Of a DNA stretch of 64,000 nt, positions 1 through 64,000 are shown one piece after another. Source of the stretch: Giardia intestinalis (Eukaryota). Both the position numbers and the translations under genes were made by a program. Under the pieces are notes generated by a model, which was not told where the DNA came from, searched no databases, and worked only from the letters and a program-made list of their open reading frames with translations. The number at the start of each line of letters is the position of its first letter. Positions within the stretch are counted from its first letter, which is position 1. The stretch lies in assembly GCA_000002435.2 (NCBI GenBank), contig CM018790.1; one strand, written 5' to 3'.

Positions 1-1834
1 GAAAGAGATAGCCGTCTTGCAGTGGCCCATCAACAAAATTACTAGTTATCCATCTGGTAAACCATATATGCAAGTCCTTCATCCGTCCTTTGAAAGTGCG
101 TCGTCCAACTATGCTAAGATCACCTTTCATCGCATCTGTTGTTGCGTACTGCAAAGAGAGAGCATTTCCATGCCGCCAAAACGTTGCGTTAAGGTGTCCA
201 AATGCCTCTTCGAGAGTAATCTCGTAGGGGGTGTACCGAGGAAATTCTGCATGTGCTCCCGAACAGAGAACTTTAGTAACTGTCTTGCGCAAAAATTCTT
301 TGCAAAGGCATAACTGCACGGTGTTAGTGCGGTCAAGGCTATCTAAACAGTTAATACGATATATAAAATCGCATACAGACTCAGAGGTATTCAGATCGCG
401 CTCAAAGAAACGAAGAAAGTAGTGCACAGTTCGCATGTCACCCTTGAAGGCGTGGGACACAACAGAGTGGAAGTCGAGATGTACGTATGAAAAACCAGGT
501 GTTTGTAAAACAATGTTGCTTTTCGGGTAGTGTAACGTCTCAGACGCAAGAGAATCAGACGTTGCCACCGGTTTCACTTCTTGCATTAGCTCTATGACCT
601 CTGGATCTGATGGATTCATGGCCTCAAGTATCTTGCGAGACTGCTTCATCTCCTGGCGTGCACCTCGAAGCATTTGAAAATCAAAGTTGCGAAACTCAAC
701 AAGAAAAGGAGATGATACTGGAATGGGTACTTTCGTTACTGATGTGTCCGGGGTAATCGGTGCAACCTGCTTAACAGTCAGATGATCACTTTCAGCAGTA
801 TCTTTTGCGATTTCAAAGACAAACATGGACTTCTCATAGGAGCGAGAACTGGCTAAAAGATTGCAGAGAGAAAGAAAGCGACGAGAGAGGGCGCCTTCGG
901 ATGATACGCCATCAAGCAAATTAAGATATACCTGTTTTGATCCAGGGTACCGTCGTTCAAACCTCTGCTGTTGAGTGGTGAACTCCTGAAGAGAAAGGTT
1001 GCTGGGAAAGTCTCTGGTGATCTTGATGGGTGGCTTCTGTGATAAATTAGGGACCTGTTGGAAGGAAACTGGGATCGAACCGCGAAGAGAAATGTTTGTG
1101 CAAGTAAATGCAGCACGAGATTGCTCATTGTAAAATGTAGCCAATACTTCTGTTTCTACGTAGTTAGATGTGTGCCCCTCTGCATCGATTCCACGTTGGA
1201 AGTAACGCTTACCCGCAGACTTCAAGGAGCGCCGGGAAATTAATAAGATAGTAAGGGTTGTTCCTGGTGCAACTACGAAGGGTTTAGTTTCCTCAATGTA
1301 CCCACATATTACAAAAGGTACACAACTGGTGATGTCGAGGTCCACAAGGCCTTCTCCACATCCGGGGAAAACATTTCGGTTCCAATGAAAGGCATGCCTG
1401 TTAGACTTATATTTGGATGTCTCAATGAGCCGTTTATCAAATGCACAATAAAGGCCCTTCTGGGAGAACTGCTTCATAAGTGCGGCCCTTATGTAGTTAT
1501 TTTTCTTTCCTGTGACAAAAACATCGACAGCATCAATGGAATAGACATCTATAGGCGTTGAGTCAAGAGATGAAACTGCTTCTCCATCACACGGCCTATA
1601 AGTGACGCAATATTCGAGCTTTGTTGCCACAATGATATAAGATGCACCATCGTAGTTTAGAATGCCTAGCAAGGCTGAGATGTGTTTTGTGGGCACCTCA
1701 CTCGCTATAGATTGGAGCTTCTCTTCACTGAAAGAAAGCAGTTGCCTCGTCACGCAATCTAGTGCATACACACCACTGTGATTATGCAGGATTAGATTGT
1801 CACCGTACTGATAGCAAAGTATATCGGGCACCAT
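1..1834 (-). CDS. SAC-domain phosphoinositide phosphatase (Sac1/Fig4-like), partial; C-terminus lies beyond the left edge of the window
   Basis: Manual translation of the minus strand from ATG at ~1834 (TAA 12 codons upstream) runs without a stop to position 1. It contains the SAC catalytic motif RINCLDSLDRTNTVQ (the CX5R(T/S) motif, CLDSLDRT). The ORF track missed it because it runs off the edge. Confidence 0.8.
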   Translation of the reverse strand, partial: MVPDILCYQYGDNLILHNHSGVYALDCVTRQLLSFSEEKLQSIASEVPTKHISALLGILNYDGASYIIVATKLEYCVTYRPCDGEAVSSLDSTPIDVYSIDAVDVFVTGKKNNYIRAALMKQFSQKGLYCAFDKRLIETSKYKSNRHAFHWNRNVFPGCGEGLVDLDITSCVPFVICGYIEETKPFVVAPGTTLTILLISRRSLKSAGKRYFQRGIDAEGHTSNYVETEVLATFYNEQSRAAFTCTNISLRGSIPVSFQQVPNLSQKPPIKITRDFPSNLSLQEFTTQQQRFERRYPGSKQVYLNLLDGVSSEGALSRRFLSLCNLLASSRSYEKSMFVFEIAKDTAESDHLTVKQVAPITPDTSVTKVPIPVSSPFLVEFRNFDFQMLRGARQEMKQSRKILEAMNPSDPEVIELMQEVKPVATSDSLASETLHYPKSNIVLQTPGFSYVHLDFHSVVSHAFKGDMRTVHYFLRFFERDLNTSESVCDFIYRINCLDSLDRTNTVQLCLCKEFLRKTVTKVLCSGAHAEFPRYTPYEITLEEAFGHLNATFWRHGNALSLQYATTDAMKGDLSIVGRRTFKGRMKDLHIWFTRWITSNFVDGPLQDGYLF

Positions 1835-1958
1835 AAGCGAGTAGTTTTTAATTCTTGGACATTGGAATTAAAATCTAAATTTAGCACGGTTTTCAAATAC
1901 ATTTTCTTTATACCTTAATCTATGATTTCATTTATTTACACTTGTTTTGCTAAGTAGC

Positions 1959-3398
1959 ATGGGAAAGCCTTCTTTGCACGCGGCCTCGCGGGCTCAACGT
2001 CCATCTCTAGGCCTCCACATTGATGGGATGAAGTCTCGCAAGCTGACAGCTAAGACTATTGTTCCAAGGGATATCCGTCATGCCGTGGGCTCAGATGACG
2101 ATCAAGATCCTTACGACACATATGATCCCACAGCACAGGAGCAGGATGAGGAGGAGATACTTGATGCCGCTCTCCTCAAGGCTCTCAATCTTAAGGTTTC
2201 AAGCACAGTGGGGGAGATCAAGATCAACCCGAAGGTTCTGCGGTCCGTGGTCCCAAAGAACACTTATAGCTCGTCGGCTGTTGATTTGAAGGACATGCAA
2301 AATAGTCTAGATATGCTAACCATGTTTGACCAAACTACCAGTACACTAATCTCCACAGAGCAATTTGAAGCAGCTATTGAAAAGGCAGTCGCAAAAGCTA
2401 CCGCACAGTCTACCAGTGATCACAGCTTTTCGTTGCGTGCCTACAATGAGCAGGAGGCGCAAAGGTCCAAAGCAGATGCACTGGATGACGAACGCTTTAA
2501 TCCATATGAGGGCTATGAGCGTAGAGGAGAAACAGAACCAAGCTATGCTAAGGCCGATTGCATGTCGATGGCAGCAAAGTCCATCTTGAGTGATCAGACT
2601 CTGGCAGATGTTCTGCGACATACGGGATTGCTTCTTTCCAAATACAAATCAGGGACGTTGCCAAAAATTCTGAAAAATATCCCTGCTTCTTCATCATGGG
2701 AGCCGATAGTTGAAGTGATGAATCCTCTGGCTTGGACGCCTCACGCAATACAGGTTGTCACCAAGCTTTTCATCTCCCAGCTCCCCGAGGACCAGGCCTA
2801 CCTGTACGATAAGAATGTCCTGCTAGAGCAGGTTAAGGAGAGTCTTAGGCATAACAAGAAACTGCCTGTTCACATCTTCGATGCGTTGGGTAAGGCAACA
2901 TACAAACCGCGTGCGTTTTACAAAGGGATTGTCTTTCCATTGGCAAATACAGATGCACACGTGGTTGTCGTGAAGGCTGTTGCATCTATACTGAAGAAGA
3001 GCTCCATCCCCATACAGATTTCTGCACCCGCCTTACTGAAGCTTTTAGAGATACCGTACAATGGTGCAGCATCTGCATTTATCGGTAGCCTGATTGAAAA
3101 GGGCTACGCACTGCCTGTCACAGTTATAGAAGAGCTGGTCAAGTACTATGAGCAAACAGCCAACGAATACAAGTCTCAGCAACTCCCCTTGGTCTTCCAC
3201 GCAGGGCTGCTTGCATTTGTTAGAAAGTATAACACAGCCATGACGGGAGAGCAGCAGCTCCGACTAATTTCGGCTGTAAAGATGTCCCCCCACAAAGGTG
3301 GCATCAGCAAAGAGATACTGCGATTATTCAATGAGAGCTCCGTTCTGTTTACTAGAAACATGGGCACCACGTTTTCTCCCCATCAGCTCATAATATAG
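1959..3398 (+). CDS. Bystin/Enp1-like ribosome (40S) biogenesis protein
   Basis: The track ORF 1947..3398 starts at TTG; the first ATG is at 1959. The C-terminal half matches the bystin family: SGTLPKILKNIPASSSWEPIVEVMNPLAWTPHA...AFYKGIVFPLANTDAHVVVVKAVASILKKSSIPIQISAPALLKLLEIPYNGAASAFIGSLIEKGYALPVTVIEELVKYY. Confidence 0.85.
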   Translation: MGKPSLHAASRAQRPSLGLHIDGMKSRKLTAKTIVPRDIRHAVGSDDDQDPYDTYDPTAQEQDEEEILDAALLKALNLKVSSTVGEIKINPKVLRSVVPKNTYSSSAVDLKDMQNSLDMLTMFDQTTSTLISTEQFEAAIEKAVAKATAQSTSDHSFSLRAYNEQEAQRSKADALDDERFNPYEGYERRGETEPSYAKADCMSMAAKSILSDQTLADVLRHTGLLLSKYKSGTLPKILKNIPASSSWEPIVEVMNPLAWTPHAIQVVTKLFISQLPEDQAYLYDKNVLLEQVKESLRHNKKLPVHIFDALGKATYKPRAFYKGIVFPLANTDAHVVVVKAVASILKKSSIPIQISAPALLKLLEIPYNGAASAFIGSLIEKGYALPVTVIEELVKYYEQTANEYKSQQLPLVFHAGLLAFVRKYNTAMTGEQQLRLISAVKMSPHKGGISKEILRLFNESSVLFTRNMGTTFSPHQLII

Positions 3399-3427
3399 AT
3401 AGATATTGTGGGGCTGAATTCACGATG

Positions 3428-5641
3428 CTAAATAAGCTCGTGCCACGGGGCTCCACTGCAGACATATGCCATGGCAAATATGTTATTATATCGTTGATTC
3501 TCAAACAGAGGCATGTACGATGCAGCCTCCTTAGTAGGAAATATGCGGGTGAACATCCCAGAGCGCTGCTCTTCATCAGAGATTTGCATACAGATTCTTC
3601 GCTCCATCTCTGTGAGATTTGCCATCGCGCCTTGAGGAAGACCGTATCGTACCCGACCCTGTTTATCCATACGCCGCAGCTGATCGGTTGTCATACTTTT
3701 GCCGTTAGCGCTCGGCCGCATTTCATTGAAAGGTAAGCGTGGTAGGTCGGTCTTAGACTGGCTAGAATCAGAAAGGCTATCTGATGTGCGACAAGATTTG
3801 TTGGATTTGCTCGATAGTGAACTCGGTGAGGCGTTTGCGTTGGTTTTGACATTAACAGGGGTGTCACCTTGTTTTTTCTGGGCAGAGATGCTACCACTTG
3901 CAGCTACGTCTGCATCTGGGCATGGATTGGCGTCTGCAAGCCTCATAGATTGAGTAGGGGGGAGGCTCCCTGCCGAGAGGTAGAGTGCACTATCCAACAT
4001 CGCTTTTCCATGCACTGAGGCTGACGTCTGCGGTCGTGGAAGAGGTACGTTGCTAGACCCTTGGCGGATTGCTTCTCCAGATGTCTGAGCGCGCGCAGTT
4101 AGTTGGGTATTCCGTTCTTTAATAGACTTTGCTCTCTTTTCATCCTCTGTCATGATCGTTGGGACCATAATGTCCAGCTCATTACGCTTTTCAACAGGAA
4201 TGCCAATTGTGTTCAAAGCTTCCGCTATCATAGGGTATTTAACATTAACATCTAGCTGCGTTGATGTAGCTGTGGCCGGAGAAGAGTTGACTTCTATCAA
4301 GATTGGCTTCCCGTTGCTTTGAAGCATGATATCGAATCCATAGATTCCAAACGAGATCCTCGGGTAGGTGCTAGCCGTTCGTGCTTTGTGACCAAGGATA
4401 TAGAAATTTGGCTCACAAGCAATCAGTGTTTTGATTACTAGATCACATATGCTGGAGTATAGCCTTTGCTGAACAACCCCGTTGCCTGGGACACCAGCGT
4501 TTTTCACAATTGAATCTGGGTCTTTGCTGTCAAAACAATCCCTATTCATGTCCAGATGTGCAAACAGGTCTGATGCTTTCCATTTGGAGGGGAACGCAGT
4601 ATTACCTTGACAACTGTCATCCTCATCTTCAGGGTTAGAGTACTCATAGCTACTCATGCTACTATCGCTGTCGTCGCTACCAGTAGAATTAGAGGCAGAA
4701 CCCGATCCCTTGTTTAAAGAGCTTCCCGTACTGGTCATGGTCATGATTCGTTCAACCTTCTCTTGAAGCTTCCCCTTTTTAGCCTTCACAGGGCAATGCT
4801 TTCCTGAATCTGGATTCACAAATGTGTCTGAAGATGCATTAATGCTGAAATTGGTTAAGTGCATCTTTTTGAGCTTTTTATTGCGTATAGTCGGCTTGTG
4901 GTATTTACGCGTGGCGAACCTGCCCAGGCCCTCATTATATATGTACATTATAAGAGGATCTACAGAGGTTATTAGCACGTAAATCCGCAAATCAAATTTG
5001 TACCCGTTGACAAGAAGGGGGTTGGAGATGTACTTTTGCAAGACAGCGGGCTTATCATCAAGGATGGCGTCACCATTTGATAGCAATCTGATGCCCTCGC
5101 CCCTTGCTCCTAGGGCCGGTTTGTAGATATAAAAGGCGTCTGGATTCATTGCCATATCACGCACAGCAATGGAAGCAGATTGCGGGAGTATGTACGTCTT
5201 TGGGATAAAGTCGTAGAGCTCCTTACCAGATCTATTCTGGGCAGCTACGATGCAGGAGGCTAGCTTGTCCTTCCTGCCGATAGCATTAGATCCCGGCACC
5301 TGATTGCAGATCTGCCCCGCCACCAGGGTTGAATAGAAACTCACGTTTTTGGGGGACCCCCAGCATATATTGAATTTTCGGCAATTTTTTGGTCCTGGAA
5401 CAAATCCAGCATCCGCAAAGGTGCGCCGGATTGCCTTTGTAGTTGGTCCGGCATACCGCACAATTGGCTTAGCTTTAGGAAGGATGGTTGTGTCAGCAAC
5501 ATTTCCCAGAAACCAGTAATAATACCCAAGTGAAGGGAACAGCGACTTGGCTATTCTTACGTCTCCGATATGCCCTGCTTTAAGTTGTGAGCGCCTCTTG
5601 ATCTCTGCATCGGTGAGAGCATCTTTTTTAATTGGAAGCAT
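3428..5641 (-). CDS. Tubulin tyrosine ligase-like (TTLL) family protein
   Basis: 737-aa ORF. The TTL ATP-grasp core is present: QKYISNPLLVNGYKFDLRIYVLITSVDPLIMYIYNEGLGRFAT...NFYILGHKARTASTYPRISFGIYGFDIMLQSNGKPILIEVNSSP. ATG start near 5640. Convergent with the bystin gene, with about 29 bp between stops. Confidence 0.85.
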   Translation of the reverse strand: MLPIKKDALTDAEIKRRSQLKAGHIGDVRIAKSLFPSLGYYYWFLGNVADTTILPKAKPIVRYAGPTTKAIRRTFADAGFVPGPKNCRKFNICWGSPKNVSFYSTLVAGQICNQVPGSNAIGRKDKLASCIVAAQNRSGKELYDFIPKTYILPQSASIAVRDMAMNPDAFYIYKPALGARGEGIRLLSNGDAILDDKPAVLQKYISNPLLVNGYKFDLRIYVLITSVDPLIMYIYNEGLGRFATRKYHKPTIRNKKLKKMHLTNFSINASSDTFVNPDSGKHCPVKAKKGKLQEKVERIMTMTSTGSSLNKGSGSASNSTGSDDSDSSMSSYEYSNPEDEDDSCQGNTAFPSKWKASDLFAHLDMNRDCFDSKDPDSIVKNAGVPGNGVVQQRLYSSICDLVIKTLIACEPNFYILGHKARTASTYPRISFGIYGFDIMLQSNGKPILIEVNSSPATATSTQLDVNVKYPMIAEALNTIGIPVEKRNELDIMVPTIMTEDEKRAKSIKERNTQLTARAQTSGEAIRQGSSNVPLPRPQTSASVHGKAMLDSALYLSAGSLPPTQSMRLADANPCPDADVAASGSISAQKKQGDTPVNVKTNANASPSSLSSKSNKSCRTSDSLSDSSQSKTDLPRLPFNEMRPSANGKSMTTDQLRRMDKQGRVRYGLPQGAMANLTEMERRICMQISDEEQRSGMFTRIFPTKEAASYMPLFENQRYNNIFAMAYVCSGAPWHELI

Positions 5642-6330
5642 TATACACAGTCACAATTGCAGCAAGTTCCTATAGCACAACCGTAAGCGATAGACACAAT
5701 GATAGTCCGCTTCTTTCAATTTTTAAGGTGTCAGTTTTTATGTTTTTGCTGAGATGATGATTCGCTCCACCCACTGGTTGCTTCTAGCGTTGTGCTGCTG
5801 GGCTTTTTGCCCACCATGAAGGAAGGCCAAAAAGTGAGGCACCACTAGTGGACTAGGGGTCTGAGAGAAGACCTGAATTCCAGGCGGACCAACGCACATA
5901 CTCAGACTGAGCACATCCCTGCGGAACAACTGAGGGACGCAGAAGACTCCTGGTATACAAATGAAGGGAGATCCCTATTATATCATCAGCGACCAGCCAT
6001 AGTCTCCAGGCGGCCGGGAAGTGAGCGCGGCTTACCCATGAGACCTCTGAGCGCACCTGCAGGCGGGCCCAGTGATACAGTGACAGCAATGTACAGGAGT
6101 ACACCCCAATCAATCACTCCACAAGAGAGGTGCGATCTGAGTCTGGTCCTCACTGGTCATGTTCCTATGGAAGTCAGGGGGAACTGCGCTATCAACTGGC
6201 CTCCGGTGGGTGTGCTCCTATCTTATCCTTCTCCAGTCCAACTGATCAAGGAGAGCAAGAGCGGCTGTCTCTCACTGCTCGCGGCAACACACAAGTCTGA
6301 CGGAAGAGCAGTGGCATACTAACCCGGCTA

Positions 6331-6714
6331 ATGTTGGTAGGATTTCTCCTAGTTTTTGTGGTAACACAGGCCAACTGCGCACCAGAGCTGACCAGAGCGG
6401 GCTGCAAGACGTGTAGCCCCGACGGCCAGACCTGCACGGCATGCACCAACGATTCTCACAACGTACAGGTCGACGGGAAGAGCTGCGATGCCAACTGCCC
6501 GGAGCACTCCGCGGCGAACGGCCAGAAGGTGTGCGAGTGCGAGGGAGGATACGGCCCGGTCACCGGAGAGAACAGGTGCGAGCCTTCTAATACCAACAAG
6601 AGTAGCGGTCTTTCTACCGGCGCTATTGCAGGCATCGCTGTTGCAGCCGTCATTGTCGTCGGAGGCCTCGTTGGCTTCCTCTGCTGGTGGTTCCTCTGCC
6701 GGGGCAAAGCGTAG
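6331..6714 (+). CDS. Mini variant-specific surface protein (VSP)-like gene: signal peptide, CXXC motifs, TM helix and CRGKA tail
   Basis: ATG at 6331. The N-terminus [16 protein letters not shown] is signal-peptide-like. CXXC motifs are present ([14 protein letters not shown]). The C-terminal [33 protein letters not shown] is near-identical to the tail of VSP 52618..54816. AGTAAAT lies 17 nt after the stop. Confidence 0.7.
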
Positions 6715-6728
6715 ATGTAGACTTAGGT

Positions 6729-6735
6729 AGTAAAT
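6729..6735 (+). promoter_or_regulatory. Giardia-type polyadenylation signal AGTRAAY (AGTAAAT) downstream of the mini-VSP stop
   Basis: The sequence gcgtagatgtagacttaggtAGTAAATgctg follows the CRGKA stop codon. The same arrangement is seen after both full-length VSPs. Confidence 0.55.
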
Positions 6736-7070
6736 GCTGTATGGACATGTGGGCGGTGCTCTGGCGTGATTGAGCAATGGGTGCCCGATCTCTGAGCTCT
6801 CGTGGTCCTCATTCATAGACTCCCGTGGCCTCTGCATGAGAGCATCCGTTTGCGGAATGCTGAAGAGGCGCGCCTGTGTGTCGCCATGGCAGGAGCGTTG
6901 TGTCTCCCATGCATGCCCTTGCAGTCGTGCGTCATCCCCGGGACCCCAGCTCGGATCCTCAGACTCCACGGCGCAGGGAGAGGAGTTGGCCCGCTCCTGC
7001 CATCGCCTCGTCTGCGCGGCGGTCGTGGCTGTGCGCACCCTTGTATGCACTGGGCAGTGGAAGGACAGCC

Positions 7071-8417
7071 CTACGCATCGCTGACCCGTGCCTTGTGCTT
7101 CCTCTGCCTCCCCTCCTGGTCCTTCTGCGACCTCCCCCCGACCCCAGCGCGACGGCCGGAACTCACCTGCGTGCTCGCCATGCAGAGGAACAGGCGCGCT
7201 CCATCCACGGCCGTGAAGACGCATCGCAAGGCCCCTTCTGTCTCGTACAGGGCGCAGAACATGTGTGTCGAAGGGGCCAGCTCGCATGTGCCGATAGAGC
7301 GGGGGCCGTCTGTGCCGCTCTCCACGGGCATCCTGTGGAAGTGGAGAAGGCTTCCCCTGCAGAAGGCCAGACAGAGGCTTCCCGGGGCAGCCGAGGATGG
7401 GGACAGAGAGCAGATGCGGAACGACTCAGACTCCGGGGGCAGGCTCTGGGCCCCGAAGTCATCGAGTTCTATCGTGGAGAACGAGAGATGCGACAGCAGG
7501 CCGGAGACGACCAGGAGGACCGGCAGATCGGAGCGCTCGCCGGTCTCGGAAATGGCTGACACGGCGACGACAGCCGAGGTGCCACACATGCAGACGGCCC
7601 CGACCTGCGCCTCTGCAAGCCCGGGACCCTCTTTGCAGCGGTACAAGAGATGCTCCTCGGGGCTCGAGACAACAACCCGGGACATGTAGAACTCCGTGCC
7701 GGTCTGAGTGAACCACTCGAATCCCCGTAGCGCTGGGTCCAGAGTTGCGGGCTCCTGGAAGCAGACGCAGCACAGAACGACTTCTGCATCAGTCGTGGAG
7801 GCCAGGACATAGAGGAGGGAGGAGGCCGGATCGTAGCGCAGAGAGGGGCAGGCAGTGTCAGCGACGGAGACGGGGAGGACAGTTGCCTGGGGACACCCGC
7901 CGCGCAGGCAGAGCAGTAGAAGGCCAGTGCCTTGCGGGTCCTGTGCTGGGAGCCCAAACACAGCGACGAGGACACTTGCGGCCCCGCACCTCTCAGCAGA
8001 GAGGTTTCGGATAGGCCAGGGGATGTCCCGTGCGGGGTAGAGCAGGACTAGGCGATGCGTTCGATGGGAGCCTGCTACGAGCTCGTAGATGGCCGACACA
8101 GAGGCGAGGAAGACCCGCTCATCCAGGGCGCAGACCGCGGTCAGGGGCTCTCCCGGGGCGGCGCGTCCGAGGCTGCAGACACTTCTGCTGCCGCTGATGC
8201 CCTTGGAGGTGATTGCATGGACGATGGGGGCCCAGCTCTGCGTGGTTAGCGCCACGACAGCGTCCCCGCCGCAGACTCGCGCAACCACCGCAGCAATGAC
8301 CGGGGCGTCAAGCTCGGCCCTCCACTCGCACAGGGGGGATCCGGGGGCGTGGGCAGCGATATCCCCAGAAGAGACACCCGCGCGCTCCAGGGCGCTCATT
8401 TTAAGACTGAGGTCCAT
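7071..8417 (-). CDS. Hypothetical protein encoded in a GC-rich island (448 aa)
   Basis: This is the longest ORF in the ~64% GC block 6715..8900, with ATG at 8417. At this GC a chance 448-codon ORF is very unlikely, at roughly 1e-5. The composition is A/V/S/L/G-rich and protein-like, whereas the overlapping plus-strand ORFs (6802..7689, 8089..8859) are R/P/S/C-rich and look like shadows. No recognisable domain. Strand choice is uncertain. Confidence 0.4.
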   Translation of the reverse strand: MDLSLKMSALERAGVSSGDIAAHAPGSPLCEWRAELDAPVIAAVVARVCGGDAVVALTTQSWAPIVHAITSKGISGSRSVCSLGRAAPGEPLTAVCALDERVFLASVSAIYELVAGSHRTHRLVLLYPARDIPWPIRNLSAERCGAASVLVAVFGLPAQDPQGTGLLLLCLRGGCPQATVLPVSVADTACPSLRYDPASSLLYVLASTTDAEVVLCCVCFQEPATLDPALRGFEWFTQTGTEFYMSRVVVSSPEEHLLYRCKEGPGLAEAQVGAVCMCGTSAVVAVSAISETGERSDLPVLLVVSGLLSHLSFSTIELDDFGAQSLPPESESFRICSLSPSSAAPGSLCLAFCRGSLLHFHRMPVESGTDGPRSIGTCELAPSTHMFCALYETEGALRCVFTAVDGARLFLCMASTQVSSGRRAGVGGRSQKDQEGRQRKHKARVSDA

Positions 8418-8982
8418 AGCTCTGCAACGCCATCTGCACGTCAGCCCCGGGCAAACAGTCGGACTGTTCTCTTGGCCATATGCTCGCTGCTGCGGGGACC
8501 CCGAGCTGTTCTCACCTCGAGTCTTCGCAACAGCCCGGGCAGATGGGTGCAGAGGCAGTCACAGCGCGGCTAAGCCGTTGCCTGCAGGGCATTCTTCCAG
8601 CCAGGGGCAAGGTTTTGCAGCGAGACATGGCCTGCTTCAGACCATCAGGGAGCTCGCGCACGCAGACTACCGACCAGGTGGCTGCCGCCGTGCAAGGCGT
8701 GCGCTAAGATTGGAGTGGAGCGTTTACTGCCTTCCAAGCGGATGTGTTTCCTCAGCATGGTGGTCCGTGTGGTGGGAACGGATGCACACCATGGTTTGCG
8801 AAGGGGGCTCTAGGCTTCAGAATCCCAGTGATCACTTTGTTGCACCTTGCTACACATAGCAGGGGCGACGGAAGGAATCCAAGGGGTGCAGTCTTTGTAT
8901 GATGCGCCATCTGGATGCGCTGCAAGAGGCCCAGGAATTGCAGGCGTACTGCCACACGCGTTCTATGTGACCTGCAGTAAAA

Positions 8983-9618
8983 ATGCCGTCTATGGATGAC
9001 TTAGATCAATTCCTTCAGGAGTGCGACTGCGCCTTACTCCTCATGTCTGAGAAGAACACGAGCGAAGAGAGCGCAGGAAACTCAACTGAGTCTTCACAAA
9101 CAGATGATGAAGGCAGCGTGGACGAGGACGGCGTCACCACGCTTATGGAGGCAGCCAAAAGAAACGACGTGAAGGCGGTGAAGCGCTATATCCCTTATCA
9201 GGCAAGGATGGTGGCGAAGCTTGTCAAGGCAGGGAGAGTAGAGATATACGATGGGACGGCCCTGATGGTCGCTGCGGTGCTTGGACACACCAGAGTGGTG
9301 AAGCTGCTGATGAGGCACGAGCGTTGCATGAGGAGCAGTAATGAATGGACGGCCCTCATGTGGGCGGCACTTTTTGGCCGCACCGAGGTCGTGAAACTAC
9401 TCCTGGATGTTGAGGGAGGCATGCAAATAAACGGAGGTGTTACCGCCCTCACAGCTGCAGCAGGCTTTGGCCGTCTGGACTGTGTCAAGTTACTGCTGGA
9501 GAGAGAGAAGGACGTAGGCGGCGAGTCTGCTCTTTGTATGGCTAGTACACGAGGTCACCCCGAGGTGGCGTCTTTTCTTGAAAATAAGGGCATTAGGCTA
9601 GTGGATCCTTACCTGTGA
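8983..9618 (+). CDS. Ankyrin-repeat protein (Giardia Protein 21.1-like)
   Basis: ATG in the A-rich context gtaaaaATG. At least four ankyrin repeats are present (TALMEAAKRNDVKAVKRYI..., TALMVAAVLGHTRVVKLLM..., TALMWAALFGRTEVVKLLL..., TALTAAAGFGRLDCVKLLL). AGTAAAC lies about 22 nt after the stop (9640..9646). Confidence 0.8.
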   Translation: MPSMDDLDQFLQECDCALLLMSEKNTSEESAGNSTESSQTDDEGSVDEDGVTTLMEAAKRNDVKAVKRYIPYQARMVAKLVKAGRVEIYDGTALMVAAVLGHTRVVKLLMRHERCMRSSNEWTALMWAALFGRTEVVKLLLDVEGGMQINGGVTALTAAAGFGRLDCVKLLLEREKDVGGESALCMASTRGHPEVASFLENKGIRLVDPYL

Positions 9619-9963
9619 ATACTATCCAGAAAGCCCGTGAGTAAACGCGCTTAACTGTTGGTTGCATCCGACGGGGACTAGAGTCTCCCTCCAGCTGTGC
9701 AGGGGGACGGCTAGCCAATAGGGTGAAGTGATGGCTGTCAGTGGGGCACACAGCCACCCGTTTCCGCAGAGGCCAGGGGGCTGGCCTTCTCACCCTCGGT
9801 CAGCACTGGGACACCGGTGGGTGAAACGGTCGCACAGGTGGCCTTCTCGCTGCTGATGCAGAAGCCCTCCGCAAGCATTGGACCACTACAGATCTGTAGA
9901 CACAAACCCCTGTGGAAACGGATCGTTTCCAAAACTGTAGATTACCAAAATAATAAAACCAGG

Positions 9964-10841
9964 ATGCACGCTGCTTCGTCTGGATCTGCAACAATAGCTT
10001 TCAGTGCCCCGCAGTTCACCCCCAAGGAGCTCCACGAGGGGCTGGATGACGTGCTGGCCAAAGACCCCACAAGCACAATCTACTCTCTCGAAGCTATCTG
10101 GGCCTCGCTGTAAAGGTCATTCCACTAGGTTACCTGGACAAGAACAGTGCAGACGCCATCAGGACAAGGTTGACCACCCTCCCCGACCTCTCCCATCCGG
10201 GGGTCCTCAGGTACCACCAGGTGATTGAAGACGAGGGCCTCATCTACGTCGTCACGGACTGCCAAGACAAGACCCTCGAGCGCCCCCTCGCCGAGCACAA
10301 ACGAAGGAAGATCCCCGTCCCTATCACTATGATCCTCTCTGTCATGAAACAGATCGCCGCCGCCCTCGCCTACCTCCACAGCGTCAATGGGGCAAACACG
10401 AGAGGCCTCGTCCACTGCGACCTCAGGCCTGCCAGCATTCTTATCAACGCAGACGGAGAGCGCTTCATCATCGCCGACTTCGGCCTCTGTAAGGACGCCC
10501 TGTGGAGTGGGAACATTCTCATAGGAATAATGGCATACGTTGCCCCCGAGGTGCTCCTCCACAACGAGCCCAGCCCCGCCTCCGACGTGTGGAGCCTCGG
10601 GGTCATCCTCTACGAGCTTACTACTCTGAGGAGACTGGACTTCCTGAAAGGCAAGGAGCCGGCAGAGGTCTTCGTCGATGGGTGGAGGCCGGACCTGAGC
10701 GGTGTCACTGATGGCTTCATGCAGAATGTTCTGGAGAGGATCTTTGTACTAGAGCCAGAGAGGAGACCGACAGCCAGGGAGCTGCACGAGACGCTCACCA
10801 CATTCGACATCCCAGTTGGTGAGCTGGGGGTCAGTGCGTGA
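9964..10841 (+). CDS. NEK-like protein kinase with degenerate motifs and an apparent -1 frameshift near 10050..10112 (possible pseudogene or sequence error)
   Basis: ATG at 9964 in the context aaaataataaaaccaggATG opens 49 codons (MHAASSG...IYSLEAIWASL*) in frame 1. The kinase body is in frame 0 from 10050 and includes the track ORF 10170..10841, which starts at TTG. Motifs seen: LAVKVI (beta3 Lys), HCDLRPASIL (catalytic loop with K>R and N>S), ADFGLC (DFG), VAPEV, DVWSLGVILYEL. Confidence 0.55.
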
Positions 10842-11165
10842 TGCTGAGGTACAAGTGCGGATCCTTGAAGATTGCTTTGAATGGCGCTAACGCCAGGATC
10901 GCGCTTCTGGAAGAGGATGTTAAGATTAAATCCACTAGATCGACGCACTTGAAGACCAAAGTAAGGAGCATCTGGCCATGATTAAGGCACTGGAGAATAG
11001 GCTTGCACAGCTCAACATCAGAATAGCTACGACTGAGTCTCTGACCAGCCTCTTTTTGCTGCCCAGGCTGATGCGTGCCGCGCATACGAATAGCACGGAA
11101 ACCGTCTGGATGCTGCTTGAAGAAAGACTCGGCATCGACTAGTGCGACGAGCAGGGGCACGTTGA

Positions 11166-12118
11166 TCCCGTCGAGTTGCTTGTTGGGGAGGAGAGGGGCC
11201 TCCAGGACAAGAATGGCTGGACTACCTGATGATCGCCACAGAGGAGGGCCACACAGAAGCTGCCTCCCTTCTGGTCCCATATGAGAAGGACCTAATCGAT
11301 GGCGAAGGCAAGACGGCCTTGGTGATTGCGGCAGAAGCAGAACATGGAACTGTGGTGGAGGCCATCGACCCAACCGATGAGAACGGCGTCACGGCGCTCA
11401 TGCGGGCTGTTAATAGAAACGACGTGGAGGCTGTAAAAGCACTCTTACCCATCCAGAGGGGGAGGAAAACATACAAAGAGGTCATAGCAAGCAGATGGTA
11501 CATGCGCAAAGGAATAGCTCTGATGATGGCTGCGGCAAGTGGACACGCAGAACTGGTAGAACTGCTAGCAGAGCACGAAAACGGAGAGAAAGTAGGCGGT
11601 TGGACCGCTCCCGTATTCGCGGCACGGTGCAATCGTTCCAATGACCCCCTGGTGGACTATCCCAGGCGCGTTGAGCTTTTGATGGAGTATGAGAGCAATA
11701 TCTCAGAGTAGACGGAGCTCATGTATGCAGCAGCACGAGGGCACGAAGGGAGTGTAGAGCTGCTCAAGCAAGAAACTTGTATGAAGAATAACGAGCATCA
11801 GACTGCCCTCACGTGGACGGTGTGCAATGATCATCCAGAGTGCGTCAGGATCCTACTGAAGGACGAAGGCGGCATGCAAGCGACCAAGGGGGGACCGCCC
11901 TTATGAACGCAGCGTATAGCAACACCGTGGAGTGTGCAAGACTTCTTAAGGAAAACGAGAAAGATCTGAAGACAACCTGCAGCTGCCATGGTTACTCGCC
12001 CGGTACCACTGCCCTCAGTATCGCTAAGAAGAAGGATCACAAAGAGATAGTAGACATCCTCCCAAACGAGATCTACTCTGCTTCATCAAGGTCGGCTTGC
12101 CAGCTCCTGTCCGAGTAA
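11166..12118 (+). pseudogene. Ankyrin-repeat (21.1-like) gene disrupted by an in-frame TAG and a +1 frameshift; further degenerate ankyrin-like frames extend upstream to ~10950
   Basis: ORF pieces 11229..11711 (TALMRAVNRNDVEAVKALL...; IALMMAAASGHAELVELL) and 11721..11906 are in the same frame and are separated only by TAG at 11709..11711 (...NISE*TELMYAAARGHEGSVELL). A +1 shift occurs at the G6 run 11888..11893, continuing into ORF 11840..12118 (GGTALMNAAYSNTVECARLL...). An additional stop- and shift-interrupted ankyrin-like frame lies at 11075..11165. Confidence 0.55.
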
Positions 12119-12960
12119 ACCCGTCCAGAGTCCGAAGCTCGGATGCCGCCCACTCTGGAGAAGAGCCTTGTGCATCCCGCCTGGGAGCCGTTGGGTGCTC
12201 CACTATGCGCTCCGGGGCGTCCCTTCCTCTGGCTGGCTTGGGTCAACCATCGTCTGGCATCTAGTGAGCACCTGCTGTCCCGGGCCTTGCGTCGGTCACA
12301 GCGATCTAGTCTCGAGAGCAATTGACTCTGGCCATGTACTCCGGAGTAGCTTTGTGGTGCTGATGCTCTACGACGGAGATTGCACGCCACGACCCCGGGT
12401 GCCTACCCCGTTCCTCGGGTGCCTCCTTGTCTCCTCGTGGATTGTGCCGTCGGTCCCGAGCATGATCAGAGGGTGCGCTCCCCGTACGCCTCTATCTTTG
12501 AGTCATAGTACGCGTTCGTGGATGCCGGCGGAGTACTCCCATGCGTTGTGTCGGGGAAGAGGCCCATCTCTCTGCTCACGGACCGCAGAAGTGCTCCGTC
12601 ACCCAGCACGAGACCGTGTCGACGCTCACCCTGTGCAGTGCGTCTGGCTCAGTGACGTGTGGGCTGGTCCATCCTCACACCGCACACTTGGGGGTGATGC
12701 TTCGGTCTGTCGAGGCGTCGTCCAAAGCATCACGAGCGATCAAGACCGGTTCACCGAGGCCGTCTCTCTACAACCAGCACCCGTCTATTCGAGGGTGTCA
12801 GGTACTGCCAGCTGCTGTGGCAGACACCCGGCAGGTGGTCCAAGTCACCACTCTCCGGTGCGGGCAGGATCAGTCCGCCTCTGTCAGCCAAGCACTCCAG
12901 GGGCCCCATCTCTTGTCGAGGAATTCATATGGGTCACGTGTGGGTCCATCTTGACAAGCG
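12082..12960 (+). repeat. Dispersed GC-rich repeat R, copy 1 (paralog of 23530..24290); apparently non-coding
   Basis: Direct alignment with copy 2 starts at cttcatc[a/g]aggtcggcttgccagctcctgtccgagtaaa. It is about 90-95% identical over ~700 bp, with a 213-bp 100%-identical core at 12316..12528. Only low-complexity P/S/R-rich ORFs are present (12168..12974). The right boundary is approximate. Confidence 0.7.
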
Positions 12961-13333
12961 GGGCGAGTGATTAGTGCCATCACTAGCTTCGGTCCTCCGT
13001 TGCCCCCTCTATCGCCTCGGGGGAGGAGGCATAAATCTTCCTCGTCAGAAGTAGACGGCATCCGACCTTCGGATTTCGGATTCTGGGTCTCAGCTGATGA
13101 ACAAGCGAGAGACTGCCAGCCTAGTGTGGCAGTGGATTGCACGAGGGGATTTACTCAGGGCTCATTTGAGACTATAGACTAAACAAAAGGCAGTACAGTT
13201 TCTTGAAGAAAACTATGGTTATAGGCCAAAAGGCAGACAGGCCAAGGCTACATTATATTAACATCTTGGGTCAGTACTGGGGGTTCTAGGATCCTAGAGG
13301 ATTAGAGGTCAGAATAAATACTTTAAAAAACAC

Positions 13334-16300
13334 ATGTCCAATACTAGTGCTGTTCTTTCTCAAATGTCCCCTCCTACTGGAGTATCTACGGCAGCACAAT
13401 TTTCCCTTGAGGGTCAGGAGTATCTGGCGGTGGTGCGTGTATCTGTGCTGCACATTTATAAGGTAAAAGATGATAGAATACAGTTCATTATCTCACAAAG
13501 CTTCGCAGAACGAATTTTGCAAGTGTTTCCCCGTATCTTCATTGACGAGCTTTCAGGAATGGAGAAACTCCAGCTTTTACTCTGCTTTGATTCCCACAAA
13601 GCTGTCCTGTACGCCCTAACTGGCCTTCGTCTGTCTCAGCTTATGATCTACGACTTTACTGTTACTGCAGAAGAAGCATTAGCCCATGAGCAGGCGTCTT
13701 ATGCGCTGTATGATAACTCTATTCTAGTCTGTATCTGTGGCACAATTCGTACTTATATTGGACTTGCCCAGCTTGATACAGGCTCCATCATCCTAATACC
13801 TTTCGTTGGTGAGAAGATTATTGATGTGCAGTGCCTTTCTCGCTCTTCTACTAACGGCCCTCAGCTGGGTATTCTAACTAGCTTTCCTGTCCCTGCACAA
13901 AGGTGGGCGCGTAACGCTCGTGGAGCGCATCTTCACGTCTATACCATAGAGTATAACGGTGCCGGATTGTCTTCTGAAAAGTCATCTCAGAGAGATGCGT
14001 TTACGCTGGCCCTGCAGCATAAGGTCTCCAACCTTCCCTCAGATAGCTATAGCCTTACGGCTCTTGAGGATCCGCTTAATCTATTTTTAGTCCATTCCAC
14101 ACGAGTTTTCGTATTAGTTAATCCAACTGAAAGGACTTTTCAACCGCTACACTTTCGTTTCTCCTTCCTTCCAGAGGAACAGACGTGCAGTAGTGCATAT
14201 ATAAAAAGCGCCATATCACAGTGTGCATCATTGTCAGGGTCTCATCTTTCTCCGTTTGCTGAGAAGTTTACTGCTTCTTCAGATTTGAAGCTTGTGAGCA
14301 ACAAGCTATTATCTCTACATAACGGCATACTTACAACAGAGAAAACACAATTTAATTCTGTTCACCGGGCTACTCTACCCATTGCACCCACACTCATGCC
14401 TGCTCACCCTATCAAAGGAGGTCTGGAGTACCCTTATTACGGATTCAGCATAGACCGACCAGATGAGCCTGTTTGTTTATCACAAATTAGCAACGTTTTG
14501 GGTGGGTTTCCTGCGTTAGATCTACACTTATATATGGAAGCATGCGGTTCTACGCATATCGATAATCTACTCCGATTTGAAAATCGAACTAGAAGTAGCA
14601 TTACTCCAGGAGAGTACATCAACATGTCAGCGTTCGGCAAGTATCCGTCGAATTTGGAGTACCTTGGCCCTCGGTCAGATGTGTTTAATTACCTACAGAT
14701 TCCCCCGTTAAATGGTACGCGTGTGTGTTATTTGAAAAGCTCTACTACCATGTTGAAAGGTTGGCACAACATCTTAGTGATGGATAGCAGGGGTTTATCA
14801 TTTATTATGCGATTTCATAGCGATAACGGGGCGATTACTAAGCAGAGCTTGGAGTTGTATCCTGTTTGTCTTTGTGATCGCAACGCAGCGATAACGACAG
14901 GTTCTCCTGCGATGCTGTTTCCGCCTTCCGTGATCTTGGCTCTTTCAGCAGCCTCTACAAAGAATACTCCACTGGGATACGAACTGGAACGCAGATATCG
15001 CGCAGTAGCGGAACTCCCAGCTGACGTTAGGCCTAGAGAAGATAAGGTACAATGCGACGTCCAACATCCATATCATGATCTTTTTTCTGTACGGGTATTC
15101 GTTGGCTCTCTTGTTGAGGACTCTCTCTTGTGTATGATAACGATGTCAACTGCAACACCAAAGCAAGGATACTACTATGATTACAGGCCGTGCCCTCTAC
15201 CAGGTGAGACGAACCATGCAAATATAACTAAGCTTGCACAAGCCTTGTATGCCTCGTCCTCCATAACTGAGAGCACCGCGCCGCATTTATCTTCTCTTTC
15301 ATCTCCGTTAGTTACTTCCGAGTCCAGTGCGGAGACAAGAAAAATCCAGATCTTTGGTCAGAGCTTCAATGTAGAAAACTATCATAGAATTAGGATCTTT
15401 GCTAATGCAAAACTGCTCAAGCCTTTTTCGGGAAGCATACTCCGTCTTATCGAGCGTCAAACTACTCATCTTCCAACATATGACACTGTGATGCACGGGC
15501 TTGTCTTTCCATACGCAATTCTCCCCTCCATGTCTTCTGTTAAGGATGCTTCCGCCAAGCCCGTCGGTTTGGGTGAGCAGAAGGATGCAAATGCTCGACC
15601 TCGCCTTCATCTGCTTCACGAGGCCGGTGCTATTTCCATGGTTAGCTCTTACGCGACATCTACGACTTCTTCGCAGTTTAAGTATGCTCAGAAGATGAAC
15701 AGACTAGACGACAGAGCAACATCTCTCTCAGATAGCTACGTCTGCGCTTTTTACCATATGAATCCAGATGCAAACAACCATCGCTCATTGAGATCTATGT
15801 TTTCTGGGGCTACGTCTTTCAATATTCTCGTCACATCGCGGGATGGAACAAACGTAATGTCCATTACCAAAGACACCGATCTTTTCAGCTCTACGTCGAC
15901 GAAGAAAGAACTGTCAATACACCCAGTGAGCACGCCAGCAGTACTTCATCAACCAACCATTCTAGCATTTACCCTCGCATGCGGCGTTTCTGTTCAAGTG
16001 TGCCCTCTAGAAATGGTGCTCTTTGCATACGATGGCCTGGAGAAAGTCTCGGTATCAATTGGCGAGCTAGCGTCGTCTTGTAAACCGCAGATGCTTCAGG
16101 ATTGCTCCGAACATTTGGCGATCTTACATGCCGAAAGCGACTATGTGAGATTTCTGTTTTTGACTACTTCTACTGCAATCTTCTGTGTACCCTTGCCTAC
16201 TTCTAAGGCAGATCTTGTGGGATATCGTACGCCTGTTAGCGAAACTGCGTTGTGCATTTATACCATGACCTCAATAGAGAACTTTTGCTCATCGGCCTTC

Positions 16301-19300
16301 TTGTCTGCAAAGAACTCTGAACCATTATTGGCATACTTGTCTTTGTCAAGAGTAGAGGTACTTGCTGCAGACTATCTCAGCTCTGAGGAAGCATCACGTG
16401 TTTCGAAGGATGTGTTTATGAAGAGAATTCACACCTTAGTTTCGACGATTAATGACGACCATACATCATTAGGTTGCTTATTTGCTGTGACTTCTAACGC
16501 AAGGATAATCTTTATTCTCCTACTAGAACACAAAACAACACAATCCCTCCTATATTTACCTCTCTGGGTTTGGCAGGTATATGAGCAGAACCTTCTCGAA
16601 AAGGATCACAAGAGCAAGATCTCTTTCCGCACTAACACACACATTCTCTCACTACTGCCGTACATATGCACTTATGGGGTTTTCGAATGCTGTACGTCAG
16701 CGGAATCAACAAAAGATATAACTGGAAACATACTGATGGGGCGCCAGGTTAGTCCTCAACCTTGTCAATCGTCAGACATGCTTCTCCCATACAACACAGC
16801 GTACATGACTGCTCTTTTCGAGACACAGCGAGACACTATAGCCTCTGAAATGACTCCAGATAGATCTCTCGCTAAGCATACAAACCACTTGAGCACTGAG
16901 ATTAACACTAGGCGCATTTCTAGCATTTATGTGTCATCAACACCCATCATTTCTCAAGTCTGTACCCCTGTCCCTTCACAATTTGATTCTACAGAGGAGA
17001 ACATGAAGAGTACTGAAATAAGCACAAACATTACGCTATTCATTGCGTACTTTGGTGGGCATACGTCTGTACATCGGATTGGGCCACAATTAGATGCCCA
17101 GCATAAATTGTGTGCTACGCTGGGAGACAGTATAGCTCTTACCACTCAACCGATATCAACCAAATCCGTGGCGACAAGATCCATTGATTCCTCTTGCAGC
17201 TATGAGTACTCAGACTTGTGGTCAGACGTTGTCTCCCTTTCTTTTCCTACTAAAGAAAAGGTAGTCACAAAGTCCGTGGCCCTTAGAATTGGTCGTCCGT
17301 TTCGGCCGATCTACCTTGTTGATGCTGGGCCTCAGCAAGAAAGCCTCTCCTTGCCATTAATATTCATTGGCACACCACGCCCCACAACGGGTGCGACACC
17401 TGTGTCTTGTATTGCAGTCCCCAATCTGTTCGGGTCATATAGCTTGCACATCCTGGGTCGTACACAGTCTTATCTTCTTTTGAACAAACGGTATTCAATA
17501 CCCATCCAACATCCAGTGAGGCAGATGCTTCCTATTTGCTACATTCCTGGTTGTTCTTTCCCAGCGTGTCTAAATCTCATTGATTCAAGTCTCCCCATAT
17601 CAATGATGACACAGGGAACATCTCCACATGTCATGAGCAACTTTACAAACATCCCACACGTCTATCTACACAGAAATGGAATAGAGCTAGGCAGCATAGA
17701 AAACATTTACTTTGGAACGCACTTGCTTTACAAGGATGTTTGTGAGAAAGAGTACAAGGACACGGCCAAGGGCTGCTGCTTCCTGAATCGCCGCCTGACG
17801 CACTCAAGAAAAAATATAATCTACAATCTGCTTTACTTAGCATCTTTTGGAAATAATACACAAATGCCCGTACGCACCATACTGAATCTTCCACCAAGCC
17901 TGAAGGGAAGTAAGATGTGTTACAACGTGGAGAGCGATGCATTTGCAGTGGTGTCACACATCGAGCGCTATGAGGTCCGAAATCCCCGATCGATCGCTAA
18001 GGATGAAGTTGCTGGGATAAAGGTTTCAGAAGAGATCAAGGCGCTAAGGGACTACCATCGCATAGGTGACATGACAGAGGAGGATGCCCTCCTGAGTGCA
18101 CAAAAGGATGGAGATCAGGCGCAGCTCGAAGCCTATACGCGCTTCAAAGAGGAAGGACTCGTAAGAGCAAAAGAGATCATGCTCGCCAGTCCGCCAACTT
18201 ATAACTCCTTCATGAAAGTCAAGTTCGAAGCCCTTCTACTTATTGTTAACGATCCATCAATGAGCAAGTATCGTGTATGCGACTATTACTTGTATGATTT
18301 AAAACGATACGAGACGTCTACAACACTTGTGTCTGACACAATAGATTCCCAGTTCCCTCGCCGCTTTGGTAGTGCCTGGAGGCACGAGGGTGGAATATCC
18401 CGTGATGACTTCGGCTGCATAAACAGGCGTAACTACCATAACTCACAAACTAGTGAGCAAACCAGTTCCAAGCCTCGTGAAATCCTTAGGTCAGGAACAA
18501 AAGAGCTTATTCTGCTGGGCACTGGATACCTACTTGGGCCAGATGAAAAGTGCTATGGAACATGCAAGATATTAGCGCTTGAAAAGACTGACAAAAACGA
18601 TGACATCAAGGCTAACAAGTGGAATTTGGGGGCATGGTCGTCTTTCTTTGCATTCAGGCTAATTACACAAGAGGAATTCCAAAATGTAATAACAACTGTG
18701 CGCTCATTCCCTGCAGCGCGAGTTATTCTTATCGGAGAAAACAAGCGCATATGCGCATATCATTTAGAGGATAGCTGCCGTCTCACCTGCTGCAGCGTTT
18801 TTGAGCGTTGCGGTTACATATCAAATATCTCACGGTTTAACGAGTTTATTTCTGTCTCTGATCTTATGTTGCGCAACGGTCTGTACGTGTTTAGAAGCCG
18901 CGGAAGCAGAAACAATCCTATCAGCTACTCATCCAACGATCTTCCTATATATGCGAGTGACTTCTTGGTCTCCGGGGTGACCAAGGAGATGAATGTTATT
19001 GGAGTTAGTTTGCATCGGATAGTCTGTCTCTTATCATATCCGTACACAAAAACCAGCCAGAGGCTTGTTTCTCAGTTAGCAGTGCAAAGCAGCTGTAAGA
19101 TACCATGGACTTGTGTGTCGATCCTCCAAGCTGCGGGATGGATCAACGCCCCTGAGGTAGAGAGTAATGACAGGCCGACTAAGAGCAGTCAACTGACTAG
19201 TAATGCCAACTGTATTCTTGCGTGTGCCGAGGGCGCCGTTTTGGTGGCAGTACCTGTGCCAGCAGAAGTAGATCAGTTCATAGAGATGATGGGGTGCTTT

Positions 19301-19507
19301 AATCTATTTGATATAGGTCCACACTGCATTGCAAGAAAAAGAAGAAGTTTTGATAGGAGGCTTGTATATGATTCTGCCAGGCTAATTATATTACAAACGC
19401 TTGACAATACTTCCAGAGATTACTCTGGCCTCGGCCCGAAAGCGGCCAACATAAGGGGCTTTAATAACCTGATTTGGAGACTCATGAGCGATGCTGTATG
19501 CTTGTGA
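13334..19507 (+). CDS. Large hypothetical protein (2057 aa)
   Basis: Uninterrupted 6.2-kb ORF with ATG in an A-rich initiator context (ctttaaaaaacacATG). No domain recognised with confidence. Convergent with the next gene, with 27 bp between stops. Confidence 0.75.
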   Translation: MSNTSAVLSQMSPPTGVSTAAQFSLEGQEYLAVVRVSVLHIYKVKDDRIQFIISQSFAERILQVFPRIFIDELSGMEKLQLLLCFDSHKAVLYALTGLRLSQLMIYDFTVTAEEALAHEQASYALYDNSILVCICGTIRTYIGLAQLDTGSIILIPFVGEKIIDVQCLSRSSTNGPQLGILTSFPVPAQRWARNARGAHLHVYTIEYNGAGLSSEKSSQRDAFTLALQHKVSNLPSDSYSLTALEDPLNLFLVHSTRVFVLVNPTERTFQPLHFRFSFLPEEQTCSSAYIKSAISQCASLSGSHLSPFAEKFTASSDLKLVSNKLLSLHNGILTTEKTQFNSVHRATLPIAPTLMPAHPIKGGLEYPYYGFSIDRPDEPVCLSQISNVLGGFPALDLHLYMEACGSTHIDNLLRFENRTRSSITPGEYINMSAFGKYPSNLEYLGPRSDVFNYLQIPPLNGTRVCYLKSSTTMLKGWHNILVMDSRGLSFIMRFHSDNGAITKQSLELYPVCLCDRNAAITTGSPAMLFPPSVILALSAASTKNTPLGYELERRYRAVAELPADVRPREDKVQCDVQHPYHDLFSVRVFVGSLVEDSLLCMITMSTATPKQGYYYDYRPCPLPGETNHANITKLAQALYASSSITESTAPHLSSLSSPLVTSESSAETRKIQIFGQSFNVENYHRIRIFANAKLLKPFSGSILRLIERQTTHLPTYDTVMHGLVFPYAILPSMSSVKDASAKPVGLGEQKDANARPRLHLLHEAGAISMVSSYATSTTSSQFKYAQKMNRLDDRATSLSDSYVCAFYHMNPDANNHRSLRSMFSGATSFNILVTSRDGTNVMSITKDTDLFSSTSTKKELSIHPVSTPAVLHQPTILAFTLACGVSVQVCPLEMVLFAYDGLEKVSVSIGELASSCKPQMLQDCSEHLAILHAESDYVRFLFLTTSTAIFCVPLPTSKADLVGYRTPVSETALCIYTMTSIENFCSSAFLSAKNSEPLLAYLSLSRVEVLAADYLSSEEASRVSKDVFMKRIHTLVSTINDDHTSLGCLFAVTSNARIIFILLLEHKTTQSLLYLPLWVWQVYEQNLLEKDHKSKISFRTNTHILSLLPYICTYGVFECCTSAESTKDITGNILMGRQVSPQPCQSSDMLLPYNTAYMTALFETQRDTIASEMTPDRSLAKHTNHLSTEINTRRISSIYVSSTPIISQVCTPVPSQFDSTEENMKSTEISTNITLFIAYFGGHTSVHRIGPQLDAQHKLCATLGDSIALTTQPISTKSVATRSIDSSCSYEYSDLWSDVVSLSFPTKEKVVTKSVALRIGRPFRPIYLVDAGPQQESLSLPLIFIGTPRPTTGATPVSCIAVPNLFGSYSLHILGRTQSYLLLNKRYSIPIQHPVRQMLPICYIPGCSFPACLNLIDSSLPISMMTQGTSPHVMSNFTNIPHVYLHRNGIELGSIENIYFGTHLLYKDVCEKEYKDTAKGCCFLNRRLTHSRKNIIYNLLYLASFGNNTQMPVRTILNLPPSLKGSKMCYNVESDAFAVVSHIERYEVRNPRSIAKDEVAGIKVSEEIKALRDYHRIGDMTEEDALLSAQKDGDQAQLEAYTRFKEEGLVRAKEIMLASPPTYNSFMKVKFEALLLIVNDPSMSKYRVCDYYLYDLKRYETSTTLVSDTIDSQFPRRFGSAWRHEGGISRDDFGCINRRNYHNSQTSEQTSSKPREILRSGTKELILLGTGYLLGPDEKCYGTCKILALEKTDKNDDIKANKWNLGAWSSFFAFRLITQEEFQNVITTVRSFPAARVILIGENKRICAYHLEDSCRLTCCSVFERCGYISNISRFNEFISVSDLMLRNGLYVFRSRGSRNNPISYSSNDLPIYASDFLVSGVTKEMNVIGVSLHRIVCLLSYPYTKTSQRLVSQLAVQSSCKIPWTCVSILQAAGWINAPEVESNDRPTKSSQLTSNANCILACAEGAVLVAVPVPAEVDQFIEMMGCFNLFDIGPHCIARKRRSFDRRLVYDSARLIILQTLDNTSRDYSGLGPKAANIRGFNNLIWRLMSDAVCL

Positions 19508-19534
19508 GGGTATTTAAGTGAACATACTGTGTTT

Positions 19535-21379
19535 CTAATTTTTCTTTAACGTTGGAGGCAAGGGAATGTCGCGCAAATCCTTTCTAGTACACTCTAGCGA
19601 GAAGTTGTACGGAGTAGTTGTACTGGCACCCGCAAGTTTCACTTGCTTACGAGTATCAATAAAGAGAGAGTCGTAGCTCTGATCAGAAATAACATCACTT
19701 AATCCCTTCTCGCTTGATGTTTCATTGCTGGATAGAGCATGATAATTCAAAGACTTAAATCCAGATCCAGAGTCATTGCGTGGCGTTGATGAGTGTATGG
19801 GCGTCACCAGAAAGCGTCTACCGTGTGTACTTGTGCTATTTTCCGGCAAAATGACCACTTTCGGTGTCGCAGCAAGAACACTATTCTTGAGGATTGGTGA
19901 TTGAATTGTTTCTCGATTAACTCGTACACTCCGGTAACCTATATCTCCAGGAACATTGAGCGCAAAAGGCACAAGTGGCGACATGAGGGAGGCCTTCAGA
20001 GGAGAAAGTGCATTAGTCTGGGAGAGATCCTGATCTTCCCACCCAGCTTGCATTCCGTCTTTGCAATAAAAAATGAATGCATCCTGAGGCATAAAATCAT
20101 CCGTCTGGGCACCAACTGGCAGGACCTGGTAGGCCTCGACAGAGCTTCCCGCCACGGAGGAGAATAGAGTGCCAGTACAATCATTTTCACCATCTCCAAT
20201 GATGGGTTGGTTACTAACTACTATCCTTATCATACGACGGCCATGGAATAATCGTTTTTTCAATTGAATCTCTGCTGGAACATTCATGGCTCGGCCTCTA
20301 AGATACTTTGGCATATATAGACTAGTTGGGGTCAGGGCAGTGAATGCACGGTGATGAGCCCAGCGATGACTTGTTGTAGGACTAACTAAGTATGGATCGT
20401 GTACGTGTCCAGCCTTTGGGGTGCATAAGTTTGTGGTGTTTAGTGTGGTAACGGGCTCTGCATGTCTCATAAGCTCTGAAAACTCATAAGCAGAATGAGC
20501 ATCAAGCAGGGTAGGATCCCCATAAGCTGAAAGCATAAGGGAGTCCAGAACAGGATCCTGAAACGCTGGGGTTGCAGTGCTGGTGGAAATTGCAACATCA
20601 ACGGATGGTGAAGTCACTTGAAAAAGCGTAACACCATCGTGCTCTGAAAACTGTTGGTCCGTAACCGGGCCCGAGTTATCTGTGGCCGAGGTTCCATCCG
20701 CAGAAACATCCAAGAGAAGTTCGTCATAGTTTGAAATATGCATTGCGTCGCTAATTGGCCTAAATATATAGGTCTTAGCTGGAAACTGCTGAATTGTATG
20801 AGAAGAATTAGTCCCGGAAAGCACAGCAAAGGAGGCTGACGTGCCGCTGATATCTATAAACCGTTGAGCAATCGCATACGTGTACTCGTGAACGGTTCCA
20901 GTTAGTGGACCGCGACCCAACGAGTCGACGGGGTTTAATGTCGATCCGGTGGAGAGTCGCCAGGGCACCTCCTGGGTGTTGACATGTAAAGCAGATTCAT
21001 TGTATGGGGCGATAGACATAAAGTGCCGTAGAATAGATCCTTGATAACTATCGATAACGAGTGTACTAAGACTAGAAGCAACACTACTAATAGAGTGTGT
21101 GGAAGCGAGCTGGATGGATCCAGCCTGTTGTGAGGATGGATGGGTGGAAGCAGAAGACTCTGCAAGACATACTGATGAGGGTGATGCCGATGCATTGTTA
21201 TTACAATTTGCATCAGTGCTGCAGACAATTCCATGCTCGATACGCGTTTCATTACCAGGCCTAGTTGGTGTGGGAATTAGATACCTTACTGGAGCGTTCA
21301 GCCTCTGTGCATCCCACTGCATGATCTGCTCTTTGTTGAGTAGAAAGAAATCGAGCCTTGTGCAGGGGGTCTGGTGCAT
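19535..21379 (-). CDS. Hypothetical Ser/Thr-rich protein (~614 aa)
   Basis: The track ORF 19535..21409 starts at TTG. The first ATG is 10 codons in, at 21379, in the context gtcaaaaaaATG (MHQTPCTRLDFF...). No recognisable domain. Confidence 0.65.
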   Translation of the reverse strand: MHQTPCTRLDFFLLNKEQIMQWDAQRLNAPVRYLIPTPTRPGNETRIEHGIVCSTDANCNNNASASPSSVCLAESSASTHPSSQQAGSIQLASTHSISSVASSLSTLVIDSYQGSILRHFMSIAPYNESALHVNTQEVPWRLSTGSTLNPVDSLGRGPLTGTVHEYTYAIAQRFIDISGTSASFAVLSGTNSSHTIQQFPAKTYIFRPISDAMHISNYDELLLDVSADGTSATDNSGPVTDQQFSEHDGVTLFQVTSPSVDVAISTSTATPAFQDPVLDSLMLSAYGDPTLLDAHSAYEFSELMRHAEPVTTLNTTNLCTPKAGHVHDPYLVSPTTSHRWAHHRAFTALTPTSLYMPKYLRGRAMNVPAEIQLKKRLFHGRRMIRIVVSNQPIIGDGENDCTGTLFSSVAGSSVEAYQVLPVGAQTDDFMPQDAFIFYCKDGMQAGWEDQDLSQTNALSPLKASLMSPLVPFALNVPGDIGYRSVRVNRETIQSPILKNSVLAATPKVVILPENSTSTHGRRFLVTPIHSSTPRNDSGSGFKSLNYHALSSNETSSEKGLSDVISDQSYDSLFIDTRKQVKLAGASTTTPYNFSLECTRKDLRDIPLPPTLKKN

Positions 21380-21509
21380 TTTTTTGACTTCGATTGGTTC
21401 GCCATACAAAATGGTTTGTAACCAGTTTGGTTAGTCATATTAGTATCTTCTACTCCTGTAGCTTACATGTTGTTCAAAAGCTGTCAATTCTCGTATTCAT
21501 GGCCAAAAA

Positions 21510-22508
21510 ATGAACCGAAAACGCTCCAGCGTAAGCGACCTTGTTGTCGCTATTGCTAAAATGCTCAGTGGCCGCACAGAGCAGGCATCCTTCAAGGAGG
21601 CGGATGCAGAAGCCCTTAAAGTGAGCATATCTCAACTTAAGTCCCAGGTAACATCACCCAATCCACAGCTCCAACGTGCTCATTACAACGAGTTTACCCG
21701 GGTTATAATGACTGATAACACGTTAGTAGATATTGTTGGCGGCCTTGCTTGGCTAGATTTTGATTCTCGCAAGTCCCTTATTTCATTGGTTGCTGGTCTT
21801 GCCCACCGTGCATCCAGTGGGGATCCTGCAGATGATGCTGACCCCGCTCTTCTCGTGAATTATATTCTTAGCCATCAAGACCTCCTTGACGTCCTTCTAG
21901 ATGGCTATAAACTTCCACAGCCCTTTCACGTGACCACAATCCTGTGTGAGTATATTAAAGTTTACTCCATAGCCGAGACCATCCTACTATTCTGTGCTAA
22001 AGAACAGTTCCAGCGAATCTTCTCTGCAATGAGTAGCCCGAATTTTGATGTTTCTTCTGACGCTTCTGTGGTGCTGAAGGATTTATTAACAAAGCATGAA
22101 CAGCTTACGGCTACATTTCTTGACCAAAATCCTCAGTTCTTTACTTGGTTCTGTACCCTGCTGCATTCCTCTAATTACGCCACGCGCCGCTTCAGTTTAA
22201 ATTTGCTGAGCACATTGCTTCTTAACCGCGCAAACTTCAATGCGATGTCACGCTTTGTGGAATCTGATGAGAATTTGAAGTTGATCATGAGACTTCTCAA
22301 GGATGACAGCGCTGTAATTAGGTTTGAAGCATTTCACGTGTTTAAGGTATTTGTGGCCAATCCAAAGAAAACAGAGCCCGTTCACAAGATCCTGAAGCGG
22401 AATAAGGACAAGCTTATAGAGCACCTTCTGAGCTTCACTACTGAGACTAATTCAAGTGACTTTGAGGAAGAAAAGGGCTTCATAGTTGATAGCATCTCAG
22501 AGCTGTGA
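21510..22508 (+). CDS. Mo25/CAB39 family protein (calcium-binding protein 39-like scaffold)
   Basis: ATG in the context ggccaaaaaaATG. The C-terminus closely matches Mo25: FDVSSDASVVLKDLLTKHEQL...ENLKLIMRLLKDDSAVIRFEAFHVFKVFVANPKKTEPVHKILKRNKDKLIEHLLSF...EEEKGFIVDSISEL. Confidence 0.9.
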   Translation: MNRKRSSVSDLVVAIAKMLSGRTEQASFKEADAEALKVSISQLKSQVTSPNPQLQRAHYNEFTRVIMTDNTLVDIVGGLAWLDFDSRKSLISLVAGLAHRASSGDPADDADPALLVNYILSHQDLLDVLLDGYKLPQPFHVTTILCEYIKVYSIAETILLFCAKEQFQRIFSAMSSPNFDVSSDASVVLKDLLTKHEQLTATFLDQNPQFFTWFCTLLHSSNYATRRFSLNLLSTLLLNRANFNAMSRFVESDENLKLIMRLLKDDSAVIRFEAFHVFKVFVANPKKTEPVHKILKRNKDKLIEHLLSFTTETNSSDFEEEKGFIVDSISEL

Positions 22509-22538
22509 CTGATACTTTATAAAGCGAAGGTTATACTC

Positions 22539-23546
22539 TCAAATTACTTTACTGCTCATTGACACCCCACTCTGCTTTCCTACTTCGTTGCTATCTGAGT
22601 CGCATTCGTCTGTACGGTCTCCAATATCCGGGTTCTGAACCATGAGCTCCTTATCTTCGCTGTTATCGTTCTTACTCTTCTTTCTCCTGTCCCTAAACGT
22701 GTATATAATTAATGCAACCGTCAAGACAAATAGCTGTACAGTCGAAGAAGTCATTGTTAAGTAGGTCATCCAATTAGCCTTAGATATGATAGCAAAAACG
22801 AACATACATAAGACGACAATGAACTGGATACTTGAAAGTAAGACAGACATGCTTCCTGGTGATTTGACTTTACATGTGTGGTAAATTTGGGGACTGAACT
22901 GTGCCAGGTTAAAGAAAAGGGATGTGATGGACAGTGCCAAAGTAAATCCACGGACCCATGGGGTACACATACCATAGAAGATCACAATTACAGTAGCTGC
23001 TGCGATGATGGATAGCATAACACCTAAAAATAGGAAGAAAGCAAGTACATGACACTTAGCTCTTTGAACATCTCCTTGATCACTGGTAGGCTCGGCTTCA
23101 GATGAGGTTGCATGATTGGTCTTGACCTTTGACACATATAATAAACGGATAGTGAGTGCATACCACCATATGAACCCCAATAGGAAGGCAGAGCTCTGCA
23201 GAAAGGGGATCATGTTTGAATAGCATAAGCCTGGGTTTTGAGGACAGGCGAAAATTTGAGGAAGGGTGGTGATATAGAATACACTAGTGGAAAATAAGAG
23301 AGAGTATGAAGCAACGTGTAAAAAGATGAACGAAATACTGTAAACGGATCTTGTTCGGTACATCTTCACCAGCTGAGGAATATATGAGATAACGATTAAA
23401 GCTAGGAGAATGCTGTTGAATATCGTAACAGGAAGGCTTATATTAGCTAGATAAGGTGTGTAGTCGTATGGATCTATAAACGTGCCGTCTTCAATATAGC
23501 AAGGGTTACGTATCATTTTAATAAAGCTCAATTTGCTCTTCTTCAT
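22539..23546 (-). CDS. PQ-loop repeat multipass membrane protein (cystinosin/LCT-family-like)
   Basis: 335 aa with about 7 predicted TM helices and two PQ motifs in the expected positions (VISYIPQLVKMYRTRSV and AQFSPQIYHTCKVKS). The ATG (MKKSK) at 23546 overlaps the left end of repeat R copy 2. Confidence 0.6.
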   Translation of the reverse strand: MKKSKLSFIKMIRNPCYIEDGTFIDPYDYTPYLANISLPVTIFNSILLALIVISYIPQLVKMYRTRSVYSISFIFLHVASYSLLFSTSVFYITTLPQIFACPQNPGLCYSNMIPFLQSSAFLLGFIWWYALTIRLLYVSKVKTNHATSSEAEPTSDQGDVQRAKCHVLAFFLFLGVMLSIIAAATVIVIFYGMCTPWVRGFTLALSITSLFFNLAQFSPQIYHTCKVKSPGSMSVLLSSIQFIVVLCMFVFAIISKANWMTYLTMTSSTVQLFVLTVALIIYTFRDRRKKSKNDNSEDKELMVQNPDIGDRTDECDSDSNEVGKQSGVSMSSKVI

Positions 23547-24290
23547 CGAGGTCGGCTTGCCAGCTCCTGTCCGAGTAAATCCGTCCAGGATCCGAAGCTC
23601 GGATGCCGTCCACTCTGGAGAAGAGCCTTGTGCCTCCTCGCCCGGGAGCCGTTGGGTGCCCCACTATGCGCTCCGGGACGTCCCTCCTCTCTGGCCCGTC
23701 GGGGTCAACCATCGTCTGGCATCTAGTGAGCACCCGTTGTCCCGGACCTGCCGTCGGTCACAGCAGTCTGGCCTCAGAGCAATTGACTCTGGCCATGTAC
23801 TCCGGAGTAGCTTTGTGGTGCTGATGCTCTACGACGGAGATTGCACGCCACGACCCCGGGTGCCTACCCCGTTCCTCGGGTGCCTCCTTGTCTCCTCGTG
23901 GATTGTGCCGTCGGTCCCGAGCATGATCAGAGGGTGCGCTCCCCGTACGCCTCTATCTTTGAGTCATAGTACGCGTTCGTGGATGCCGGGGGACAGCTCC
24001 TATGCGCTGGTATTGGGGGAGAAGTATGGTCCTCTGCTCATGGATCGCAGAGGTGCTCTTGCAGGCGGTCCGTCACCCAGCACGAGATCATGTCGGCGCA
24101 TCATTCTATGCAGTGCGTCTGGCTCAGCGACGTGTGGGCTGGTCCATCCTCACACCGCACACTTGGGGGTGATGCTTCGGTCTGTCGAGGCGTCGGTCCA
24201 GGGTCATCGACTGCTGGGACCCTCCACCATCAGGGTGGTAGACCAAGGAGAGGCGCCACTGATAGACGACGCAGATGGGTAAGTAAGCTA
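23530..24290 (+). repeat. Dispersed GC-rich repeat R, copy 2 (paralog of 12082..12960)
   Basis: Same orientation as copy 1. The 100%-identical core is at 23777..23989. It lies between the PQ-loop gene start and the 3' end of VSP 24541..26724. ORF 23533..24282 is low-complexity and is judged spurious. Confidence 0.7.
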
Positions 24291-24521
24291 AATCCTGGGC
24301 TGAGCGACGCACGTACACAGTCTGAGCACACGCCCATGAAACGGTAGAGAAATGTACCGAGCCCTGGATATATCACTGGAGAGGACTCTCTCATCATGTT
24401 ATCCATGATCAACAGTTGTCTCCGGACGGCCAGGACTTGAACGAGAATTTACTCGTGAGACTTCTGGACGCACTGCAGGTGGACCTATCAACATATCTAC
24501 GCAAGCTACGCACAGTAACGC

Positions 24522-24528
24522 GTTTACT
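24522..24528 (-). promoter_or_regulatory. AGTRAAY polyadenylation signal (AGTAAAC) of VSP 24541..26724
   Basis: Minus-strand sequence after the CRGKA stop: tagatgtacttagatAGTAAACgcg. Confidence 0.55.
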
Positions 24529-24540
24529 ATCTAAGTACAT

Positions 24541-26724
24541 CTACGCCTTCCCCCTGCAGATGAACCACCAGCAGAGGAACCCTACGAGACCAGCCACAAC
24601 GACGATGACAGCCACGGAGATCCCCGCGATAGCGCCCGCGCTGAGACCGCTCTTGTTGGTGTTCTGTATGAGGTAGCAGAGGACGGAGCCAGTACTAGAC
24701 GATGGAGGAGCGCAGTTTAGGCAACCCTTAATACCAGTGACCCCATTGCTATCACTTTCGCAGGATGTGCACGCACCTTCTCCTGATGCGGTCTTGTAGT
24801 ATCCTGTAGCACACGCCTTACATGTTGTAGCTGCTCCATTACATGTTTCGCAGCTGGAATCACACTTTGTGCATGCACTTGCACTCTTTACATATCCGTC
24901 CAGACACGTAGTACAGTCGGTACTGCTGGTACATTCCTTACACCCTTCAGAACAAACTGTAAGGGTACCTGAATCCAACTTGTAACCATCTGCAGCTTTT
25001 TGACACGTACCACCATTTGGTGCACTAATGCAAACCGTCTTACCGGGATACTTGACTGTTTCATAGCACCCTCCGTTCATCTTAAAGTAGTTATCGGCAC
25101 ACGTTCCACAAACACCATTCTGAATAGGCGAGTCGTTGCACGTAGGTGTGGCGCGGCTAGCCTTTGGTGCACAGACGCCATTTTGAGGATACTCTGTCGT
25201 TGTGGCGCACTCAGAGCAGTAGCTAGCACCATCGATAGTGAGCCCACACGTTTTGCAGGCGCCGCTGCCTTGGCCCGTTGTGCAGCCTTCTCCGCACGTG
25301 CCCTTAGTACCGTCGTCCCCGTACCTAAGTGCTTTTCCAGTGGGACACTCGGTGCAGTCGCTGGCAGTGCCTGCGCTGCATGTCTTGCAGCTTTCGTGGC
25401 ACGGAGAGCATGCGTCGCCGTTTTTATAGAATCCGTCGCTGCATGCTTGGCACTGCCCTTGCCCATCGCAAGTCTTGCAGTTAGCCGCAGTGCACTCTTT
25501 ACAGATTTTCTTTGCTCCTTCGGTAGCTCCATAGTAGTTTCCAATCTTAGCGCAGCTGTCTATGCACTGGCTTGTCGGCGTGAGATATGTGCTACTATCA
25601 CAGTCTGTGCAGACCTCGTTCTCCTTTCCTTCGTTGCTGCACGCCTTGCATCCGGGGGTCTTGCAGTTGCTTACCGCCTCGCACGTAGTTTTGTCGGCAC
25701 TAGGCTTGTATCCATTCGTGCAAGCGATGCACGTAATAGTGGGCGCTATCCTTCCTTGGTCTGTCGGAGTACACGCCGCGCACTTATCGACGCCCCCATT
25801 CGCAGCGTCACCGCATAAAACACACCTGTTTCCGCTCTGGGAATTTTCTACCGGAAAAGAGTCGGGTGAGCATGCGCTTTGCTCTACACATGTCGTTGTG
25901 CCATCAGCGGCCGTTTTGAGATAGTTATTGCCACCGCACTTCGTGCAAGCAGGCTTGGCTTGATCGGGACTTGGCGGCGTGCACTTTTCGCAACTCGCCA
26001 CCCCAGTGGTTACATCTCCGCATGCAAAGCATCTCTTGCCATTGTCAGAGTCCTCCTTCGAAAACTCAGTGTCAGGCGTGCAGCCCTCCCCACAAGTACC
26101 AGTCGTTGCAAGGTACTTATCCTGGCCGCACCTGGTGCACTTGGCGTCTCCGCCGGCAGCGTCTGTCAGCGCCGCCCCGTCGCATCTCTCGCAGTGCTGC
26201 ACCCCCCTGTACGTTTTGCCGCTGTCGGTGAACCCGGTCGTGTCCGAGCACGATACCACAGAGTCCTTGGTATTCGCCCTCAGCGGGTTGAGGAAGTACC
26301 CCGGGGCCGCCTCGGTGCACTTTCCCTCAGAGGCTTGCGTGCACATGCTCTGTCCTGGTGCAGTGTCCTTTGAATAACAGCCGTCCTTGTACATGAAGGA
26401 GGCGCCTCCGCACTGCGTGCACTTCCCCTGGCCCTTTGCCGGGCAGAGCGTTTTGCTTTGCCCCTCAGCGTTGACGTCTGCACACTGGCCGTTCACGGGG
26501 GCGTAGTTTGCTCCGTTGCACTCGGAGCAGTATTGTTCTTGGCCGATGGTGACGCCACACGTTTTACAGCTCCCATCGCTGCCTGATCCGTCTGCCTGAC
26601 ACGCAGCCCGTGCCAGCTGAAGGATGACGATCGCGAGCAAAAATCTGCCGAACATTGGGCCGCCGACCTGCTGGGTGGCGCCGGCCTTCCCCGGGAGAGG
26701 CGGGGTCGTCTGATGTGCCGACAT
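24541..26724 (-). CDS. Variant-specific surface protein (VSP), full length
   Basis: 727 aa, rich in CXXC motifs. It ends with a TM helix and ...FICRGKA. AGTAAAC lies 13 nt after the stop. The signal peptide MFGRFLLAIVILQLARA begins at the second Met (alternative start 26655). A 23-codon in-frame extension (MSAHQTTPPLPGKAGATQQVGGP) is conserved with the other VSP. Confidence 0.9.
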   Translation of the reverse strand: MSAHQTTPPLPGKAGATQQVGGPMFGRFLLAIVILQLARAACQADGSGSDGSCKTCGVTIGQEQYCSECNGANYAPVNGQCADVNAEGQSKTLCPAKGQGKCTQCGGASFMYKDGCYSKDTAPGQSMCTQASEGKCTEAAPGYFLNPLRANTKDSVVSCSDTTGFTDSGKTYRGVQHCERCDGAALTDAAGGDAKCTRCGQDKYLATTGTCGEGCTPDTEFSKEDSDNGKRCFACGDVTTGVASCEKCTPPSPDQAKPACTKCGGNNYLKTAADGTTTCVEQSACSPDSFPVENSQSGNRCVLCGDAANGGVDKCAACTPTDQGRIAPTITCIACTNGYKPSADKTTCEAVSNCKTPGCKACSNEGKENEVCTDCDSSTYLTPTSQCIDSCAKIGNYYGATEGAKKICKECTAANCKTCDGQGQCQACSDGFYKNGDACSPCHESCKTCSAGTASDCTECPTGKALRYGDDGTKGTCGEGCTTGQGSGACKTCGLTIDGASYCSECATTTEYPQNGVCAPKASRATPTCNDSPIQNGVCGTCADNYFKMNGGCYETVKYPGKTVCISAPNGGTCQKAADGYKLDSGTLTVCSEGCKECTSSTDCTTCLDGYVKSASACTKCDSSCETCNGAATTCKACATGYYKTASGEGACTSCESDSNGVTGIKGCLNCAPPSSSTGSVLCYLIQNTNKSGLSAGAIAGISVAVIVVVAGLVGFLCWWFICRGKA

Positions 26725-26870
26725 GCACGACTAGCGGCTAATAACCTACTGAGGCAATCGGTGGACACATCCACTATCAGTTATAAGTAGCTATGAATAC
26801 ATCATTTGGCATTGGTCTCCACGTTTATAATAGCAGCACATGTCTAACTAGATCACTGCCTTAATCTGGT

Positions 26871-29800
26871 TTACTTAAGTACCTCAGAAGCAAACTGGCA
26901 AATATCAACCCACACAACTCTCAACATTGTATAGAGTACCCCCATGGCTTCAATCTGCCGCATATAATTGCGAACCTCTGCTATACGTGATTGATTGACT
27001 GTTCCATTAGAGCTTTTGATGCCGTGAATCTCTTGCAGTTCACAACAGACCCACGAAATCCACGATTCAATGGCCTCGGGTGCTAATAACGTTGCGATAC
27101 TCGATGATAGACGGCTTTCCACAACATTTCCCATGGCCAGTTGTGTCAAAGAAAAGGATGCCCAGGCTTGACCTAGATGAGGATATTTTAGTATCAAGTT
27201 CTTCAGTGCAGAGGAAGCAAGAATAAGAGCACGAGAAACGTCTTTCTGCGTCCTCTCTGGCGTTAGCGTACGGTTAGTAATTGTAGCACTAGCCAATGCC
27301 GCTATAGTGTTATCGAAATCCACAGCCGTTGTGTCCTGTATCTTCTGTTGCATCATACTTGCAATGTTGGCCGACGAAGCCACCACTCCATGGCCAGGAC
27401 TGTTATTCCTGCTATCACTAGTCAGCAATTCAGTGTCTCCCCCCGCATCCACGACTATTTCCTTCGCTCGTGCCTTCAGCTCCTTCAGCAAGTCAACAGA
27501 CATCTTAACGGGCTCCTTACTGTCCTTGAGCTGCTGCACTTTAATTAGTTTATTTGCATTGTACTGCTCTCTCATGTACATCATTTGGGTAGACGTGGCA
27601 TCAGATGTAATATCGTAGGGCTGTCTTGAATAAGTCGGCTTTGGAAGAGGTAACAATGATGTGAAGTCATTTAAGGTGTCCATGTTTCTATCATCTTCAT
27701 CGACGGCATTAGAACGAGTGTCCTGATATTTGGGTACTTCAGTAAACATAAGGTCTACCTTTTGCTTGACTTCTTCTGAAGACGCCTCCTTTGACTTTAC
27801 AGAGGTTGAGGCAAAAATAGAGCGTATAACGCCAACTATATTTATGGACGAAAAGAGAATGAGCGCAATGGTGTACAGAAATTCTACAGGCAAGTACGAA
27901 TCATAGGTGCTTGTGCTGCCACGGAAGAAATCGTCTCGTCCTCCCTGCTTTGACCTACTCGCTAGCTGATACGCCTGAATAGCCATTCTGGAGGTTTCAT
28001 TCAAAAGGGCGCGAGTGGAGTCATTCGATAACATGGTACTGAGGCCATATTGACTGGATTGCTCAAGTTGACCAGATGCTTGGATAGTTGTCGGATCATA
28101 AGCTTTCATAAGAAGCGAAATGTTCATATTGGTAATTATGCGGGCGCGTAGATACAAAAAGGCCGGACACGCCTTAACTTTCGGGATGAGAGCGGGACCT
28201 AGGCTTCCTCGAAGCACAGAGTCCGCAAACTCTAATGCAGGTGCATATCTCCGCTCATATAACATGTTCCTCATGGAGATAATTATCCCACGAAGCTGTT
28301 GATGCAAGAAGAAGGGCGAGTCTGATGCGGCAGTCCCAGAAGTTATCATTATCTTCAAGATGTGATCTGCCAAAGAAGTCGCATACGTGGAAATAACCGT
28401 TTCTCCTCTGAGACTGAGCCATTCTGCAAGGGACAGAAAAGCACACAGGCGCATAATATTTTTGGAGGCGGGGTCGTTAGGATTAGCAAATTTATCGTTT
28501 TCAGGTAATGTGGAGTCTAGGACATACTCCATAAACTCAGCATTAGACTTGAAGCGATAAGGAAGAGGAGCAAACATCCCACCATCAAGGGTGTCGCTCT
28601 TAAGATATTCCTGGATGGCAGAGTAATGATTTATGGAGACCTGCTTGGCATAGTTGCTCTTTTGCATCTTTAGTGACTTGTAATTCTTCAGGTCTTCAAA
28701 GGAAAGACGTGAGAGCGACGGTGAGGGGTGGACATCGTTTGTCCCATGGATGTTCATAGAGGTAGTGTTGCAAGATAGGTTGTTACCTGACGGACTCACA
28801 CCGGCAACAAGGTCTGCGTCCACAGAGATGGTGGTATCGCAGGACTTCCCGCTATCGACGTCGCTTCCAATGCTGTCATCAGCAAAATCTTTCATGGTTT
28901 TTCTGCGCTTCCCATGTTCCTGGAAATAAACGTCATCCTTGTATTGTTCTTGTTTGAGTTCAATATACCTACGAAAGCTCGTCTGCAATGCACGGGCGAT
29001 GTGTCGGGCATCCATCAGCTTCATGCTCCATAGAACAAAGATATAGGCACCCATCGCCCAAAATGGAGGGTATGCATACACTCCATCTCCGGGCACATTG
29101 TAGAACGGCATGGCGTCAAGCTCGGCCTGCAGTTCCGGAGATATAGCCTTGGCCTTCTTTTCACTCGCAAGACCAGATAACCCGGACATGACGCTTGTAG
29201 TAGCACTCATGCCAGCTGCGTTTCGACGCAGTGTTGATCCAACCTCTGATACGTCATCTCCAATCCGTTTGGGTTGGCGGTCATATAAACTAATAGCCAC
29301 GCTTCCAGCAATGCTTCCAGCGATACTCTCATTGCTGGGAAATGCAGTTATCTTTGTAGCATCTTTGGGCAGCTTGACAACATGTGTATTTGCCTCTCCC
29401 TCCAGCAGGTCATTAAACTGCTTAGAGTAGTAGTTGCGGATGGGTGTGATCTTCAAGATCTCCATCATAGAATCCACATCCTCCTTGTTGTACTTCCTCT
29501 CACGTAACTTGGTAGCAACGGTGGACTGGGTGTCATTCTTGGTCCAGACGTGGACCTCCTCCACGTTGTAGCCTGCAACCTTACTGATTAGGTACTTCAT
29601 GAAATTATCGTAGGCAAGAAGGGCGCTGACAAGGAGTTGCTCTGAGTAATCGTAACCGAGAGGTACGACAATCTTGCCCCGCTTCCCCTGTCTCTTCTGC
29701 GACGTATCTGATGTTCCTATGGCGCTTTTAAAGAGTGTTTTGGTGATAGCAAGGGCCAAAAGACACGAGTCTGTACCGAGAAGCTGCATACTCTGCTCGC

Positions 29801-32800
29801 TGTCCAGACACGCACAGATCACTCCCACTGGGCCACGCATGTAGGTGGCTAAGCGCTCAAAGTCTGTAGACGTCCTCACAACATGTGGTGACGACAATCG
29901 CGTGCCAGCAATGAGCATTGTACTCACCATGATCTGAAAATTGGAGCGGCTCACAAGCTTGGAAATGCGAGCTATGTTGGTAGTATCAAATATATCAATT
30001 TTTCTGTCATTGGAAAGAAGCTGACCCTGCCTTGCAAGCGTTGCAGATGCAAGCTTGAAGCTTAGTTCCAAGCAGTCATCCATTCCTAAGATTGATAAGA
30101 ATTTAGCCTTAAACAAATAATTATTGATGTCTTTAAGGGATACATGCTGCGGAATCATCAAACTATTCATCCCGTCTAAGTATGACGTATCTTGGCTGAT
30201 GTTGCTCTGATTCGTTATCGCAGTACTGAGGCGCCCTCTTTCCTCTTCATCAACGTCTGGGAAAAGCACACTAATACTATCTCCTACGACGCGGACCCTG
30301 TCGTTGGTCAAGACGCTAGAATCTTGACAGTTGGTTTCAGACTTTCTTTGCGGCTGGGTTAATGAAAGACTGATCTTACGGTCAGTATTTTGAAGACGTG
30401 GTCCGCTGCTGATAAGTGCCGATAACCCGTCGTCATCATCCTTGTCGATTCGACGCTGAATTTTGTACCCTTTGACCCTAGGCTTCTCCAGATCCCTATC
30501 TGCATCCAGAGGCTCGCCGTCAACAATATTAATTAGGAGATACTCCATCATGTCGTCGATATTATTGAAACCTTTGTGCGCAAGAGACTCCAGCTGCAGA
30601 AGAATTCGTCTGCTGAGGATTTCTACGAAGCCCTCGTTTTGAATTAACAGTTTAAAGTTCTTAATGGAGTAGTCATTTGCCACCTCCGACTTTTCCTCTG
30701 TCAGAAGAGCTGAGATTTGCGGTAGAATAGCAGGAGTCACCAGGGCATTCTGCGTCAGGATCTGGCCCTGGAGACCGCGTAAAGCCAACTGACGTCCGGC
30801 CTGAATGATGGCCTTCATCTTTGCATTTTCCTCCGGGATGTCAGAATAGGATATCGTGGTCCGGCCTTGCTGCGTGGCCTCTGTCTTCAAAGGCTTGCAG
30901 ACCTGTTTGTAGCGAGCCGTAATGTCATCTCTCCAGCTGTCCACAAGCCTTCTGATATTAACCATCGTTTTCTGCCGCTCCTTCGCCATAGAATATGTAT
31001 CCATGTACGAAAGAATGTGCTGCCTGTCCCGCTTGCTCAGATTCGTCCGGCTCTGGTGTGCATCATCGCTACCTTCTAGCCCAGCATCACTGCTGTTTAG
31101 ACGAGTTGATGGGTCGGTCTCATGCCTAGCATGCCTGTGCCTAACAAGCCTGAGAGAAGCAGGCCAGATAGAACCACCGCTTTCAGAAACAGCACCCGAG
31201 GTCAGGACCCGTGCTGATTGAGTAATCTGAACATTCGCTAAAAGAGGGTATTGGAACCCAATGGAAGCTCCAATTAAAGGAAAACTAAGAGTCGATTGAA
31301 GAGAGTCGTTAAACACCATCGGCATCGTAATTATTTTCTGTAAATCGGCCAAAGTGTCCAAGACAACAGTCATGTTGAGCATATCGTTGCAGTACTTGTT
31401 TATCAAATTAACAATATACAAAGATTCGAGTGAGGGGCTCTGAACTGGTACAGGAGAGAGAGGCGCACTCGAAAGCGTCTCCAATAAACTATAGACCCCG
31501 CACAGAATGTTCCCAAATATATAATTTGGATTTCCATTGCTATACCGAGCAGCTTTCCCGATAAATTCGGCTAATAGTGGGTTCTGTACCGGCTGCTTAG
31601 CATTCTTGTCCGAAGCGCCTGCTGCCTTCATACTGGTATTTGCAGATGTAGCACCCATAACGGTTGATCCCTGGTTCTGCCTGTTAGCCTTTCCACGTAG
31701 TTGTATGGGGGCTTCCATACCTGCAGAAGTGGGCCTGGATCGACCCACAGAAGCAGCATCGGATCCGTCTTCGCTACAAACACCGTTATTATATAGAGTT
31801 TCAAACTCATCCTCTTCTATGCCAGCCTGGCCGGCAACACCAGTCCAGCTAGACACAACCGGTGGGAAGAAGGCGGAAAAGATTGCCTCATCATATGGCA
31901 GTAATGGGTAGACACTATCGCAGGATGCATACTGGCAGACAGGGCTGAGTATGGAGCTAGCGTTGATCCGGGTATAACAGTACGCTGCAAGCGGTTCAGC
32001 AAAGGCCTGTCTTGTCTGCTGAAGTTGTGGGCGGGGACAGGGGAACCTATTGTACGGCTGGTCTGGGGCTTGTGTGTAATAAATAATTGACCTATTGAAG
32101 CCGTAGGATAGATTTGTCTGGGCACAGAAAGCCGTCATCCCTTGAGCATTACCTGCAAAGATAGAGTGTGTATTTGCTATTGGGACTAGGGGAGCAGTTG
32201 GCGGCTTCTTTTCAGATAAAATTGCCTTACTGGCAAGGAGATACTTTGCCTGCAAGGAGTAAGAAGGACGCAAGAGGATTTGGAGCATAAATTCGTTGGA
32301 TTTTTTTCCAGAATGGCTCTGCTTTAGTAGAGAACGTGTCCTGTTGTTCATGCAGATCAAGACAGTTCTACTCATTAGAAGATTTCGAGCTCCTAACAAG
32401 AAGGGTTCGAAGATCTCTGCCACAAACCGGACGGATGCTCCCTGAGAACGAGTACTACTACCTGCTGCATCTCTACTGGAGCTTGCACCCTTACTTTGAG
32501 GCCGAGGGGCTCTAGTATCGTCTATACTTATGGTGCTTGAATGAGAAGCCACATATTCCTCTATTCTTCTTGAGATGGATGCTGAGTAATTGTTCAGAAT
32601 TTCCTCCACATAGAGCGCATACTCTACCAAGCTTTCGTGCTGCCTCATAGCCGTGTGATCTGGGAAGGTCAACTGTGCAGCCGTGTCAGTTGAGCCAGCG
32701 ACATCGCGAACTAAAAGGTACTCTTGCAGGTCCATAGTGAGGCGATAAGCAAGGCCCTTTCCCCGATCCCTGAGTACACCGTGTGAGGACGCTGTGTGTC

Positions 32801-33908
32801 TGCTTGCTATGTCTGTACGGCCAGTGGAAAAGGCTCCAGAAAAGTTCGATTTTGACAGCGATAAATCAGTACTAACAGGCATGTAGGCCGTAACACCAGC
32901 AGCAAGCCTTTCAAATTTCTCAAGTGCTTGTTCTGACGTGAGGTCTGATTGGTCTTTCTTTGTGGCCTGGGCTGCTGGTTGAGCCAAGGAGGCTAGAGGA
33001 GCTTGCTTAACTCTACCTCCTCCACAAGTGCAATAGATCGCCGACCGCACTGTTCCGTCATCATCAGTTTCAACTGGTATGGTAAATTCCATGGTCCAAT
33101 TTGCACCGGGAATATTGTAAAGACCGTGAAAGTTAATAGCGTGGAACTGGAAGGTACCTATGGTGACATCTCTGGATTTGGTGTCCACAACACCCGTGGA
33201 TGCTGTGTTACTTAACATCTTTCTCAGAATAAAATCAGACATGGTTACAGTTACCGAAATACATGCATCTATCATGAAGTCTCCAGCTGTATCAGAGTCT
33301 CCAATGAGCACATCTCCAAACAATCCCAAAAGGCTATTTTTCAGGACAAATGTGGTCGAGTGAAGGAAAGAAAGCCCACCCGCAGTTGACAATGCTTTGA
33401 TAATGTGCTCTGACGTATCAATGCGCGCATGGGAAATCGGAATGCATAGAAGATCTACCTCTTCTGCTGGTTGGCCTTTGCTGCTAGGGGCGGCCTTTTT
33501 GGGGGCTAATAACGAGACACTTGATGCTGGAACAAGCACCAGCAGGTCAAGTCCGAGATGCATGTTAATCAGCCTAGTACAAATAGTGTCAATTGTGGCA
33601 GGATGGATGTTCATAGGAGACTTGATGGAGTCTATCTTTGCATGGAGCCCCATTCCATCCAAGATTTCCTCCGGAGAAAACGACATGCGAACGCTCGAAT
33701 CATTGGAAAAGGAAAGACAGGGGCATTCATTGTCGTGAGCATCTACATCCCTCTTTGGTATGGGCTTAAGTGTTGAGGGAGCCAAGATCGAGGGCAAGAG
33801 CAGGGAATCTTTACCACCGTAGTGAGTAGCAAGAAGATACTTTGGAGTTCCGCCAATCCTCAGATCTGGCAGCTGTGAGATGGAATGCAACTGAACGCAT
33901 ATCTCCAT
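26871..33908 (-). CDS. Very large hypothetical protein (2345 aa), probably helical-repeat rich
   Basis: Uninterrupted 7-kb ORF. ATG in the context ttaaaaaATGgag. No catalytic motif recognised. Confidence 0.75.
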   Translation of the reverse strand: MEICVQLHSISQLPDLRIGGTPKYLLATHYGGKDSLLLPSILAPSTLKPIPKRDVDAHDNECPCLSFSNDSSVRMSFSPEEILDGMGLHAKIDSIKSPMNIHPATIDTICTRLINMHLGLDLLVLVPASSVSLLAPKKAAPSSKGQPAEEVDLLCIPISHARIDTSEHIIKALSTAGGLSFLHSTTFVLKNSLLGLFGDVLIGDSDTAGDFMIDACISVTVTMSDFILRKMLSNTASTGVVDTKSRDVTIGTFQFHAINFHGLYNIPGANWTMEFTIPVETDDDGTVRSAIYCTCGGGRVKQAPLASLAQPAAQATKKDQSDLTSEQALEKFERLAAGVTAYMPVSTDLSLSKSNFSGAFSTGRTDIASRHTASSHGVLRDRGKGLAYRLTMDLQEYLLVRDVAGSTDTAAQLTFPDHTAMRQHESLVEYALYVEEILNNYSASISRRIEEYVASHSSTISIDDTRAPRPQSKGASSSRDAAGSSTRSQGASVRFVAEIFEPFLLGARNLLMSRTVLICMNNRTRSLLKQSHSGKKSNEFMLQILLRPSYSLQAKYLLASKAILSEKKPPTAPLVPIANTHSIFAGNAQGMTAFCAQTNLSYGFNRSIIYYTQAPDQPYNRFPCPRPQLQQTRQAFAEPLAAYCYTRINASSILSPVCQYASCDSVYPLLPYDEAIFSAFFPPVVSSWTGVAGQAGIEEDEFETLYNNGVCSEDGSDAASVGRSRPTSAGMEAPIQLRGKANRQNQGSTVMGATSANTSMKAAGASDKNAKQPVQNPLLAEFIGKAARYSNGNPNYIFGNILCGVYSLLETLSSAPLSPVPVQSPSLESLYIVNLINKYCNDMLNMTVVLDTLADLQKIITMPMVFNDSLQSTLSFPLIGASIGFQYPLLANVQITQSARVLTSGAVSESGGSIWPASLRLVRHRHARHETDPSTRLNSSDAGLEGSDDAHQSRTNLSKRDRQHILSYMDTYSMAKERQKTMVNIRRLVDSWRDDITARYKQVCKPLKTEATQQGRTTISYSDIPEENAKMKAIIQAGRQLALRGLQGQILTQNALVTPAILPQISALLTEEKSEVANDYSIKNFKLLIQNEGFVEILSRRILLQLESLAHKGFNNIDDMMEYLLINIVDGEPLDADRDLEKPRVKGYKIQRRIDKDDDDGLSALISSGPRLQNTDRKISLSLTQPQRKSETNCQDSSVLTNDRVRVVGDSISVLFPDVDEEERGRLSTAITNQSNISQDTSYLDGMNSLMIPQHVSLKDINNYLFKAKFLSILGMDDCLELSFKLASATLARQGQLLSNDRKIDIFDTTNIARISKLVSRSNFQIMVSTMLIAGTRLSSPHVVRTSTDFERLATYMRGPVGVICACLDSEQSMQLLGTDSCLLALAITKTLFKSAIGTSDTSQKRQGKRGKIVVPLGYDYSEQLLVSALLAYDNFMKYLISKVAGYNVEEVHVWTKNDTQSTVATKLRERKYNKEDVDSMMEILKITPIRNYYSKQFNDLLEGEANTHVVKLPKDATKITAFPSNESIAGSIAGSVAISLYDRQPKRIGDDVSEVGSTLRRNAAGMSATTSVMSGLSGLASEKKAKAISPELQAELDAMPFYNVPGDGVYAYPPFWAMGAYIFVLWSMKLMDARHIARALQTSFRRYIELKQEQYKDDVYFQEHGKRRKTMKDFADDSIGSDVDSGKSCDTTISVDADLVAGVSPSGNNLSCNTTSMNIHGTNDVHPSPSLSRLSFEDLKNYKSLKMQKSNYAKQVSINHYSAIQEYLKSDTLDGGMFAPLPYRFKSNAEFMEYVLDSTLPENDKFANPNDPASKNIMRLCAFLSLAEWLSLRGETVISTYATSLADHILKIMITSGTAASDSPFFLHQQLRGIIISMRNMLYERRYAPALEFADSVLRGSLGPALIPKVKACPAFLYLRARIITNMNISLLMKAYDPTTIQASGQLEQSSQYGLSTMLSNDSTRALLNETSRMAIQAYQLASRSKQGGRDDFFRGSTSTYDSYLPVEFLYTIALILFSSINIVGVIRSIFASTSVKSKEASSEEVKQKVDLMFTEVPKYQDTRSNAVDEDDRNMDTLNDFTSLLPLPKPTYSRQPYDITSDATSTQMMYMREQYNANKLIKVQQLKDSKEPVKMSVDLLKELKARAKEIVVDAGGDTELLTSDSRNNSPGHGVVASSANIASMMQQKIQDTTAVDFDNTIAALASATITNRTLTPERTQKDVSRALILASSALKNLILKYPHLGQAWASFSLTQLAMGNVVESRLSSSIATLLAPEAIESWISWVCCELQEIHGIKSSNGTVNQSRIAEVRNYMRQIEAMGVLYTMLRVVWVDICQFASEVLK

Positions 33909-33998
33909 TTTTTAAAGAGATTCTAGATTTCTGGGAATGCTTGCCAGCCGCCCTTGTCTGCTTGATATGATCGTAATCTAACGCTACTACATGATGGC

Positions 33999-35300
33999 TT
34001 AGTCTATCTTGAGCATAACAACCTTAAAAGAGAAGTATTTTCGCAGAAATTCGAGGTAGTCTTTGATCTGGTATTCCACAGATTTCATGGGCATAATTAG
34101 ATCAGCAGCTCTCTTAGCATCATTACGTATCTCCTCGGGAACATCTGGTACAGATTCACATATGAAGTAGAAGAGGGTGTCCCTTATCAATGCTAGCTTA
34201 ATACCTACTTGGGGGTCTCTTAGGGCCAAAGCAGACGCTATGGCAGCATAAGCATCCTCTCGTGTAGTGTTTAAGGAGATGGAGTGCCTCTGCGCATAGA
34301 GAAGGACACCTTCCACCACACAAAACACCGCGATAACTTCTGGTTCACAGAGGAGATAACTGTCTGTTAATCTAGTAGCTGTTAGCACAAACTCCAGCTC
34401 CGTTTCAATCAGATTATACGTAATCACTGTCTCAGGATCGTGTCCCAGCTTAATCCTAGCACTTTGAAGGGTGGAAGAAATGAATTCATCGTCTATGTAA
34501 TCATCCGCAAGAACACAATAGACTGAAAAATCTAGCTTTTGGAGCAGATATAGTTCATGCTTTTTCATGGTGCGATAAATTTCGCTGAACAGTTCTCCAG
34601 TCTTTTTGTTGAGATCCCTGAGCTTGATGTCCTTCACCGGGTCATCTGCACGGATGCCGCAGGCTTCCTCTAAGTACGGACTGTCTGTGATGTACCGTGA
34701 GTCATAGAGCCTTGGGACATACGTCTCCCGGCGCTGAAAGCAGTCACAAGAACCTATCTTGAAGCTGAGAAGAATGCTTATCAAAAGCGGAGACAGTGGG
34801 TGGATCAGGGAGACGACAAGAAAACACGTCATTCGCCGGGCTAGAACCTCCGCTGTCTTCACCTGGTAATAGAGAAAAGACTTGTGCAGAATGTCCGAGT
34901 TGAAGGCCGAGAACCGCTGAGTCATGCGGTTATAGGCCGTCTGTATCTCTGGGTACTTTCTAACGCCTTGCGTGATAAACTGTCGAGCGAATACAGATAG
35001 AGCTATAACTTCGTTAAAGTCACAAGCCACCACAAACCGGCCCAAATTCTTTGCTTTCTCGTTATTCAGATCGCAAAGGGCGAGAGCAATGGTCTGATAG
35101 GGATTAATGATTTGACTGGAGATCATATAGTTCGCAAAGCTTAACGGAGCGTTCTTCAGAGGGTACTCACTCTGCCGGTAGCGCAGAGAATTGGTCAGGA
35201 CAGGGCCTGATGTGTATGCAGCTCTCCTTGCCGCCTGCAGCACTTCAGGTGAAGAAAACAGCCACCGCTGACATTGGGATGTATCGCTGAATTGAGGCAT
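33999..35300 (-). CDS. Hypothetical protein (433 aa)
   Basis: Clean ORF with ATG in the context cgaaaATG. No confident homology. Confidence 0.65.
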   Translation of the reverse strand: MPQFSDTSQCQRWLFSSPEVLQAARRAAYTSGPVLTNSLRYRQSEYPLKNAPLSFANYMISSQIINPYQTIALALCDLNNEKAKNLGRFVVACDFNEVIALSVFARQFITQGVRKYPEIQTAYNRMTQRFSAFNSDILHKSFLYYQVKTAEVLARRMTCFLVVSLIHPLSPLLISILLSFKIGSCDCFQRRETYVPRLYDSRYITDSPYLEEACGIRADDPVKDIKLRDLNKKTGELFSEIYRTMKKHELYLLQKLDFSVYCVLADDYIDDEFISSTLQSARIKLGHDPETVITYNLIETELEFVLTATRLTDSYLLCEPEVIAVFCVVEGVLLYAQRHSISLNTTREDAYAAIASALALRDPQVGIKLALIRDTLFYFICESVPDVPEEIRNDAKRAADLIMPMKSVEYQIKDYLEFLRKYFSFKVVMLKID

Positions 35301-35519
35301 TTTCGATTTGGGCGGCTATTGCGACAACGCGGTAATCTGAAGAGTCCAGCAAGCATGGTAGTCACTGCAAGACACCACGGACCTAGTAGTTGGATTGGTG
35401 AGCCAGATTACAAGTCCAACTATCATGTTTACACCTACTATAGTCTAGTGCAACAAAGCATGAAATCCAAAGTATTTGGCAACTATAATCTTCATAAATG
35501 TGTACGTGCGTAAGAGACT

Positions 35520-36359
35520 TTAGCGTTTGAACTTCCCTCCCCCAGTAACCTTTTCTTTCGACGTTGCCGAGGCCTTATACTTATTTATTCTCCCTGCGCC
35601 GCTGTCATCCTTGCGAAGATGACTGAATTGCCTATAGACAAAAGTATCCTTATCAAGGGTTATAGGATCGTTCTTCTTACGCTCGGAGTACTTCCTGTTG
35701 AAGTCTTTGCGCCCGCTATACTTTATGTTCTTTCCAATCCGCCTTCGCCGTCGTTCGCTGACATATTTCTTCTCCACATCCTCTAGGCTTGGCAGATTAT
35801 CCTCTGCGATACCTTGCTTCTTAAGCTGAATGCGCTCCTCCTTCCACCTTCTAATTACTTCCTTCTGTGCCTTTTCAGATTGAATCTTCGATCGGTTCTT
35901 CTCGTGCTTAAGTTGTTTGCTCAGCTTCCGCTGGAGACGCAGGTTCCTGGCCCTTTCCTTCTCCAGTTTGGCGTCTTCAATGGCTTTCCGTTGGCCCTCT
36001 ACGCGCTTCATAATCTCTTCTGGTCGATACATTTCTGACACAAAACCCGGAGGAGGGAAAAATGGAACGTCGAGCTTACGGAACGCAGCTCGTGCTTGAC
36101 CGACAGCTGCAAACGCTTGGTCGTGAATAGCTGCCTCGCGAGCCTCATATAGATCGTCCTCCGAGTCGGCCTCCTGCCTATCAGTCTCGGACAGACGCTG
36201 CGCCAAGGCATCTATTCCCTTAGCTGTCACAGCCATATAATCCAGGAAGTACTCATTCCGGGGTAAGATTGCATGCAAGGCGACCTTTAGGTCCTCGGAG
36301 GATTTCACGACGCCAGGGTCTCGGGCATCCCCGGCCAGGTCGTCCTTCTCCGACTGCAT
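35520..36359 (-). CDS. Hypothetical basic K/R/E-rich coiled-coil protein (possibly nucleolar or ribosome-biogenesis)
   Basis: 279 aa. ATG in the context acaataaATG. Highly charged C-terminal half (KLEKERARNLRLQRKLSKQLKHEKNRSKIQSEKAQKEVIRRWKEERIQLKK). Confidence 0.6.
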   Translation of the reverse strand: MQSEKDDLAGDARDPGVVKSSEDLKVALHAILPRNEYFLDYMAVTAKGIDALAQRLSETDRQEADSEDDLYEAREAAIHDQAFAAVGQARAAFRKLDVPFFPPPGFVSEMYRPEEIMKRVEGQRKAIEDAKLEKERARNLRLQRKLSKQLKHEKNRSKIQSEKAQKEVIRRWKEERIQLKKQGIAEDNLPSLEDVEKKYVSERRRRRIGKNIKYSGRKDFNRKYSERKKNDPITLDKDTFVYRQFSHLRKDDSGAGRINKYKASATSKEKVTGGGKFKR

Positions 36360-36498
36360 TTATTGTTCGGTGCTCGTTTTTTTGCAATGTTGAACTGAAA
36401 GGTTAAAAGTTGTGTTTTCAGTTAAAAATTTCAAAAATGAAAAAGCGGTCGCGGACTCTGCAATTCAAGTGGCGCAAATAGTTTCTTGACAATAAAAA

Positions 36499-37185
36499 AT
36501 GAGCATGCGCATACCCCCGACGCTCAGCAAGGATCATCTCACGGGAACGATGGACGTGATTCGCAAGAATGGATCGGTCTTCGTTAGGCCGAATTCTGTC
36601 TGCGGCACCCCGTGCGGGACGCAGGGAGTCGACGATCTTCGCGCAACATGTAAGCCTACAACGTGCTTCTATCGGACGCCTCTTTCCACTTACACAGATG
36701 ACTTCAGGCCTTACCCCAGAGACGATGCATATCAGAGATTCTACGACAGCCTGCGCTGCCCCACACTCAGTACACTCACCCACAAGCAGAGGATGATTGG
36801 AGATAACACAACGACATATGAGGCTGCGTACCAGCCGATGGACGGAACAAGCGGCTCCTTGCCTTCCCTGCGCTTCGGAGTGAAGTGCGGCACGATGACA
36901 TGTCCGCCCGGCACAAAACCGATGACCGTAGGGGGCTGCAGGAACGGTTGCCCGAATCCTCAGAGCCAAAGCTCGATAGATCTTGATAGAAAGTGCATTG
37001 CAGATGGTAATCTGTGCTCTAGCAGTAGATGGAAATCCACTTATACCAAAGATTATTGTGAGGGCATGACTTCGTATCCTGTCGGCTTCAATCACCAGGG
37101 AATCAGTCAGCATTTCACTCAGTTCCTGAACAGCGGCAAATGGGGCACCGGAAAGATTGAGCGGGCGGTCGAAACACTTCACTAG
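36499..37185 (+). CDS. Hypothetical protein (228 aa)
   Basis: ATG in the strongly A-rich initiator aataaaaaATG. It overlaps the antisense ORF 36418..37182, which lacks such a context and is judged a shadow. Confidence 0.5.
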   Translation: MSMRIPPTLSKDHLTGTMDVIRKNGSVFVRPNSVCGTPCGTQGVDDLRATCKPTTCFYRTPLSTYTDDFRPYPRDDAYQRFYDSLRCPTLSTLTHKQRMIGDNTTTYEAAYQPMDGTSGSLPSLRFGVKCGTMTCPPGTKPMTVGGCRNGCPNPQSQSSIDLDRKCIADGNLCSSSRWKSTYTKDYCEGMTSYPVGFNHQGISQHFTQFLNSGKWGTGKIERAVETLH

Positions 37186-37314
37186 CCTGTTTAGTCGTTC
37201 CCGGTCGGAAAGATAGTTAGTTTGGGCAAACTAACTTGATTTAAAGTAAATCTGCGAAATCTGTGAAACAGATCGAGGATAGATTTCTAGGTATGTCGCC
37301 CTGGGTGGGTTTGT

Positions 37315-39147
37315 TCACTTGTAGGCAAGGAGAAGGCGTGAGACTTCGTTGCTTGTGGCGTCGTCCAGGAGATCGCGGCACTGTAGCTCGGCCAAGTCCT
37401 CCGTAACAAGCTCAAATTTCTCGACATAGATGCTGGGGTCGTAGGCCAAAATGGTGGCAAAAATAAATATACAATGGGGCAAAATATAATTGCGATGACT
37501 CCATTTCATGTTCATAGATCGCTTGACAACAGATGCGCAAGCATTCCAAAGGTTGTCTTCATGACGGTCAAGAAATTCGGACTGGTCTTGTAGACTTAGA
37601 TGGTAGAGAATGTTGTGAATGGCCAGAAAGGAGTTTCTGCAGAACAGCAGGATGGATGACTGGAGCCCAAGAATAAAGTAGGAAACCAGATCTGAACAAA
37701 TGAAGACGTGTGCATGCGTTGTGGCTAGATTGCTGCAAATCCAGAAAATCCCTGCTACCACATGCATTGCAGATGAATTAGACGCCTCCATGTCTCCGTC
37801 CAGGAGGGTGGTAACAACGTTGAGGAACGCATGCAATAAGTTCCTAGACAAAATGACATCCAAATCCTCGTTGGAGAGTGCATTCAGGATGCTCCCGAGG
37901 CTCTTGATAAGAATATGCACTACACCGGCAGCATACGTTATCGGAAGGTCGTAGATTGCATTGAGAAGAACGTCCATGATGTGGGTGTGGGCGTACACAT
38001 TTCGACAGATATACTCCCGCGCCCTGACATTCTCTGCGTCGCAAAAAAAAGTCATGGCCCAGGCCAGGTAGATGAGTTGCTTGTTTAAATAGAAGAGCTC
38101 GAGATTGGGCTCCAGGCCCTTCAGCGCATTCTTGTGATCGATCCACGATTCGTGTGTACCCTCTACTAACCCACGAATCTGAACTTCGTCAAACCAGAGG
38201 GGGGTGGAAATGTTAAATAGATATAACAGTATCTCGACCACCAGGGGAAGAAGTTGCAAACAGGTCTGGTAGGTTGGATTGTCTAGCTCTGTGTCCTTCT
38301 TGGTGTAGACCAATGCTGCATTAGATAGAAACCAAAAGGAATTTGTTCTATAAATAAATGTCGCTGGTATCGATCCGGTGGGAATATTTTTGCACATTTC
38401 AAAAATAATTGGGCAAAATCCATTCAAAATTTGCTGGACAAGCTTGTGAGAGATATCTTTAGTCGAGATGCTGTTGGCAATCAATTGAATGATGGTTTCG
38501 TACACTAGTACATTGAGTGCCTTGTACTTGTCCTCCACCTGGACCACCTGATTGAGGACTAGAAGGAAGAGATCCACATCTGGCGCTCGAACGAAATAGA
38601 GCTCGAGCTCCATGAGATAATATATGTTGATGATTGCTAGGTAGAGCAGATTGAGATCTGCCTCCGTCTGTTGCCTATAAACCTCGCAGGATTGGGTCTG
38701 CTTAGATTGAGAGACAGAGCTTATTATTCCAAACAAGGATTCTATGAGTTTTTCTATCCGTGGCCTAGAAAAGCATCGCAATCTAGTGGGTGCGGTAGTA
38801 GACCGGGAGAGATCACTCACTATGGTGTACAGTATGTCTCTAATTTGCGACAACGCCTCCAGGCACTGACTGGCAGATTCTTGGCCAAAATACAGTGGAA
38901 TAGGTGGAAATAAGATTTCTTCGTCGCTTGGTTTCGGACAAGCGTCGTTGCCAGCGCTCCTGTTGCTCTTGTGCGAGTAATTGTTAACCTTGTTAGCCTT
39001 GTCGACTGCATCACTAACTTTAATTGAGAGGTCCAGGCCCGAGAGAAGCCTGCGCTGCGATTGATACTCCAAGTCTCTTCTATCTTTTAAGAAGATGGTT
39101 CTAGCACTGGAGCCAGCCACTTCTCTAGTTTGAGGGGCGCTGATCAT
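37315..39147 (-). CDS. Hypothetical protein (610 aa), helical-repeat-like
   Basis: Clean ORF with ATG start. No recognised domain. Confidence 0.65.
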   Translation of the reverse strand: MISAPQTREVAGSSARTIFLKDRRDLEYQSQRRLLSGLDLSIKVSDAVDKANKVNNYSHKSNRSAGNDACPKPSDEEILFPPIPLYFGQESASQCLEALSQIRDILYTIVSDLSRSTTAPTRLRCFSRPRIEKLIESLFGIISSVSQSKQTQSCEVYRQQTEADLNLLYLAIINIYYLMELELYFVRAPDVDLFLLVLNQVVQVEDKYKALNVLVYETIIQLIANSISTKDISHKLVQQILNGFCPIIFEMCKNIPTGSIPATFIYRTNSFWFLSNAALVYTKKDTELDNPTYQTCLQLLPLVVEILLYLFNISTPLWFDEVQIRGLVEGTHESWIDHKNALKGLEPNLELFYLNKQLIYLAWAMTFFCDAENVRAREYICRNVYAHTHIMDVLLNAIYDLPITYAAGVVHILIKSLGSILNALSNEDLDVILSRNLLHAFLNVVTTLLDGDMEASNSSAMHVVAGIFWICSNLATTHAHVFICSDLVSYFILGLQSSILLFCRNSFLAIHNILYHLSLQDQSEFLDRHEDNLWNACASVVKRSMNMKWSHRNYILPHCIFIFATILAYDPSIYVEKFELVTEDLAELQCRDLLDDATSNEVSRLLLAYK

Positions 39148-39283
39148 CGGCTCTTGACTCTGCTGCTTTGGCGCGTTAAAAGATTAAAAGATAGATTTCC
39201 AGAATAAATTTCCAAAAGACAACCATCAACAGCTTCCGTGCGCATTTACAGTTACAGATAAAGGAGGCTGGTGTGCCGGAAAA

Positions 39284-40585
39284 TTATCTAAAGACGATTT
39301 TGACTTCGTTAGACTTACGAGAATAGTGAGTCATCGCCTGCCAGAGAAGAGTCATCCCCAAGGCAGAGAAACTAAAGGTGAAAGATGGCTTAAGAGTGTG
39401 CGTGTTGTAGGAGGCGTCGTCTAAGAACTTAAGCTTCGTGACTAGCGCCCACCAAACAACAAACTCAAAGTAGGCCAGATAGCCAATGGCAAAGACGAAG
39501 ATCAGGAGAATCCAGATGACAAAGCGGCAGAAGACATAGCCTGCAGAGCCCTTTGGATTATAGTGGGGAAGAAGGCGGTGCCACAGCTGACAAATTGCCA
39601 ACAACACATAAGTAAGCACCATCCAGGTTCCGTGGGTTCGCACTGCGTGACCGGTACCGTCGCCGTCATCGAAATCCGGCGCGATTACCTTGCCTTCTAT
39701 ATGTAGTATGATCTCCGTGATGGCGTAGCATATAGCGTACTGGAAAAGCGAGAAGAAAACATAGTAAGGAGAGAGGACCCCGGCCCGATTCCCGGGTGTG
39801 ATATTAGGGCCAAGGTACCGCTTTAGGACCGGAGCTATGAGCGTATATGTCAAGAAGAAGGAGTTGATGAAAGCCTGGAGAATTGCGCCCCACTGATTGT
39901 AGTAGCTCCCGTTGCTTATCACCAGTCCGTGACCTCCCTGAGTGTCGGTCGCAAACACAATCCAGATGATCCACGAGAGCAAGTATCGGAGCGTTGCTTT
40001 ATGTGCAGGATCAGTCGTAACACCAAACAGGTTTCCAGAAAACACAGATCCGTCCATGGTAATGGTTAGAAAGTAGGCCACTTCATGCCACGACACAAGA
40101 CCATGGGACACCTTATACTGTCCGGTGAAAAAGTAAATGAGATAGAACTCCAGGTACGTCCCCACGACAGCCATGAGCATGATAACAGGAGTAAACACTG
40201 CTATGAGGGCCGGCGTGCCCCACTTGAGCCTAATGAGCGCGTTCTTGAACTTCGCATTGTCCATGTAGTGGTGAAGTAAAACGTACGCTACAGCCATCCA
40301 CCCGGTCATCAGGGTACCGATGTCTGCAAAACGATGACTGTCCAGTCCCGACATGAGGTAGCAAAACGGCAGCAGGATAAAGGGGGAAATAAGAATCATC
40401 ACGGTGTCAAAGAGGAACCACAGCACAGTCTTCCAAACAGGCGGTGGAAGCCACGGAAGATCCTCCTCAGGTTTCACGGAATAGCTCACGTGTCTCGTGT
40501 GACGGTCTGTTGTTTCCTCCCCAATTTGCGACATTTCATGTAGATATGAACTGTCGGCAAGGCTTCTCGGTGTATCCGTTGGCAT
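39284..40585 (-). CDS. Hypothetical multipass membrane protein (~433 aa)
   Basis: The track ORF starts at GTG (40600); the first ATG is at 40585 (MPTDTPRS...). About 10 hydrophobic segments are present. Confidence 0.6.
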   Translation of the reverse strand: MPTDTPRSLADSSYLHEMSQIGEETTDRHTRHVSYSVKPEEDLPWLPPPVWKTVLWFLFDTVMILISPFILLPFCYLMSGLDSHRFADIGTLMTGWMAVAYVLLHHYMDNAKFKNALIRLKWGTPALIAVFTPVIMLMAVVGTYLEFYLIYFFTGQYKVSHGLVSWHEVAYFLTITMDGSVFSGNLFGVTTDPAHKATLRYLLSWIIWIVFATDTQGGHGLVISNGSYYNQWGAILQAFINSFFLTYTLIAPVLKRYLGPNITPGNRAGVLSPYYVFFSLFQYAICYAITEIILHIEGKVIAPDFDDGDGTGHAVRTHGTWMVLTYVLLAICQLWHRLLPHYNPKGSAGYVFCRFVIWILLIFVFAIGYLAYFEFVVWWALVTKLKFLDDASYNTHTLKPSFTFSFSALGMTLLWQAMTHYSRKSNEVKIVFR

Positions 40586-40716
40586 TGCAAACTTTAGCAC
40601 GTGGCTATTTTTTGATGTGTCAGCACGTGACTTATATTTTTAAATGCTACACTTATATCTTGCCTCCTAGGGTTTGCGCAACAAGAAACGTGAAGAGCCT
40701 GAAACAGTTCGGCCAT

Positions 40717-41628
40717 TTAAAATACATTCTCATTACTTTGGGAGCCTTCAAGGAGCTCGTTGACCTCTTCCGCATTGGCGTCTTTTTCCTCCGACTTCTT
40801 GAGGTTGGGACGCCTACTCTGGCACGTTAGCCTGCATCCCTCTTGGTTTGTCACAGTAAATACGTATAGTAAGGTATGCGCGACTAAAATAGTTGGCACA
40901 TGGACATAGCAGATTGACAGAAGGTCGGAATAAGGAACGTTGATGCGGATCCCGTCGATGATAATGAGCGCGAACAGGACTGACCCAGCAATGGCTGCGC
41001 TGAGTATGTAAAGGATCGCTATTAGGCTCGGCCTTCCAGAGTAAAGGATTGGGGGCCCTATTATCATGACAAAGGCGGCAGTCAGCCCGAGCACAAGAGC
41101 GTGAATTCCCATATAGCACCCCACGCCCCACAACACATTCCTAAGGGATCCTGGAGAAAGGAGGAAGCTCACTGTCCATACATGCATCAGATATGCAGGG
41201 ATATAAACGGGGAGGCCCAGGCCCAAAAGGATCCTGTACGCCACCTCGAAACGCTGAGAACGCAGATGCTTGTTATTCGCAGCGCACTTGCAGGCCAAGG
41301 CGCACTTGATGATGCTTATAAGTATAAGGGCAAAAAGAAATAGAAGGAACACGCCCAGCATCGAAGCTATTCCGAGAATCGCTGGCAAATTGACATCGTA
41401 CCTATCCTCAATGTCCTCAATGATATCCTGGAGAGAACCTAAGGGGGCAGAGGCAGACCACTGCTTGCCATGGCGCGTCTGATCTGGCACAGCCTTTTCC
41501 TTCGCTATCTCAAAGTCCTTGTAGGGGATAAAACCTATGCATAGCGCGACACCAAGCACTGCCCCAAACGAAGAGTAAAGAAGAATAGCTGCCTTGTGCT
41601 TCCAGCGTGAACCTTGCGAAGCAGACAT
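40717..41628 (-). CDS. Hypothetical membrane protein (303 aa)
   Basis: ATG start. Several TM segments (LGVALCIGFIPY..., ILGIASMLGVFLLFLFALILISII..., VLGLTAAFVMIIGPPILY..., AIAGSVLFALIIIDGI...). Confidence 0.6.
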   Translation of the reverse strand: MSASQGSRWKHKAAILLYSSFGAVLGVALCIGFIPYKDFEIAKEKAVPDQTRHGKQWSASAPLGSLQDIIEDIEDRYDVNLPAILGIASMLGVFLLFLFALILISIIKCALACKCAANNKHLRSQRFEVAYRILLGLGLPVYIPAYLMHVWTVSFLLSPGSLRNVLWGVGCYMGIHALVLGLTAAFVMIIGPPILYSGRPSLIAILYILSAAIAGSVLFALIIIDGIRINVPYSDLLSICYVHVPTILVAHTLLYVFTVTNQEGCRLTCQSRRPNLKKSEEKDANAEEVNELLEGSQSNENVF

Positions 41629-41751
41629 AGCAAAAACCCTTTATTATATTTCCTTCATTAGGCCAACACATTAATAGCAAGGTTAATAGAAACACAAAGA
41701 TTGAGCTATCTCGGCCCTATGAACCAGGTATAAAATTATCTTTGGATTCGT

Positions 41752-42558
41752 ATGGAGTTCACGTGCCTGTTTGGTGACCTCCTAAGACATGAGGAGCAAG
41801 CTTCGCTTCCGTCCGTTCATCCTGTGCCTGACGGTATTGTTTTTTCTTCCCGTATGGACAATTCCCTGCGCAGGGGTGCAGTTTTGGACACCCACGAGCA
41901 GGCAAAGAAGGCATCAAATTTGGTCATTAAACTTGAGGCCCGATGCGGTGGCACCCGTGCAGGGAAACAGTTTAACAGTGCTGTAACCGAGCAGCTCATT
42001 GCAGAGGCAAAGAAGGAGATTTCACAAATTAATCTATCGCGACTCAAAGATGCTCCCCAGCACTACTACTCAGGGGTATTGAGTCTACTTAATCAGCGTC
42101 TTCAGACAGCAGTAGCCAAATACATGATGCGAACTGCTGAGCGGTCCACATCAGCACTGCCCCCAGCGGCTCGTATGACCCTGACTAACGTTAGCGGTTC
42201 TCCCTCCTCGATCAATGTGTCACGAGCACACCCTGAGGGGCTAATGATGGAACAAACTCTTTATCCCAGCCTCACCTTAATCGACCATTCACAGCAGGCA
42301 AGCGCTCAAAGCGTCACTCAAACACTTCATGAGGTTCAACAAATTTACAAGCACATTGCTGCAACAGTTCAACACGATGGGGAGCGCATCTTTGGTCTTC
42401 ATGAAACGATTGATAATTCGGCGGGGTTTATGGATAGGGCGAATGGGTACGTGCAGAAGACATATGCCTTGTCCCGACGTTACCACAATTGCATAGTGTT
42501 GGTTTTGCTAATCATCCTTGCGTGGATTATCATCCGCGGGGCAATAAGGCGGATCTAG
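41752..42558 (+). CDS. Syntaxin-like Qa-SNARE with C-terminal membrane anchor
   Basis: The SNARE heptad region with a zero-layer Gln (LHEVQQIYKHIAATVQHDGERIFGLHETIDNSAGFMDRANGYVQKT) is followed by the TM helix CIVLVLLIILAWIIIRG at the C-terminus. Confidence 0.7.
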   Translation: MEFTCLFGDLLRHEEQASLPSVHPVPDGIVFSSRMDNSLRRGAVLDTHEQAKKASNLVIKLEARCGGTRAGKQFNSAVTEQLIAEAKKEISQINLSRLKDAPQHYYSGVLSLLNQRLQTAVAKYMMRTAERSTSALPPAARMTLTNVSGSPSSINVSRAHPEGLMMEQTLYPSLTLIDHSQQASAQSVTQTLHEVQQIYKHIAATVQHDGERIFGLHETIDNSAGFMDRANGYVQKTYALSRRYHNCIVLVLLIILAWIIIRGAIRRI

Positions 42559-42618
42559 TGTGCTCCATCGCGGCTGTACTCTTTACTTGGCTCAACGCTT
42601 TCAATTCGTAAAAAAAGA

Positions 42619-45600
42619 ATGGAGCATGCACAATCAAATCCCACTGCATCGGCGCCTTTGCTGGATGTCAGTTATGAGTTTACACACGCAGATGTGCTAA
42701 GCTGCTTAGAAGACACAAACTCCCCCGTTCCAGAGTTTTCAACCAAGACCCAGTACACATCGTTCCGTGATGCGTTGGCAGGTATTTTTAGCAACTTTAG
42801 CATAGAAATTTATACAGAGGTATCTAATCACTTTGGATTTGAGGGCGTCTCTGATTACGATCTGACGTCTGTGGCAAACTCTGAATGTCATCTCTCCGTC
42901 ATTCAGCCACAGGCTCCATCGCCCTCTTTCCTGAAAGACGCCACACAGTCGGGAAACTTTCCCGGTGTGGTGGAGCTTTTGAAAATGAGCCTCCGAGTCT
43001 ACGTCGATGAAATAGAAGGAGTCATCAAGGGAGCCTGCATGATCTCTGATAGCGACCCTTTACTCATCAGTCAATCGTTTGCAGTCCTGCTGGCAGTGTG
43101 GAACGATCTGCGCACTAAACTGGCTAACACAAGCACGCTTTTCGCCGGATACGGGCTCCCCCTTAACACGGTGAGGGATACCTTTATCGATGCACTTACT
43201 ACTGACCTCATTAATGAAGAGCGTGCAAAGAAGATCATCTCCCTGATCATCAATGGGATATCTACATATCTGCTAGGGAGTGAGCAGCCTCACATTCTTT
43301 CTCTGCGGGCTATGATCAGCTTTGTTGGTGCTGTTCACTCTCAGTATATTGACGAATTGGTGGATAAGCTTATACCATCAGTAGTGGCGATTTTGCGAGG
43401 CAAGTTGAACGGACTTCTCACCAACAAACAGGGCAGCCAAAAGGCATCCTTGGAACTATTGCATAGCATCCAGGCTAGGATTAAACCGGCACTGAGCAGG
43501 GGATTATTGCACAACCTTAGTCTGTCCACGTCTGATTGTTCTTACGATTCAGAAGAAGAGACAGATAGTGAAGGCGGAGATGACCTCCAGGAGGACGACA
43601 CATGCAAGGCACAGCCAGGTGTGCCTTCAGATGGATCTGCTAATGTGACGAATACAGAAATCAGTGTCCCTATTGGTTCAACTGATAACGCGGATGATGC
43701 AAATGACTCTTTGTTGATACGGCATCATGCTCCCGTGATGAATAGTGATATTTGTGTTGCAATCCTCTCTGTAATATCTTCCCTCAACGAGTTCACAGAG
43801 GTATTAGCATACCTGCTTCAAGTGACTTATGTGGAATTGCCAACAAAAGTCACTACGGCCATGCGCTGTATGCAGAGAAATAGCGGACTGTTTATGCCAT
43901 CGCAGGAGTGCCTAAACATTTTAGAGGTACAGTCCAATCTCTCGCACCTCCGCACAAGCCTCCTTTCTGCTGTTTTGAACGATCTGGAGCCGTTGCTGAC
44001 ATCGCCTATCCTATCCTACACTGTAATATTTAACTACTTCAATGGTGGCAAGGGGCTAATCTATCACCTTTACGTTCTAGCGTATGAGGCAGAAGAGCGC
44101 TGCGGGGCTGCTGAGGACAGTCCCCTGTCGCTAATAGATAACTTTATTACGCGATCCCTCGATCTTTCTCTTAAATATGCATACAGAAACCCTGGCACAT
44201 ATTCTTTGTGTATAGATAAATTTCTAGCCAATCCATTTGTAGTAGACCAGTCTTACCTAAAGGGCAATCCTCCAACCTTTCCCGTAGCACAGGTTTTGGC
44301 TGTCAATCTCATTTATCTCAACTCTGTTTCTGAGGACATTCAAGAAACACTCAGGTATCTCCTCTCAAACTCTCTTCTGGTGACTTTACGTAAAATGCAG
44401 AGCAACTTATCGAGTGGGAAGGTGTATGAACTTGAAAACCCCAGTCTAAAAGCCCACGTCTACACTGCCGCGTACGTCGACACCCTTTGCTGCAACTCAA
44501 ATAGCTCTGTTGCATTTGTCTCTGCCGAAGCCATTCTCGTCCTTGTGGATAGCATAATTCGGTTTATCTGCCTGTTAGAGCTAAAGCTGAAGGAGCTAGA
44601 TGAGCTTTTTTGCAACCCAGAGCCTCATGAGCAGATACGGGAATACCTGTCTCTACTGTCTTGTCCCTCTGTTCCTGGCCAACCGCTGGAGGCGCTTTTG
44701 CGGCAGATCTTTTGTCCGAGTAGCAGTTTGCGGCTTCCGCAGCTTCTTCTTTGCGCGCTACTTGCATACTGTGGTCACTCATGTAACTCCTTACTCGCTT
44801 CTAAAAACTCCGAGCCCCAGGGGCCCGTGACAACGGTCGCTGCAGCCCCCATAGGCACCTCTAATGGGATTACCTTTCGAAGTAGCACCAAGATTGCATG
44901 GGAGAAGATGCTTATTCACAAAGCTCCACCGCGGAAGCAACCTCTGTTCCATAACCTCCTTGATATTGCTGAGATGATGGGTAGGTTTTCGTGGCCTATT
45001 CTGAGCAGCTGTATGGGCTTTCTTCGGAAGAATGATGGAAGCTTGGCAGCTATAGTTTCGCGAATGATCAATCTGTCTCTGAATAGGTTCCTCTGCTTTT
45101 CTACGTCTCATGCCCTTCTTATTCTGGAGCAAGAATCATATCTAGAGTTTCGATCGTCTATACCTTCAGATGATATCTCAGACATTTGCCACAAATATCT
45201 CAATAATATTACCAGCGCATCGAGTGTTGCGCATGCTGCGAAAAACATGACAATGAGCGACACCAACTACATATTGATCAACGCTGCCTTTCAGTCTTTT
45301 CTGGATGAAACATTTATACACGTTAGCGCCGCCAGGAAAACGCCTATGCTGACAACTGATATCCAAAAGATGCTTATGGCGTTTGTGTCCGGCCACGTCA
45401 GGGTTATTTCTCCCTTGCTGAAGAGCACCCTTGAAGCAAGCGACGTGCCCCCTCTTCATGTTCTGTCCTTGTCTGGCAGCATAATCATATGCACGCGCGA
45501 AGTGGCTGACACTCTTGATTTTGTTCTTCAGAGAACACGTGTTTTCCCCGCAGACTTGGCTACCGTCCTTGGAGAAGTGTTCTCCTCTGTCTACCCACAG

Positions 45601-46164
45601 ATGATTCGCGACGGTCTTCTGGCGATGGACTCCAAGGGGTACTTGACAGTTCACTCCAGTCTGGCTAAGACGAAAAGTGCGAAGGAGCAGCTTAAAGACC
45701 TTACCAGGCAGGACCCCATTGCATCCTTTTTTAACAGAGAGCGCTGTGACTACTTCTGCTTCTCCTACGCCAATGAAGGGCCACATTACAAGCACCTCGA
45801 TTGCTACACATGGTATCACTCGTTAGATTCTGTAAGGTGCTTGCCGAGCAAGCAGGAGGTGTCTGCTGCTGACGGACAATCTGACGCGATCACAGATGCG
45901 GCGCCAACAGTCATTGTGCCACAGTCGGCTCCTCAGGCCATGGGTAAGGACATCAACACTGTCATCGCTCTTGCCAACGCGTTCATTGTTCGATTGGTCA
46001 AGACATGCGGGCCACTTAGCAGGCGGGAAATTATCGATCGCTGTGTCGAAGAGGTCAGCGGGACGTCCAACGAAACAGCCAAGTCTTCGCTGGATAATTT
46101 AATTGACATGGACTACCTCAGCTACGTGGACGGTGACTCGTCGCTCCTTGCGTATGTGATGTAG
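42619..46164 (+). CDS. Large hypothetical protein (1181 aa)
   Basis: ATG in the A-rich context gtaaaaaaagaATG. Uninterrupted 3.5-kb ORF. Convergent with the TTLL gene, with 20 bp between stops. Confidence 0.7.
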   Translation: MEHAQSNPTASAPLLDVSYEFTHADVLSCLEDTNSPVPEFSTKTQYTSFRDALAGIFSNFSIEIYTEVSNHFGFEGVSDYDLTSVANSECHLSVIQPQAPSPSFLKDATQSGNFPGVVELLKMSLRVYVDEIEGVIKGACMISDSDPLLISQSFAVLLAVWNDLRTKLANTSTLFAGYGLPLNTVRDTFIDALTTDLINEERAKKIISLIINGISTYLLGSEQPHILSLRAMISFVGAVHSQYIDELVDKLIPSVVAILRGKLNGLLTNKQGSQKASLELLHSIQARIKPALSRGLLHNLSLSTSDCSYDSEEETDSEGGDDLQEDDTCKAQPGVPSDGSANVTNTEISVPIGSTDNADDANDSLLIRHHAPVMNSDICVAILSVISSLNEFTEVLAYLLQVTYVELPTKVTTAMRCMQRNSGLFMPSQECLNILEVQSNLSHLRTSLLSAVLNDLEPLLTSPILSYTVIFNYFNGGKGLIYHLYVLAYEAEERCGAAEDSPLSLIDNFITRSLDLSLKYAYRNPGTYSLCIDKFLANPFVVDQSYLKGNPPTFPVAQVLAVNLIYLNSVSEDIQETLRYLLSNSLLVTLRKMQSNLSSGKVYELENPSLKAHVYTAAYVDTLCCNSNSSVAFVSAEAILVLVDSIIRFICLLELKLKELDELFCNPEPHEQIREYLSLLSCPSVPGQPLEALLRQIFCPSSSLRLPQLLLCALLAYCGHSCNSLLASKNSEPQGPVTTVAAAPIGTSNGITFRSSTKIAWEKMLIHKAPPRKQPLFHNLLDIAEMMGRFSWPILSSCMGFLRKNDGSLAAIVSRMINLSLNRFLCFSTSHALLILEQESYLEFRSSIPSDDISDICHKYLNNITSASSVAHAAKNMTMSDTNYILINAAFQSFLDETFIHVSAARKTPMLTTDIQKMLMAFVSGHVRVISPLLKSTLEASDVPPLHVLSLSGSIIICTREVADTLDFVLQRTRVFPADLATVLGEVFSSVYPQMIRDGLLAMDSKGYLTVHSSLAKTKSAKEQLKDLTRQDPIASFFNRERCDYFCFSYANEGPHYKHLDCYTWYHSLDSVRCLPSKQEVSAADGQSDAITDAAPTVIVPQSAPQAMGKDINTVIALANAFIVRLVKTCGPLSRREIIDRCVEEVSGTSNETAKSSLDNLIDMDYLSYVDGDSSLLAYVM

Positions 46165-46184
46165 ATCGTGACATCGGTACAAGC

Positions 46185-49100
46185 TCATTGCGCCTCTCCC
46201 TTATCTTGCGGAGGATCGCGCACAATGACTCCTGGAATGGATATCTCCTTCCCAAATGCTGTGATATCTGCAGAGTACTGACTAAGCTTCTGCTTTTCAC
46301 AATAGATGAGTTTCCAGTCTTCGAGAGCAGATGCGCCATTGCCAGAGCCGAAGACAGCACTTGCGTTGCTGATCTTTGGCATGACAATCTTCTTCTTTGT
46401 CTTTATCTTTGTTCCAAGACAACTATCAACAATTATATTAACAAGCCCACGAGACATCTTATCGATAAGCTTTGTTACCACCTCTGTACTGTGTTCTAGG
46501 GTTGGCGATGCATTAATTTCTACCAGCCATACCTGCAGGGCGCTGTCAATGATGAAGTCATACCCAAGCAGTTCAAAGTTGTTATCCGCTGAGGTGAGCT
46601 CGAATCGTGCCGCCTGCACGGTGGTTATTATTATTCGCGCCATGTCGTAGAGAATGCGGTCAGCTATTGTGTTGAACACGGCCTTGTCAGTGTACTGCGA
46701 GTGCTTGTAATCCTCCGCTTTGATGCGCGATTGGTTGCCGTAGAGGTCAGGTCCGTAGAGCTTGGCGTGCTCGCTGGTCTCATACTTCTGCTTATATGGA
46801 CGTGATTTAGCTTTTCTTTTGTCCGTCTCCACAGTCTCTGCATCCTCATCGTTATTTTTATTTTTATTTTCTGTTACTATTAATTTGGATTGGGATTTAG
46901 ATTGGTATCTGGATTTAGATTGATTTTGCGCACGCAAAATATCTACCATTTCGGTACCCTCTGTGCTTGTTGGTGGTGCTCTTATCTTAAAGTCTTCTGT
47001 TTGATGGTAACAGAAATACTGAGGATCCCTTTCTAGGAGGAGGTCCAACCATGGCTTGTCACCAATCATTTTATCCAGATAGTCGGAAAAACTCGTCCAG
47101 TCCCACATGTTTCCCTTACCGAGGAACTCGTCGTCCTTACCAAACTGCTCCGAGCACTTTTGAACGCTGTTGTTGCTGAGGTGGATATACGGGTTCTTCA
47201 AATCGTGTTCATCTAAGCTGTACTTTGACGAGCAAAACCTTAAGTACGGGCTCGTCCACTGAAATATTATCAGCGGGTTGATAGAGCTGACGAACACCCA
47301 CTGACGGATGTCAAACTTGTACCCGCCCAGTAGAAGGGGTGTTTCCAAGTACCGCTGTATTATGTAACGATCAGAGCTGTTGACAGCCGCTTCGTCTGGA
47401 AGCTCAAACTCACTGTCTGTTCCGCCGTGCTCGTCCAGGACTAAGAGCTTGAGGATGTCGTTAGAGCAGAAGATACCGCGACCCCTTGACTTTGCCCCAG
47501 GCTTTCCGATAAAGATATTCTGCATGGAGCTTCTGATCGACACTTGAGGTGCGTGCTGCAGATACACTCCAAGCGCGCGCACCATGTGGTGGTATTCCTG
47601 GGCAGTTGCCGCATTAGCATGTATTTCGTCAGTAGCTGCAGAATATGGATGGCTGAACTGTTCCTTTCTCCGCGAACTGAAGGAATCTGGAGCAGGAGCA
47701 GCGATGGATTCTGAGCCATTAGCAACAGGACCTGCAGTGGTAGCGGGAAACAGTGTTCCCGGTCTGGGTCTACCTTTGGGCCCAGACCCTGCTTCTCCAT
47801 CGGAGGAAAACAAGCTCTGAGGAGATATGGCGCCATAGAAGTCCGGAAGCTTGTACTGACGCGGCAGCCTGGGGAGTATAATGCCCATTTCATACTGCGT
47901 TACGGGAGGCACAACAAAGCGCGTCTTCTTATCCAACTCTAAGTCATGGTGAAGAATGGTAGACGTCAGATACAAGAGGTGTCTATAGGAGATCTGTAGC
48001 TGGTGTATACTGTACTTAAAGCAACTAGAAGGGGTTAGTTCTGTTCGCTCGTTTGTTTCGGCAGTGGAGCTCTCCCAGTCGATCATGGAATCACAGATCT
48101 TGGGGTCGCGCACCCAGTTGAAGCAAATCTTTACTACCTCAGTATTCAGAAAGTCCTCGAGGAAGTCTAGCGTCTCATCATTGGCGCTCATTAATTGCAA
48201 TTGCGCTTGGCTATTGGCGTCGGATGCATTGACTACCCGATACGATTGTGGGAAGAACCTGGTTATGTCTATATCAAAGTTGTTAGGGGACAGGGTCTTG
48301 GTCAGGCCGCTCTTCGTGGTTAGCACTTGTGAGTTAGTGAAATGGTTTGTGTACTGCCACGGATGCAACCTTGTGCGATCAATATCTGCTACTTTAATGG
48401 CAAACTTGATATTAAAGTCTGTTGGGGTGTCCTTGTCGGGGTTAACTACCCAGCCTTTGTCTAGAAAGTATTTTTTGAAGTCCACGTATCCTCCCTTGAA
48501 GATAACGATGTTCCGGGGGTGACTGGGGCCTGACGAATCGCTCGCCAGGCGGACCGTAATGTATGATAGCCTCTTTTCAAACTGCTTGAGAGTGGAGATG
48601 ACAAGGGATCCATACCGGGCCATAATAGCATTATCAGTGCTAGGCACCATAAACATGCTGAAAGAATGCTGTGCCCGTACTGTTTTGTCGGCCTTGCTCC
48701 CTGTTTCTTGTGAATTTGAGGACTTCGATGGTTTTGAGGACTTCAGTGGGTTTTTAAGCAATGGAAGATCGGGAATCTCGGCAGTGCTGCTTGTTAAGGA
48801 GGTTGGAGGGTCTTCATCAGACGTATCGTCGTATCCGTCCTCCAAGGAAATAGAAACCTTCTGAGTACAACGAATTCGCTTAACAATCGATGCATTTATC
48901 AGTCTAGCTTTTATTAGGGGATCAGTGGCCTTTGGAGCTGGATCCAGAGCCATAAAGTTTCTGGTGTAGTGTACAACAGAGCTCAATCCATAGACATACT
49001 CTCCAAAGAAAGGAACGGTACTTTCTAAGACAGGAAGAAGCTTCTGAAGCTTTGGAGAAGGTGCTTGTTTAAGCTCCTGCCCTACAGGCTTCACAATCAT

Positions 49101-49412
49101 AGGTGATCGAGAGATTGACGGTATTTCCCTGTTGGCCGCAGCCTGAGTCATGTGTGCTGCTCCATCAGCTCTTGGCCTGGAAGGCTGCAAGCGCACACTG
49201 CTCACTATCATGGAACCTGGTAGGGACGGCGAGGCCCGCAATTTGGTGCCAGACGTTGCTCGCCGCTTCTTTTTCTGCTTGTGTGGCTTGCCATGTGTTC
49301 TTGCTGTCGTATTACTGCGTCCAGGAGGAGAAGACGACCTACTACTCATCAAAACCGGAAATAATGTGATAAAGGCAGGAAGAAATTTATCACAAACGCC
49401 ATCAGCTCCCAT
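46185..49412 (-). CDS. Tubulin tyrosine ligase-like (TTLL) family protein, second copy in the window
   Basis: 1075 aa. TTL-domain motifs are present: YIIQRYLETPLLLGGYKFDIRQWVFVSSINPLIIFQWTSPYLRFCSSKYSL...NFELLGYDFIIDSALQVWLVEINASPTLEHSTEVVTKLIDKM. ATG confirmed at 49410..49412. Confidence 0.85.
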   Translation of the reverse strand: MGADGVCDKFLPAFITLFPVLMSSRSSSPPGRSNTTARTHGKPHKQKKKRRATSGTKLRASPSLPGSMIVSSVRLQPSRPRADGAAHMTQAAANREIPSISRSPMIVKPVGQELKQAPSPKLQKLLPVLESTVPFFGEYVYGLSSVVHYTRNFMALDPAPKATDPLIKARLINASIVKRIRCTQKVSISLEDGYDDTSDEDPPTSLTSSTAEIPDLPLLKNPLKSSKPSKSSNSQETGSKADKTVRAQHSFSMFMVPSTDNAIMARYGSLVISTLKQFEKRLSYITVRLASDSSGPSHPRNIVIFKGGYVDFKKYFLDKGWVVNPDKDTPTDFNIKFAIKVADIDRTRLHPWQYTNHFTNSQVLTTKSGLTKTLSPNNFDIDITRFFPQSYRVVNASDANSQAQLQLMSANDETLDFLEDFLNTEVVKICFNWVRDPKICDSMIDWESSTAETNERTELTPSSCFKYSIHQLQISYRHLLYLTSTILHHDLELDKKTRFVVPPVTQYEMGIILPRLPRQYKLPDFYGAISPQSLFSSDGEAGSGPKGRPRPGTLFPATTAGPVANGSESIAAPAPDSFSSRRKEQFSHPYSAATDEIHANAATAQEYHHMVRALGVYLQHAPQVSIRSSMQNIFIGKPGAKSRGRGIFCSNDILKLLVLDEHGGTDSEFELPDEAAVNSSDRYIIQRYLETPLLLGGYKFDIRQWVFVSSINPLIIFQWTSPYLRFCSSKYSLDEHDLKNPYIHLSNNSVQKCSEQFGKDDEFLGKGNMWDWTSFSDYLDKMIGDKPWLDLLLERDPQYFCYHQTEDFKIRAPPTSTEGTEMVDILRAQNQSKSRYQSKSQSKLIVTENKNKNNDEDAETVETDKRKAKSRPYKQKYETSEHAKLYGPDLYGNQSRIKAEDYKHSQYTDKAVFNTIADRILYDMARIIITTVQAARFELTSADNNFELLGYDFIIDSALQVWLVEINASPTLEHSTEVVTKLIDKMSRGLVNIIVDSCLGTKIKTKKKIVMPKISNASAVFGSGNGASALEDWKLIYCEKQKLSQYSADITAFGKEISIPGVIVRDPPQDKGEAQ

Positions 49413-49548
49413 GGTGGGATCGGCGTATGCACGCTAGTGGGACCATTATGGACCACTATGCACATAGATAACGATTCCAGTTAACGACTCGCATCCCTTT
49501 CTCTTTCCAATAACAATTCTCCGGCATCTCAAAGGTTAAAAAGGCACT

Positions 49549-51171
49549 ATGGTGGTTTCCCCCCATCATCTGAAGCGCCAGCGAATACCGCGCTTTCAAC
49601 GTATAGAGCCTGTTTCAAACCGCATGGTTGTGGACTCTCTCTCCAAAACGCGCAGGTCTCGATCATACCAACGCGGCTCTATTGCGATGCCTCACCTTTA
49701 CAATAACAGGGTGTATGCTCCTCCCCGGCCAAAAGTGGAGATGATGGGGGTAGAGCCCACAACCTGTGAGATAGCTCTCATATTCATCAACAGCATATTC
49801 GCTGCATTTTCCTCCATGTATGTTAATGACTCCATAGCGCCTTTGAGTGTTTACTTGACAAAGTACTACGAAAACATAAATGATGAGCTTATTGGCTGGC
49901 TCTCATCGGTGATATTCTGCCCGTCTCTCTTCATGGCCCTTGTCATTGCGCCCTTCATAAACCGCTATGGGCCCATGAATGTCGGCATTTTTTGCCATAT
50001 CTGGTTCATAGTAACAACTATCATAATGCCCTTCATTCAACACAACTATGTGGCTCTGCTGATCATGCGTATTGTCTTTGGTTTGCTATCCGAGCCTTCA
50101 TGGCTCGTACAATCTGCGCTCATTGCAAAGTATATGCCTTCTAGATTGGAATCTCTGGGCTTTGGGGTCTGTATGAGCATCTCAACCTCAGCGAATCTAT
50201 TGGGATTTGGGTTTATCCCGCCCCTATTTTCAAAGATTGACATCCACAAAATTCAGCATCCCATAAATAGACAAGATCCATTATTTCTCGAGTTTGAAAA
50301 TAAAATCAAATTGGCCTACTGGCTCAATGTTGTCGTGTGTGTAATCTCCTTCGGTATTTATCTTGCATGCGGACTACCTCTGTTGCGCATTGACAAAGCC
50401 ATCAAAAAGATCAACCAAGAGCGCGAAGACCAGTCGCTGGCGTTTAGACCGGAGCTTCCTGTCTATATGGATAAAAAGATTTTGCCCACACTCCCCAGCA
50501 AGAGCAATCGCATACCCTTCCTATACAAATTGAAGCATGCATTTATGCTTCCTATGGACTACTGGCCGCCAAATTTAGCTTTTTCACTTCTCCTGGGGTG
50601 TGCATACGGTTGCCAGACGCTGATACTGAGTTATCTCTCTGCAAACAAGAATGGCATTTCAGAGGAAACCGTGGAATATTTTGGCATAGTCCGATCAGTC
50701 ATGAGCGTTGTCGGAGGGCCGGTTAGCGGTTTGCTGGTTGGAGCTATCGGACAGAGGCCACTTCTAACCCTCCTAGGGTATATCATGGCCATTGCAGGCT
50801 TTGTACTAACTATCTTCCTCCCTGACTGGTACAATATGATTCCAATGGCAATGATAGGGTTTGTGGACGGTGGGAGTGCAGCGTTCACCAAGAGTTTGCT
50901 CAGCAGCGTGGTGCCGTATGACCAGCTCAGCATCGCATACGCCATCGACGAGAGCCTGCTCAATCTCTGGCAGTTTGCTCTCCCGCCGATTGCCGGCCGG
51001 ATAAGTGACGTGATGAAGGAGACAGACAGCGCTGGAAAGCCAACCGAGCGGTCCTTTGGTACCCCGCTGTTTTATTCAATTGCAACAGGAATAGGCCTAA
51101 TACCCGCTGTGACTCTCGTCATCAGAGACCGGACCCGCTTTCGTGGGAAGCTGAGCCTCAGACCCGAGTAA
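49549..51171 (+). CDS. Major facilitator superfamily-like transporter (12 predicted TM)
   Basis: 540 aa with about 12 hydrophobic helices in a 6+6 arrangement around a central loop. The basic N-terminal 64 aa precede the first TM, so the alternative start at MMGVEPTT is possible. Confidence 0.6.
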   Translation: MVVSPHHLKRQRIPRFQRIEPVSNRMVVDSLSKTRRSRSYQRGSIAMPHLYNNRVYAPPRPKVEMMGVEPTTCEIALIFINSIFAAFSSMYVNDSIAPLSVYLTKYYENINDELIGWLSSVIFCPSLFMALVIAPFINRYGPMNVGIFCHIWFIVTTIIMPFIQHNYVALLIMRIVFGLLSEPSWLVQSALIAKYMPSRLESLGFGVCMSISTSANLLGFGFIPPLFSKIDIHKIQHPINRQDPLFLEFENKIKLAYWLNVVVCVISFGIYLACGLPLLRIDKAIKKINQEREDQSLAFRPELPVYMDKKILPTLPSKSNRIPFLYKLKHAFMLPMDYWPPNLAFSLLLGCAYGCQTLILSYLSANKNGISEETVEYFGIVRSVMSVVGGPVSGLLVGAIGQRPLLTLLGYIMAIAGFVLTIFLPDWYNMIPMAMIGFVDGGSAAFTKSLLSSVVPYDQLSIAYAIDESLLNLWQFALPPIAGRISDVMKETDSAGKPTERSFGTPLFYSIATGIGLIPAVTLVIRDRTRFRGKLSLRPE

Positions 51172-51563
51172 ATGGCTGGAGCCACATAAAGACTTCATGA
51201 TATCCGGAGGAAAGTTCCGGTTTTAGCAGTAGCCAGACGTGAGTTATGGATGCGCATTGACGATGCAGGACGCTAAACCCCGTTGATTACTTCTAAACAA
51301 TACACCCTACGAAAGCTCGTGCATGCGATGATGTACTCTATCTCGCAGCGATAACTCATCGATATGGCCCAGGTGCTTTCCACTGTTGCGCAAATACTTA
51401 TATGTACACTGCCAAACTGAGGGGCAAAGATGGCTTAACAGAACATAGTAGCAATTGATGGCTGCAGAAGGCTGCTTGTAGCGTCACCAGTGTAGGTTGA
51501 TACAGGTCCATAAAGACACTGTCCCGGAGAATGCTTCAGCAATTTTACAGTGAGACAGGCATT

Positions 51564-52471
51564 TCACCGAATGTGCTGTTTACTAGGGTGTAGAATATCT
51601 ACAATAATAGCTTCAGTGGTGCTAGTGAGGCGGTTCTCAGGATGATCGACTGCGGGGTTGGTACTGTGCAGAGTGCAGCCCAGTGACTTGTGTCCTTCAT
51701 TCAACACCGTTCCAGTACTACGTTCGTTAGGAGAGGTGATGGGTGCCTGGAGTAGTCTGACGAGCTCCCTGGCTGTTGATCTTTGAGTGTGGTCTAGAAC
51801 AAGCACTTTCTTGAGGATACTCCTTATGAGGTCATCTTCAACTGCACTCAGGCTGAGCCTTCACCCGTCGACGAAGACATTCCTCAGGTGCTGCTCCCAG
51901 GAGATCAGGCATTTGAAAGCGGAGAGCTCGTAGGCAATAGCACCGAAGACCCGACGTCGGACGCAGGACCGGTCTCGCCCCTGAGGTGGGTCTTGGGGGC
52001 CATGTATGCTTGGTTCCCAAAATGGCACTCCCATTGTGCAGGACATCCTTCAGAGCCCGAAGTCCGCAAGAGCTGAGCCTGCCATCTCTGCTGGCATCGA
52101 CCTTGTCGGGGTCGTGAAGGTAGGCGAGGATGATGGCAATCTGCTCCATGATGGAGAGCATTGCATCGATAGGGTTGTCGGTTCTTGCACAATCGGTAAT
52201 CGCATCTTGAGGCACCGATCCCAGCGGTCCATGACGATGAAGACAGATCAGGCGTCTCTGAGCACCTGGTAGTGCCTAATGGCATCTAGGTGTGAGCGTC
52301 TGGAAATGGTGGCCAGCACGACCCAGTGGCCTCCGTGAGCTTCCCACTCTGAGCCTTGGATAACTACCTATCACATGGACAGTACCAAAACTGCCCACAT
52401 CAAGCACCCCTCCTCGCATCGATGCAGCTCGTCGGCGGGCACAGGATATCGAGTGCACCGTCCCCGGCCAT
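51564..52471 (-). pseudogene. Degraded paralog of the NEK-like kinase gene 9964..10841, lying immediately 3' of the VSP
   Basis: Minus-strand nucleotide and peptide similarity to the intact kinase extends from the ATG (MAGDGALDILCPP ~ MHAASSGSATIAFSAP) through ...HYQVLRDA, DCARTDNPIDAMLSIMEQIAIILAYLHDP, ADFGL/KDVLHNGSAILG and TARELVRLLQAPITSP. It is split over 3 frames with in-frame stops, and the catalytic-loop segment is deleted. Confidence 0.65.
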
Positions 52472-52603
52472 GACGGTATCAACGGCACTGTGCAGAGCAC
52501 GCTCGGGGGCAGGGGAGCGGCCACCCCTGCTCCCGGTTGCAGGCTGGCTGGCGAAGTATACGAGGCGCACCCGCTTGTCAGGCAGCTGCACCACTAGTGA
52601 CGC

Positions 52604-52610
52604 ATTTACT
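52604..52610 (-). promoter_or_regulatory. AGTRAAY polyadenylation signal (AGTAAAT) of VSP 52618..54816
   Basis: Minus-strand sequence after the CRGKA stop: tgacttaggtAGTAAATgcg. Confidence 0.55.
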
Positions 52611-52617
52611 ACCTAAG

Positions 52618-54816
52618 TCACGCCTTCCCCCTGCAGAGGAACCACCAGCAGAGGAAGCCCACGAGGCCCCCCACGACAGCGACCACAGCGACGGAGATCC
52701 CCGCGATGGCCCCCGTGGAGAGCCCGCTCCTGTTGGTGTTCTGTATGAGGTAGCAGAGGACAGGCCCTTTATTGTTGGTTGGGGGAGCGCAGTTGGCGCA
52801 GTTGGCGACGCCGGTGATGGATCCGCCGTCGCTCTTGTCGCATGCTATGCACTTTTCTTTGGACAGGTAGTACCCTGCAGCGCACACCGTGCACTTGGTG
52901 GCGTCGTCCGCATTGCACTCGGAGCACCCAGTGGCGCAGGGAACGCACTTCTTAGTGTTACCGCCAGTCTTAGCATATCCAGCCTTGCACGTGTCGCACT
53001 GGTCCTGGCTGGTGCACGTCTTACATCCGGCCGAGCAAGTGATGAGCGCGCCGTTATTCAGTTTGTACCCGTCGGCCGGAGTCTGACAGGTATCGCCGGC
53101 CGGTGCTGCCTCCTCACAGACGTTCTTTCCAGGGAACTTAGTCGTCTCGTAGCAGCCCCCGTTCATACGAAGAAATCCGTTGGTGCATGAATTACACATA
53201 CCCTTGGCAACGCTTCCAGCCTTACAAGTGGCTGCAGCACGGACAGTTGTTGAGCTACAGACGCCATTTTGAGGATACTCTGTCGCTGTGGCGCACTCAG
53301 AGCAGTAGCTAGCACCATCGATAGTGAGCCCACACGTCTTGCATGCTCCTGCTCCTGTGCCCGTTGCGCATCCAGCTCCGCACGTGCCCTTAGTACCGTC
53401 GTCCCCGTACCTGAGTGCTTTTCCGGTGGGACACTCGGTGCAGTCGCTGGCAGTGCCTGCGCTGCATGTCTTGCAGCTTTCGTGGCACGGAGAGCATGCG
53501 TCGCCGTTTTTATAGAATCCGTCGCTGCATGCTTGGCACTGCCCTTGCCCATCGCAAGTCTTGCAGTTAGCCGCAGTGCACTCTTTACAGATTTTCTTTG
53601 CTCCTTCGGTAGCTCCATAGTAGTTTCCAATCTTAGCGCAGCTGTCTATGCACTGGCTTGTCGGCGTGAGATATGTGCTACTATCACAGTCTGTGCAGAC
53701 CTCGTTCTCCTTTCCTTCGTTGCTGCACGCCTTGCATCCGGGGGTCTTGCAGTTGCTTACCGCCTCGCACGTAGTTTTGTCGGCACTAGGCTTGTATCCA
53801 TCCGTGCAGGCGGAGCATGTAACGAGGGCAGCCCCTGATCGGCCACTAACCAGAGCACACGTGGCGCAATTGGCAATTCCGTCGGTGCTGTCATTACAAG
53901 GGAGGCATTTATTTCCTGCACTGCTGTCATCCTTGGGGAAGAAGCCGTCTTTGCATTGGTCTTTTTGTACGCACGACGTGCCTTCGCTTGTGGTTTTCAG
54001 GTAGTTGTTATCGGTGCATTTTGTACACTTGATCTTCTTAGATTGCTCATCGTAGCTGCAGGTGTCGCAATTGGCAACGCCACCATTGAGGTTATCGCTG
54101 CAAGAAACACATTTGTTGCCATTCTCAGAATCATCAACTGCAACGAACTTATTAGTGCTACCAGAATCGCACTGGGCTTTATCCACACACGTATTATCCT
54201 TGAGGTACTTATCCTGGCCGCACCTGGTGCACTTGGCGTCTCCGCCGGCAGCGTCTGTCAGCGCCGCCCCGTCGCATCTCTCGCAGTACTGCACCCCCCT
54301 GTACGTTTTGCCGCTGTCGGTGAACCCGGTCGTGTCCGAGCACGATACCACAGAGTCCTTGGTATTCGCCCTCAGCGGGTTGAGGAAGTACCCCGGGGCC
54401 GCCTCGGTGCATACGCCATCTCCGTCGGAACTTAAGCACAGGCTGTGTCCAGGAAGGCCTTCTCCGCTGGAATAACAGCCGTCCTTGTACATGAATGAGT
54501 TGCCTCCGCACGTCGTACAAGCCCCGCTGGCGTGTGCTTTGCAAAGAGCTTTTTTATCCGCCTGCGTCTCCACGTCCTCACAAGCACCGTTCACGGGGGC
54601 GTAGTTTGCTCCGTTGCACTCGGAGCAGTATTGTTCTTGGCCGATGGTGACGCCACACGTTTTACACTTTCCATCGTCAGCTTCTTGGGTGCAGGCTGTC
54701 CGTGCCAGCTGAAGGATGACGATCGCGAGCAAAAATCTGCCGAACATTGGGCCGCCGACCTGCTGGGCGGCGCCGGCCTTCCCTGGGAGAGGCGGGGTCG
54801 TCTGATGTGCCGACAT
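52618..54816 (-). CDS. Variant-specific surface protein (VSP), full length; mosaic paralog of 24541..26724
   Basis: 732 aa, rich in CXXC motifs, ending in a TM helix and ...FLCRGKA. AGTAAAT follows the stop (52604..52610). The first 40 codons are identical to the other VSP, and the ~140-aa block YKPSADKTTCEAVSNCKTPGCKACSNEGKENEVCTDC...GKALRYGDDGTKGTCG is also identical. The alternative signal-peptide start is at 54747. Confidence 0.9.
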   Translation of the reverse strand: MSAHQTTPPLPGKAGAAQQVGGPMFGRFLLAIVILQLARTACTQEADDGKCKTCGVTIGQEQYCSECNGANYAPVNGACEDVETQADKKALCKAHASGACTTCGGNSFMYKDGCYSSGEGLPGHSLCLSSDGDGVCTEAAPGYFLNPLRANTKDSVVSCSDTTGFTDSGKTYRGVQYCERCDGAALTDAAGGDAKCTRCGQDKYLKDNTCVDKAQCDSGSTNKFVAVDDSENGNKCVSCSDNLNGGVANCDTCSYDEQSKKIKCTKCTDNNYLKTTSEGTSCVQKDQCKDGFFPKDDSSAGNKCLPCNDSTDGIANCATCALVSGRSGAALVTCSACTDGYKPSADKTTCEAVSNCKTPGCKACSNEGKENEVCTDCDSSTYLTPTSQCIDSCAKIGNYYGATEGAKKICKECTAANCKTCDGQGQCQACSDGFYKNGDACSPCHESCKTCSAGTASDCTECPTGKALRYGDDGTKGTCGAGCATGTGAGACKTCGLTIDGASYCSECATATEYPQNGVCSSTTVRAAATCKAGSVAKGMCNSCTNGFLRMNGGCYETTKFPGKNVCEEAAPAGDTCQTPADGYKLNNGALITCSAGCKTCTSQDQCDTCKAGYAKTGGNTKKCVPCATGCSECNADDATKCTVCAAGYYLSKEKCIACDKSDGGSITGVANCANCAPPTNNKGPVLCYLIQNTNRSGLSTGAIAGISVAVVAVVGGLVGFLCWWFLCRGKA

Positions 54817-55252
54817 GCACTAACAACGGCTACTGAACGTTAAAGTAACCAGCATTCACACTGGTATTTCGTTACTGACAGAGTAAAGTATGATTATGCG
54901 CTAGAGATAAGGTCCCAAGTCTGGATTTGCATTAGGATGAGCGAGTACACCACCAATTAATTAAGACAGCGTAAACACACTACAATTATATAACCAATAT
55001 CAAATGAAGCTGATTAGATGCGTACCTTTATAGGCTCCATGGCCATATGTACTCCTGACTTGGAATTTAAATGAATTTTAACAGCTCAGTGTGCACCTAG
55101 TTCACATGTCAAGTTGCCAATTGTCAAGTCGACCAGATGAGTGACAGCTTAACGGCAGGTGTAATCAGCATACTAAGAGATGACTAGGTGATGGGGGCTC
55201 ATATTAAATTAAAAAGCTTGCCCATCAACCACAAACAAATTTTTTGCCAAAA

Positions 55253-56464
55253 ATGTCTCTCTCCTCGGACTTCATCCGTACACCCATTTTCGATAAGATT
55301 CTGTCCACGATAACAGCCAGCATAACAGACTTTAGCACTCGGCAAGCGCCTCTTTTAGCCTATTCGACCATCGAGCCCTCTATGCAGAACGTTAAGAGCG
55401 CATCTGCCGCTGCTGCTCCTGCTGCTCTTTCTCCGTACGTCATAAACCTCATAGACGACACCATATCTAGATTCAAAAAGCATCCTTTTAGACTTAGTTT
55501 TGATATCAATCATCATCAACCTGAGAAGTTAGAGGCCCTTAACGCCAGTATTGTGTTCCAGTATCCATATAAACTGAGTCCAGTTGACCGAAAGAAGCTC
55601 TCTCCTACAGATCCTATTCTGGGAAGTTGGGCCAAAGGGGTCATCTGCGCGCACGTTCAGGGTTGGAAGGGAAGACGGATGGCCAGGTCCTTGATAACTC
55701 CACGAGATGTGCTTCCATTGACAGAGATGCACCTGTATCGTTGCCAGCAGGCGGTTCTTCGCGCCCGCAAGGAGCAGAATGTTATCCCAGTCAACGTGCA
55801 GACGGGGCAACCTGCGGTTTCCGACAAGAAGAAGGTTCTGTCGTCAATACTCACTACTCCTGGATCCACTCCCGTGGCCAGTACACCCTCTGGATCAGGG
55901 CTCAATCTCCAACTTATCCGAGACAATCGCGCAATTCTCAAATCTGTTCTGAAAGAATTCAATGTCCAGTTTGAGAAGCGGTTTAATAGAGAGCCCAGTA
56001 GGACAGAGAAGGAGGCCCTCCGTCCCCTCTATGTTGAATACAAAACTCTTAAGGTGTTTCTTCCGGATGACGACGACGATGATAAGCCGAGCAAGTCCAC
56101 AGGACGTGAGAAGCGTAATCCTACGACTGCAGGATCTGGAAAGTTGGGTTCGGCTGAATCCGAAGCCCTTATTCTTTCTAAGGTTGCACAGGTTCGTGCA
56201 ACTGTTGAAGAAGCGAATAAGTTCTTGCAACGGCCAGTGCCTACGGATCAGGCGCGTCTAAAGCAGTTCAAACGAGAGGTACAGAAGTGTCTCTTTGAAC
56301 TGAAGGAGCAATACGAGACCGTACACGCTGATGTTAATGCTTACAAAGTCAAAACAGGCAAATACCCCGGGGATCTGACATCTAAATGGGCACAGAATTG
56401 TGTTGATACGTATCATATGCTTTATAGCGCATATGAAAAGATCAAGCGGAAGCTGGACGCGTAG
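55253..56464 (+). CDS. Hypothetical protein (~403 aa)
   Basis: The track ORF starts at TTG (55244). The first ATG is at 55253 in the context tttttgccaaaaATG (MSLSSDFIRTP...). The C-terminus looks like a charged coiled coil. Confidence 0.65.
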   Translation: MSLSSDFIRTPIFDKILSTITASITDFSTRQAPLLAYSTIEPSMQNVKSASAAAAPAALSPYVINLIDDTISRFKKHPFRLSFDINHHQPEKLEALNASIVFQYPYKLSPVDRKKLSPTDPILGSWAKGVICAHVQGWKGRRMARSLITPRDVLPLTEMHLYRCQQAVLRARKEQNVIPVNVQTGQPAVSDKKKVLSSILTTPGSTPVASTPSGSGLNLQLIRDNRAILKSVLKEFNVQFEKRFNREPSRTEKEALRPLYVEYKTLKVFLPDDDDDDKPSKSTGREKRNPTTAGSGKLGSAESEALILSKVAQVRATVEEANKFLQRPVPTDQARLKQFKREVQKCLFELKEQYETVHADVNAYKVKTGKYPGDLTSKWAQNCVDTYHMLYSAYEKIKRKLDA

Positions 56465-56592
56465 CTGACCTCTTGCATCACATAAACTCTCAGTTTTGTC
56501 TTTCACAGCGTCCCCGCTACACTTGCAACACTGCCCAATTGTCCTCTTATGTACGACCCAGGCATTTACTTTGTGCTCGGCACGTCCTCGGG

Positions 56593-57084
56593 TTAGCAAA
56601 GCGGCCCAAGTATGTTGAGTGCACACTTATCCACGCCATCTACTACGTACGTGTTCATTCTAAATCGCACCAATGTCCCCGGGCGTAGCCTGAAGGAGAC
56701 AAGAAGGCCCATGGAGGGACGACCAGGGGTCCGAACCCACTCCCTTAGGTCCTCAATAGAGCAGTAGCTTGCTCCAGTATCTAGATCCTTCACTGAGACA
56801 TAGTCATCAACGTTGACGTCTATCTGGCGTGCCGGGATGCGATCAAGAGGTATGGTCTTTACCTGAGAAAGAGGTTGGCTGAAAGAGAATTTCAGACGGA
56901 ATCTGTCCGCTCCTCTGTATGTACCAATTATCTCTGAGGATATCCAATTGGATATGACGCCTTTTTCGTCGTGAAGAACCACATCAGACTGTCGTGCCGC
57001 CGTACTAAAGTAGACGTTTTCCTTAGTGTAGATGCATGCTGCTCTGGCGATCGTGGGCATACGAATCTTCTCTGGCGCTTGCAT
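56593..57084 (-). CDS. Small hypothetical protein (163 aa)
   Basis: The only substantial ORF in the 820-bp gap between flanking genes. ATG start, but no A-rich context and no homology. Confidence 0.35.
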   Translation of the reverse strand: MQAPEKIRMPTIARAACIYTKENVYFSTAARQSDVVLHDEKGVISNWISSEIIGTYRGADRFRLKFSFSQPLSQVKTIPLDRIPARQIDVNVDDYVSVKDLDTGASYCSIEDLREWVRTPGRPSMGLLVSFRLRPGTLVRFRMNTYVVDGVDKCALNILGPLC

Positions 57085-57287
57085 GGGTGCTCTCTGTCAA
57101 GATGATCAGACTCTTGAGCCCTTGGAGATTTGAAAAACAAATGTTAAGCGATCTGGGCTGCTATAGCCGGTGTACATCCCCACACATTTTTGCACACAGT
57201 TTAAAGCGTCTCGTGCTTTCCGACTTAACGAGTCTTCTTTTACATTACCAAAAATAAGAAACCTGTTTCTGATCTGTTTTAGCGACA

Positions 57288-60200
57288 ATGTGGGATAATC
57301 AAGCAGCTACCACTCCACGGCAGACGCCATTTAGTGACGACGCACATCACCGTGATGAGGTAGGGCTTGTTGGTACAGGACTTGTTAGAAAAAAGGGACT
57401 TGGGCTTATGACTACGATCCTCGTAGTTCCTCTTCATCAGCATCCGCCAGAGGTACAGATAAAGATTGCGCATGCTATGCGTGACTGCTTGAATATCACC
57501 AATCCCTATTTGGCCAGTTATGTAGACGTTACTCACAGCATGCGAGAAGCTAAACTTACCATTGAGACGGAGTTCTTTGGCCGTGGTTCTCTTCGGAAAA
57601 AGATCGACTCTCACTTTAAGCATGGTCTAATTTTTCCTGAAGCAGAGATTTGGAACGTGGTAGCACACATTGCTGCTGGGCTTGCCTATCTTCATAGCCC
57701 TCTTCCACTGCCAGGAAAGAAGGCTGGCTTTCTTCTTCATCTTGGTCTGTCCCCGGACTCATTAATGGTTTATAGTGACGCAGAGTACAAGCTCACAGCG
57801 TATTCTATCAGACAACTTCTGTTTCGGCCCATCCCGCCCGCGGAGTATGCACGGATAATCGGTATCGAATCGGAAAATGCACGTTGGTATATGGCCCCAG
57901 AGCTGCGTCGGGCCTTTTCCAGGTATGGTAGTTTGTGTCAATTGAGTACTAAGTGTGACATTTGGTCTCTGGGCATATTGTTACTGGATATGGTGTCTCT
58001 AGCGCTTTACAGAGACAACACCTCCGATCCTTCGACGGAGCTGGTGAAGAACGACAGCACAATTCCTGCTGTTATTATACTGCCCAATGATGACCGGCCA
58101 CTCAGAGTCAAGATGGACGATCTGAGTGAAGAGCATAATAATAGTACGGATGACGAAGATGCCAAGAGGGTTTCTACGACTTCCTTGTCTTCTTCCGTCG
58201 ACTACCATGGGTTCTGTCATCCTCCACGGTCTCTTCTTAAAACACTCTTGGACGACGGCTTGGACACACCTTATTCAAAGGAGCTTATCACCCTGATCAA
58301 GCAGTGTGTCTCAGAAGATCCCTCGGAGAGGCCTTCTGCCACAATCATATGCAAGCTCCCGTCCGTTCAGGAGGCTTTTTTGCGCTTAGAGGCACATAGG
58401 CTTGAAGATCACAAGTTATTACTGCAGGCGTTGCGGTTGAACGATGTGGCAGCTATACGAACATATATTAGAAGCTTTGATGCCAGTCCTTCGGATATTC
58501 TAAAAGACATCCTCAGTCCATGCTATACTCCGTACATTCAGATTTTCAGCGAGCGCATTCTCCTAAAGAATCTCTTTGTTACACTACCGAGCAGATCCGG
58601 AACCCCGACCTATATTTACACAGACCTCATGCAGGCAGCCGAGTGTGGTGATATACCTGCAATAGAAGCGTCCATCAATCGGGACTTTGGCTATATGTAC
58701 ATGGGATTTTCCAGTGGAACAGCTCTAATGATGGCTGCAAGGGAAGGAAACACAGAGTGTATAAAGCTCTTATTGGCAGAAGTCGGGATAGTAACGGCCA
58801 AAGGAGAGACAGCGCTAATGTATGCGGCTCAGAACGGGTGTCTAGCGGCTACGCAACTCTTACTTTGTGAGGCAAGAAAGCAGAATTATTATGGTGAAAC
58901 TGCTCTTATGTATGCTGTGCAGAACGGATTCGTTCACATAGTCAACCTACTAGCTGCTCGAGAGGCCCAACTTCAGCGAAAGGATGGGCTGACGGCCCTA
59001 ATGCTTGCTGCCAAGCTCGGTCGTGGAAGATGCGTGGCGATCCTAATGCATCACGAGGCGCAAATGCGTTCTTCTTTGGGAGAAACTGCTTTGGAGCTCG
59101 CTCTGAAGTATAGACATGGGCACTGTGCCGACCTGCTTCTGGATTATGAATCTGGCCTGATTTGTAGCAACGGAGCGTCTCCCCTGAGGTTTGCAGTAGA
59201 TAATGGAGCTATCAAAGTTGTCCCGCGTCTATTATATCTTTGCAGATCAATGGAATCGTCCTACTTCATTAATATGATCTATGTGCTGGTTTCAGGGCAA
59301 ACTGCGGAATGCTATGCCAGTCTTCTCATTGCTTACAATCAGCTACTCGACAAGAAACTCTCGCTAACTGTCACTGAGCCAGAGGCAAAGCGTGCCCATC
59401 AAGACAACTGCATCAATGCGTTTTGCTGGGCCCTTAATATGATGAGACCAGATTGTGCATGGAAGGTTCCCATTTTAGTCGACCTCACGGTGCCCCCTGC
59501 TGCAACGTCTGAGGAGCTCTGGGCCTCTGTTCTTGTGCCATATATGGAGAAAAGAGGCATTAGCTGTCAGCTCATTGAGGCCCTTCTTAATTATTCGATT
59601 ATGAAGAAGGATCACGAAATGGTGTGGCATTTGACGCAGTATATTGCAGAGCACACAGATACCATAATCGTCAGCACATGGAAGAGGCACGGAGATCGGG
59701 TTAACTTTAAAACTCGATTAATGGAAAATGCTGAGAACGGGGATCTTTCCGGTGTGCTTGCCAACATGGACCAGTTAGGCTACGTGTATGGAAATGACAC
59801 GGCTCTCTTGCTTGCGGCCAAAAATCATCACTTTGACTGCATTAAGCTTCTCTTGTGTGAGCAAGGCATTACTGGGCCAGACTGTGTCACAGCCCTTATG
59901 GTTACTGCCTGCAAGGGCGATGTCGAATCGCTAAAGCTCCTGTTAACAGAATCGTCCCGTTGTGATGAAGATGGAAACTCTGCTCTGATGCTTGCAGCAG
60001 AAGCAGGACATGACGCATGTGTGCAGTTGCTTATTAAGAGGTGCAAGGTTTACCAAGATCGTGCGGGGCGAACGGCGCTGATTCGCGCCGCGGAGGCCTG
60101 CAATCTAAGCACTGTTAATCTTCTCAGGAACGAAATTGGAGTTGGAGGAATGACAAGGCTTATGGTGTCTGCTGTTCTGGGAGAGGTGAATGGCGTCAAG

Positions 60201-60836
60201 GAGCACATGGAGGAGGCGGGAATGCAAACATGTTGTGGCTGGACGGCTCTTATGTTTGCAGCCAAGGCGGGGCATGTAAAGTGCGTCGAGCTTTTACTAC
60301 AGGAAGCAGGCATCCACAATGGAGACGAGCGCACGGCCATCTTCATGGCAGCCAAGCAGGGTCACAAGGAATGCATAGAGCTCCTATTTGATAAGGAAGG
60401 GGCCCATAGGGACCCGGACGGCTGGACTATCCTGATGGCCACGGCCTACGGAGGACATGCGGAGTGTGTTGGGGCCATTCTGTGTCTCGATGCATTAAGT
60501 GGTGACAGGGAGGCTGCCGGCTTTCAGTCTATTGTTGGAATGAAGGCATATGATGGCAGGACAGCTCTGATGTTGGCTGCTGACCAGGGGCACGCTCAAT
60601 GTGTGAAGCTGCTTCTTGAAAAAGAAGCACAACAGACTGATGTGCTCGGGGAGAGTGCACTCTTCAAGGCCGTCCGGTGGGAGCATCCTGACTGTGTTAC
60701 ATTGCTGGCTCCATACGAAGCCCAGCTCACAAATAAGAACAATCAAACAGCCCTAGATCTCGCCACAGTCATTCTAGGGCGAACCGTAGAAACCAGTGCC
60801 TTACAAACCTGCATTAGTATCCTTACCGAGGAGTAA
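57288..60836 (+). CDS. NEK-family pseudokinase with long C-terminal ankyrin-repeat array (Giardia NEK/21.1-type)
   Basis: 1182 aa. The N-terminal kinase-like fold retains MAPEL and DIWSLGILLLDM (APE and subdomain IX). It lacks GxGxxG, the VAIK Lys, HRD and DFG (LHSPLPLPGKKAGFLLHLGLSPDSL). The C-terminus has at least 15 ankyrin repeats (TALMMAAREGNTECIKLLL, TALMYAAQNGCLAATQLLL, ...). Confidence 0.85.
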   Translation: MWDNQAATTPRQTPFSDDAHHRDEVGLVGTGLVRKKGLGLMTTILVVPLHQHPPEVQIKIAHAMRDCLNITNPYLASYVDVTHSMREAKLTIETEFFGRGSLRKKIDSHFKHGLIFPEAEIWNVVAHIAAGLAYLHSPLPLPGKKAGFLLHLGLSPDSLMVYSDAEYKLTAYSIRQLLFRPIPPAEYARIIGIESENARWYMAPELRRAFSRYGSLCQLSTKCDIWSLGILLLDMVSLALYRDNTSDPSTELVKNDSTIPAVIILPNDDRPLRVKMDDLSEEHNNSTDDEDAKRVSTTSLSSSVDYHGFCHPPRSLLKTLLDDGLDTPYSKELITLIKQCVSEDPSERPSATIICKLPSVQEAFLRLEAHRLEDHKLLLQALRLNDVAAIRTYIRSFDASPSDILKDILSPCYTPYIQIFSERILLKNLFVTLPSRSGTPTYIYTDLMQAAECGDIPAIEASINRDFGYMYMGFSSGTALMMAAREGNTECIKLLLAEVGIVTAKGETALMYAAQNGCLAATQLLLCEARKQNYYGETALMYAVQNGFVHIVNLLAAREAQLQRKDGLTALMLAAKLGRGRCVAILMHHEAQMRSSLGETALELALKYRHGHCADLLLDYESGLICSNGASPLRFAVDNGAIKVVPRLLYLCRSMESSYFINMIYVLVSGQTAECYASLLIAYNQLLDKKLSLTVTEPEAKRAHQDNCINAFCWALNMMRPDCAWKVPILVDLTVPPAATSEELWASVLVPYMEKRGISCQLIEALLNYSIMKKDHEMVWHLTQYIAEHTDTIIVSTWKRHGDRVNFKTRLMENAENGDLSGVLANMDQLGYVYGNDTALLLAAKNHHFDCIKLLLCEQGITGPDCVTALMVTACKGDVESLKLLLTESSRCDEDGNSALMLAAEAGHDACVQLLIKRCKVYQDRAGRTALIRAAEACNLSTVNLLRNEIGVGGMTRLMVSAVLGEVNGVKEHMEEAGMQTCCGWTALMFAAKAGHVKCVELLLQEAGIHNGDERTAIFMAAKQGHKECIELLFDKEGAHRDPDGWTILMATAYGGHAECVGAILCLDALSGDREAAGFQSIVGMKAYDGRTALMLAADQGHAQCVKLLLEKEAQQTDVLGESALFKAVRWEHPDCVTLLAPYEAQLTNKNNQTALDLATVILGRTVETSALQTCISILTEE

Positions 60837-60875
60837 AGTCATTGTCAGAATGACTAGAAGTTTACTGCGCTATAA

Positions 60876-63800
60876 CTAGAGCACTTTAGCTACAAAGCAC
60901 GGATGTCTAGACTTCCACTCCTCGCTGGGTATCTCTGTTTTGTTTGGAATGTAAACTATGGGTGCACAGTAACCACCTATCTTGAGAGGAACCGGAACAA
61001 TGTTCTTTGGAAGGCGCATGTGACGCTTGTTCAGAGACGGCTCCTTCTTTCCCATTGCGTCGTCTATGATGGTGCAGCACGCGTACAGATCAAAGCAGTT
61101 GCTAAATCCTTGCCCCTTTTCCGGTGATATATCGCAGATTGTGTCCAGAACCGGATCGTACGAGACCCCTAAGAGCTCCATGTTGCGGATGAGAATGTAG
61201 AATACCGGGCGTGGGTTTGTGGTGTTCTTGTCGATAAAGATACTGCCATCCTCTAATATACGTGGCATGGTTGTTGGCTTTTTCAGGAGTACAATAACCT
61301 TTTGGCGCACCAATGGAGATGTTGTCATGATGGAGGAGATGACGCGAAGATAGTTCAGTATATCGCCCAGAACTTTATAGTACACAGCCCCTGATACTAT
61401 CCAGTGATCCATAAAGGAGCCGAAACCGTATTGACCTGTGATCATTTTAAGAGCGCTGGTGCTGAACGTGGAAGGCAAAAGGCCGTTCAGAAGAACGTCA
61501 CCGCTAAGGAGCACTCCCGGGTACCCGAACTTGATTGCAGAGTAATTGTTGAGATTAATCAAATATGTCTTGAATATTTGGGGCATAGCCTTCATATCAC
61601 TGATTTGGTAGACCATTTTGCTTTTTCTTTCGATACTGAGGAAGCGACAGATAGTATCCGTAAGAAAGTGCGATGAGAATATGAGCCGATATGCCGTGTT
61701 AAGGTTCTGCTGGCCTAGAGAGGCCAGTAAGCACTCTTTGTCTTTCTGTGTCACACCCTGTTCATCGAAGAAGACGTGCCGCATGGTATCATACTGAACA
61801 AGCTGTGCATAGATAGACATTAAGTCAGGCATCTTAGCAACGTGTGTTGGGATCACTAGGTAGTGCTTTATGTTCTCCTTCTTTGGTGCCTCTCCGTTCC
61901 GCGTTGCAAGCTCCAACAATAGTGATAGTGAGTCGTCCTTAATTACATGGCCATCGGTACCAATCTTTTGGGAGCTAGAAGTCTCCTCTGCAGAGCCTCC
62001 TCTCTCAATGTTCCTGGCCACTGCGCCGTCGGCAGATGACACTGCAAGGTGTTTTTCGTAACGCTCGAGCTTTTTGTGTATCATGTTTGGGGCGTCAACG
62101 GTAACAACGGTCCTTCGACGCGGCTGCATTATGCCCAGCACGGACTTTTCAATAGAGTCAACGTACACCGGCTTTGATGGATCTAGGTTGTTGCTCGTCA
62201 TTTGGACACCCATTAGGAAGAAGTTATAGATGTTGTCTTCTTCTGGCATGAACGTTACTCCTCCATCTGCCATTCTAAAAAGAGTTGTGCTTTGTACCGA
62301 GGTTCCAGACATCTTTGAAACCGAGCTGGGTGTCTGGCTGACTGAGTCGTCAAAGTCATCCAGGGCCTCAGAAATCCCGCTAACAGAGCTCCGAGAGGAC
62401 GAGTACCTATTCGACTTTGAGGAGCGGAAGGAGCGGCTTTCGGAAAGGTGTTCTGATAGTGAGTCCCCATCAAACATGCTAGACTTCGCTGAGTTTGCCA
62501 TAGAGTTCATGTCGCTCGTCTCATCGCCATCGGAACTATAAGAGGAGCTTTCTTCCTGCTCTTTTTCGATTTTCTCATCGTTCTTTTTGGCTTTCATTTT
62601 CTCCTTGAGCTGCCGCATCAAGGTTTTGTCATAGAGCTCGATTTCTGTTGTCACCAGCCTAGTGAGGAGCACCTTCTGTATCGCGTCATGTCGTGCAAAC
62701 AACAGCTGACTCATGTACTCATTAAGTTTAGACAGATATTGAGAATCGAAGACAGACTTTGTTAAATCAAGATTGTACGTGAAATACGCAGAGTCTAACA
62801 TTGCAACCTGTCCAAAGTTGCGTGTATCGATTTGCTGATGCTTGGCAGTTGACAGGGCCTTCAGAATACACGACCCAATCACATTGACTACTTCGTAATC
62901 CGACGCCGCGATGGTGTCTCTCGTAAACAGAAACGCCTGCTTTAGGCACAAAAGTGACAGGCCGCGAAGAGAAATAGAGAAGTGAATACTCTTATTGAGA
63001 CTGCGTATTGTTTTCCCACCAAGGACCTTTAGCATAATATTGCCTACAACTGCAATAGACAGACAGATCGTGTGCGTAAACCCACCGACTAGGGTACTGG
63101 GGGATCGCAGATAGAAGAAGTTGGGCTTGGCGACAGCAATGAGCTTCGATATGGACATTGCAGTCTCATACTGGAGACTAGGGTCACCGTCCAGACCACC
63201 CACCTTTCCGGGTACAAAGATATTATGAGGCGTTAGACTAGATGGTATCAAGACAAATAGGGGATATGTAATGTCTGATCGATACAGTGTCTCTTTTTGG
63301 GCTAACATGCGAGTAAGGCTGTCGATCATGGTATAGCCGAGCAGCGCTGTTTCAACTGATACAACTATGATAGAGTTCTTTAGATCGTTTAGTGTTGGGT
63401 CACGAACAAAACGTATTGGAGCAGGCACAGACGGCAATCCGATCTGGGCGAGATTGAGTGCATACTCTAGCAGTATTTCAATGGCAACGCACGAATCATA
63501 GAAGATAATATCTACTATGAGCGGCGCTCTACTTGTGAGCTCTATGTTTTGGGACGCCATCTCTTTGAAGTATGCAAGTTGTTTAATAGAAACCTCGCAA
63601 AGCTCTGAGAGAGAATAAATTCCGTCACTTAGTAACTTTTCTGAAAACACGAAGAACTCTGGATTTTCTGAGCACAATGCGACCAGGTCTGCAAACCCTT
63701 CTGCTATCTTCGCAGATAATGCTTGCTTTTTGAGCTTAGATGTTGACGCAATTGAGAGAGGACCCATAGACGAGTCCTTCGAGCCTGCCCGGGCTACAAA

Positions 63801-64000
63801 GGCCGCAGTCTCTTGGCTGTACACGATTCCCGTGGCTCCAAAGTATGCGTTTGACGTTGAATTTTGATATAAGTAAGCCGATGAGTTCCCTACAAGAGAG
63901 TTCATGAAGCAGATGCAAGCGTTGGATGCATACGCAATGGTATGCGGTCGAAGTGCTACTGAGATACAATACACTGCAAAGATAACACTGCCCGAGGGTT
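60876..64000 (-). CDS. Large hypothetical protein (more than 1040 aa), probably partial: the frame is open to the right edge of the window
   Basis: The track start at 63974 is GTG and there is no stop between it and position 64000. The first in-window ATG is at 63905, with no A-rich context. No recognised domain. Convergent with the NEK-ankyrin gene, with 40 bp between stops. Confidence 0.65.
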   Translation of the reverse strand, partial: PSGSVIFAVYCISVALRPHTIAYASNACICFMNSLVGNSSAYLYQNSTSNAYFGATGIVYSQETAAFVARAGSKDSSMGPLSIASTSKLKKQALSAKIAEGFADLVALCSENPEFFVFSEKLLSDGIYSLSELCEVSIKQLAYFKEMASQNIELTSRAPLIVDIIFYDSCVAIEILLEYALNLAQIGLPSVPAPIRFVRDPTLNDLKNSIIVVSVETALLGYTMIDSLTRMLAQKETLYRSDITYPLFVLIPSSLTPHNIFVPGKVGGLDGDPSLQYETAMSISKLIAVAKPNFFYLRSPSTLVGGFTHTICLSIAVVGNIMLKVLGGKTIRSLNKSIHFSISLRGLSLLCLKQAFLFTRDTIAASDYEVVNVIGSCILKALSTAKHQQIDTRNFGQVAMLDSAYFTYNLDLTKSVFDSQYLSKLNEYMSQLLFARHDAIQKVLLTRLVTTEIELYDKTLMRQLKEKMKAKKNDEKIEKEQEESSSYSSDGDETSDMNSMANSAKSSMFDGDSLSEHLSESRSFRSSKSNRYSSSRSSVSGISEALDDFDDSVSQTPSSVSKMSGTSVQSTTLFRMADGGVTFMPEEDNIYNFFLMGVQMTSNNLDPSKPVYVDSIEKSVLGIMQPRRRTVVTVDAPNMIHKKLERYEKHLAVSSADGAVARNIERGGSAEETSSSQKIGTDGHVIKDDSLSLLLELATRNGEAPKKENIKHYLVIPTHVAKMPDLMSIYAQLVQYDTMRHVFFDEQGVTQKDKECLLASLGQQNLNTAYRLIFSSHFLTDTICRFLSIERKSKMVYQISDMKAMPQIFKTYLINLNNYSAIKFGYPGVLLSGDVLLNGLLPSTFSTSALKMITGQYGFGSFMDHWIVSGAVYYKVLGDILNYLRVISSIMTTSPLVRQKVIVLLKKPTTMPRILEDGSIFIDKNTTNPRPVFYILIRNMELLGVSYDPVLDTICDISPEKGQGFSNCFDLYACCTIIDDAMGKKEPSLNKRHMRLPKNIVPVPLKIGGYCAPIVYIPNKTEIPSEEWKSRHPCFVAKVL

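Follow-up and report, generated by a model that had tools for sequence, protein, structure and literature searches.

The VSP-46 gene and its flanking signals

The stretch of DNA that was analyzed, here called the window, is 64 kb long and carries on its plus strand a complete coding sequence of 127 codons followed by TAG (6331-6714; ATG at 6331, TAG at 6712-6714). The open frame starts at 6301 and an in-frame stop lies just 5' of this position, so that no 5' extension of the gene is possible in WB. The product is 100% identical over all residues to XP_001708197.1/KAE8302093.1 (UniProt A8BB29), annotated as 'VSP' in Giardia intestinalis WB C6, and the identical 127-aa protein is present in both the 2007 and the 2020 WB annotations. 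In Additional file 1 of Adam 2010 (PMC2996952) the gene is VSP-46, GL50803_8595, a complete clade III gene of chromosome 2, for which an Inr of TAATGTT, a length of 127 aa, a mass of 13.0 kDa, 12 cysteines (9.4%) and 2 CXXC motifs are given. Clade III of that table consists mostly of short genes (74-438 aa). The identical coding sequence is found, as GL50803_008595, among the 136 complete VSPs of Rodriguez-Walker 2022 (bioRxiv 10.1101/2022.03.07.483299), whose S1 and S6 rows list a predicted signal peptide, the tail CRGKA and the extended poly(A) signal GACTTAGGTAGTAAATGCTG. The VSP length range stated in the same preprint is 127-2293 aa. Because this range starts at 127 aa, GL50803_008595 is the shortest complete VSP, or is tied for that place.

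The gene does not belong to the VSP pseudogenes (pVSP, classes I and II of Rodriguez-Walker), which are defined as having no ORF, or an ORF that lacks the start codon, the signal peptide, the TM or the tail. All four are there in VSP-46, and it is classed as a complete VSP and not as a pVSP in the published set (bioRxiv 10.1101/2022.03.07.483299). The gene ID GL50803_008595 had no main-text mention in the literature search, and it is in neither the orthologue/expression table of Franzen 2013 nor the supplements of Tenaglia 2023. The sequence-only reading had allowed that the gene might be a piece of a larger one disrupted by an assembly error. It is no assembly artefact: the 2007 and 2020 annotations agree, and three independent assemblies of assemblage A2 have a positional orthologue with the same one-module layout.

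The start codon is embedded in the VSP initiator or Kozak-like motif PyAatgTT, which reads cTAATGTT here (6329-6335, plus strand; ATG at 6331-6333), is listed as 'taatgtt' in table S1 of Rodriguez-Walker and as 'TAATGTT' in Adam 2010, and had been overlooked by the sequence-only reading. PyAATGTT is carried by 135 of the 136 VSPs (bioRxiv 10.1101/2022.03.07.483299). On the 3' side, the AGTAAA hexamer at 6729-6734, 14 nt past the stop, is correctly placed for polyadenylation, as had been noticed earlier. The VSP extended polyadenylation signal is the 15-mer ACTTAGGTAGTAAAT (6721-6735, plus strand), which corresponds to the S6 row of Rodriguez-Walker. The same 15-mer follows the 732-aa VSP of the window (52604-52618, minus strand), so the earlier remark that the 3'-flank element is common with another VSP stands. 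The criterion for the extended signal is ACUUAGRUAGURAAYRY within about 28 nt of the stop, and in VSP-46 ACTTAGGTAGTAAATGC starts 6 nt past TAG. The signal is found in all 136 VSPs, with a median distance of 6 nt to the stop, and together with the Inr it is described as near-universal and VSP-specific (bioRxiv 10.1101/2022.03.07.483299). A degenerate form of the 15-mer, ACTYAGRTAGTRAAY, occurs exactly three times in the 64 kb, each time directly 3' of a CRGKA ORF; our own estimate of the chance expectation, from base frequencies, is about 0.001 occurrences.

The two large CRGKA genes of the window fit rows of the Adam 2010 table that neighbor VSP-46. These are VSP-44 (417-4, GL50803_113450; 732 aa, 29 CXXC; 52618-54819, minus strand) and VSP-45 (417-6, GL50803_113439; 727 aa, 29 CXXC). 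As an intact VSP with one module, already annotated and from an antigen family that has been described well, GL50803_008595 is ordinary and no discovery. The Giardia gene catalogue gains nothing from it; gene, start motif and extended poly(A) signal are all in print already.

A single ten-cysteine module

The protein matches Pfam VSP (PF03302) with 80 bits against a cut-off of 31.4 (E=2.1e-22), and residues 20-127 align to profile positions 288-397 of 397. The earlier description of a miniature VSP with a signal peptide, a TM helix and the CRGKA tail was accurate in this respect. The predicted signal peptide comprises residues 1-16 (6331-6378, plus strand). Its N terminus is hydrophobic and is followed by NC, and cleavage is likely after A14. 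The call is taken from table S1, in which agreement of at least two of Phobius, SignalP and TOPCONS was required (bioRxiv 10.1101/2022.03.07.483299). The conserved VSP transmembrane helix spans residues 98-122 (6622-6696, plus strand), as judged from the sequence, the Rodriguez-Walker tables and the AF2 model, and its dN/dS against relatives is 0.01-0.11. It is followed directly by the five-residue cytoplasmic tail CRGKA (6697-6711, plus strand).

The 12 cysteines (9.4%) place the protein at the minimum of the Adam 2010 criteria for a cysteine-rich VSP (PMC2996952). They include the motifs CKTC (25-28), CTAC (35-38), CDANC and CEC, so that two CXXC, one CXXXC and one CXC are present and not the one CXXC cluster that had been reported from the sequence at first. 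Ten cysteines constitute a single ectodomain module, residues 16-88 (6376-6594, plus strand), which is supported by cysteine alignments and by an AF2 pLDDT of 85-91. A full-length alignment could be made of thirteen one-module relatives, taken from WB, DH (A2), P15 (E), GS-B-type sequences and metagenomes. Nine cysteines (C25, C28, C35, C38, C52, C56, C68, C70 and C83) are invariant in it, and the tenth, C16, nearly so. All ten cysteines of the module also align with those of other VSP units, at 38-66% identity.

The VSP-46-type unit is repeated to a very different extent in different proteins. Two copies are present in GL50803_00112207 (P0011), and 28 copies with a 75-aa period make up the array of KAE8302825.1 (P0121, 2153 aa). 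The neighbor of the latter gene, GL50803_00102178 (P0007, 128 aa), consists of the P0121 signal peptide, one unit, and the TM and tail; the unit thus exists at n=1 and at n=28. VSP-46 itself is not a tandem-repeat VSP of the vspA6/CRP170 type, to which KAE8302825.1 belongs and for which at least two head-to-tail copies of a 105-516-nt unit in the ectodomain are required. It has a single unit, homologous to the repeat units. TRF found no tandem repeats in 5600-7100, and there are no inverted repeats around the gene. Judged from these alignments, the ectodomain of VSP-46 is one complete ten-cysteine module of about 70 aa and not two leftover ends.

In the AF2 model, calculated with a 37-sequence alignment, the pLDDT of the ectodomain is 85-91 and the TM helix is at residues 104-124. 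The best Foldseek matches of the modeled ectodomain are all furin-like cysteine-rich repeats, e.g. RSPO2 Fu1-Fu2 (probability 0.84-0.89, rmsd 2.4 Å over 55-58 columns). Because no match is significant (best E=0.19), the furin-repeat likeness is a resemblance only. A sequence search of the PDB with VSP-46 gave just spurious TM-helix matches to the glucagon receptor.

The variable-gene island and the upstream spacer

VSP-46 is located in a GC-rich island of 7.6 kb (5754-13322) that was delineated by comparison of assemblages and by GC content, and that is flanked by two conserved divergent core genes. One of these is a TTL-like (tubulin-tyrosine-ligase-like) gene (3428-5641, minus strand), which is divergent to VSP-46; the other encodes a protein of 2057 aa (13334-19507). 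In assemblage B (L006 and L007) and in another lineage (L008) a distance of 268-505 bp separates the TTL-like gene from the orthologue of the gene for the 2057-aa protein. The homology of WB to these sequences ends at 5753 and restarts at 13322/13323, and the 7.6-kb island of WB is defined by these two breaks. The island is missing in assemblage B and in the L008 lineage and is colinear in assemblage A2. Its GC content is 55-67%, compared to 42-50% in the flanks. Besides VSP-46 it contains a 448-aa ORF with no Pfam match, an ankyrin (protein 21.1-like) gene, a kinase (NEK) fragment, ankyrin fragments and a 650-bp repeat that occurs 3' of VSP 417-6 as well. The island matches a published pattern, in which non-syntenic GC-rich islands harbor VSP, 21.1 and NEK genes (PMC3091692). 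Assemblage E (P15) has other VSPs, of 475 and 768 aa, on the same side of the TTL gene, and their similarity to VSP-46 at the DNA level is confined to the TM region and the poly(A) signal.

The divergent spacer between the TTL-like gene and VSP-46 (5642-6330) has no Rfam match, no VSP remnants and no repeats. Its TTL-proximal 112 bp (5642-5753) are conserved with assemblages B and E, and the remainder is island DNA. It had been described as unusually long and ORF-free. The 689 bp are indeed non-coding, but the spacer is not literally free of ORFs, as mechanical ORFs of up to 94 aa are present; none of them is conserved. At 6038 the A2 spacer reads GTG where WB has the ATG, and the two spacers are further separated by indels, three of 1 nt, which break the frame, and one of 3 nt. 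Neither the spacer nor the island gave an Rfam match at E<=1, and a tblastn search of the island with about 130 VSP proteins, for VSP remnants or a second exon, found only VSP-46 itself.

In window coordinates, successive core ORFs are separated by a median of about 90 bp, compared to 425-1447 bp beside the three VSPs, and 'an extended noncoding region upstream' is typical of vsp genes (Adam 2010, PMC2996952). The 689-bp spacer is therefore long for Giardia and normal for a VSP. Both traits that had seemed special in the sequence-only reading, the 3' element and the long spacer, are documented hallmarks of the family, since they have been published as generic VSP features.

The A2 orthologue and the mosaic divergence of VSP-46

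With a sequence identity of about 90%, the island is found colinear in DH (L011), an A2 isolate, and likewise in the metagenome contigs L012 and L013. At the position of VSP-46 all three carry an identical, intact one-module VSP of 141 aa, in which cTAATGTT, ACTTAGGTAGTAAAT, the start codon, the signal peptide and all module cysteines are kept. The sole length change is a 42-nt in-frame indel within a replaced patch, and WB is shorter by 14 codons.

The differences between WB and A2 are distributed very unevenly. Codons 1-8, 23-52 and 65-88 differ at 0%, 2.2% and 4.2% of nucleotides, respectively. Between and beyond these quiet segments are three putative gene-conversion patches, all on the plus strand: codons 9-22 (6355-6396) with a 52% nucleotide difference and the 42-nt indel, codons 53-64 (6487-6522) with 42%, and codons 89-127 (6595-6711) with 19.7%. 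The dS of the last patch is about 2, and its codon differences are 18 synonymous and 2 non-synonymous; the dS of the neighboring TTL gene between WB and A2 is 0.028. The dispersion index of the differences is 4.0, a value that was not reached in any of 20000 permutations preserving codon position. Synonymous codon changes number 2/54 in the quiet segments and 18/39 in the TM patch (Fisher p=9e-7, with segments picked after seeing the data).

The TM patch of WB matches a non-orthologous mini-VSP of DH at 100 of 117 positions, compared to 94 of 117 for the positional orthologue. Furthermore, each variant of the first patch has counterparts in paralogues, with VSP-113 of WB resembling the A2 form and P0008 and P0005 resembling the WB form. 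In the simplest reading of this pattern, at least three short gene-conversion tracts would have been laid down since the A1/A2 split. The sequence-only reading had proposed a donor or acceptor stub, and this is supported in part, as clustered differences of this kind are what conversion tracts would leave; the gene, however, is intact and no stub.

The overall dN/dS of VSP-46 against A2 is 0.19, and against distant one-module VSPs the value is 0.30-0.48 for the module and 0.02-0.11 for the TM, at a dS of 0.66-1.07. The apparent purifying selection partly reflects the donors, because much of it falls in converted patches. The 54 unconverted codons contain 5 differences between WB and A2, which are too few to prove constraint at the VSP-46 locus. 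Four relatives (P0002, P0004, P0005 and P0006) were considered as orthologues and rejected. They are located at other loci beside kinases or a retroelement and are non-syntenic, paralogue-type relatives. A scan of JGI metagenomes for relatives confirmed none.

Relation to other cysteine-rich proteins

The published VSP-46 is the gene itself, as there is no difference in coding sequence, Inr or extended poly(A) signal between the window and the published tables. Its close counterpart is GL50803_00102178 (VSP-156), the 128-aa neighbor of the 28-unit protein described above. Like VSP-46, it has a signal peptide, one ten-cysteine unit, a TM of the same type and CRGKA; the modules share 10/10 cysteines and 48% of residues, and the overall identity is 61%. 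It differs in having another locus, a CAATGTT Inr and peptide evidence. GL50803_0026894 (VSP-113, 142 aa; P0012) shares the signal-peptide start MLVGFLLV and one module with VSP-46, at 58% identity. It has an extra N-terminal segment of about 14 aa, which WB VSP-46 lacks, and in its longer N-terminal segment 21 of 31 residues agree with the A2 orthologue of VSP-46.

The 'core' VSPs, e.g. VSP 417-4, have motif 2, CRGKA, the Inr and the extended poly(A) signal in common with VSP-46. VSP-46 differs from VSP 417-4 in that it has no membrane-proximal motif 1, 2 instead of 29 CXXC and 127 instead of 732 residues. The Giardia CRMP/HCMP proteins resemble VSP-46 in having a signal peptide, a cysteine-rich ectodomain and a single C-terminal TM. 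However, CRMPs lack the CRGKA tail, the Inr and, mostly, the extended poly(A) signal, whereas VSP-46 has all three. The furin-like repeats of R-spondin and the cysteine-rich domains of EGFR, HER2 and the insulin receptor are similar to VSP-46 in predicted fold only, with no sequence relationship.

The two large VSPs of the window were examined as possible parents of VSP-46, and neither is. BLASTP and BLASTN match the TM and tail at 76-77% of nucleotides, and upstream of it just the generic cysteine spacing aligns.

Expression and surface display

The expression of GL50803_008595 had been suggested for verification by RNA-seq or proteomics. Neither unique nor shared peptides of it were detected in the reanalyzed proteomes (S13, Rodriguez-Walker). 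Three tryptic peptides of 16-24 residues would be expected, as judged by eye from the sequence, and may be non-unique. Three short paralogues of the same type do have peptide evidence (GL50803_00102178, 00112207 and 00112693), 130 of the 136 VSPs are transcribed in at least one of 91 transcriptomes, the other 6, given without names, lack transcription evidence, and the preferred VSPs are those of median length (bioRxiv 10.1101/2022.03.07.483299).

Published predictions for the arrival of VSP-46 at the surface are in conflict. DeepLoc places all 136 VSPs in the plasma membrane. Li 2013 (PMC3656445) found that surface localization requires the membrane-proximal motif 1 in combination with the TM motif, that this pair suffices, and that CRGKA is neither required nor sufficient; three CRGKA-tailed proteins remained intracellular. 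Motif 1 has the form GYY…CXXC-(12-15 aa)-CXXC…(G/T)(S/P)VxCY and is located about 17 aa upstream of the TM motif. When searched for as a regular expression, it was found in both large VSPs of the window and was absent from VSP-46, the two CXXC of which are 6 aa apart and roughly 60-70 residues upstream of the TM helix. Motif 2, the conserved 38-aa hydrophobic C terminus, is present. Lacking motif 1, VSP-46 does not fit the definition of the 'core VSPs' (73 genes) in the sense of Li, Saraiya & Wang 2013 (PMC3656445).

Interpretation of the locus

VSP-46 is an intact type I membrane protein gene, in which a signal peptide, one ten-cysteine module of about 70 aa, a TM helix and CRGKA are combined with the VSP start and poly(A) signals. 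It is probably a normally silent, n=1 member of a modular VSP group, and it has exchanged patches with its paralogues. A functional minimal CRGKA-tailed membrane protein would be the best fit of the three readings that had been offered from sequence. Since the single module is the block that is amplified in giant VSPs, VSP-46 is best understood as a modular subfamily's state with n=1 and not as the wreckage of a 700-aa VSP.

Entry of VSPs into the ER, loss of the signal peptide, anchoring by the TM and palmitoylation of the tail cysteine are established VSP biology. By analogy, VSP-46 would normally be silent like other VSPs. Its production would be limited to rare cells in which, expression being mutually exclusive, it is the VSP selected. 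Its product would enter the ER, where the signal peptide would be removed. The module may fold as a disulfide- or metal-stabilized unit resembling a furin repeat, and the protein would be anchored by the TM helix, with its tail cysteine palmitoylated.

An unlikely alternative, but one with several observations behind it, is that VSP-46 looks intact and is functionally dead. It would never form a surface coat, its ORF would be kept open by gene conversion from functional paralogues, and its main role, if it has one, would be to store or receive module and TM sequence for recombination. The three conversion-like patches span about half of the coding sequence, the reanalyzed proteomes contain zero peptides of GL50803_008595, motif 1, which the experiments of Li 2013 require, is missing, fragmentary kinase and ankyrin ORFs are found in the same island, and incomplete VSPs have been proposed to be a sequence reservoir by Rodriguez-Walker (bioRxiv 10.1101/2022.03.07.483299). 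Set against this are the retention of the Inr, the extended poly(A) signal, the start codon, the signal peptide and the module cysteines in both A1 and A2, the transcription of 130 of the 136 complete VSPs somewhere, and the peptides of short paralogues with the same type of module. Moreover, no donor tract was identified among the sequences compared, which leave out the remaining WB repertoire.

The collapse of a full-length VSP of 500-700 aa to its two ends, by a large internal deletion or by unequal crossing-over, was another of the earlier suggestions, and we regard it as very improbable. The 475-aa VSP of P15 does occupy the equivalent position upstream of TTL, but it matches the DNA of VSP-46 in the TM region and poly(A) signal only. 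WB is 14 codons shorter than its A2 orthologue, yet that orthologue is also a one-module protein, as are the relatives in assemblages A, B and E and in metagenomes. Arrays of module repeats could in principle shrink to n=1; the locus, however, has no tandem repeats and no VSP-like remnants elsewhere in the island, the ectodomain is a whole conserved unit and not two junction fragments, and neither large VSP of the window is the source, because beyond the TM just generic cysteine spacing aligns. It is even harder to believe that VSP-46 is a non-variant, constitutive small CRGKA protein outside antigenic variation, such as a coat spacer, a raft organizer or a protective partner in switching. Its position is conserved between A1 and A2, its one-module architecture is conserved across assemblages, and a few positionally conserved VSPs of unknown function were noted by Jerlstrom-Hultqvist 2010. 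Nevertheless, the Inr and the extended poly(A) signal of the gene are VSP-specific and tied to mutually exclusive expression, and a constitutive product should appear in proteomes, in which GL50803_008595 did not. Assemblage B lacks the locus and E has a different one, and VSP-46 therefore has no conserved core function.

What is new here is the single complete module, the lineage-specific island with an A2 orthologue, the clustering of conversion patches, and the combination of a missing motif 1 with a lack of peptides. As the shortest complete VSP, VSP-46 is a clean minimal case. Its positional orthologue in A2 is unusual because VSPs are rarely syntenic, and the patchwork of conversion tracts is readable against a very low background divergence (neighbor dS 0.03), which makes the locus a useful marker for gene-conversion rates in the VSP family. 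Since the gene has no motif 1 and yet every VSP expression signal, it is a natural test of the need for motif 1 in surface display, and it would be a handy construct for defining the minimal requirements of VSP trafficking and coat formation. More speculatively, and with considerable doubt, one-module VSPs, of which VSP-46 is the smallest, might be a maintained functional class, acting as seed units for tandem amplification into giant VSPs and as hubs of patchwise gene conversion that shuffles module and TM segments between loci.

Existing gene calls at the A2 position of VSP-46 are misleading. In the DH annotation an upstream open frame is fused to the gene, giving a 238-aa product with a non-ATG start, and on the metagenome contigs the gene callers picked a 205-aa antisense ORF over the VSP.

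Genomic setting of the mini-VSP

The mini-VSP gene (VSP-46, GL50803_008595; 6331..6714) lies in a GC-rich variable-gene island of 7.6 kb (window 5754..13322, GC 55-67%). The island is flanked by two conserved core genes that are transcribed divergently: a tubulin-tyrosine-ligase (TTL)-like gene on the left (3428-5641, minus strand) and a gene encoding 2057 amino acids on the right (13334-19507, plus strand). It is missing from assemblage B and from a second lineage, and in P15 (assemblage E) its position is occupied by other VSPs. In assemblage A2 the island is colinear with that of WB at an identity of about 90%. Besides the mini-VSP, it contains pieces of the ankyrin and NEK-kinase families.

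Close to the left edge of the island, at window position 5839, WB/A2 identity falls from 98.5% to 91.6%. The same position is the end of a Logan contig from an assemblage A isolate (SRR3177919, 99% identity to WB; position 1 of its locus L010 corresponds to 5839), and this coincidence suggests that the island edge is polymorphic, heterozygous or repeated in that isolate. Part of the spacer upstream of the mini-VSP (5810..6004) matches, in inverted orientation, a segment of the A2 isolate DH (L001 8499..8690; 67% over 198 bp, E=6e-7), which is situated 115-306 bp downstream of P0006, a non-orthologous DH mini-VSP. A direct repeat of about 650 bp has one copy (12076..12724) at the island's right edge. 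The other copy (23536..24200, 89.5% identity) is positioned about 340 bp 3' of VSP 417-6, and the repeat could be a shared VSP-flank or a recombination substrate.

Open reading frames of the island

Public gene calls at the A2 locus orthologous to the mini-VSP are wrong in two different ways. In DH, the call (L011 8888..9604) is a 238-residue 'VSP' with a non-ATG start, to which an upstream open frame has been fused. In two A2-type metagenome contigs (L012 2986..3603 and L013 2002..2619), an antisense ORF of 205 residues is called in place of the 141-residue VSP. In WB, a 312-residue antisense ORF (6349-7287, minus strand) likewise covers nearly all of the mini-VSP gene.

A 448-residue ORF (7071..8417, minus strand), without a Pfam match, is located in DNA with a GC content of 63-67% and is overlapped by several further long ORFs on both strands. 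It is equal in length in the A2 metagenome contigs (96% nucleotide identity, dN/dS 0.35), and could be either a genuine gene specific to the lineage or an open frame that results from the GC content. Farther to the right, a kinase ORF (10170-10841) starts at position 52 of the Pkinase profile, and short ankyrin ORFs in differing frames flank it (11229-11711 and 11840-12118). The region 9817..12118 has the appearance of a NEK-ankyrin gene that has been frameshifted or broken into fragments. The DH gene calls for this region are a kinase of 353 residues and an ankyrin protein of 243 residues.

Large VSPs of the window

Both large VSPs, 417-4 (GL50803_113450, 52618..54819, minus strand) and 417-6 (GL50803_113439, 24541..26730), carry the initiator motif (Inr) CAATGTT at an internal in-frame ATG, MFGRFLLAIVILQLAR… (positions 54747 and 26655, minus strand), which follows the first ATG at a distance of 69-72 nucleotides (23-24 codons). 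The leader preceding this ATG, MSAHQTTPPLPGKAG…, is almost the same in the two genes. The Inr ATG is probably the true start of both. VSP 417-4 is reportedly among the few VSPs preferentially dominant in culture, and accounted for 74-79% of the VSP transcripts in one published clone. Unique-peptide evidence exists for both large VSPs.

Follow-up and report, generated by a model that had tools for sequence, protein, structure and literature searches.

Family R of Giardia duodenalis: a dispersed, GC-rich, non-coding repeat, probably a decayed non-autonomous element family with a conversion-homogenised core

Introduction

To our knowledge, the genome of Giardia duodenalis contains only three families of non-LTR retrotransposons and no transposase-related sequences have been reported from it; likewise, we know of no transposase or autonomous partner element reported in Giardia. 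The non-LTR retrotransposon GilD (= Genie 2) is reportedly represented by dead copies that occupy internal positions and carry deletions and frameshifts, and every copy of the degenerate Genie 2 family is said to contain inverted repeats, the longest of them 172 bp. According to a review, the 3′ UTRs of the Gil elements are unusually long (PMC5537684). Girep-1 to -5 are transcribed, Giardia-specific, non-coding and GC-rich repeats that were proposed to be sources of dsRNA and siRNA (PMC1950533, PMC2817412), and their units of 222-228 nt, which resemble VSP coding repeats, are arranged head to tail in tandem arrays (PMC2817412). In assemblage A, GC-rich regions and VSPs are reported to show an enrichment of gene conversion (PMC12669663). 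The papers on the WB reference genome and on P15 describe no repeat of the type considered here, and a full-text literature search with strings of its sequence returned no Giardia paper.

Here we examine two copies of a repeat located in a 64-kb stretch of DNA (the window), together with their relatives at other loci. We use R as the name of this dispersed repeat family, which is found only in Giardia. R is similar to the Gireps in that it is Giardia-specific, non-coding, GC-rich and linked to the VSP world; unlike the Gireps, it is a single-unit, dispersed and non-tandem repeat that does not resemble the VSP genes present in the window. With GilD/Genie 2, as that family has been described, R has in common its restriction to Giardia, its decayed state, a copy number in the tens and its internal chromosomal sites, and the size of the R arms would be compatible with that of the inverted repeats reported there (up to 172 bp). 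R differs in having constant ends, no poly(A) and no remnant of a reverse transcriptase (RT) or endonuclease in or beside the copies examined. The MITE-like or foldback relics of class II elements provide a parallel in several respects, as R does not code for protein, is present in many copies scattered over intergenic DNA, possesses long terminal inverted repeats and a constant outer boundary next to unrelated flanks, and is accompanied by truncated and internally deleted derivatives. In contrast to such relics, R has no recognisable target-site duplication and seems to have been spread partly by segmental duplication; at 1.1 kb, it also exceeds the typical size of MITEs, and its arms are only ~77% complementary. 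With respect to its present behavior, R resembles the concerted evolution described for VSPs and GC-rich DNA of Giardia (PMC12669663), in that the tracts are short and non-reciprocal, the DNA is GC-rich, VSP-associated and of assemblage A, and paralogues are closer than orthologues, but the R substrate is non-coding and its tracts are ~50-250 bp in length, as opposed to a median of 3.3 kb for the AI/AII events in that study.

Results

Blastn and nhmmer detected two copies of R in the window, 11.5 kb apart, and no others, and the blastn alignment bore out the initial annotation in placing both in the same orientation. The alignment joins 12076-12724 of copy 1 to 23536-24200 of copy 2, with 89.5% identity over 666 columns including 18 gaps; the measured 89% is lower than the 90-95% first estimated. 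Copy 1 (12066-13186, + strand) is a full-length element of ~1.12 kb with a GC content of 59.6%. It is covered by an nhmmer family profile from 12062 to 13087, and its ends were derived from an alignment of several copies in which right ends, in reverse complement, were set against left ends. Its start had been placed at the stop codon of the adjacent pseudogene, whereas the true start is ~50 nt upstream, at ~12066, and comparison with other family members moved its right end from 12960 to ~13186, a coordinate that is approximate owing to the degeneracy of the last stretch on the right (13150-13186). Copy 2 (23526-24220, + strand; 61% GC) was identified by blastn and by nhmmer, the latter at 23523-24220, which corresponds to profile positions 4-673. 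It had been drawn out to 24290, but the two copies cease to be similar beyond 12724/24200, which leaves copy 2 with a length of ~0.69 kb. Thus delimited, it has the left terminus and is missing the right third, with the break at the equivalent of 12724, and both the break point and the sequence past the break recur at two other loci (L005 and L007).

Copy 1 is situated between the end of a NEK kinase/ankyrin pseudogene, the last ORF fragment of which (11840-12118, + strand) has a Pfam Ank_2 match, and a gene encoding a CPSF_A domain that starts at 13334. The final ~16 codons of the pseudogene and its stop reside inside the left terminus of R, with the TAA at 12116-12118 falling within the terminal inverted repeat. 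The junction of the NEK pseudogene and R recurs in isolate DH at another locus (L005), with 87% identity over 2558 columns. Copy 2 is bordered by two genes of the minus strand, the PQ-loop gene GL50803_15292, which faces it with its 5′ end, and a VSP gene (24541-26724), which faces it with its 3′ end. Proteins encoded in the window match GL50803_15292, VSP XP_001708183 and GL50803_113433 exactly and include a Pfam VSP match with E = 3.6e-214, which identifies the window as Giardia lamblia WB C6. The former start codon of GL50803_15292 falls within the R terminus.

Copies 1 and 2 are members of a family that is specific to Giardia duodenalis and is dispersed, GC-rich and non-coding. Further copies were found at a minimum of six unrelated loci in isolate DH and other assemblies, and eight independent loci were read in all (copy 1, copy 2 and L001-L006). 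A third annotated WB copy, GL50803_0027657, is on a different chromosome, and assemblage E (P15) has a diverged copy in the syntenic position, although nhmmer did not detect the central block of R in it. Separate assemblies agree with each other, as L007 equals L008 and L013 is nearly the same as L014. The window contains just two copies, which point the same way and are separated by 11.5 kb, and this pair could be taken as the product of a simple one-off segmental duplication within the 64-kb region, as the initial annotation had allowed, but the unrelated loci, the third WB copy and the assemblage E copy refute this and render it extremely improbable. The description of R as a low-copy dispersed repeat was correct with regard to dispersal and not with regard to "low", given that the annotation of DH includes 13 or more copies with an ORF.

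An ORF spanning R matched 34 protein clusters, all of them from Giardia or from ENA contigs. A profile of the R ORF, when compared with 1.84 billion representative proteins, produced only 52 matches, each 52-315 aa in length, and every named match is a Giardia "hypothetical protein", namely WB GL50803_0027657, 13 DH ORFs and P15 GLP15_2786. The R-like ORF GLP15_2886 of P15 matched only itself when used as a query, and the four matches of a conserved 20-base R pattern in JGI metagenome contigs were all chance occurrences in unrelated GC-rich contigs.

A full R element is ~1.1 kb in length and ~60% GC, with imperfect terminal inverted repeats of ~155-200 bp at both ends. In L002, the arm at 7439-7592 pairs with 8598-8450 over 154 nt (~77% complementary) with a score of 101, compared with a mean of 25 and a maximum of 42 in shuffled sequence. 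In copy 1, the left terminal inverted repeat (12066-12177, + strand) is composed of an outer part, TCTACTCT...GAGTAAAC, at 12066-12120, after which ~65-70 nt are deleted relative to L001, L002 and L003, and of an inner arm at 12124-12177 that pairs with 13080-13025 (local score 46; shuffle mean 23, maximum 36). The right terminal inverted repeat of copy 1 occupies 13018-13186 (+ strand). Its segment 13018-13143 corresponds to the reverse complement of the left end of L002 (72% identity with 7585-7457), and a minus-strand self-match by nhmmer relates 13110-13018 to profile positions 36-125. The outermost left terminus, TTTACTCT..., adjoins three unrelated flanks, which are the NEK pseudogene in copy 1 and L005, the PQ-loop gene in copy 2 and L007, and a DEAD helicase gene in L006. 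L002 and L001 carry the same terminus, reverse-complemented, on their right sides, with scores of 32-33 (shuffle maxima 30-31). L003 and L004 have in common an alternative right end of only ~260 nt, which is non-coding.

No convincing direct repeat indicative of a target-site duplication was seen around copy 1, L006 or L002, and the degenerate termini could hide short ones. The intergenic site between the VSP and PQ-loop genes contains R in two assemblage-A isolates and is devoid of it in P15, and at L017 the entire 7.7-kb island with copy 1 is missing; these sites are not clean empty sites because the neighboring VSPs differ as well. The gene neighbors of the eight R loci include no transposase Pfam family. 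Within R there is no tandem structure, since TRF applied to 11900-13400 reported only a 15-nt microrepeat.

The two copies contain a tract of perfect identity, at 12315-12528 in copy 1 and 23776-23989 in copy 2 (both + strand). The initial annotation had reported an exact 213-bp core at 12316-12528 and 23777-23989, which is correct, and the base that precedes it is also equal, so that the tract extends to 214 nt. The palindrome CTCCGGAG at 12339 and the duplicated motif GGGTGCCT at 12397 and 12417 were likewise found where described. When the 76 differences were permuted over 676 columns, the longest run averaged 40 and had a 99.9th percentile of 87, and in none of the 200,000 permutations did it reach 214.

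WB was also compared with a second assemblage-A isolate. At both loci the flanks are 96-100% identical between the isolates, whereas the R interiors are 34-92% identical per bin of 50-100 nt. In the core, WB copy 1 and WB copy 2 agree at 213/213 positions, but each WB copy is only 72-73% identical to either copy of the second isolate (72.9% between copy 1 and its orthologue, and 72.0% between copy 2 and its own orthologue in L007). The two R copies of the second isolate possess a perfect run of their own, 252 nt in length, at the equivalent of 12226-12507. The combination of nearly identical flanks, diverged orthologous cores and a separate perfect run in each isolate therefore argues for concerted evolution by ectopic gene conversion. 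Recent gene conversion had been among the possibilities raised in advance, and it is strongly supported by the perfect runs within isolates (214 and 252 nt) as opposed to orthologues of 72-73% identity.

The patchwork is not confined to the core. Along R, the nearest neighbor switches approximately every 60 nt; identity to the DH locus L004, for instance, is 97-98% over 12120-12239, and identity to L001 is 97% over 12600-12659. The DH locus L005 is chimeric, its left flank being that of copy 1 and its right flank that of copy 2. As judged from these comparisons, the 214-bp core is a recent conversion patch, exchanged in the WB lineage between copies separated by 11.5 kb, and is not an indication of purifying selection, and the R copies now serve as passive recombination substrates that swap patches of ~50-250 bp by ectopic, non-allelic conversion. 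The central block (12360-12724, + strand) is the best-conserved part of R among the assemblage A copies, with a mean pairwise identity of 0.85 (range 0.80-0.91), whereas the left interior averages 0.73 and the right interior 0.77. This higher conservation could mean that the block is under some constraint instead of being converted more frequently. GC-biased conversion may be the source of the high GC content of R.

Discussion

The best explanation of the whole is probably that R is a decayed, dispersed family of non-autonomous elements with a core homogenised by conversion. The ancestor would most likely have been a non-autonomous mobile or foldback-type element, of which R is the decayed remnant, and R would also have been spread via segmental duplication within the variable VSP/NEK "islands". 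At present, the copies trade short patches, the 214-bp core being one recent example. The suggestion of a mobile-element remnant, made when the repeat was first noticed, agrees with the multiple copies, the defined ends and the terminal inverted repeats at unrelated loci. The occurrence of the NEK pseudogene together with R in both copy 1 and L005 is clearly the result of segmental duplication and speaks against transposition alone. Past mobility is deduced from the shared boundaries and inverted repeats only, because no target-site duplications were recognised and no autonomous partner was seen.

One could envision that R, or its 214-bp core, is instead a gene for a structured ncRNA that purifying selection has held identical, a selective constraint that the initial annotation had put forward on the basis of the perfect core amid diverged flanks. 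The position of the central block as the most conserved part of the family is in keeping with this, as is the RNAalifold consensus fold of the + strand, in which 95.9% of cells are paired. However, column shuffles give 95.5% paired cells, and the 7 compensated pairs compare with 6.3 in shuffles, 217 of 500 of which are equally high; the covariation term of the minus strand is positive (RNAalifold), and the folding z-scores of the core (+0.10 and −0.21) are no better than those of shuffled sequence. Across the whole window there are no Rfam matches at the gathering threshold, and the single match at E ≤ 10 (E = 8.6) is a chance miRNA outside the core. Purifying selection is also difficult to reconcile with orthologous cores of the sister isolate that differ by 27% from WB inside flanks of 96-100% identity, with a P15 copy that has no detectable central block, and with the nature of 12316-12360, the first ~45 nt of the core, which is an indel segment missing in half of the copies. 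We consider an ncRNA gene to be very unlikely. An equally small probability is attached to R as a decayed protein-coding family of the + strand, that is, as pseudogenes of a Giardia-specific protein. The unusually long open frames of the + strand, which measure 268 aa and 249 aa in copies 1 and 2 and 360 aa in L003, would suggest such an origin, since each window copy has one + frame with no stops over ~235 codons, compared with 5-10 in each of the five remaining frames, and gene callers and annotators have repeatedly called R ORFs. The open frame differs by segment and by copy because of 1-2-nt indels, however, and variation among the copies lacks codon periodicity, with a synonymous fraction of 0.25-0.36 in all six frames and none standing out. 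No Pfam family was found in the ORFs across both copies or in the six frames of a full copy, the homologues are limited to short Giardia ORFs, and the R ORFs start at TTG or GTG. The absence of a Pfam domain and the flat synonymous fraction uphold the earlier view that neither copy encodes a plausible protein.

Alternatively, R might be a module of the dead retrotransposon GilD/Genie 2, such as a long 3′ UTR with inverted repeats, in which case its copies would be deleted or truncated relics. The size of the R arms (154 nt in L002 and up to ~200 nt) is compatible with the reported 172 bp, and a copy number in the tens and the decayed state also fit; we regard this reading as possible but doubtful. 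A search of six frames of a full R copy at E ≤ 5 found no Pfam family, RT and endonuclease included, the genes called in the 10 kb around each of the eight independent loci likewise include no RT or endonuclease family, and the ORF lists contain no RT remnant beside the long copies L002, L003 and L004. Most R copies leave no room for an adjacent RT ORF because ordinary genes abut within 30-300 nt. Both ends of R are constant, in contrast to a constant 3′ end combined with variable 5′ truncation; the truncations occur at one common internal point (the equivalent of 12724) without poly(A) tails, and the R ORF profile retrieved no long protein from the 1.84 billion representatives. Another scenario, which we judge unlikely, is that R has been co-opted as a cis-acting module of the VSP/NEK islands, functioning either as a recombination hotspot that furthers the shuffling of segments with VSPs or as a bidirectional 3′-end/boundary element. 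A VSP gene or fragment is present within ~6 kb at five of the eight independent loci (copy 1, copy 2, L002, L004 and L005), junctions are chimeric in L005, and the same region has been homogenised in both isolates. Furthermore, AGTAAA motifs resembling poly(A) signals are placed symmetrically in both inverted repeats; AGTRAAY occurs at 12114-12120 (+ strand), which includes the stop of the pseudogene, and at 13149-13155 (− strand). Against such a role, no VSP is near the remaining three loci (L001, L003 and L006), the window shows no enrichment of AGTRAAY (34 observed and 30 expected), and the status of a recombination substrate does not show selection for a role. We also considered R as a Girep and rejected this, as TRF revealed no tandem array and blastn gave no match to VSP genes or elsewhere in the window. 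The Giardia S/MAR and the integrations of ssDNA-virus Rep that are described in the literature are irrelevant to R.

A more specific form of the preferred reading, in which R is the decayed remnant of a mobile element, is that it is a relic of the class II (TIR) or foldback type whose copies are now hotspots of ectopic recombination that shuffle the VSP/NEK islands; its arms, if transcribed, could give rise to hairpin dsRNA for the Dicer pathway. We offer this version only tentatively. A cellular function is unnecessary to explain any of the observations on R, and nothing in them is a pointer to a new molecular function.

R accounts for a number of Giardia "hypothetical proteins" that are almost certainly non-genes, including GL50803_0027657, at least 13 DHA2_15xxxx entries and GLP15_2786/2886. 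Should R turn out to belong to GilD/Genie 2, the result would only be a refinement of a known dead family, whereas the inventory of mobile elements in Giardia needs revision if the inverted-repeat ends reflect past transposition. The independent homogenisation of the same pair of copies in two isolates provides a clean, small-scale case of ongoing non-allelic conversion. The sexuality of Giardia is debated, and the R copies could be used as markers for the tract length and the rate of conversion.

Two copies of R share a perfect tract

The window comes from Giardia lamblia (duodenalis) WB clone C6. Three proteins encoded in the window have exact WB matches (VSP XP_001708183, PQ-loop GL50803_15292 and GL50803_113433), and its genes are intron-less long ORFs, compactly arrayed at ~47–49% GC with a few GC-rich patches. 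Copy 1 of R follows the final piece of a frameshifted NEK-kinase/ankyrin pseudogene (8983–12118; Pkinase and Ank hits) and precedes a gene for a 2057-aa CPSF_A-domain protein that starts at 13334. Copy 2 is bracketed by the start of the PQ-loop gene (22539–23546, minus strand) and by the 3′ end of a variant-specific surface protein (VSP) gene (24541–26724, minus strand; Pfam VSP, E = 3.6e-214).

Blastn aligned 12076–12724 with 23536–24200 at 89.5% identity over 666 columns, including 18 gaps, and a search of the whole window found no third copy. The identity of 89% falls short of the 90–95% given in the initial annotation, which had also placed the copy ends elsewhere: the similarity stops at 12724 and 24200, and copy 1 starts ~50 nt before the pseudogene stop rather than at it. 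The perfect core held up and is one base longer than claimed, the exact run of 214 nt comprising 12316–12528 (= 23777–23989) and one preceding matching base; the palindrome and the duplicated GGGTGCCT were found in it at their claimed positions. When 76 differences were placed at random over 676 columns, the longest run reached 214 in none of 200,000 permutations (mean 40, 99.9th percentile 87). The repeat and its perfect core are real and highly non-random.

The old WB model of GL50803_15292 (335 aa) has its start ATG inside the R terminus (23517–23546), and the new model has 325 aa; in other isolates PQ-loop ORFs of 408–420 aa reaching into R have been called, as in the second assemblage-A isolate's orthologue of the copy 2 locus (L007, 8747–9973). 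Several genome annotations probably give this gene a wrong 5′ end.

R is a dispersed Giardia family

A spurious ORF across copy 1 matched 34 protein clusters, all of them either annotated in Giardia duodenalis as "hypothetical proteins" or from unnamed ENA contigs, and a HMMER profile of R ORFs matched only 52 proteins, each of 52–315 aa, among 1.84 billion representative proteins. Named matches include WB GL50803_0027657 on another chromosome, 13 DH ORFs in all, and P15 GLP15_2786. We mapped R in the DNA of eight independent loci, five of which have a VSP gene or fragment no more than ~6 kb away. These dispersed copies contradict a one-off segmental duplication, the outcome that the initial annotation would have taken against its reading.

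What follows the truncated end of copy 2 (24237–24540) is a second dispersed module in its own right, with ~74% identical relatives 3′ of VSP genes elsewhere (2403–2819 and 2–339 of comparison locus L002; 10641–10900 of the DH locus L005).

Full elements are bounded by inverted repeats

In the copies at L002, L003, L004, L006 and L013 the alignment with copy 1 goes past 12724, reaching 13004–13143, which makes copy 1 a full element and copy 2 a truncated one. Long, imperfect inverted repeats form the ends of full R elements. In L002, 7439–7592 pairs with 8598–8450 (154 nt; score 101, against a shuffle mean of 25 and maximum of 42), and in copy 1, in which ~65–70 nt of the left arm are missing after 12120, 12124–12177 pairs with 13080–13025 (score 46, shuffle maximum 36). 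Joint alignment of all left ends with the reverse-complemented right ends showed that the arms reach ~45 nt further outward to a common terminus, TTTACTCT...(about 39 nt)...GAGTAAA, which gives copy 1 a span of ~12066–13186. The outer boundary is the same beside three unrelated left flanks: the NEK pseudogene, the PQ-loop gene and a DEAD helicase gene. Copy 2 extends over 23526–24220, and its truncation point and the sequence beyond recur in L005 and in the orthologue L007. Neither convincing target-site duplications at the R ends nor tandem structure within R was found.

Coding and RNA-structure tests

No Pfam family was found in the R ORFs or in six frames of a full copy. The copies are separated by 1–2-nt indels, so that the "open" frame differs by segment and by copy. 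The synonymous share of single-nucleotide differences was 0.25–0.36 across the six frames with no outlier frame, and the variation showed no codon periodicity. The plus strand of R carries unusually long open frames of 268, 249 and 360 codons (window 12060–12974 and 23533–24282; comparison locus L003 9698–10780), the frame varying among copies; one plus frame is stop-free over ~235 codons and the remaining five have 5–10 stops. No coding constraint was detected on these long frames.

Selective constraint on a structured non-coding RNA, which had been suggested from the perfect core, was likewise unsupported. Rfam gave no match. RNAalifold predicted a plus-strand fold for ten central-block copies, but this was no better than column shuffles (pairing 95.9% versus 95.5%, compensated pairs 7 versus 6.3), and on the minus strand the covariation term was positive. 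Against dinucleotide shuffles the 213-nt core showed no folding advantage (z = +0.10 and −0.21).

The core reflects gene conversion

A second assemblage-A isolate carries both orthologous loci on a single contig (NODE_365 of ERZ19219916), corroborated by two further assemblies (L008 and L014). Single-copy flanks are 96–100% identical between WB and this isolate, and identity drops sharply inside R, to 60–84% per 100 nt at copy 2 and 34–92% per 50 nt at copy 1, where it returns to 94–100% from ~13000. Within the core, the two WB copies match at 213 of 213 positions, whereas either WB copy matches either copy of the second isolate at only 72–73%. The second isolate's two copies share a perfect run of their own, 252 nt long and equivalent to 12226–12507. 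This combination, with paralogues identical inside each genome and orthologues diverged by 27% where the rest of the two genomes differs by 0–4%, is characteristic of concerted evolution by gene conversion, which acted independently in the two lineages. The recent conversion proposed in the initial annotation proved right.

Sliding nearest-neighbour analysis showed that the family is a mosaic. The nearest neighbour of copy 1 is the DH locus L004 over 12120–12239 (97–98%), copy 2 over 12240–12539 and another Giardia locus, L001, over 12600–12659 (97%). The DH locus L005 (AHGT01000023.1, 8102–10900), which adjoins a TFIIB gene, is chimeric, with the left flank of copy 1 joined to the right flank of copy 2: its NEK/ankyrin pseudogene plus R match the copy 1 locus (87% identity, 2558 columns), and its truncation point and downstream sequence are those of copy 2. 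No family-wide conserved block coincides with the core, whose first ~45 nt form an indel missing in half of the R copies; the family's most invariant stretch, 12692–12717, lies outside the core. This conversion pattern is consistent with a recent study reporting that conversion events in assemblage A occur preferentially in GC-rich and VSP-associated DNA (PMC12669663).

Two VSP paralogues 28 kb apart (24541–26724 and 52618–54816) show patchy 80–100% identity and a 209-nt perfect tract (26111–26319 = 54203–54411) that is conversion-like, as in R.

Age of R and turnover of its sites

In P15 (assemblage E), diverged and rearranged pieces of R occupy the syntenic site upstream of the CPSF_A gene (nhmmer E = 6e-20 and 1.4e-11), where nhmmer did not detect the central block; between the VSP and PQ-loop genes there is no R. 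The right part of these pieces (L016, 13874–14620) has the expected orientation and the left part the opposite one; a spurious ORF that covers them has been annotated as GLP15_2886. In a more distant lineage, probably assemblage B (L017; Logan SRR3177763, proteins ~71% identical), the gap between the TTL and CPSF_A genes is only 268 nt (10377–10645), and the whole 7.7-kb island 5641–13334 is thus absent there.

This island is insertion-like, holding a VSP C-terminal fragment (6331–6714), GL50803_113433, NEK/ankyrin pseudogene pieces and copy 1. GL50803_113433 (7071–8417, minus strand) is a putative gene, a 448-aa ORF of 65% GC with no Pfam family, and its paralogue on another WB chromosome, GL50803_112695, is at least 90% identical. 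Near copy 2, ~1.6 kb of the VSP gene (24715–26294; L007 10703–11446) is missing from the second assemblage-A isolate, whose VSP ORF has just 247 aa, and the P15 VSP at this site has the opposite orientation. The site is a VSP turnover hotspot.

Discussion

R is a Giardia-specific non-coding family of ~1.1 kb whose inverted-repeat-bounded ends are the same at unrelated sites and whose copies undergo patchwork gene conversion. Given a multi-locus family with common inverted-repeat ends, we judge the initial suggestion of a dispersed mobile-element remnant to be right. R is most likely what remains of a decayed non-autonomous mobile or foldback-type element, also carried by segmental duplications in variable islands and probably without cellular function; its GC richness could have arisen from biased conversion.

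The main alternative is that R could belong to the dead GilD/Genie 2 retrotransposon. That element is reported to carry inverted repeats as long as 172 bp, which would fit. However, no reverse transcriptase or endonuclease remnant was found in or beside any R copy examined, R has two constant ends, and these ends bear no A tails; we think that this origin is less likely. As a putative non-autonomous or foldback-type remnant, R is a new or poorly described representative of a familiar kind of sequence and not a new mechanism. It is useful for annotation clean-up and offers a natural marker for ectopic conversion.

Follow-up and report, generated by a model that had tools for sequence, protein, structure and literature searches.

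A truncated dispersed repeat in Giardia intestinalis probably lends a false upstream ATG to a neighbouring PQ-loop gene

The DNA analysed here is a 64,000-nucleotide stretch (the window) of Giardia intestinalis WB, assemblage A1. Within it, the gene for a PQ-loop protein, GL50803_15292, has its coding sequence on the minus strand at 22539..23516, comprising 325 aa and a stop codon, and the protein matches Pfam PF04193 in two stretches (E = 4.5e-9; 36.4 bits against a curated cut-off of 22). The gene lies between Mo25 and a VSP gene of 727 aa (24541..26724, minus strand; Pfam PF03302, E = 3.6e-214) with the C-terminus CRGKA, whose stop codon occupies 24541-24543 and whose 3' end faces a repeat, here termed R. 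The 3' flank of this VSP gene (24453..24540, minus strand) carries a conserved CTTAGATAGTAAAC motif, and similar pieces adjoin the 3' ends of other VSP genes; it also contains AGTAAAC at 24528-24522 (minus strand), which fits AGTRAAY, presumably the Giardia poly(A) signal. On its other side, the PQ-loop gene forms the end of a four-gene block (13334-23516: PQ-loop, Mo25, a gene of ~600 aa and one of 2057 aa), the synteny of which is kept across assemblages. Two copies of R bracket this block, the VSP side of which is rearranged in P15 (assemblage E).

The two copies of R in the window are direct repeats, both read here on the plus strand, with a GC content of ~60% compared to ~42% in their flanks. 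Copy 1 (12071..~13163) is a near full-length unit with the left part of an inverted repeat at ~12071-12200 and the right part at ~13018-13163, from which the outermost ~40 nt have been deleted; its inverted-repeat arms at 12124-12154 and 13050-13080 extend to 145 columns at 63%. Its left terminus meets the last fragment of a decayed NEK/ankyrin gene (11840..12118, plus strand; Pfam Ank_2), and the terminus includes an AGTAAAC motif (12114-12120) as well as the stop codon of this fragment (12116-12118). Copy 2 (23531..24200) is a truncated member of the same family, which retains an intact left terminus but lacks the right third, including the right inverted repeat. In-register homology between the copies begins at 12071/23531, and 12076-12724 is 89.5% identical to 23536-24200 over 666 columns, a span that includes a core of ~230 nt (12315..12548, plus strand) that is 97-100% identical to 23776-24009, compared to 84-92% in the sequence flanking it. 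A second repeated piece, segment X (24201..24452, plus strand), directly adjoins R in copy 2, DH copy 2 and the DH locus L013, and is absent next to copy 1; R and segment X taken together are 87% identical over 923 nt between 4980-5894 of L013 and 23536-24452 of the window.

At the boundary between R and the PQ-loop gene, the gene strand reads ...GCCGACCTCG ATG AAG AAG AGC AAA TTG AGC TTT ATT AAA ATG ATA CGT AAC CCT..., and thus offers two in-frame ATGs. The upstream one (ATG1, 23544..23546, minus strand) is borne by the repeat, at positions 14-16 of R copy 2, and is most likely unused. The downstream one (ATG2, 23514..23516, minus strand) is the conserved start codon of GL50803_15292, opening the sequence MIRNPCY..., at which the four lower-identity orthologues and the current RefSeq model begin. 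No stop codon separates the two in WB; hence, the longest ORF (22539..23546, minus strand, 335 aa) opens inside R, and it is identical to the old GL50803_15292 model, XP_001708184.1. The 325-aa form from ATG2 is identical to XP_001708184.2 (current RefSeq) and KAE8302099.1 (GenBank), the RefSeq model having already been revised from 335 to 325 aa. Between the terminus of R, 14 bp upstream of ATG2, and ATG2 itself lies a native, AT-rich, initiator-like segment of 14 nt (TGAGCTTTATTAAA on the gene strand; 23517..23530, minus strand).

Much of what the initial annotation had described at this boundary is borne out. Copy 2 does overlap the start codon of the longest PQ-loop ORF, the CAT at 23544-23546 lying 14-16 nt inside R, although the left edge of R, placed originally at cttcttcatc, is corrected to 23531. 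The same junction is indeed present at copy 1, where no gene starts: cttcatcaaggtcggc is found at 12081-12096, and the same ATG there opens just a 20-codon ORF. R also fills most of the gap to the VSP 3' end, taking up 670 of the 1024 nt between ATG2 and the VSP stop codon, with segment X making up the next ~250 nt. Nor is the overlap a coincidental similarity, ATGAAGAAG being repeat-borne and situated in a conserved terminus, where the triplet equivalent to ATG1 is CAT in WB copy 1, WB copy 2 and L013 and has mutated to CAA in DH copy 2 and to CGC in P15.

A protein search returned five relatives of the PQ-loop protein, and the four of lower identity (84-67%) all begin with MIRNPCY, that is, at ATG2: P0002, from G. 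lamblia P15 (84%), P0003 (75%), P0004 (69%), which has one extra Met relative to this start, and P0005 (67%). No R was detected near the PQ-loop orthologues on the contigs of P15 and P0003 (L005/L006), and no MKKSK was found upstream of them either; orthologues lacking R, the comparison to which the initial annotation had pointed, therefore do not share the MKKSK start, and their upstream DNA is AT-rich right up to the ATG. In assemblage A2, R is found at the same position as in WB, both in the DH genome (L010) and in metagenome contigs (L001-L003, L008 and L009). Here, the sequence is TTG AAA CAG AGC AAA TCG AGC CTT ATT AAA ATG, with no ATG1, and TTGAAACAG is read at the site of ATG1 in L001-L003, L008 and L010. 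Gene calls in A2, from DH and the metagenome alike, are 408-420 aa long and run further into R.

Comparison of WB with DH shows that the coding sequence from ATG2 is identical at 961 of 978 positions (17/978 differences; 98.3%), whereas the 30-nt extension between ATG1 and ATG2 is identical at only 25/30 (5/30 differences; Fisher p = 3e-4 against the coding sequence), and because the extension diverges more than the coding sequence, in the manner of non-coding DNA, constraint appears to begin at ATG2. The AT content of the preceding 14 nt is 0.79 for ATG2 and 0.29 for ATG1. The segment before ATG2, which lies outside R, is identical in A2 at 12 of its 14 positions. Transcription in Giardia starts within AT-rich initiators at or just before the ATG, and 5' untranslated regions (UTRs) are mostly < 20 nt (PMC3792122, PMC1885649); the commonest initiator 11-mers identified by TSS-seq include AAATTAAAATG and AATTTAAAATG (PMC3792122), and the initiator at ATG2, TTATTAAAATG, is of the same type as the published AAATTAAAATG-type 11-mers. 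The supplementary files of the TSS-seq study hold no entry for GL50803_15292. Judged from these comparisons, ATG2 is the true start and the protein would begin with MIRNPCY, while ATG1 is almost certainly not a start codon and appears to be a WB-specific, in-frame accident carried by the repeat. The original suggestion that R had supplied the start is thus not upheld, given that P15 and P0003-P0005 start with MIRNPCY and that A2 has R but reads TTG AAA CAG. The case resembles other longest-ORF N-terminal extensions in Giardia, in which an upstream, in-frame ATG lacking an initiator is picked by ORF length, except that here the false ATG comes from a repeat terminus and not from ordinary intergenic DNA.

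The wider distribution of R was examined by using a chance ORF through copy 1 as a query against protein clusters and by fetching and comparing five loci. Matches to R comprised 34 chance-ORF protein clusters, including nine named DH hypothetical proteins on several contigs, together with many Giardia contigs in ENA. R is present at at least nine DH loci with unrelated flanks, and copies were mapped in L010-L015. Similarity among these copies is 65-87%, and their extent varies; several end near ~12720, which matches the end of copy 2 (12720/24200). A complete unit of ~1160 bp was found in L011 (4628-5787), its ends forming an inverted repeat of 162 columns at 69%, so full-length units measure ~1.16 kb and carry imperfect terminal inverted repeats of ~160 bp. 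L011 and L012 have just the R unit in common, from the same inverted-repeat base. VSP genes lie within a few kb of R at copy 2 in the window and in L011, L013 and L014, and R copies are often found beside VSP or NEK/ankyrin genes.

The left terminal motif of R can be written as AT(C/T)T(A/G)CTCTG(C/T)TTC..C.A.GTC...TTGCCAGCT.CTGTCCG.GT.A..CC, and assemblages A and E both conserve it; the ends of R also carry inward-pointing AGTRAAY poly(A)-like signals. Three sites show the terminus ATYTRCTCTG abutting unrelated DNA: WB copy 1, where it follows the decayed NEK/ankyrin gene, WB copy 2, where it precedes the PQ-loop initiator, and P15. L015 starts with a shorter ATTTAC form. In P15 the terminus is inverted, as expected of a terminal inverted repeat, and its site is collinear with the right end of copy 1. 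At this collinear place, the P15 orthologue of copy 1 has diverged (65% over 249 nt), and the insertion of copy 1 is therefore older than the A/E split. Copy 1 is thus present in A1 and A2 and, diverged, in P15. Copy 2 was seen only in A1 and A2 and is absent from P15 and L005/L006, neither of which provides a clean empty site: the DNA upstream of the PQ-loop gene is rearranged in P15, with the VSP gene in inverted orientation, and the assemblage-B-like contigs stop 308 bp upstream. Inspection of alignments at L011 and WB copy 1 revealed no evident target-site duplication; these ends have decayed, and copy 1 has lost its right end.

Searches for a coding or RNA function of R gave no signal. 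Pfam identified no domain in its long chance ORFs, in the six frames of copy 1 with stops masked or in the 34 R-ORF matches, and ORFs within the GC-rich tract adjoining R in L014 were likewise without a Pfam match. A regular-expression search near R for the reverse-transcriptase motifs YxDD and QGxxxSP returned matches only in unrelated genes. Rfam gave 0 matches over the whole window and ARAGORN found no tRNA in it. Folding of R as RNA showed no excess stability (z-scores of +0.28 and -1.43), and in RNAalifold the covariation term contributed -3.9 of -118 kcal/mol, with 8/125 pairs compensatory. A degenerate 26-mer of the R core had 0 matches in GTDB prokaryote genomes and 0 in JGI metagenomes, and its absence from these scans, which added no further loci, gives no sign of a foreign origin for R.

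Two candidate identities for R could be set aside. A decayed VSP gene was rejected as the source of R, which has no CXXC-rich frame, no Pfam VSP match and no similarity to VSP coding sequence. Girep-1 to -5 are, like R, non-coding Giardia repeats that have been discussed together with VSP genes, and they are transcribed; they consist, however, of 222-228-nt units that are repeated in tandem and resemble VSP genes (PMC2817412), whereas R is dispersed and neither tandem nor VSP-like, and this identity was accordingly rejected on anatomy.

GilD (Arkhipova & Morrison 2001), which is probably the same family as Genie 2 (Burke et al. 2002), bears a closer comparison, and all Genie 2 copies were reportedly described by Burke et al. 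2002 as carrying inverted repeats of up to 172 bp. The inverted repeats of R, at 162 columns in L011, are similar to this length. Moreover, R is dispersed and chromosome-internal, and its copies are all decayed, with differing internal deletions and extents, and lie beside VSP genes in gene-poor stretches; GilD is a dead non-LTR family, disrupted by microhomology-mediated deletions and located in gene-poor regions beside VSP genes (PMC2861651). The likeness is incomplete in that no reverse-transcriptase or endonuclease remnant was seen in or beside the R copies examined, although short deleted derivatives could lack them. Set against GilD as the literature describes it, R may be a dead GilD/Genie-2 remnant, for which we would put the chances at roughly even.

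Alternatively, R could represent an undescribed, TIR-bearing, MITE-like non-autonomous Giardia family and not a GilD/Genie-2 remnant, which we consider unlikely. As in MITEs, R is non-coding with discrete ends and long terminal inverted repeats, and occurs in multiple dispersed copies, often near the 5' ends of genes. At ~1.16 kb, however, it is large for a MITE, its copies are old and 65-87% alike with no homogeneous burst, no target-site duplication was seen, and its inverted repeats are only ~69% matched. To our knowledge, the Giardia genome is reported to contain three non-LTR retrotransposon families only and no transposase-related sequence, and we know of no transposase-bearing partner in Giardia.

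Several observations bear on the history of the copies. The near-identity of the core within flanks of 84-92% implies, as far as sequence comparison can tell, that the two WB copies have recently undergone gene conversion with each other, and a deletion affects the core region of DH copy 2. L013 is a mosaic that combines the left context of copy 1 with the right context of copy 2, and 10190-12724 of the window (2.5 kb, comprising the NEK/ankyrin pseudogene and R) is duplicated in it at 87%. These patterns indicate that R copies recombine ectopically with their paralogues and exchange sequence with them by gene conversion; annotation and genome dynamics are the two areas in which R has a demonstrable effect.

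Other explanations of the locus give R a more active part or deny that it is an element. One holds that R donated a functional start codon and/or promoter, so that the WB protein would begin with MKKSKLSFIK and transcription would start inside R. ATG1 is repeat-borne, in frame and followed by no intervening stop, R-less orthologues are without ATG1, so that an ancestral coincidence does not account for it, and transcription in Giardia is promiscuous, some genes having long 5' UTRs (PMC1885649, PMC3792122). A2, however, has R without ATG1, the extension diverges ~10-fold faster than the coding sequence, ATG1, in the GC-rich R terminus, is not preceded by an AT-rich initiator while a canonical initiator stands at ATG2, and the extension has been dropped in the current RefSeq model, all of which makes such a donation very improbable. 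We are almost as sceptical of the proposal that R functions as an RNA gene or as a source of regulatory hairpins, giving rise, for example, to dsRNA and siRNAs that act on neighbouring VSP genes, in which case its position beside the VSP gene would be functional. Copy 2, having no right inverted repeat, cannot form a hairpin, R is unlike VSP coding sequence, and the missing Rfam match, the z-scores and the small covariation term all speak against an RNA product, even though the ~160-bp inverted repeats of full-length units would fold into a long hairpin if transcribed, R copies often neighbour VSP genes, and both Dicer/Argonaute control of VSP genes and repeat-derived sense and antisense RNAs are known in Giardia (PMC2817412). 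For the unusual conservation of the R core between the WB copies, which might also be cited in favour of an RNA function, gene conversion is the better explanation, given that DH copy 2 carries a deletion there.

The remaining explanation concerns the nature of R itself. The direct R repeats bracket the conserved block exactly where synteny with P15 decays, and L013 has 2.5 kb in common with copy 1 as well as R and segment X in common with copy 2, which means that larger blocks were copied along with R; R might on these grounds be no element at all but the shared end of a local segmental duplication, its copies being rearrangement breakpoints that flank the 13334-23516 block. Against this, R-like units are scattered over different contigs, at nine or more other DH loci whose flanks are unrelated, L011 and L012 share the unit alone and from the same inverted-repeat base, the terminal motif borders unrelated DNA in WB copy 1, WB copy 2 and P15 (and, in its shorter form, in L015), and P15 retains an old copy at the copy-1 site only. 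We therefore think it highly doubtful that a segmental duplication accounts for R.

The reading that we favour, and that we hold to be likely, is that copy 2 is an inert, truncated, non-coding repeat, for which GilD/Genie-2 is the probable label, and that it carries the false ATG1 while the gene uses its native initiator and ATG2. Going by the sequence and the published promoter rules, transcription would start in the native AT-rich initiator TTTATTAAA directly before ATG2, ATG1 would lie outside the mRNA, and the protein would begin with MIRNPCY. R would then supply neither the start codon nor the initiator of the PQ-loop gene. From position -14 up to the VSP poly(A) region, the upstream sequence is entirely repeat-derived, consisting of R (23531-24200) and segment X (24201-24452), after which comes the VSP 3' flank, and the 14-nt segment at 23517-23530 is the sole remainder of the promoter that preceded R. 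R would thus have removed or displaced every native base upstream of -14, leaving the assemblage A gene on a minimal, initiator-only promoter. The initial annotation had proposed that the start and promoter of the gene were supplied or replaced by the repeat; the first part fails, with ATG2 and its initiator lying outside R, and the second holds for the native sequence upstream of -14, which has been replaced. In Giardia promoters, the initiator-proximal AT-rich element is the origin of sense transcription, and additional AT-rich sequence mainly modulates strength (PMC1885649); a minimal promoter of this kind would be compatible with normal, possibly weaker, expression of the PQ-loop gene.

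Overall, the locus is an ordinary decayed repeat beside a gene, with an annotation artefact that has already been corrected, and it will not surprise specialists in Giardia genomics. It shows how gene models in Giardia can be inflated by in-frame upstream ATGs that originate in repeat termini, here to 335 aa in the old WB model and, with gene calls running into the same repeat, to 408-420 aa in DH and the metagenome, and how chance ORFs through R come to populate protein databases as 'hypothetical proteins'. Residual interest attaches to the possibility that the R family is of the TIR type, a kind of element that this genome is believed to lack. The locus also illustrates the small promoter need of Giardia genes, with 14 native bases left upstream of ATG2 in assemblage A. 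The conserved four-gene block, next to variable VSP and NEK regions, is delimited by R copies that show gene conversion, which bears on the reshuffling of VSP-rich regions.

Comparing the two copies of the repeat R in the WB genome, we found that a core of about 230 nt (12315-12548 in copy 1, 23776-24009 in copy 2) is 97-100% identical between them; the R sequence flanking this core is 84-92% identical, and copy 2 of the assemblage A2 genome, DH, carries a deletion at the beginning of the core. The WB copies, which lie 11.4 kb apart, thus appear to have undergone gene conversion recently. Directly to the left of copy 1, a NEK kinase/ankyrin gene is present in fragments, as separate kinase and ankyrin ORFs (10170-12118). 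This pseudogene and R together make up a 2.5-kb unit, all of which has a duplicate of 87% identity in DH contig AHGT01000023 (locus L013, 3102-5641). There, the segment next to R is the one that in the window follows copy 2, making L013 a recombinant mosaic.

The poly(A) signal of Giardia is AGTRAAY. An inward-reading AGTAAAC or AGTAAAT motif, which fits this signal, was observed inside the terminal inverted repeats of R, at 12114-12120 in copy 1, at 23574-23580 in copy 2, reverse-complemented at the right end of copy 1 (~13147-13153), and at ~5895 in a further R locus, L015. A degenerate form occurs in the complete R unit L011, in L012 and in the assemblage E genome, P15. The last ankyrin ORF ends in a stop codon (12116-12118) that is overlapped by the left-hand motif of copy 1; R therefore provides that stop codon and, possibly, the poly(A) signal as well.

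Another R locus (L014, DH contig AHGT01000015) contains a tRNA-Ile(GAT) gene at 7777-7850, with several tandem partial tRNA-like copies ahead of it, translated as LAQSVERQSDKLK repeats (region 7300-7900), in a tract of 65-73% GC; the distance to an R copy is about 1.5 kb. A D-arm-like GGCTAACTCAGTCGGTAGAGCA is also found in the region left of R.

Chance ORFs across the GC-rich R have been entered in protein databases as 'hypothetical proteins' (L010, 10001-11263; gene calls at L001 and L008; clusters P0010-P0043), among them DHA2_153228, 150217, 150211, 150205, 151666, 152276, 154554, 151684 and 153417. These entries, together with the DH PQ-loop model DHA2_151630, lengthened to 420 aa, are likely annotation artefacts.

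Two independently assembled metagenome contigs from ENA carrying the PQ-loop orthologue P0003 (L005 and L006), probably of assemblage B, both stop upstream of the PQ-loop gene at exactly 308 bp from its ATG, suggesting that an assembly-breaking repeat begins there in this lineage too.

The VSP adjoining R (24541-26724) and another VSP at a distance of 28 kb (52620-54832) form a mosaic of 80-100% identical blocks, among them 209 nt at 100% (26111-26319 and 54203-54411); a third, inverted VSP 3' end lies at ~6594-6719. At the orthologous place, the VSP is only 247 aa long in DH, compared to 727 aa in WB. The two R copies, in direct orientation (12071-13163 and 23531-24200), enclose a block of four genes (13334-23516) encoding a 2057-aa CPSF_A-like protein, a protein of ~620 aa, Mo25 and the PQ-loop protein. 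A2, E and the P0003 contigs all keep the order of this block, while on the VSP side P15 has an inversion or replacement; R is therefore positioned where conserved DNA meets variable DNA.

What the first reader, a model, noticed from the sequence alone, without database searches (positions are those of the whole stretch)
24541..54816. Two same-strand VSP genes 28 kb apart are mosaics of identical and divergent blocks, a gene-conversion signature
VSP 24541..26724 and VSP 52618..54816 share nucleotide-level identical stretches:
- the first ~40 codons;
- the block VCTEAAPGYFLNPLRANTKDSVVSCSDTTGFTDSGKTYRGVQ.CERCDGAALTDAAGGDAKCTRCGQDKYL;
- a ~140-aa block, about 25240..25700 against about 53325..53790.
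These are interleaved with segments of much lower identity. The TM and CRGKA tails differ only at a few residues. Block-wise identity rather than uniform divergence suggests recombination or gene conversion between antigenic-variation genes.
Basis: seen in the sequence. Interest (0 to 1): 0.55.

Follow-up and report, generated by a model that had tools for sequence, protein, structure and literature searches.

The report
Mosaic Giardia VSP genes vsp417-6 and vsp417-4
Two surface-antigen (VSP) genes of Giardia lamblia WB, 28 kb apart, really are patchworks of near-identical and very different blocks made by recombination among related VSP genes; this is real but already described for this gene family.

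Summary
The window is Giardia lamblia WB. The two ORFs are the known genes vsp417-6 (GL50803_113439; 24541..26724, minus strand) and vsp417-4 (GL50803_113450; 52618..54816, minus strand).

- **Block structure.** Five blocks are 87-99% identical at nucleotide level, including a perfect 376-nt run. In 10,000 permutations the longest run was 52 nt. The blocks alternate with segments of 49-61% identity.
- **Not protein constraint.** Four-fold degenerate sites are 92-97% identical in the four near-identical blocks (61% in the tail) and 24-54% identical in the three larger variable segments.
- **Recombination is supported, but as a network.** Each variable block has a near-identical copy in another WB paralogue on another chromosome: TSA417, XP_001705590, XP_001704113, XP_001706652 or VSP9B10-B. 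Only one 210-nt block is shared by these two genes alone within WB.
- **Change at conserved loci.** In sub-assemblage A2 (isolate DH) both loci keep 96-98% identical flanks. The vsp417-4 locus there carries a vsp417-6-type body. The vsp417-6 locus carries a 247-aa gene with a vsp417-4-type 5' part, seen in three assemblies.
- **Not an assembly artefact.** Both proteins occur in two WB annotation releases and in older GenBank entries.

Recombination among WB vsp genes was published in 2010, so the finding is ordinary for the field.

The parts
24541..26724 (-). VSP-A = vsp417-6 (GL50803_113439, XP_001708183). The long ORF is 727 aa. The current annotation starts at M24 (CDS 24541..26655, 704 aa).
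   Evidence: Pfam VSP. 100% identical to XP_001708183.1. Length, Cys count and CXXC count match vsp45 '417-6' in Adam 2010 Additional file 1.
52618..54816 (-). VSP-B = vsp417-4 (GL50803_113450, XP_001708164). The long ORF is 732 aa. The current annotation starts at M24 (CDS 52618..54747, 709 aa).
   Evidence: Pfam VSP. Identical to P0003 = KAE8302112 = AAD04339. Matches vsp44 '417-4'.
26608..26729 (-). Shared 5' block, copy in A (copy in B: 54700..54821). It covers about 75 nt of leader or promoter with the CAATGTT initiator context, plus the signal peptide. 115 of 117 nt are identical.
26488..26568 (-). Shared block 2, copy in A (copy in B: 54586..54666). 81 nt, 98.8% identical.
26110..26319 (-). 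Shared block 3, copy in A (copy in B: 54202..54411). 210 nt, 99% identical. It is the only block shared by A and B alone among the WB paralogues compared.
25171..25716 (-). Central shared block, copy in A. 546 nt, 96.9% identical, with a perfect 376-nt core at 25340..25715. It is also shared with TSA417 (90-100% aa).
53257..53802 (-). Central shared block, copy in B (perfect core 53426..53801).
54202..54411 (-). Shared block 3, copy in B.
25717..26109 (-). A variable block 3. It has no close copy in the other WB paralogues compared. It is about 96% identical at nt level to the VSP at the B locus of isolate DH.
24685..25170 (-). A variable block 4, TSA417-type (95-100% aa to TSA417). It is 98% identical at nt level to the DH B-locus gene.
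53803..54201 (-). B variable block 3, of TSA417 / XP_001705590 type (90-100% aa).
52621..53256 (-). B variable block 4 plus tail. The first part is XP_001704113-type. The remainder is XP_001706652-type (95-100% aa).
24544..24684 (-). A tail (TM segment plus CRGKA). It is 86.5% identical at nt level to the B tail and 100% identical at aa level to the VSP9B10-B tail.

Best explanation
The two genes are vsp417-6 and vsp417-4, members of the TSA417-like (vsp417) subfamily of Giardia variant-specific surface protein genes. Their block structure is the product of repeated ectopic homologous recombination among dispersed paralogues. This means short-patch gene conversion and/or double crossovers, with tracts of roughly 80-550 nt or more.

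Exchange probably starts in stretches that stay similar across the family: the leader and signal peptide, the cysteine framework and the TM/CRGKA tail. A patch is copied or swapped while the chromosomal flanks stay put. This gives new combinations of extracellular segments and homogenised patches between particular pairs.

**Shown here:**
- the mosaic itself;
- its statistical non-randomness;
- homogenisation of synonymous sites;
- different nearest paralogues for different blocks;
- replacement of gene bodies between conserved flanks in A1 versus A2 isolates.

**Inferred:** the molecular pathway, the direction and date of each event, and the benefit (a more diverse antigen repertoire).

Expression switching in Giardia is held to be epigenetic or RNAi-based. 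This recombination therefore remodels the repertoire over evolutionary time and is not the switch itself.
For: - **Non-random blocks.** Perfect 376-nt run against a permutation maximum of 52; runs z = -16. 4-fold sites are 92-97% identical in the four near-identical blocks (61% in the tail) and 24-54% in the three larger variable segments.
- **Unrelated flanks**. Identity begins about 5 nt upstream of the long-ORF ATG.
- **Block-wise nearest relatives within WB**, aa numbered from M24:
  - A = [81-120 XP_001705590-type] [121-180 shared with B only] [181-320 unique] [321-480 B + TSA417] [481-640 TSA417, 95-100%] [661-704 VSP9B10-B tail, 100%].
  - B = [1-40 TSA417] [41-80 XP_001705590] [81-120 TSA417, 100%] [121-180 A] [181-320 TSA417 / XP_001705590, 90-100%] [321-460 A + TSA417] [481-540 XP_001704113, 85-100%] [541-709 XP_001706652, 95-100%].
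  - The paralogues lie on contigs of 1.54, 1.97, 2.76 and 4.02 Mb.
- **DH (A2), B locus.** Flanks are 97.5-98.5% identical to WB. The gene body is WB-A-type for more than 350 consecutive informative sites (p < 0.0002).
- **DH, A locus.** Flanks are 96-98% identical. The gene is 247 aa and its nt 126-440 are WB-B-type (83 consecutive sites). The same allele occurs in two independent ENA assemblies.
- **A third locus.** DH P0005 against WB XP_001704113 is 97-100% identical except aa 91-210, which in DH are vsp417-6-type.
- **Central core.** A = B at 376 of 376 sites. Both differ from the DH copy at 9 sites. At 2 of those sites the P15 copy agrees with DH, which fits a WB-lineage change present in both A and B.
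- **Literature.** Adam et al. 2010 (PMC2996952) found recombination among WB vsp genes with GENECONV and DualBrothers. PMC12669663 reports VSPs enriched among gene-conversion genes.
Against: - Nucleotide sequences of the other WB paralogues could not be fetched. Within-WB donor assignments therefore rest on protein identity.
- No syntenic outgroup was obtained, so direction and non-reciprocity are not established. The A1/A2 difference looks partly reciprocal.
- No reads were available for read-level confirmation.
- A1 isolates are reported to conserve their VSP genes (PMC11169602), so events are rare on short time scales.
Confidence: 0.88

Rival explanations
1. A single tandem-like duplication was followed by in-place divergence. 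Diversifying selection sped up change in the exposed segments and purifying selection froze the shared blocks.
For: VSPs are antigens under immune pressure. The cysteine framework is conserved across the family.
Against: - Synonymous 4-fold sites are 92-97% identical in the four near-identical blocks (61% in the tail) and near saturation (24-54%) in the three larger variable segments. Selection on the protein does not predict this.
- The variable blocks have indels and have 93-100% identical copies in other paralogues on other chromosomes.
- The 25.9 kb between the ORFs, and the flanks, are not duplicated.
Confidence: 0.03
2. Assembly artefact: one or both copies are chimeras created by collapsing or mis-joining repeated VSP sequence.
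For: VSP repeats are known to break assemblies (Adam 2010). About 100 short-read contigs end at a nearby 666-nt repeat.
Against: - The same two proteins occur in the first WB RefSeq annotation release (XP_...1) and in the GenBank annotation of a 1.54-Mb contig (KAE83021xx).
- The same sequences also carry the older GenBank accessions AAF02907 and AAD04339 (AF065606 and AF065168).
- The shared blocks are at most 546 nt and lie inside unique flanks.
- A2 assemblies built with different assemblers give reproducible, though different, alleles at the same loci.
Confidence: 0.01
3. The exchange between the two loci was a reciprocal double crossover, a cassette swap between direct repeats on one chromosome, and not non-reciprocal gene conversion.
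For: In DH the B locus carries an A-type body. The A locus carries a B-type 5' variable region. This looks reciprocal.
Against: - The DH A-locus gene is truncated and continues with TSA417-type sequence, not a clean B copy.
- The DH B-locus gene keeps a B-type patch at nt 337-550.
- Most blocks have a third-party paralogue as their closest copy. Several independent events are therefore needed in any case.
Confidence: 0.15
4. The identical blocks are kept identical by a nucleic-acid-level function, for example small-RNA or antisense targets used in VSP silencing, and not by recent recombination.
For: VSP expression control is reported to involve RNAi (mentioned in PMC12669663). The blocks include the leader and 5' end.
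Against: - The same blocks differ by 2-3% between WB and DH and are absent or replaced in close paralogues, so they are not under absolute constraint.
- A perfect 376-nt identity is far longer than any small-RNA target.
- This idea does not explain why the variable blocks match other paralogues.
Confidence: 0.03

Closest known systems
The vsp417 (TSA417-like) subfamily of Giardia VSP genes. Its papers (Ey & Darby 1998 and 2002; Gillin 1990) are cited in Adam 2010. Members are named in Adam 2010 Additional file 1.
   Same: The two genes are members: vsp45 = '417-6' (AF065606, GL50803_113439, 727 aa) and vsp44 = '417-4' (AF065168, GL50803_113450, 732 aa), both on chromosome 2. Large blocks are 95-100% identical to TSA417.
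   Different: Nothing in kind. The Ey & Darby papers are not in the held library, so I could not check how far they describe this block map.
Recombination among WB vsp genes (Adam et al. 2010, BMC Genomics 11:424). [quoted passage not shown]
   Same: The same genome and gene family. They also inferred recombination, using GENECONV/Sawyer and DualBrothers. They noted near-identical 5' regions followed by divergence.
   Different: Their tests were limited to the 3'-terminal 234-657 bp of small clades. Here the whole genes are mapped block by block, donors are assigned, and loci are compared between A1 and A2.
Gene conversion tracts in assemblage A populations (Nat Commun 2025, PMC12669663).
   Same: VSPs are significantly enriched among genes in conversion tracts. 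The authors suggest that conserved regions in VSPs provide the homology.
   Different: That study looks at exchange between AI and AII lineages at population scale. It is not a paralogue-by-paralogue mosaic map of one locus pair.
Mosaic VSG formation in Trypanosoma brucei, and ectopic recombination among Plasmodium falciparum var genes. The var comparison is from my own knowledge. The VSG papers were only listed and not read.
   Same: Segmental conversion or ectopic recombination among dispersed antigen paralogues creates new chimeric antigen genes.
   Different: In T. brucei, conversion into an expression site is itself a switching mechanism. In Giardia, switching is held to be epigenetic or RNAi-based, and the loci here are chromosome-internal, single genes among housekeeping genes.

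Membership tests
Giardia variant-specific surface protein (VSP, PF03302) | Match to the Pfam VSP profile above the curated cut-off | tested here: met
   711 and 648 bits against a cut-off of 31.4
Giardia variant-specific surface protein (VSP, PF03302) | Cysteine-rich ectodomain with many CXXC motifs, one C-terminal TM segment and an invariant CRGKA end | tested here: met
   84 Cys (11.5-11.6%) and 29 CXXC motifs in each; both end ...CWWF(I/L)CRGKA
Giardia variant-specific surface protein (VSP, PF03302) | Initiator-type start context (CAATGTT) and an AGTRAAY polyadenylation signal just after the stop codon | tested here: met
   CCAATGTTCGG at M24 in both genes, as listed in Adam's table. AGTAAA lies 12-15 nt after the stop. 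Function was not tested.
vsp417 (TSA417-like) subfamily | Homology to TSA417 along the whole gene, and listing as a 417-n locus | tested here: met
   75% identity to the TSA417 cluster representative overall, and 95-100% in long blocks. Named 417-6 and 417-4 in Adam 2010 Additional file 1.
Gene conversion / ectopic recombination signature | Identical tracts longer than chance allows, given the overall divergence | tested here: met
   376 nt against a permutation maximum of 52; runs z = -16
Gene conversion / ectopic recombination signature | Synonymous sites homogenised inside tracts and diverged outside them | tested here: met
   4-fold site identity is 92-97% in the four near-identical blocks (61% in the tail) and 24-54% in the three larger variable segments
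Gene conversion / ectopic recombination signature | Different segments have different closest relatives (phylogenetic incongruence) | tested here: met
   Block-wise best hits and painting. Triplet tests give p < 0.0002.
Gene conversion / ectopic recombination signature | Flanks stay orthologous while the internal sequence is replaced | tested here: met
   WB against DH at both loci. The A2 allele at the A locus is reproduced in ENA assemblies.
Gene conversion / ectopic recombination signature | Non-reciprocity and direction (donor unchanged, acceptor changed) | tested here: inconclusive
   No syntenic outgroup was found: the P15 loci of P0004 and P0028 are elsewhere. The A1/A2 pattern is partly reciprocal-looking.
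Gene conversion / ectopic recombination signature | Read-level support for both copies | not testable with these tools
   No reads were available. Indirect support comes from two WB annotation releases and older GenBank accessions carrying the same protein sequences.

The most novel reading that the evidence does not exclude
Since the A1/A2 split (about 2-3% divergence), the two loci 28 kb apart may have exchanged their gene bodies in a partly reciprocal cassette swap. At least one further locus (XP_001704113) received a vsp417-6-type patch. The perfectly identical blocks would then act as recurrent recombination anchors around exchangeable antigen cassettes. If so, this locus pair could serve as a calibrated natural clock for the rate and tract length of VSP repertoire remodelling.
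Probability: 0.25. Interest if true: 0.45.

Novelty: already known. Interest (0 to 1): 0.25.

Why it matters
The result confirms, gene by gene, that Giardia diversifies its surface-antigen repertoire by shuffling segments among dispersed paralogues. It also shows that this has changed the content of otherwise conserved loci between the human-infective sub-assemblages A1 and A2.

That is relevant to VSP-based vaccines and typing, because 'the same' locus encodes different antigens in A1 and A2. It also bears on the debate about recombination in Giardia. It does not change the current picture: both genes are named members of the vsp417 subfamily, and recombination or gene conversion among VSPs has been published.

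Tried and rejected
- **WB paralogue DNA.** I tried to fetch it for nucleotide-level donor mapping. The look-up of encoding contigs has no record for P0003, the 704-aa form of A, P0090 or P0045. Within-WB painting is therefore at protein level.
- **The A locus in other isolates through the identical Mo25 neighbour.** This returned only ~10.5-kb Logan contigs, all ending at the 666-nt repeat before the VSP.
- **Outgroup polarity from P15.** P0004 (TSA417-like) and P0028 lie at non-syntenic loci, so direction could not be inferred.
- **DH P0005 locus.** It is not syntenic with the window. It corresponds to WB XP_001704113.
- **Literature.** The DH/GS genome paper (GBE 2013) and the Ey & Darby vsp417 papers are not held.
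- **Rejected readings.** Selection-only explanations and assembly chimerism; see the rival explanations.


Full report
**What is there.** The window is from Giardia lamblia (syn. intestinalis, duodenalis) isolate WB.
- The ORF at 24541..26724 (minus strand, 727 aa) is 100% identical to XP_001708183.1 'VSP with INR'.
- The ORF at 52618..54816 (minus strand, 732 aa) is XP_001708164.
- Both match Pfam VSP PF03302 at 711 and 648 bits.
- Each has 84 cysteines, 29 CXXC motifs, one TM segment and the CRGKA end.
- Length, Cys count and CXXC count match two rows of Additional file 1 of Adam et al. 2010: vsp45 = '417-6' (AF065606, GL50803_113439) and vsp44 = '417-4' (AF065168, GL50803_113450), both on chromosome 2.
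- They are therefore named members of the TSA417-like vsp417 subfamily.
- The current annotation starts both at M24 (MFGRFLL..., 704 and 709 aa). The first 23 codons of the long ORFs are then probably leader. The start context CCAATGTT is the initiator motif listed for both genes.
- The two genes are 28,092 nt apart start to start. About eleven unrelated genes at 48% GC lie between them; the VSPs are 56-57% GC.

A codon-based alignment gives 73% nt and 68% aa identity overall, but the identity is strongly blocked.

| Block (alignment codons) | Length | nt identity | 4-fold site identity |
|---|---|---|---|
| 1-39 | 117 nt | 98.3% | 96% |
| 53-79 | 81 nt | 98.8% | 92% |
| 138-207 | 210 nt | 99.0% | 97% |
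| 345-526 | 546 nt | 96.9% | 92% |
| Tail | 141 nt | 86.5% | 61% |
| Variable segments | - | 49-61%, with indels | 54%, 33% and 24% in the three larger ones |

- The 345-526 block has a perfect 376-nt core at 25340..25715 against 53426..53801.
- The longest exact run (376 nt) compares with a mean of 24 and a maximum of 52 in 10,000 permutations. The runs test gives z = -16.
- Outside the genes the sequences are unrelated. Identity begins about 5 nt upstream of the long-ORF ATG, which is about 75 nt upstream of M24.
The central block is somewhat larger than stated, and one 81-nt block was missed.

**Why this is recombination and not uneven divergence.**
- Synonymous sites are homogenised inside the blocks and near saturation outside them. 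Constraint on the protein cannot explain that.
- The variable blocks did not diverge in place. Each has a near-identical counterpart in another WB paralogue (aa numbered from M24).
  - vsp417-6 (A) reads: [81-120 XP_001705590-type, 90-100%] [121-180 shared with vsp417-4 only] [181-320 no close WB copy] [321-480 vsp417-4 and TSA417] [481-640 TSA417, 95-100%] [661-704 VSP9B10-B tail, 100%].
  - vsp417-4 (B) reads: [1-40 TSA417] [41-80 XP_001705590, 95%] [81-120 TSA417, 100%] [121-180 vsp417-6] [181-320 TSA417 / XP_001705590, 90-100%] [321-460 vsp417-6 and TSA417] [481-540 XP_001704113, 85-100%] [541-709 XP_001706652, 95-100%].
- These paralogues sit on contigs of 1.54, 1.97, 2.76 and 4.02 Mb.
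- The pair is thus one part of a family-wide patchwork. Only the 210-nt block (codons 138-207) is shared by these two genes alone within WB.

**Evidence from other isolates.** In DH (sub-assemblage A2, GCA_000498715.1) one 288-kb contig carries both loci.
- **B locus.**
  - The flanks are 97.5-98.5% identical to WB.
  - The VSP between them (P0123) is WB-A-type over almost its whole body. It differs from WB-A at 14 of 393 nt in variable block 3 and 8 of 486 nt in variable block 4. It differs from WB-B at 184 and 222 of the same sites.
  - A B-type patch remains at nt 337-550.
- **A locus.**
  - The flanks are 96-98% identical to WB.
  - The gene is only 247 aa. WB 26294->24715 is replaced by about 115 nt of TSA417-type sequence.
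  - Its nt 126-440 are WB-B-type (83 consecutive informative sites).
  - The same short allele, with zero nt differences, is present in an independent ENA assembly. The same structure is present in a second one. It is therefore not a DH assembly error.
- **A third locus.** DH P0005 and WB XP_001704113 are 97-100% identical except at aa 91-210. There the DH copy is vsp417-6-type.
- **Triplet tests.** For these recombinants, tests on informative sites give p < 0.0002.
- **Central core.** WB-A and WB-B are identical at 376 of 376 sites and both differ from the DH copy at 9. At two of those nine sites the P15 copy agrees with DH. This fits a change in the WB lineage that is now present in both genes.

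**Artefact check.** Both proteins are found in the first WB RefSeq annotation release and in the GenBank annotation of a 1.54-Mb contig. The same sequences also carry the older GenBank accessions AAF02907 and AAD04339. The shared blocks are short (at most 546 nt) and lie inside unique flanks.

**Mechanism.** The best explanation is ectopic homologous recombination among dispersed vsp417-like paralogues.
- It would be resolved as short-patch gene conversion and/or double crossovers, and would start in the segments that stay similar across the family.
- The mosaic, its non-randomness, the donor-specific blocks and locus-level replacement are shown here.
- The pathway, direction, timing and selective value (new epitope combinations) are inferred.
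- I could not polarise events. The P15 relatives P0004 and P0028 lie at non-syntenic loci, and DNA of the other WB paralogues was not retrievable.
- The partly reciprocal look of the A1/A2 difference leaves a cassette swap by double crossover as a live variant.
- VSP genes are reported as conserved within A1 (PMC11169602). Such events are therefore rare on short time scales. They remodel the repertoire and do not drive switching.

**Relation to what is known.**
- Adam et al. 2010 (PMC2996952) tested WB vsp genes with GENECONV and DualBrothers. [quoted passage not shown]
- Jerlström-Hultqvist et al. 2010 (PMC3091692) linked VSP mobility to duplication and recombination.
- A 2025 population study found VSPs enriched in gene-conversion tracts (PMC12669663).
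- The genes themselves were cloned and named about 1998-2002 (references). I could not read those papers.
- The finding is therefore real, well supported and ordinary for the field. What is added here is a full-length block map with donors, plus the A1/A2 comparison at both loci.

**Verdict.**
- Observation: confirmed.
- Interpretation: supported, but broadened from a pair to a network.
- Novelty: already known.
- Interest: 0.25.

Noticed in passing
window 6331..6714 (+): A third, very small VSP gene. It is 127 aa with a signal peptide, 12 Cys, 2 CXXC motifs, a TM segment and CRGKA. It matches vsp46 / GL50803_8595 in Adam 2010. It lies in a 58-62% GC stretch (6-10 kb), and its tail resembles the tails of A and B (76-77% nt).
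   Followed up: partly
window 12076..12724 and 23536..24200: A 666-nt direct repeat, 89.5% identical. The second copy fills the space between the VSP-A stop codon and the PQ-loop gene start. A related copy lies downstream of a partial VSP in DH (L004 1028..1898). About 100 short-read (Logan) contigs carrying the Mo25 gene end at these two copies. Its nature is unknown.
   Followed up: partly
L003 13266..16405 (DH); empty site at about window 51586..51600: DH has a 3,140-bp insertion about 1.0 kb downstream of the B-locus VSP. It is 60% GC and has fragmentary ORFs, including an RVT_1 reverse-transcriptase domain. It has ~50-nt terminal inverted repeats and a 16-nt flanking direct repeat (TAAGTATTCTACACCC). 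That sequence is single-copy, with one mismatch, in WB. It looks like a polymorphic retroelement insertion.
   Followed up: partly
L015 8563..9306; L017 8528..9271; L018 about 888..1631 (the A locus in A2-type isolates): The A locus in A2-type Giardia carries a 247-aa mini-VSP. About 1.58 kb (WB 26294->24715) is missing. The junction ...GCTGACTGCGCG/AGCTGCGCTCCTCC... lies between two Cys-motif contexts. This suggests a short-homology deletion that made a small but intact VSP.
   Followed up: partly
window 8983..12118: Several ankyrin-repeat and kinase-like ORFs, apparently fragments of the Protein 21.1 / NEK type by the look of their translations, in a GC-rich region between the mini-VSP and the 666-nt repeat. 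Not analysed.
   Followed up: no
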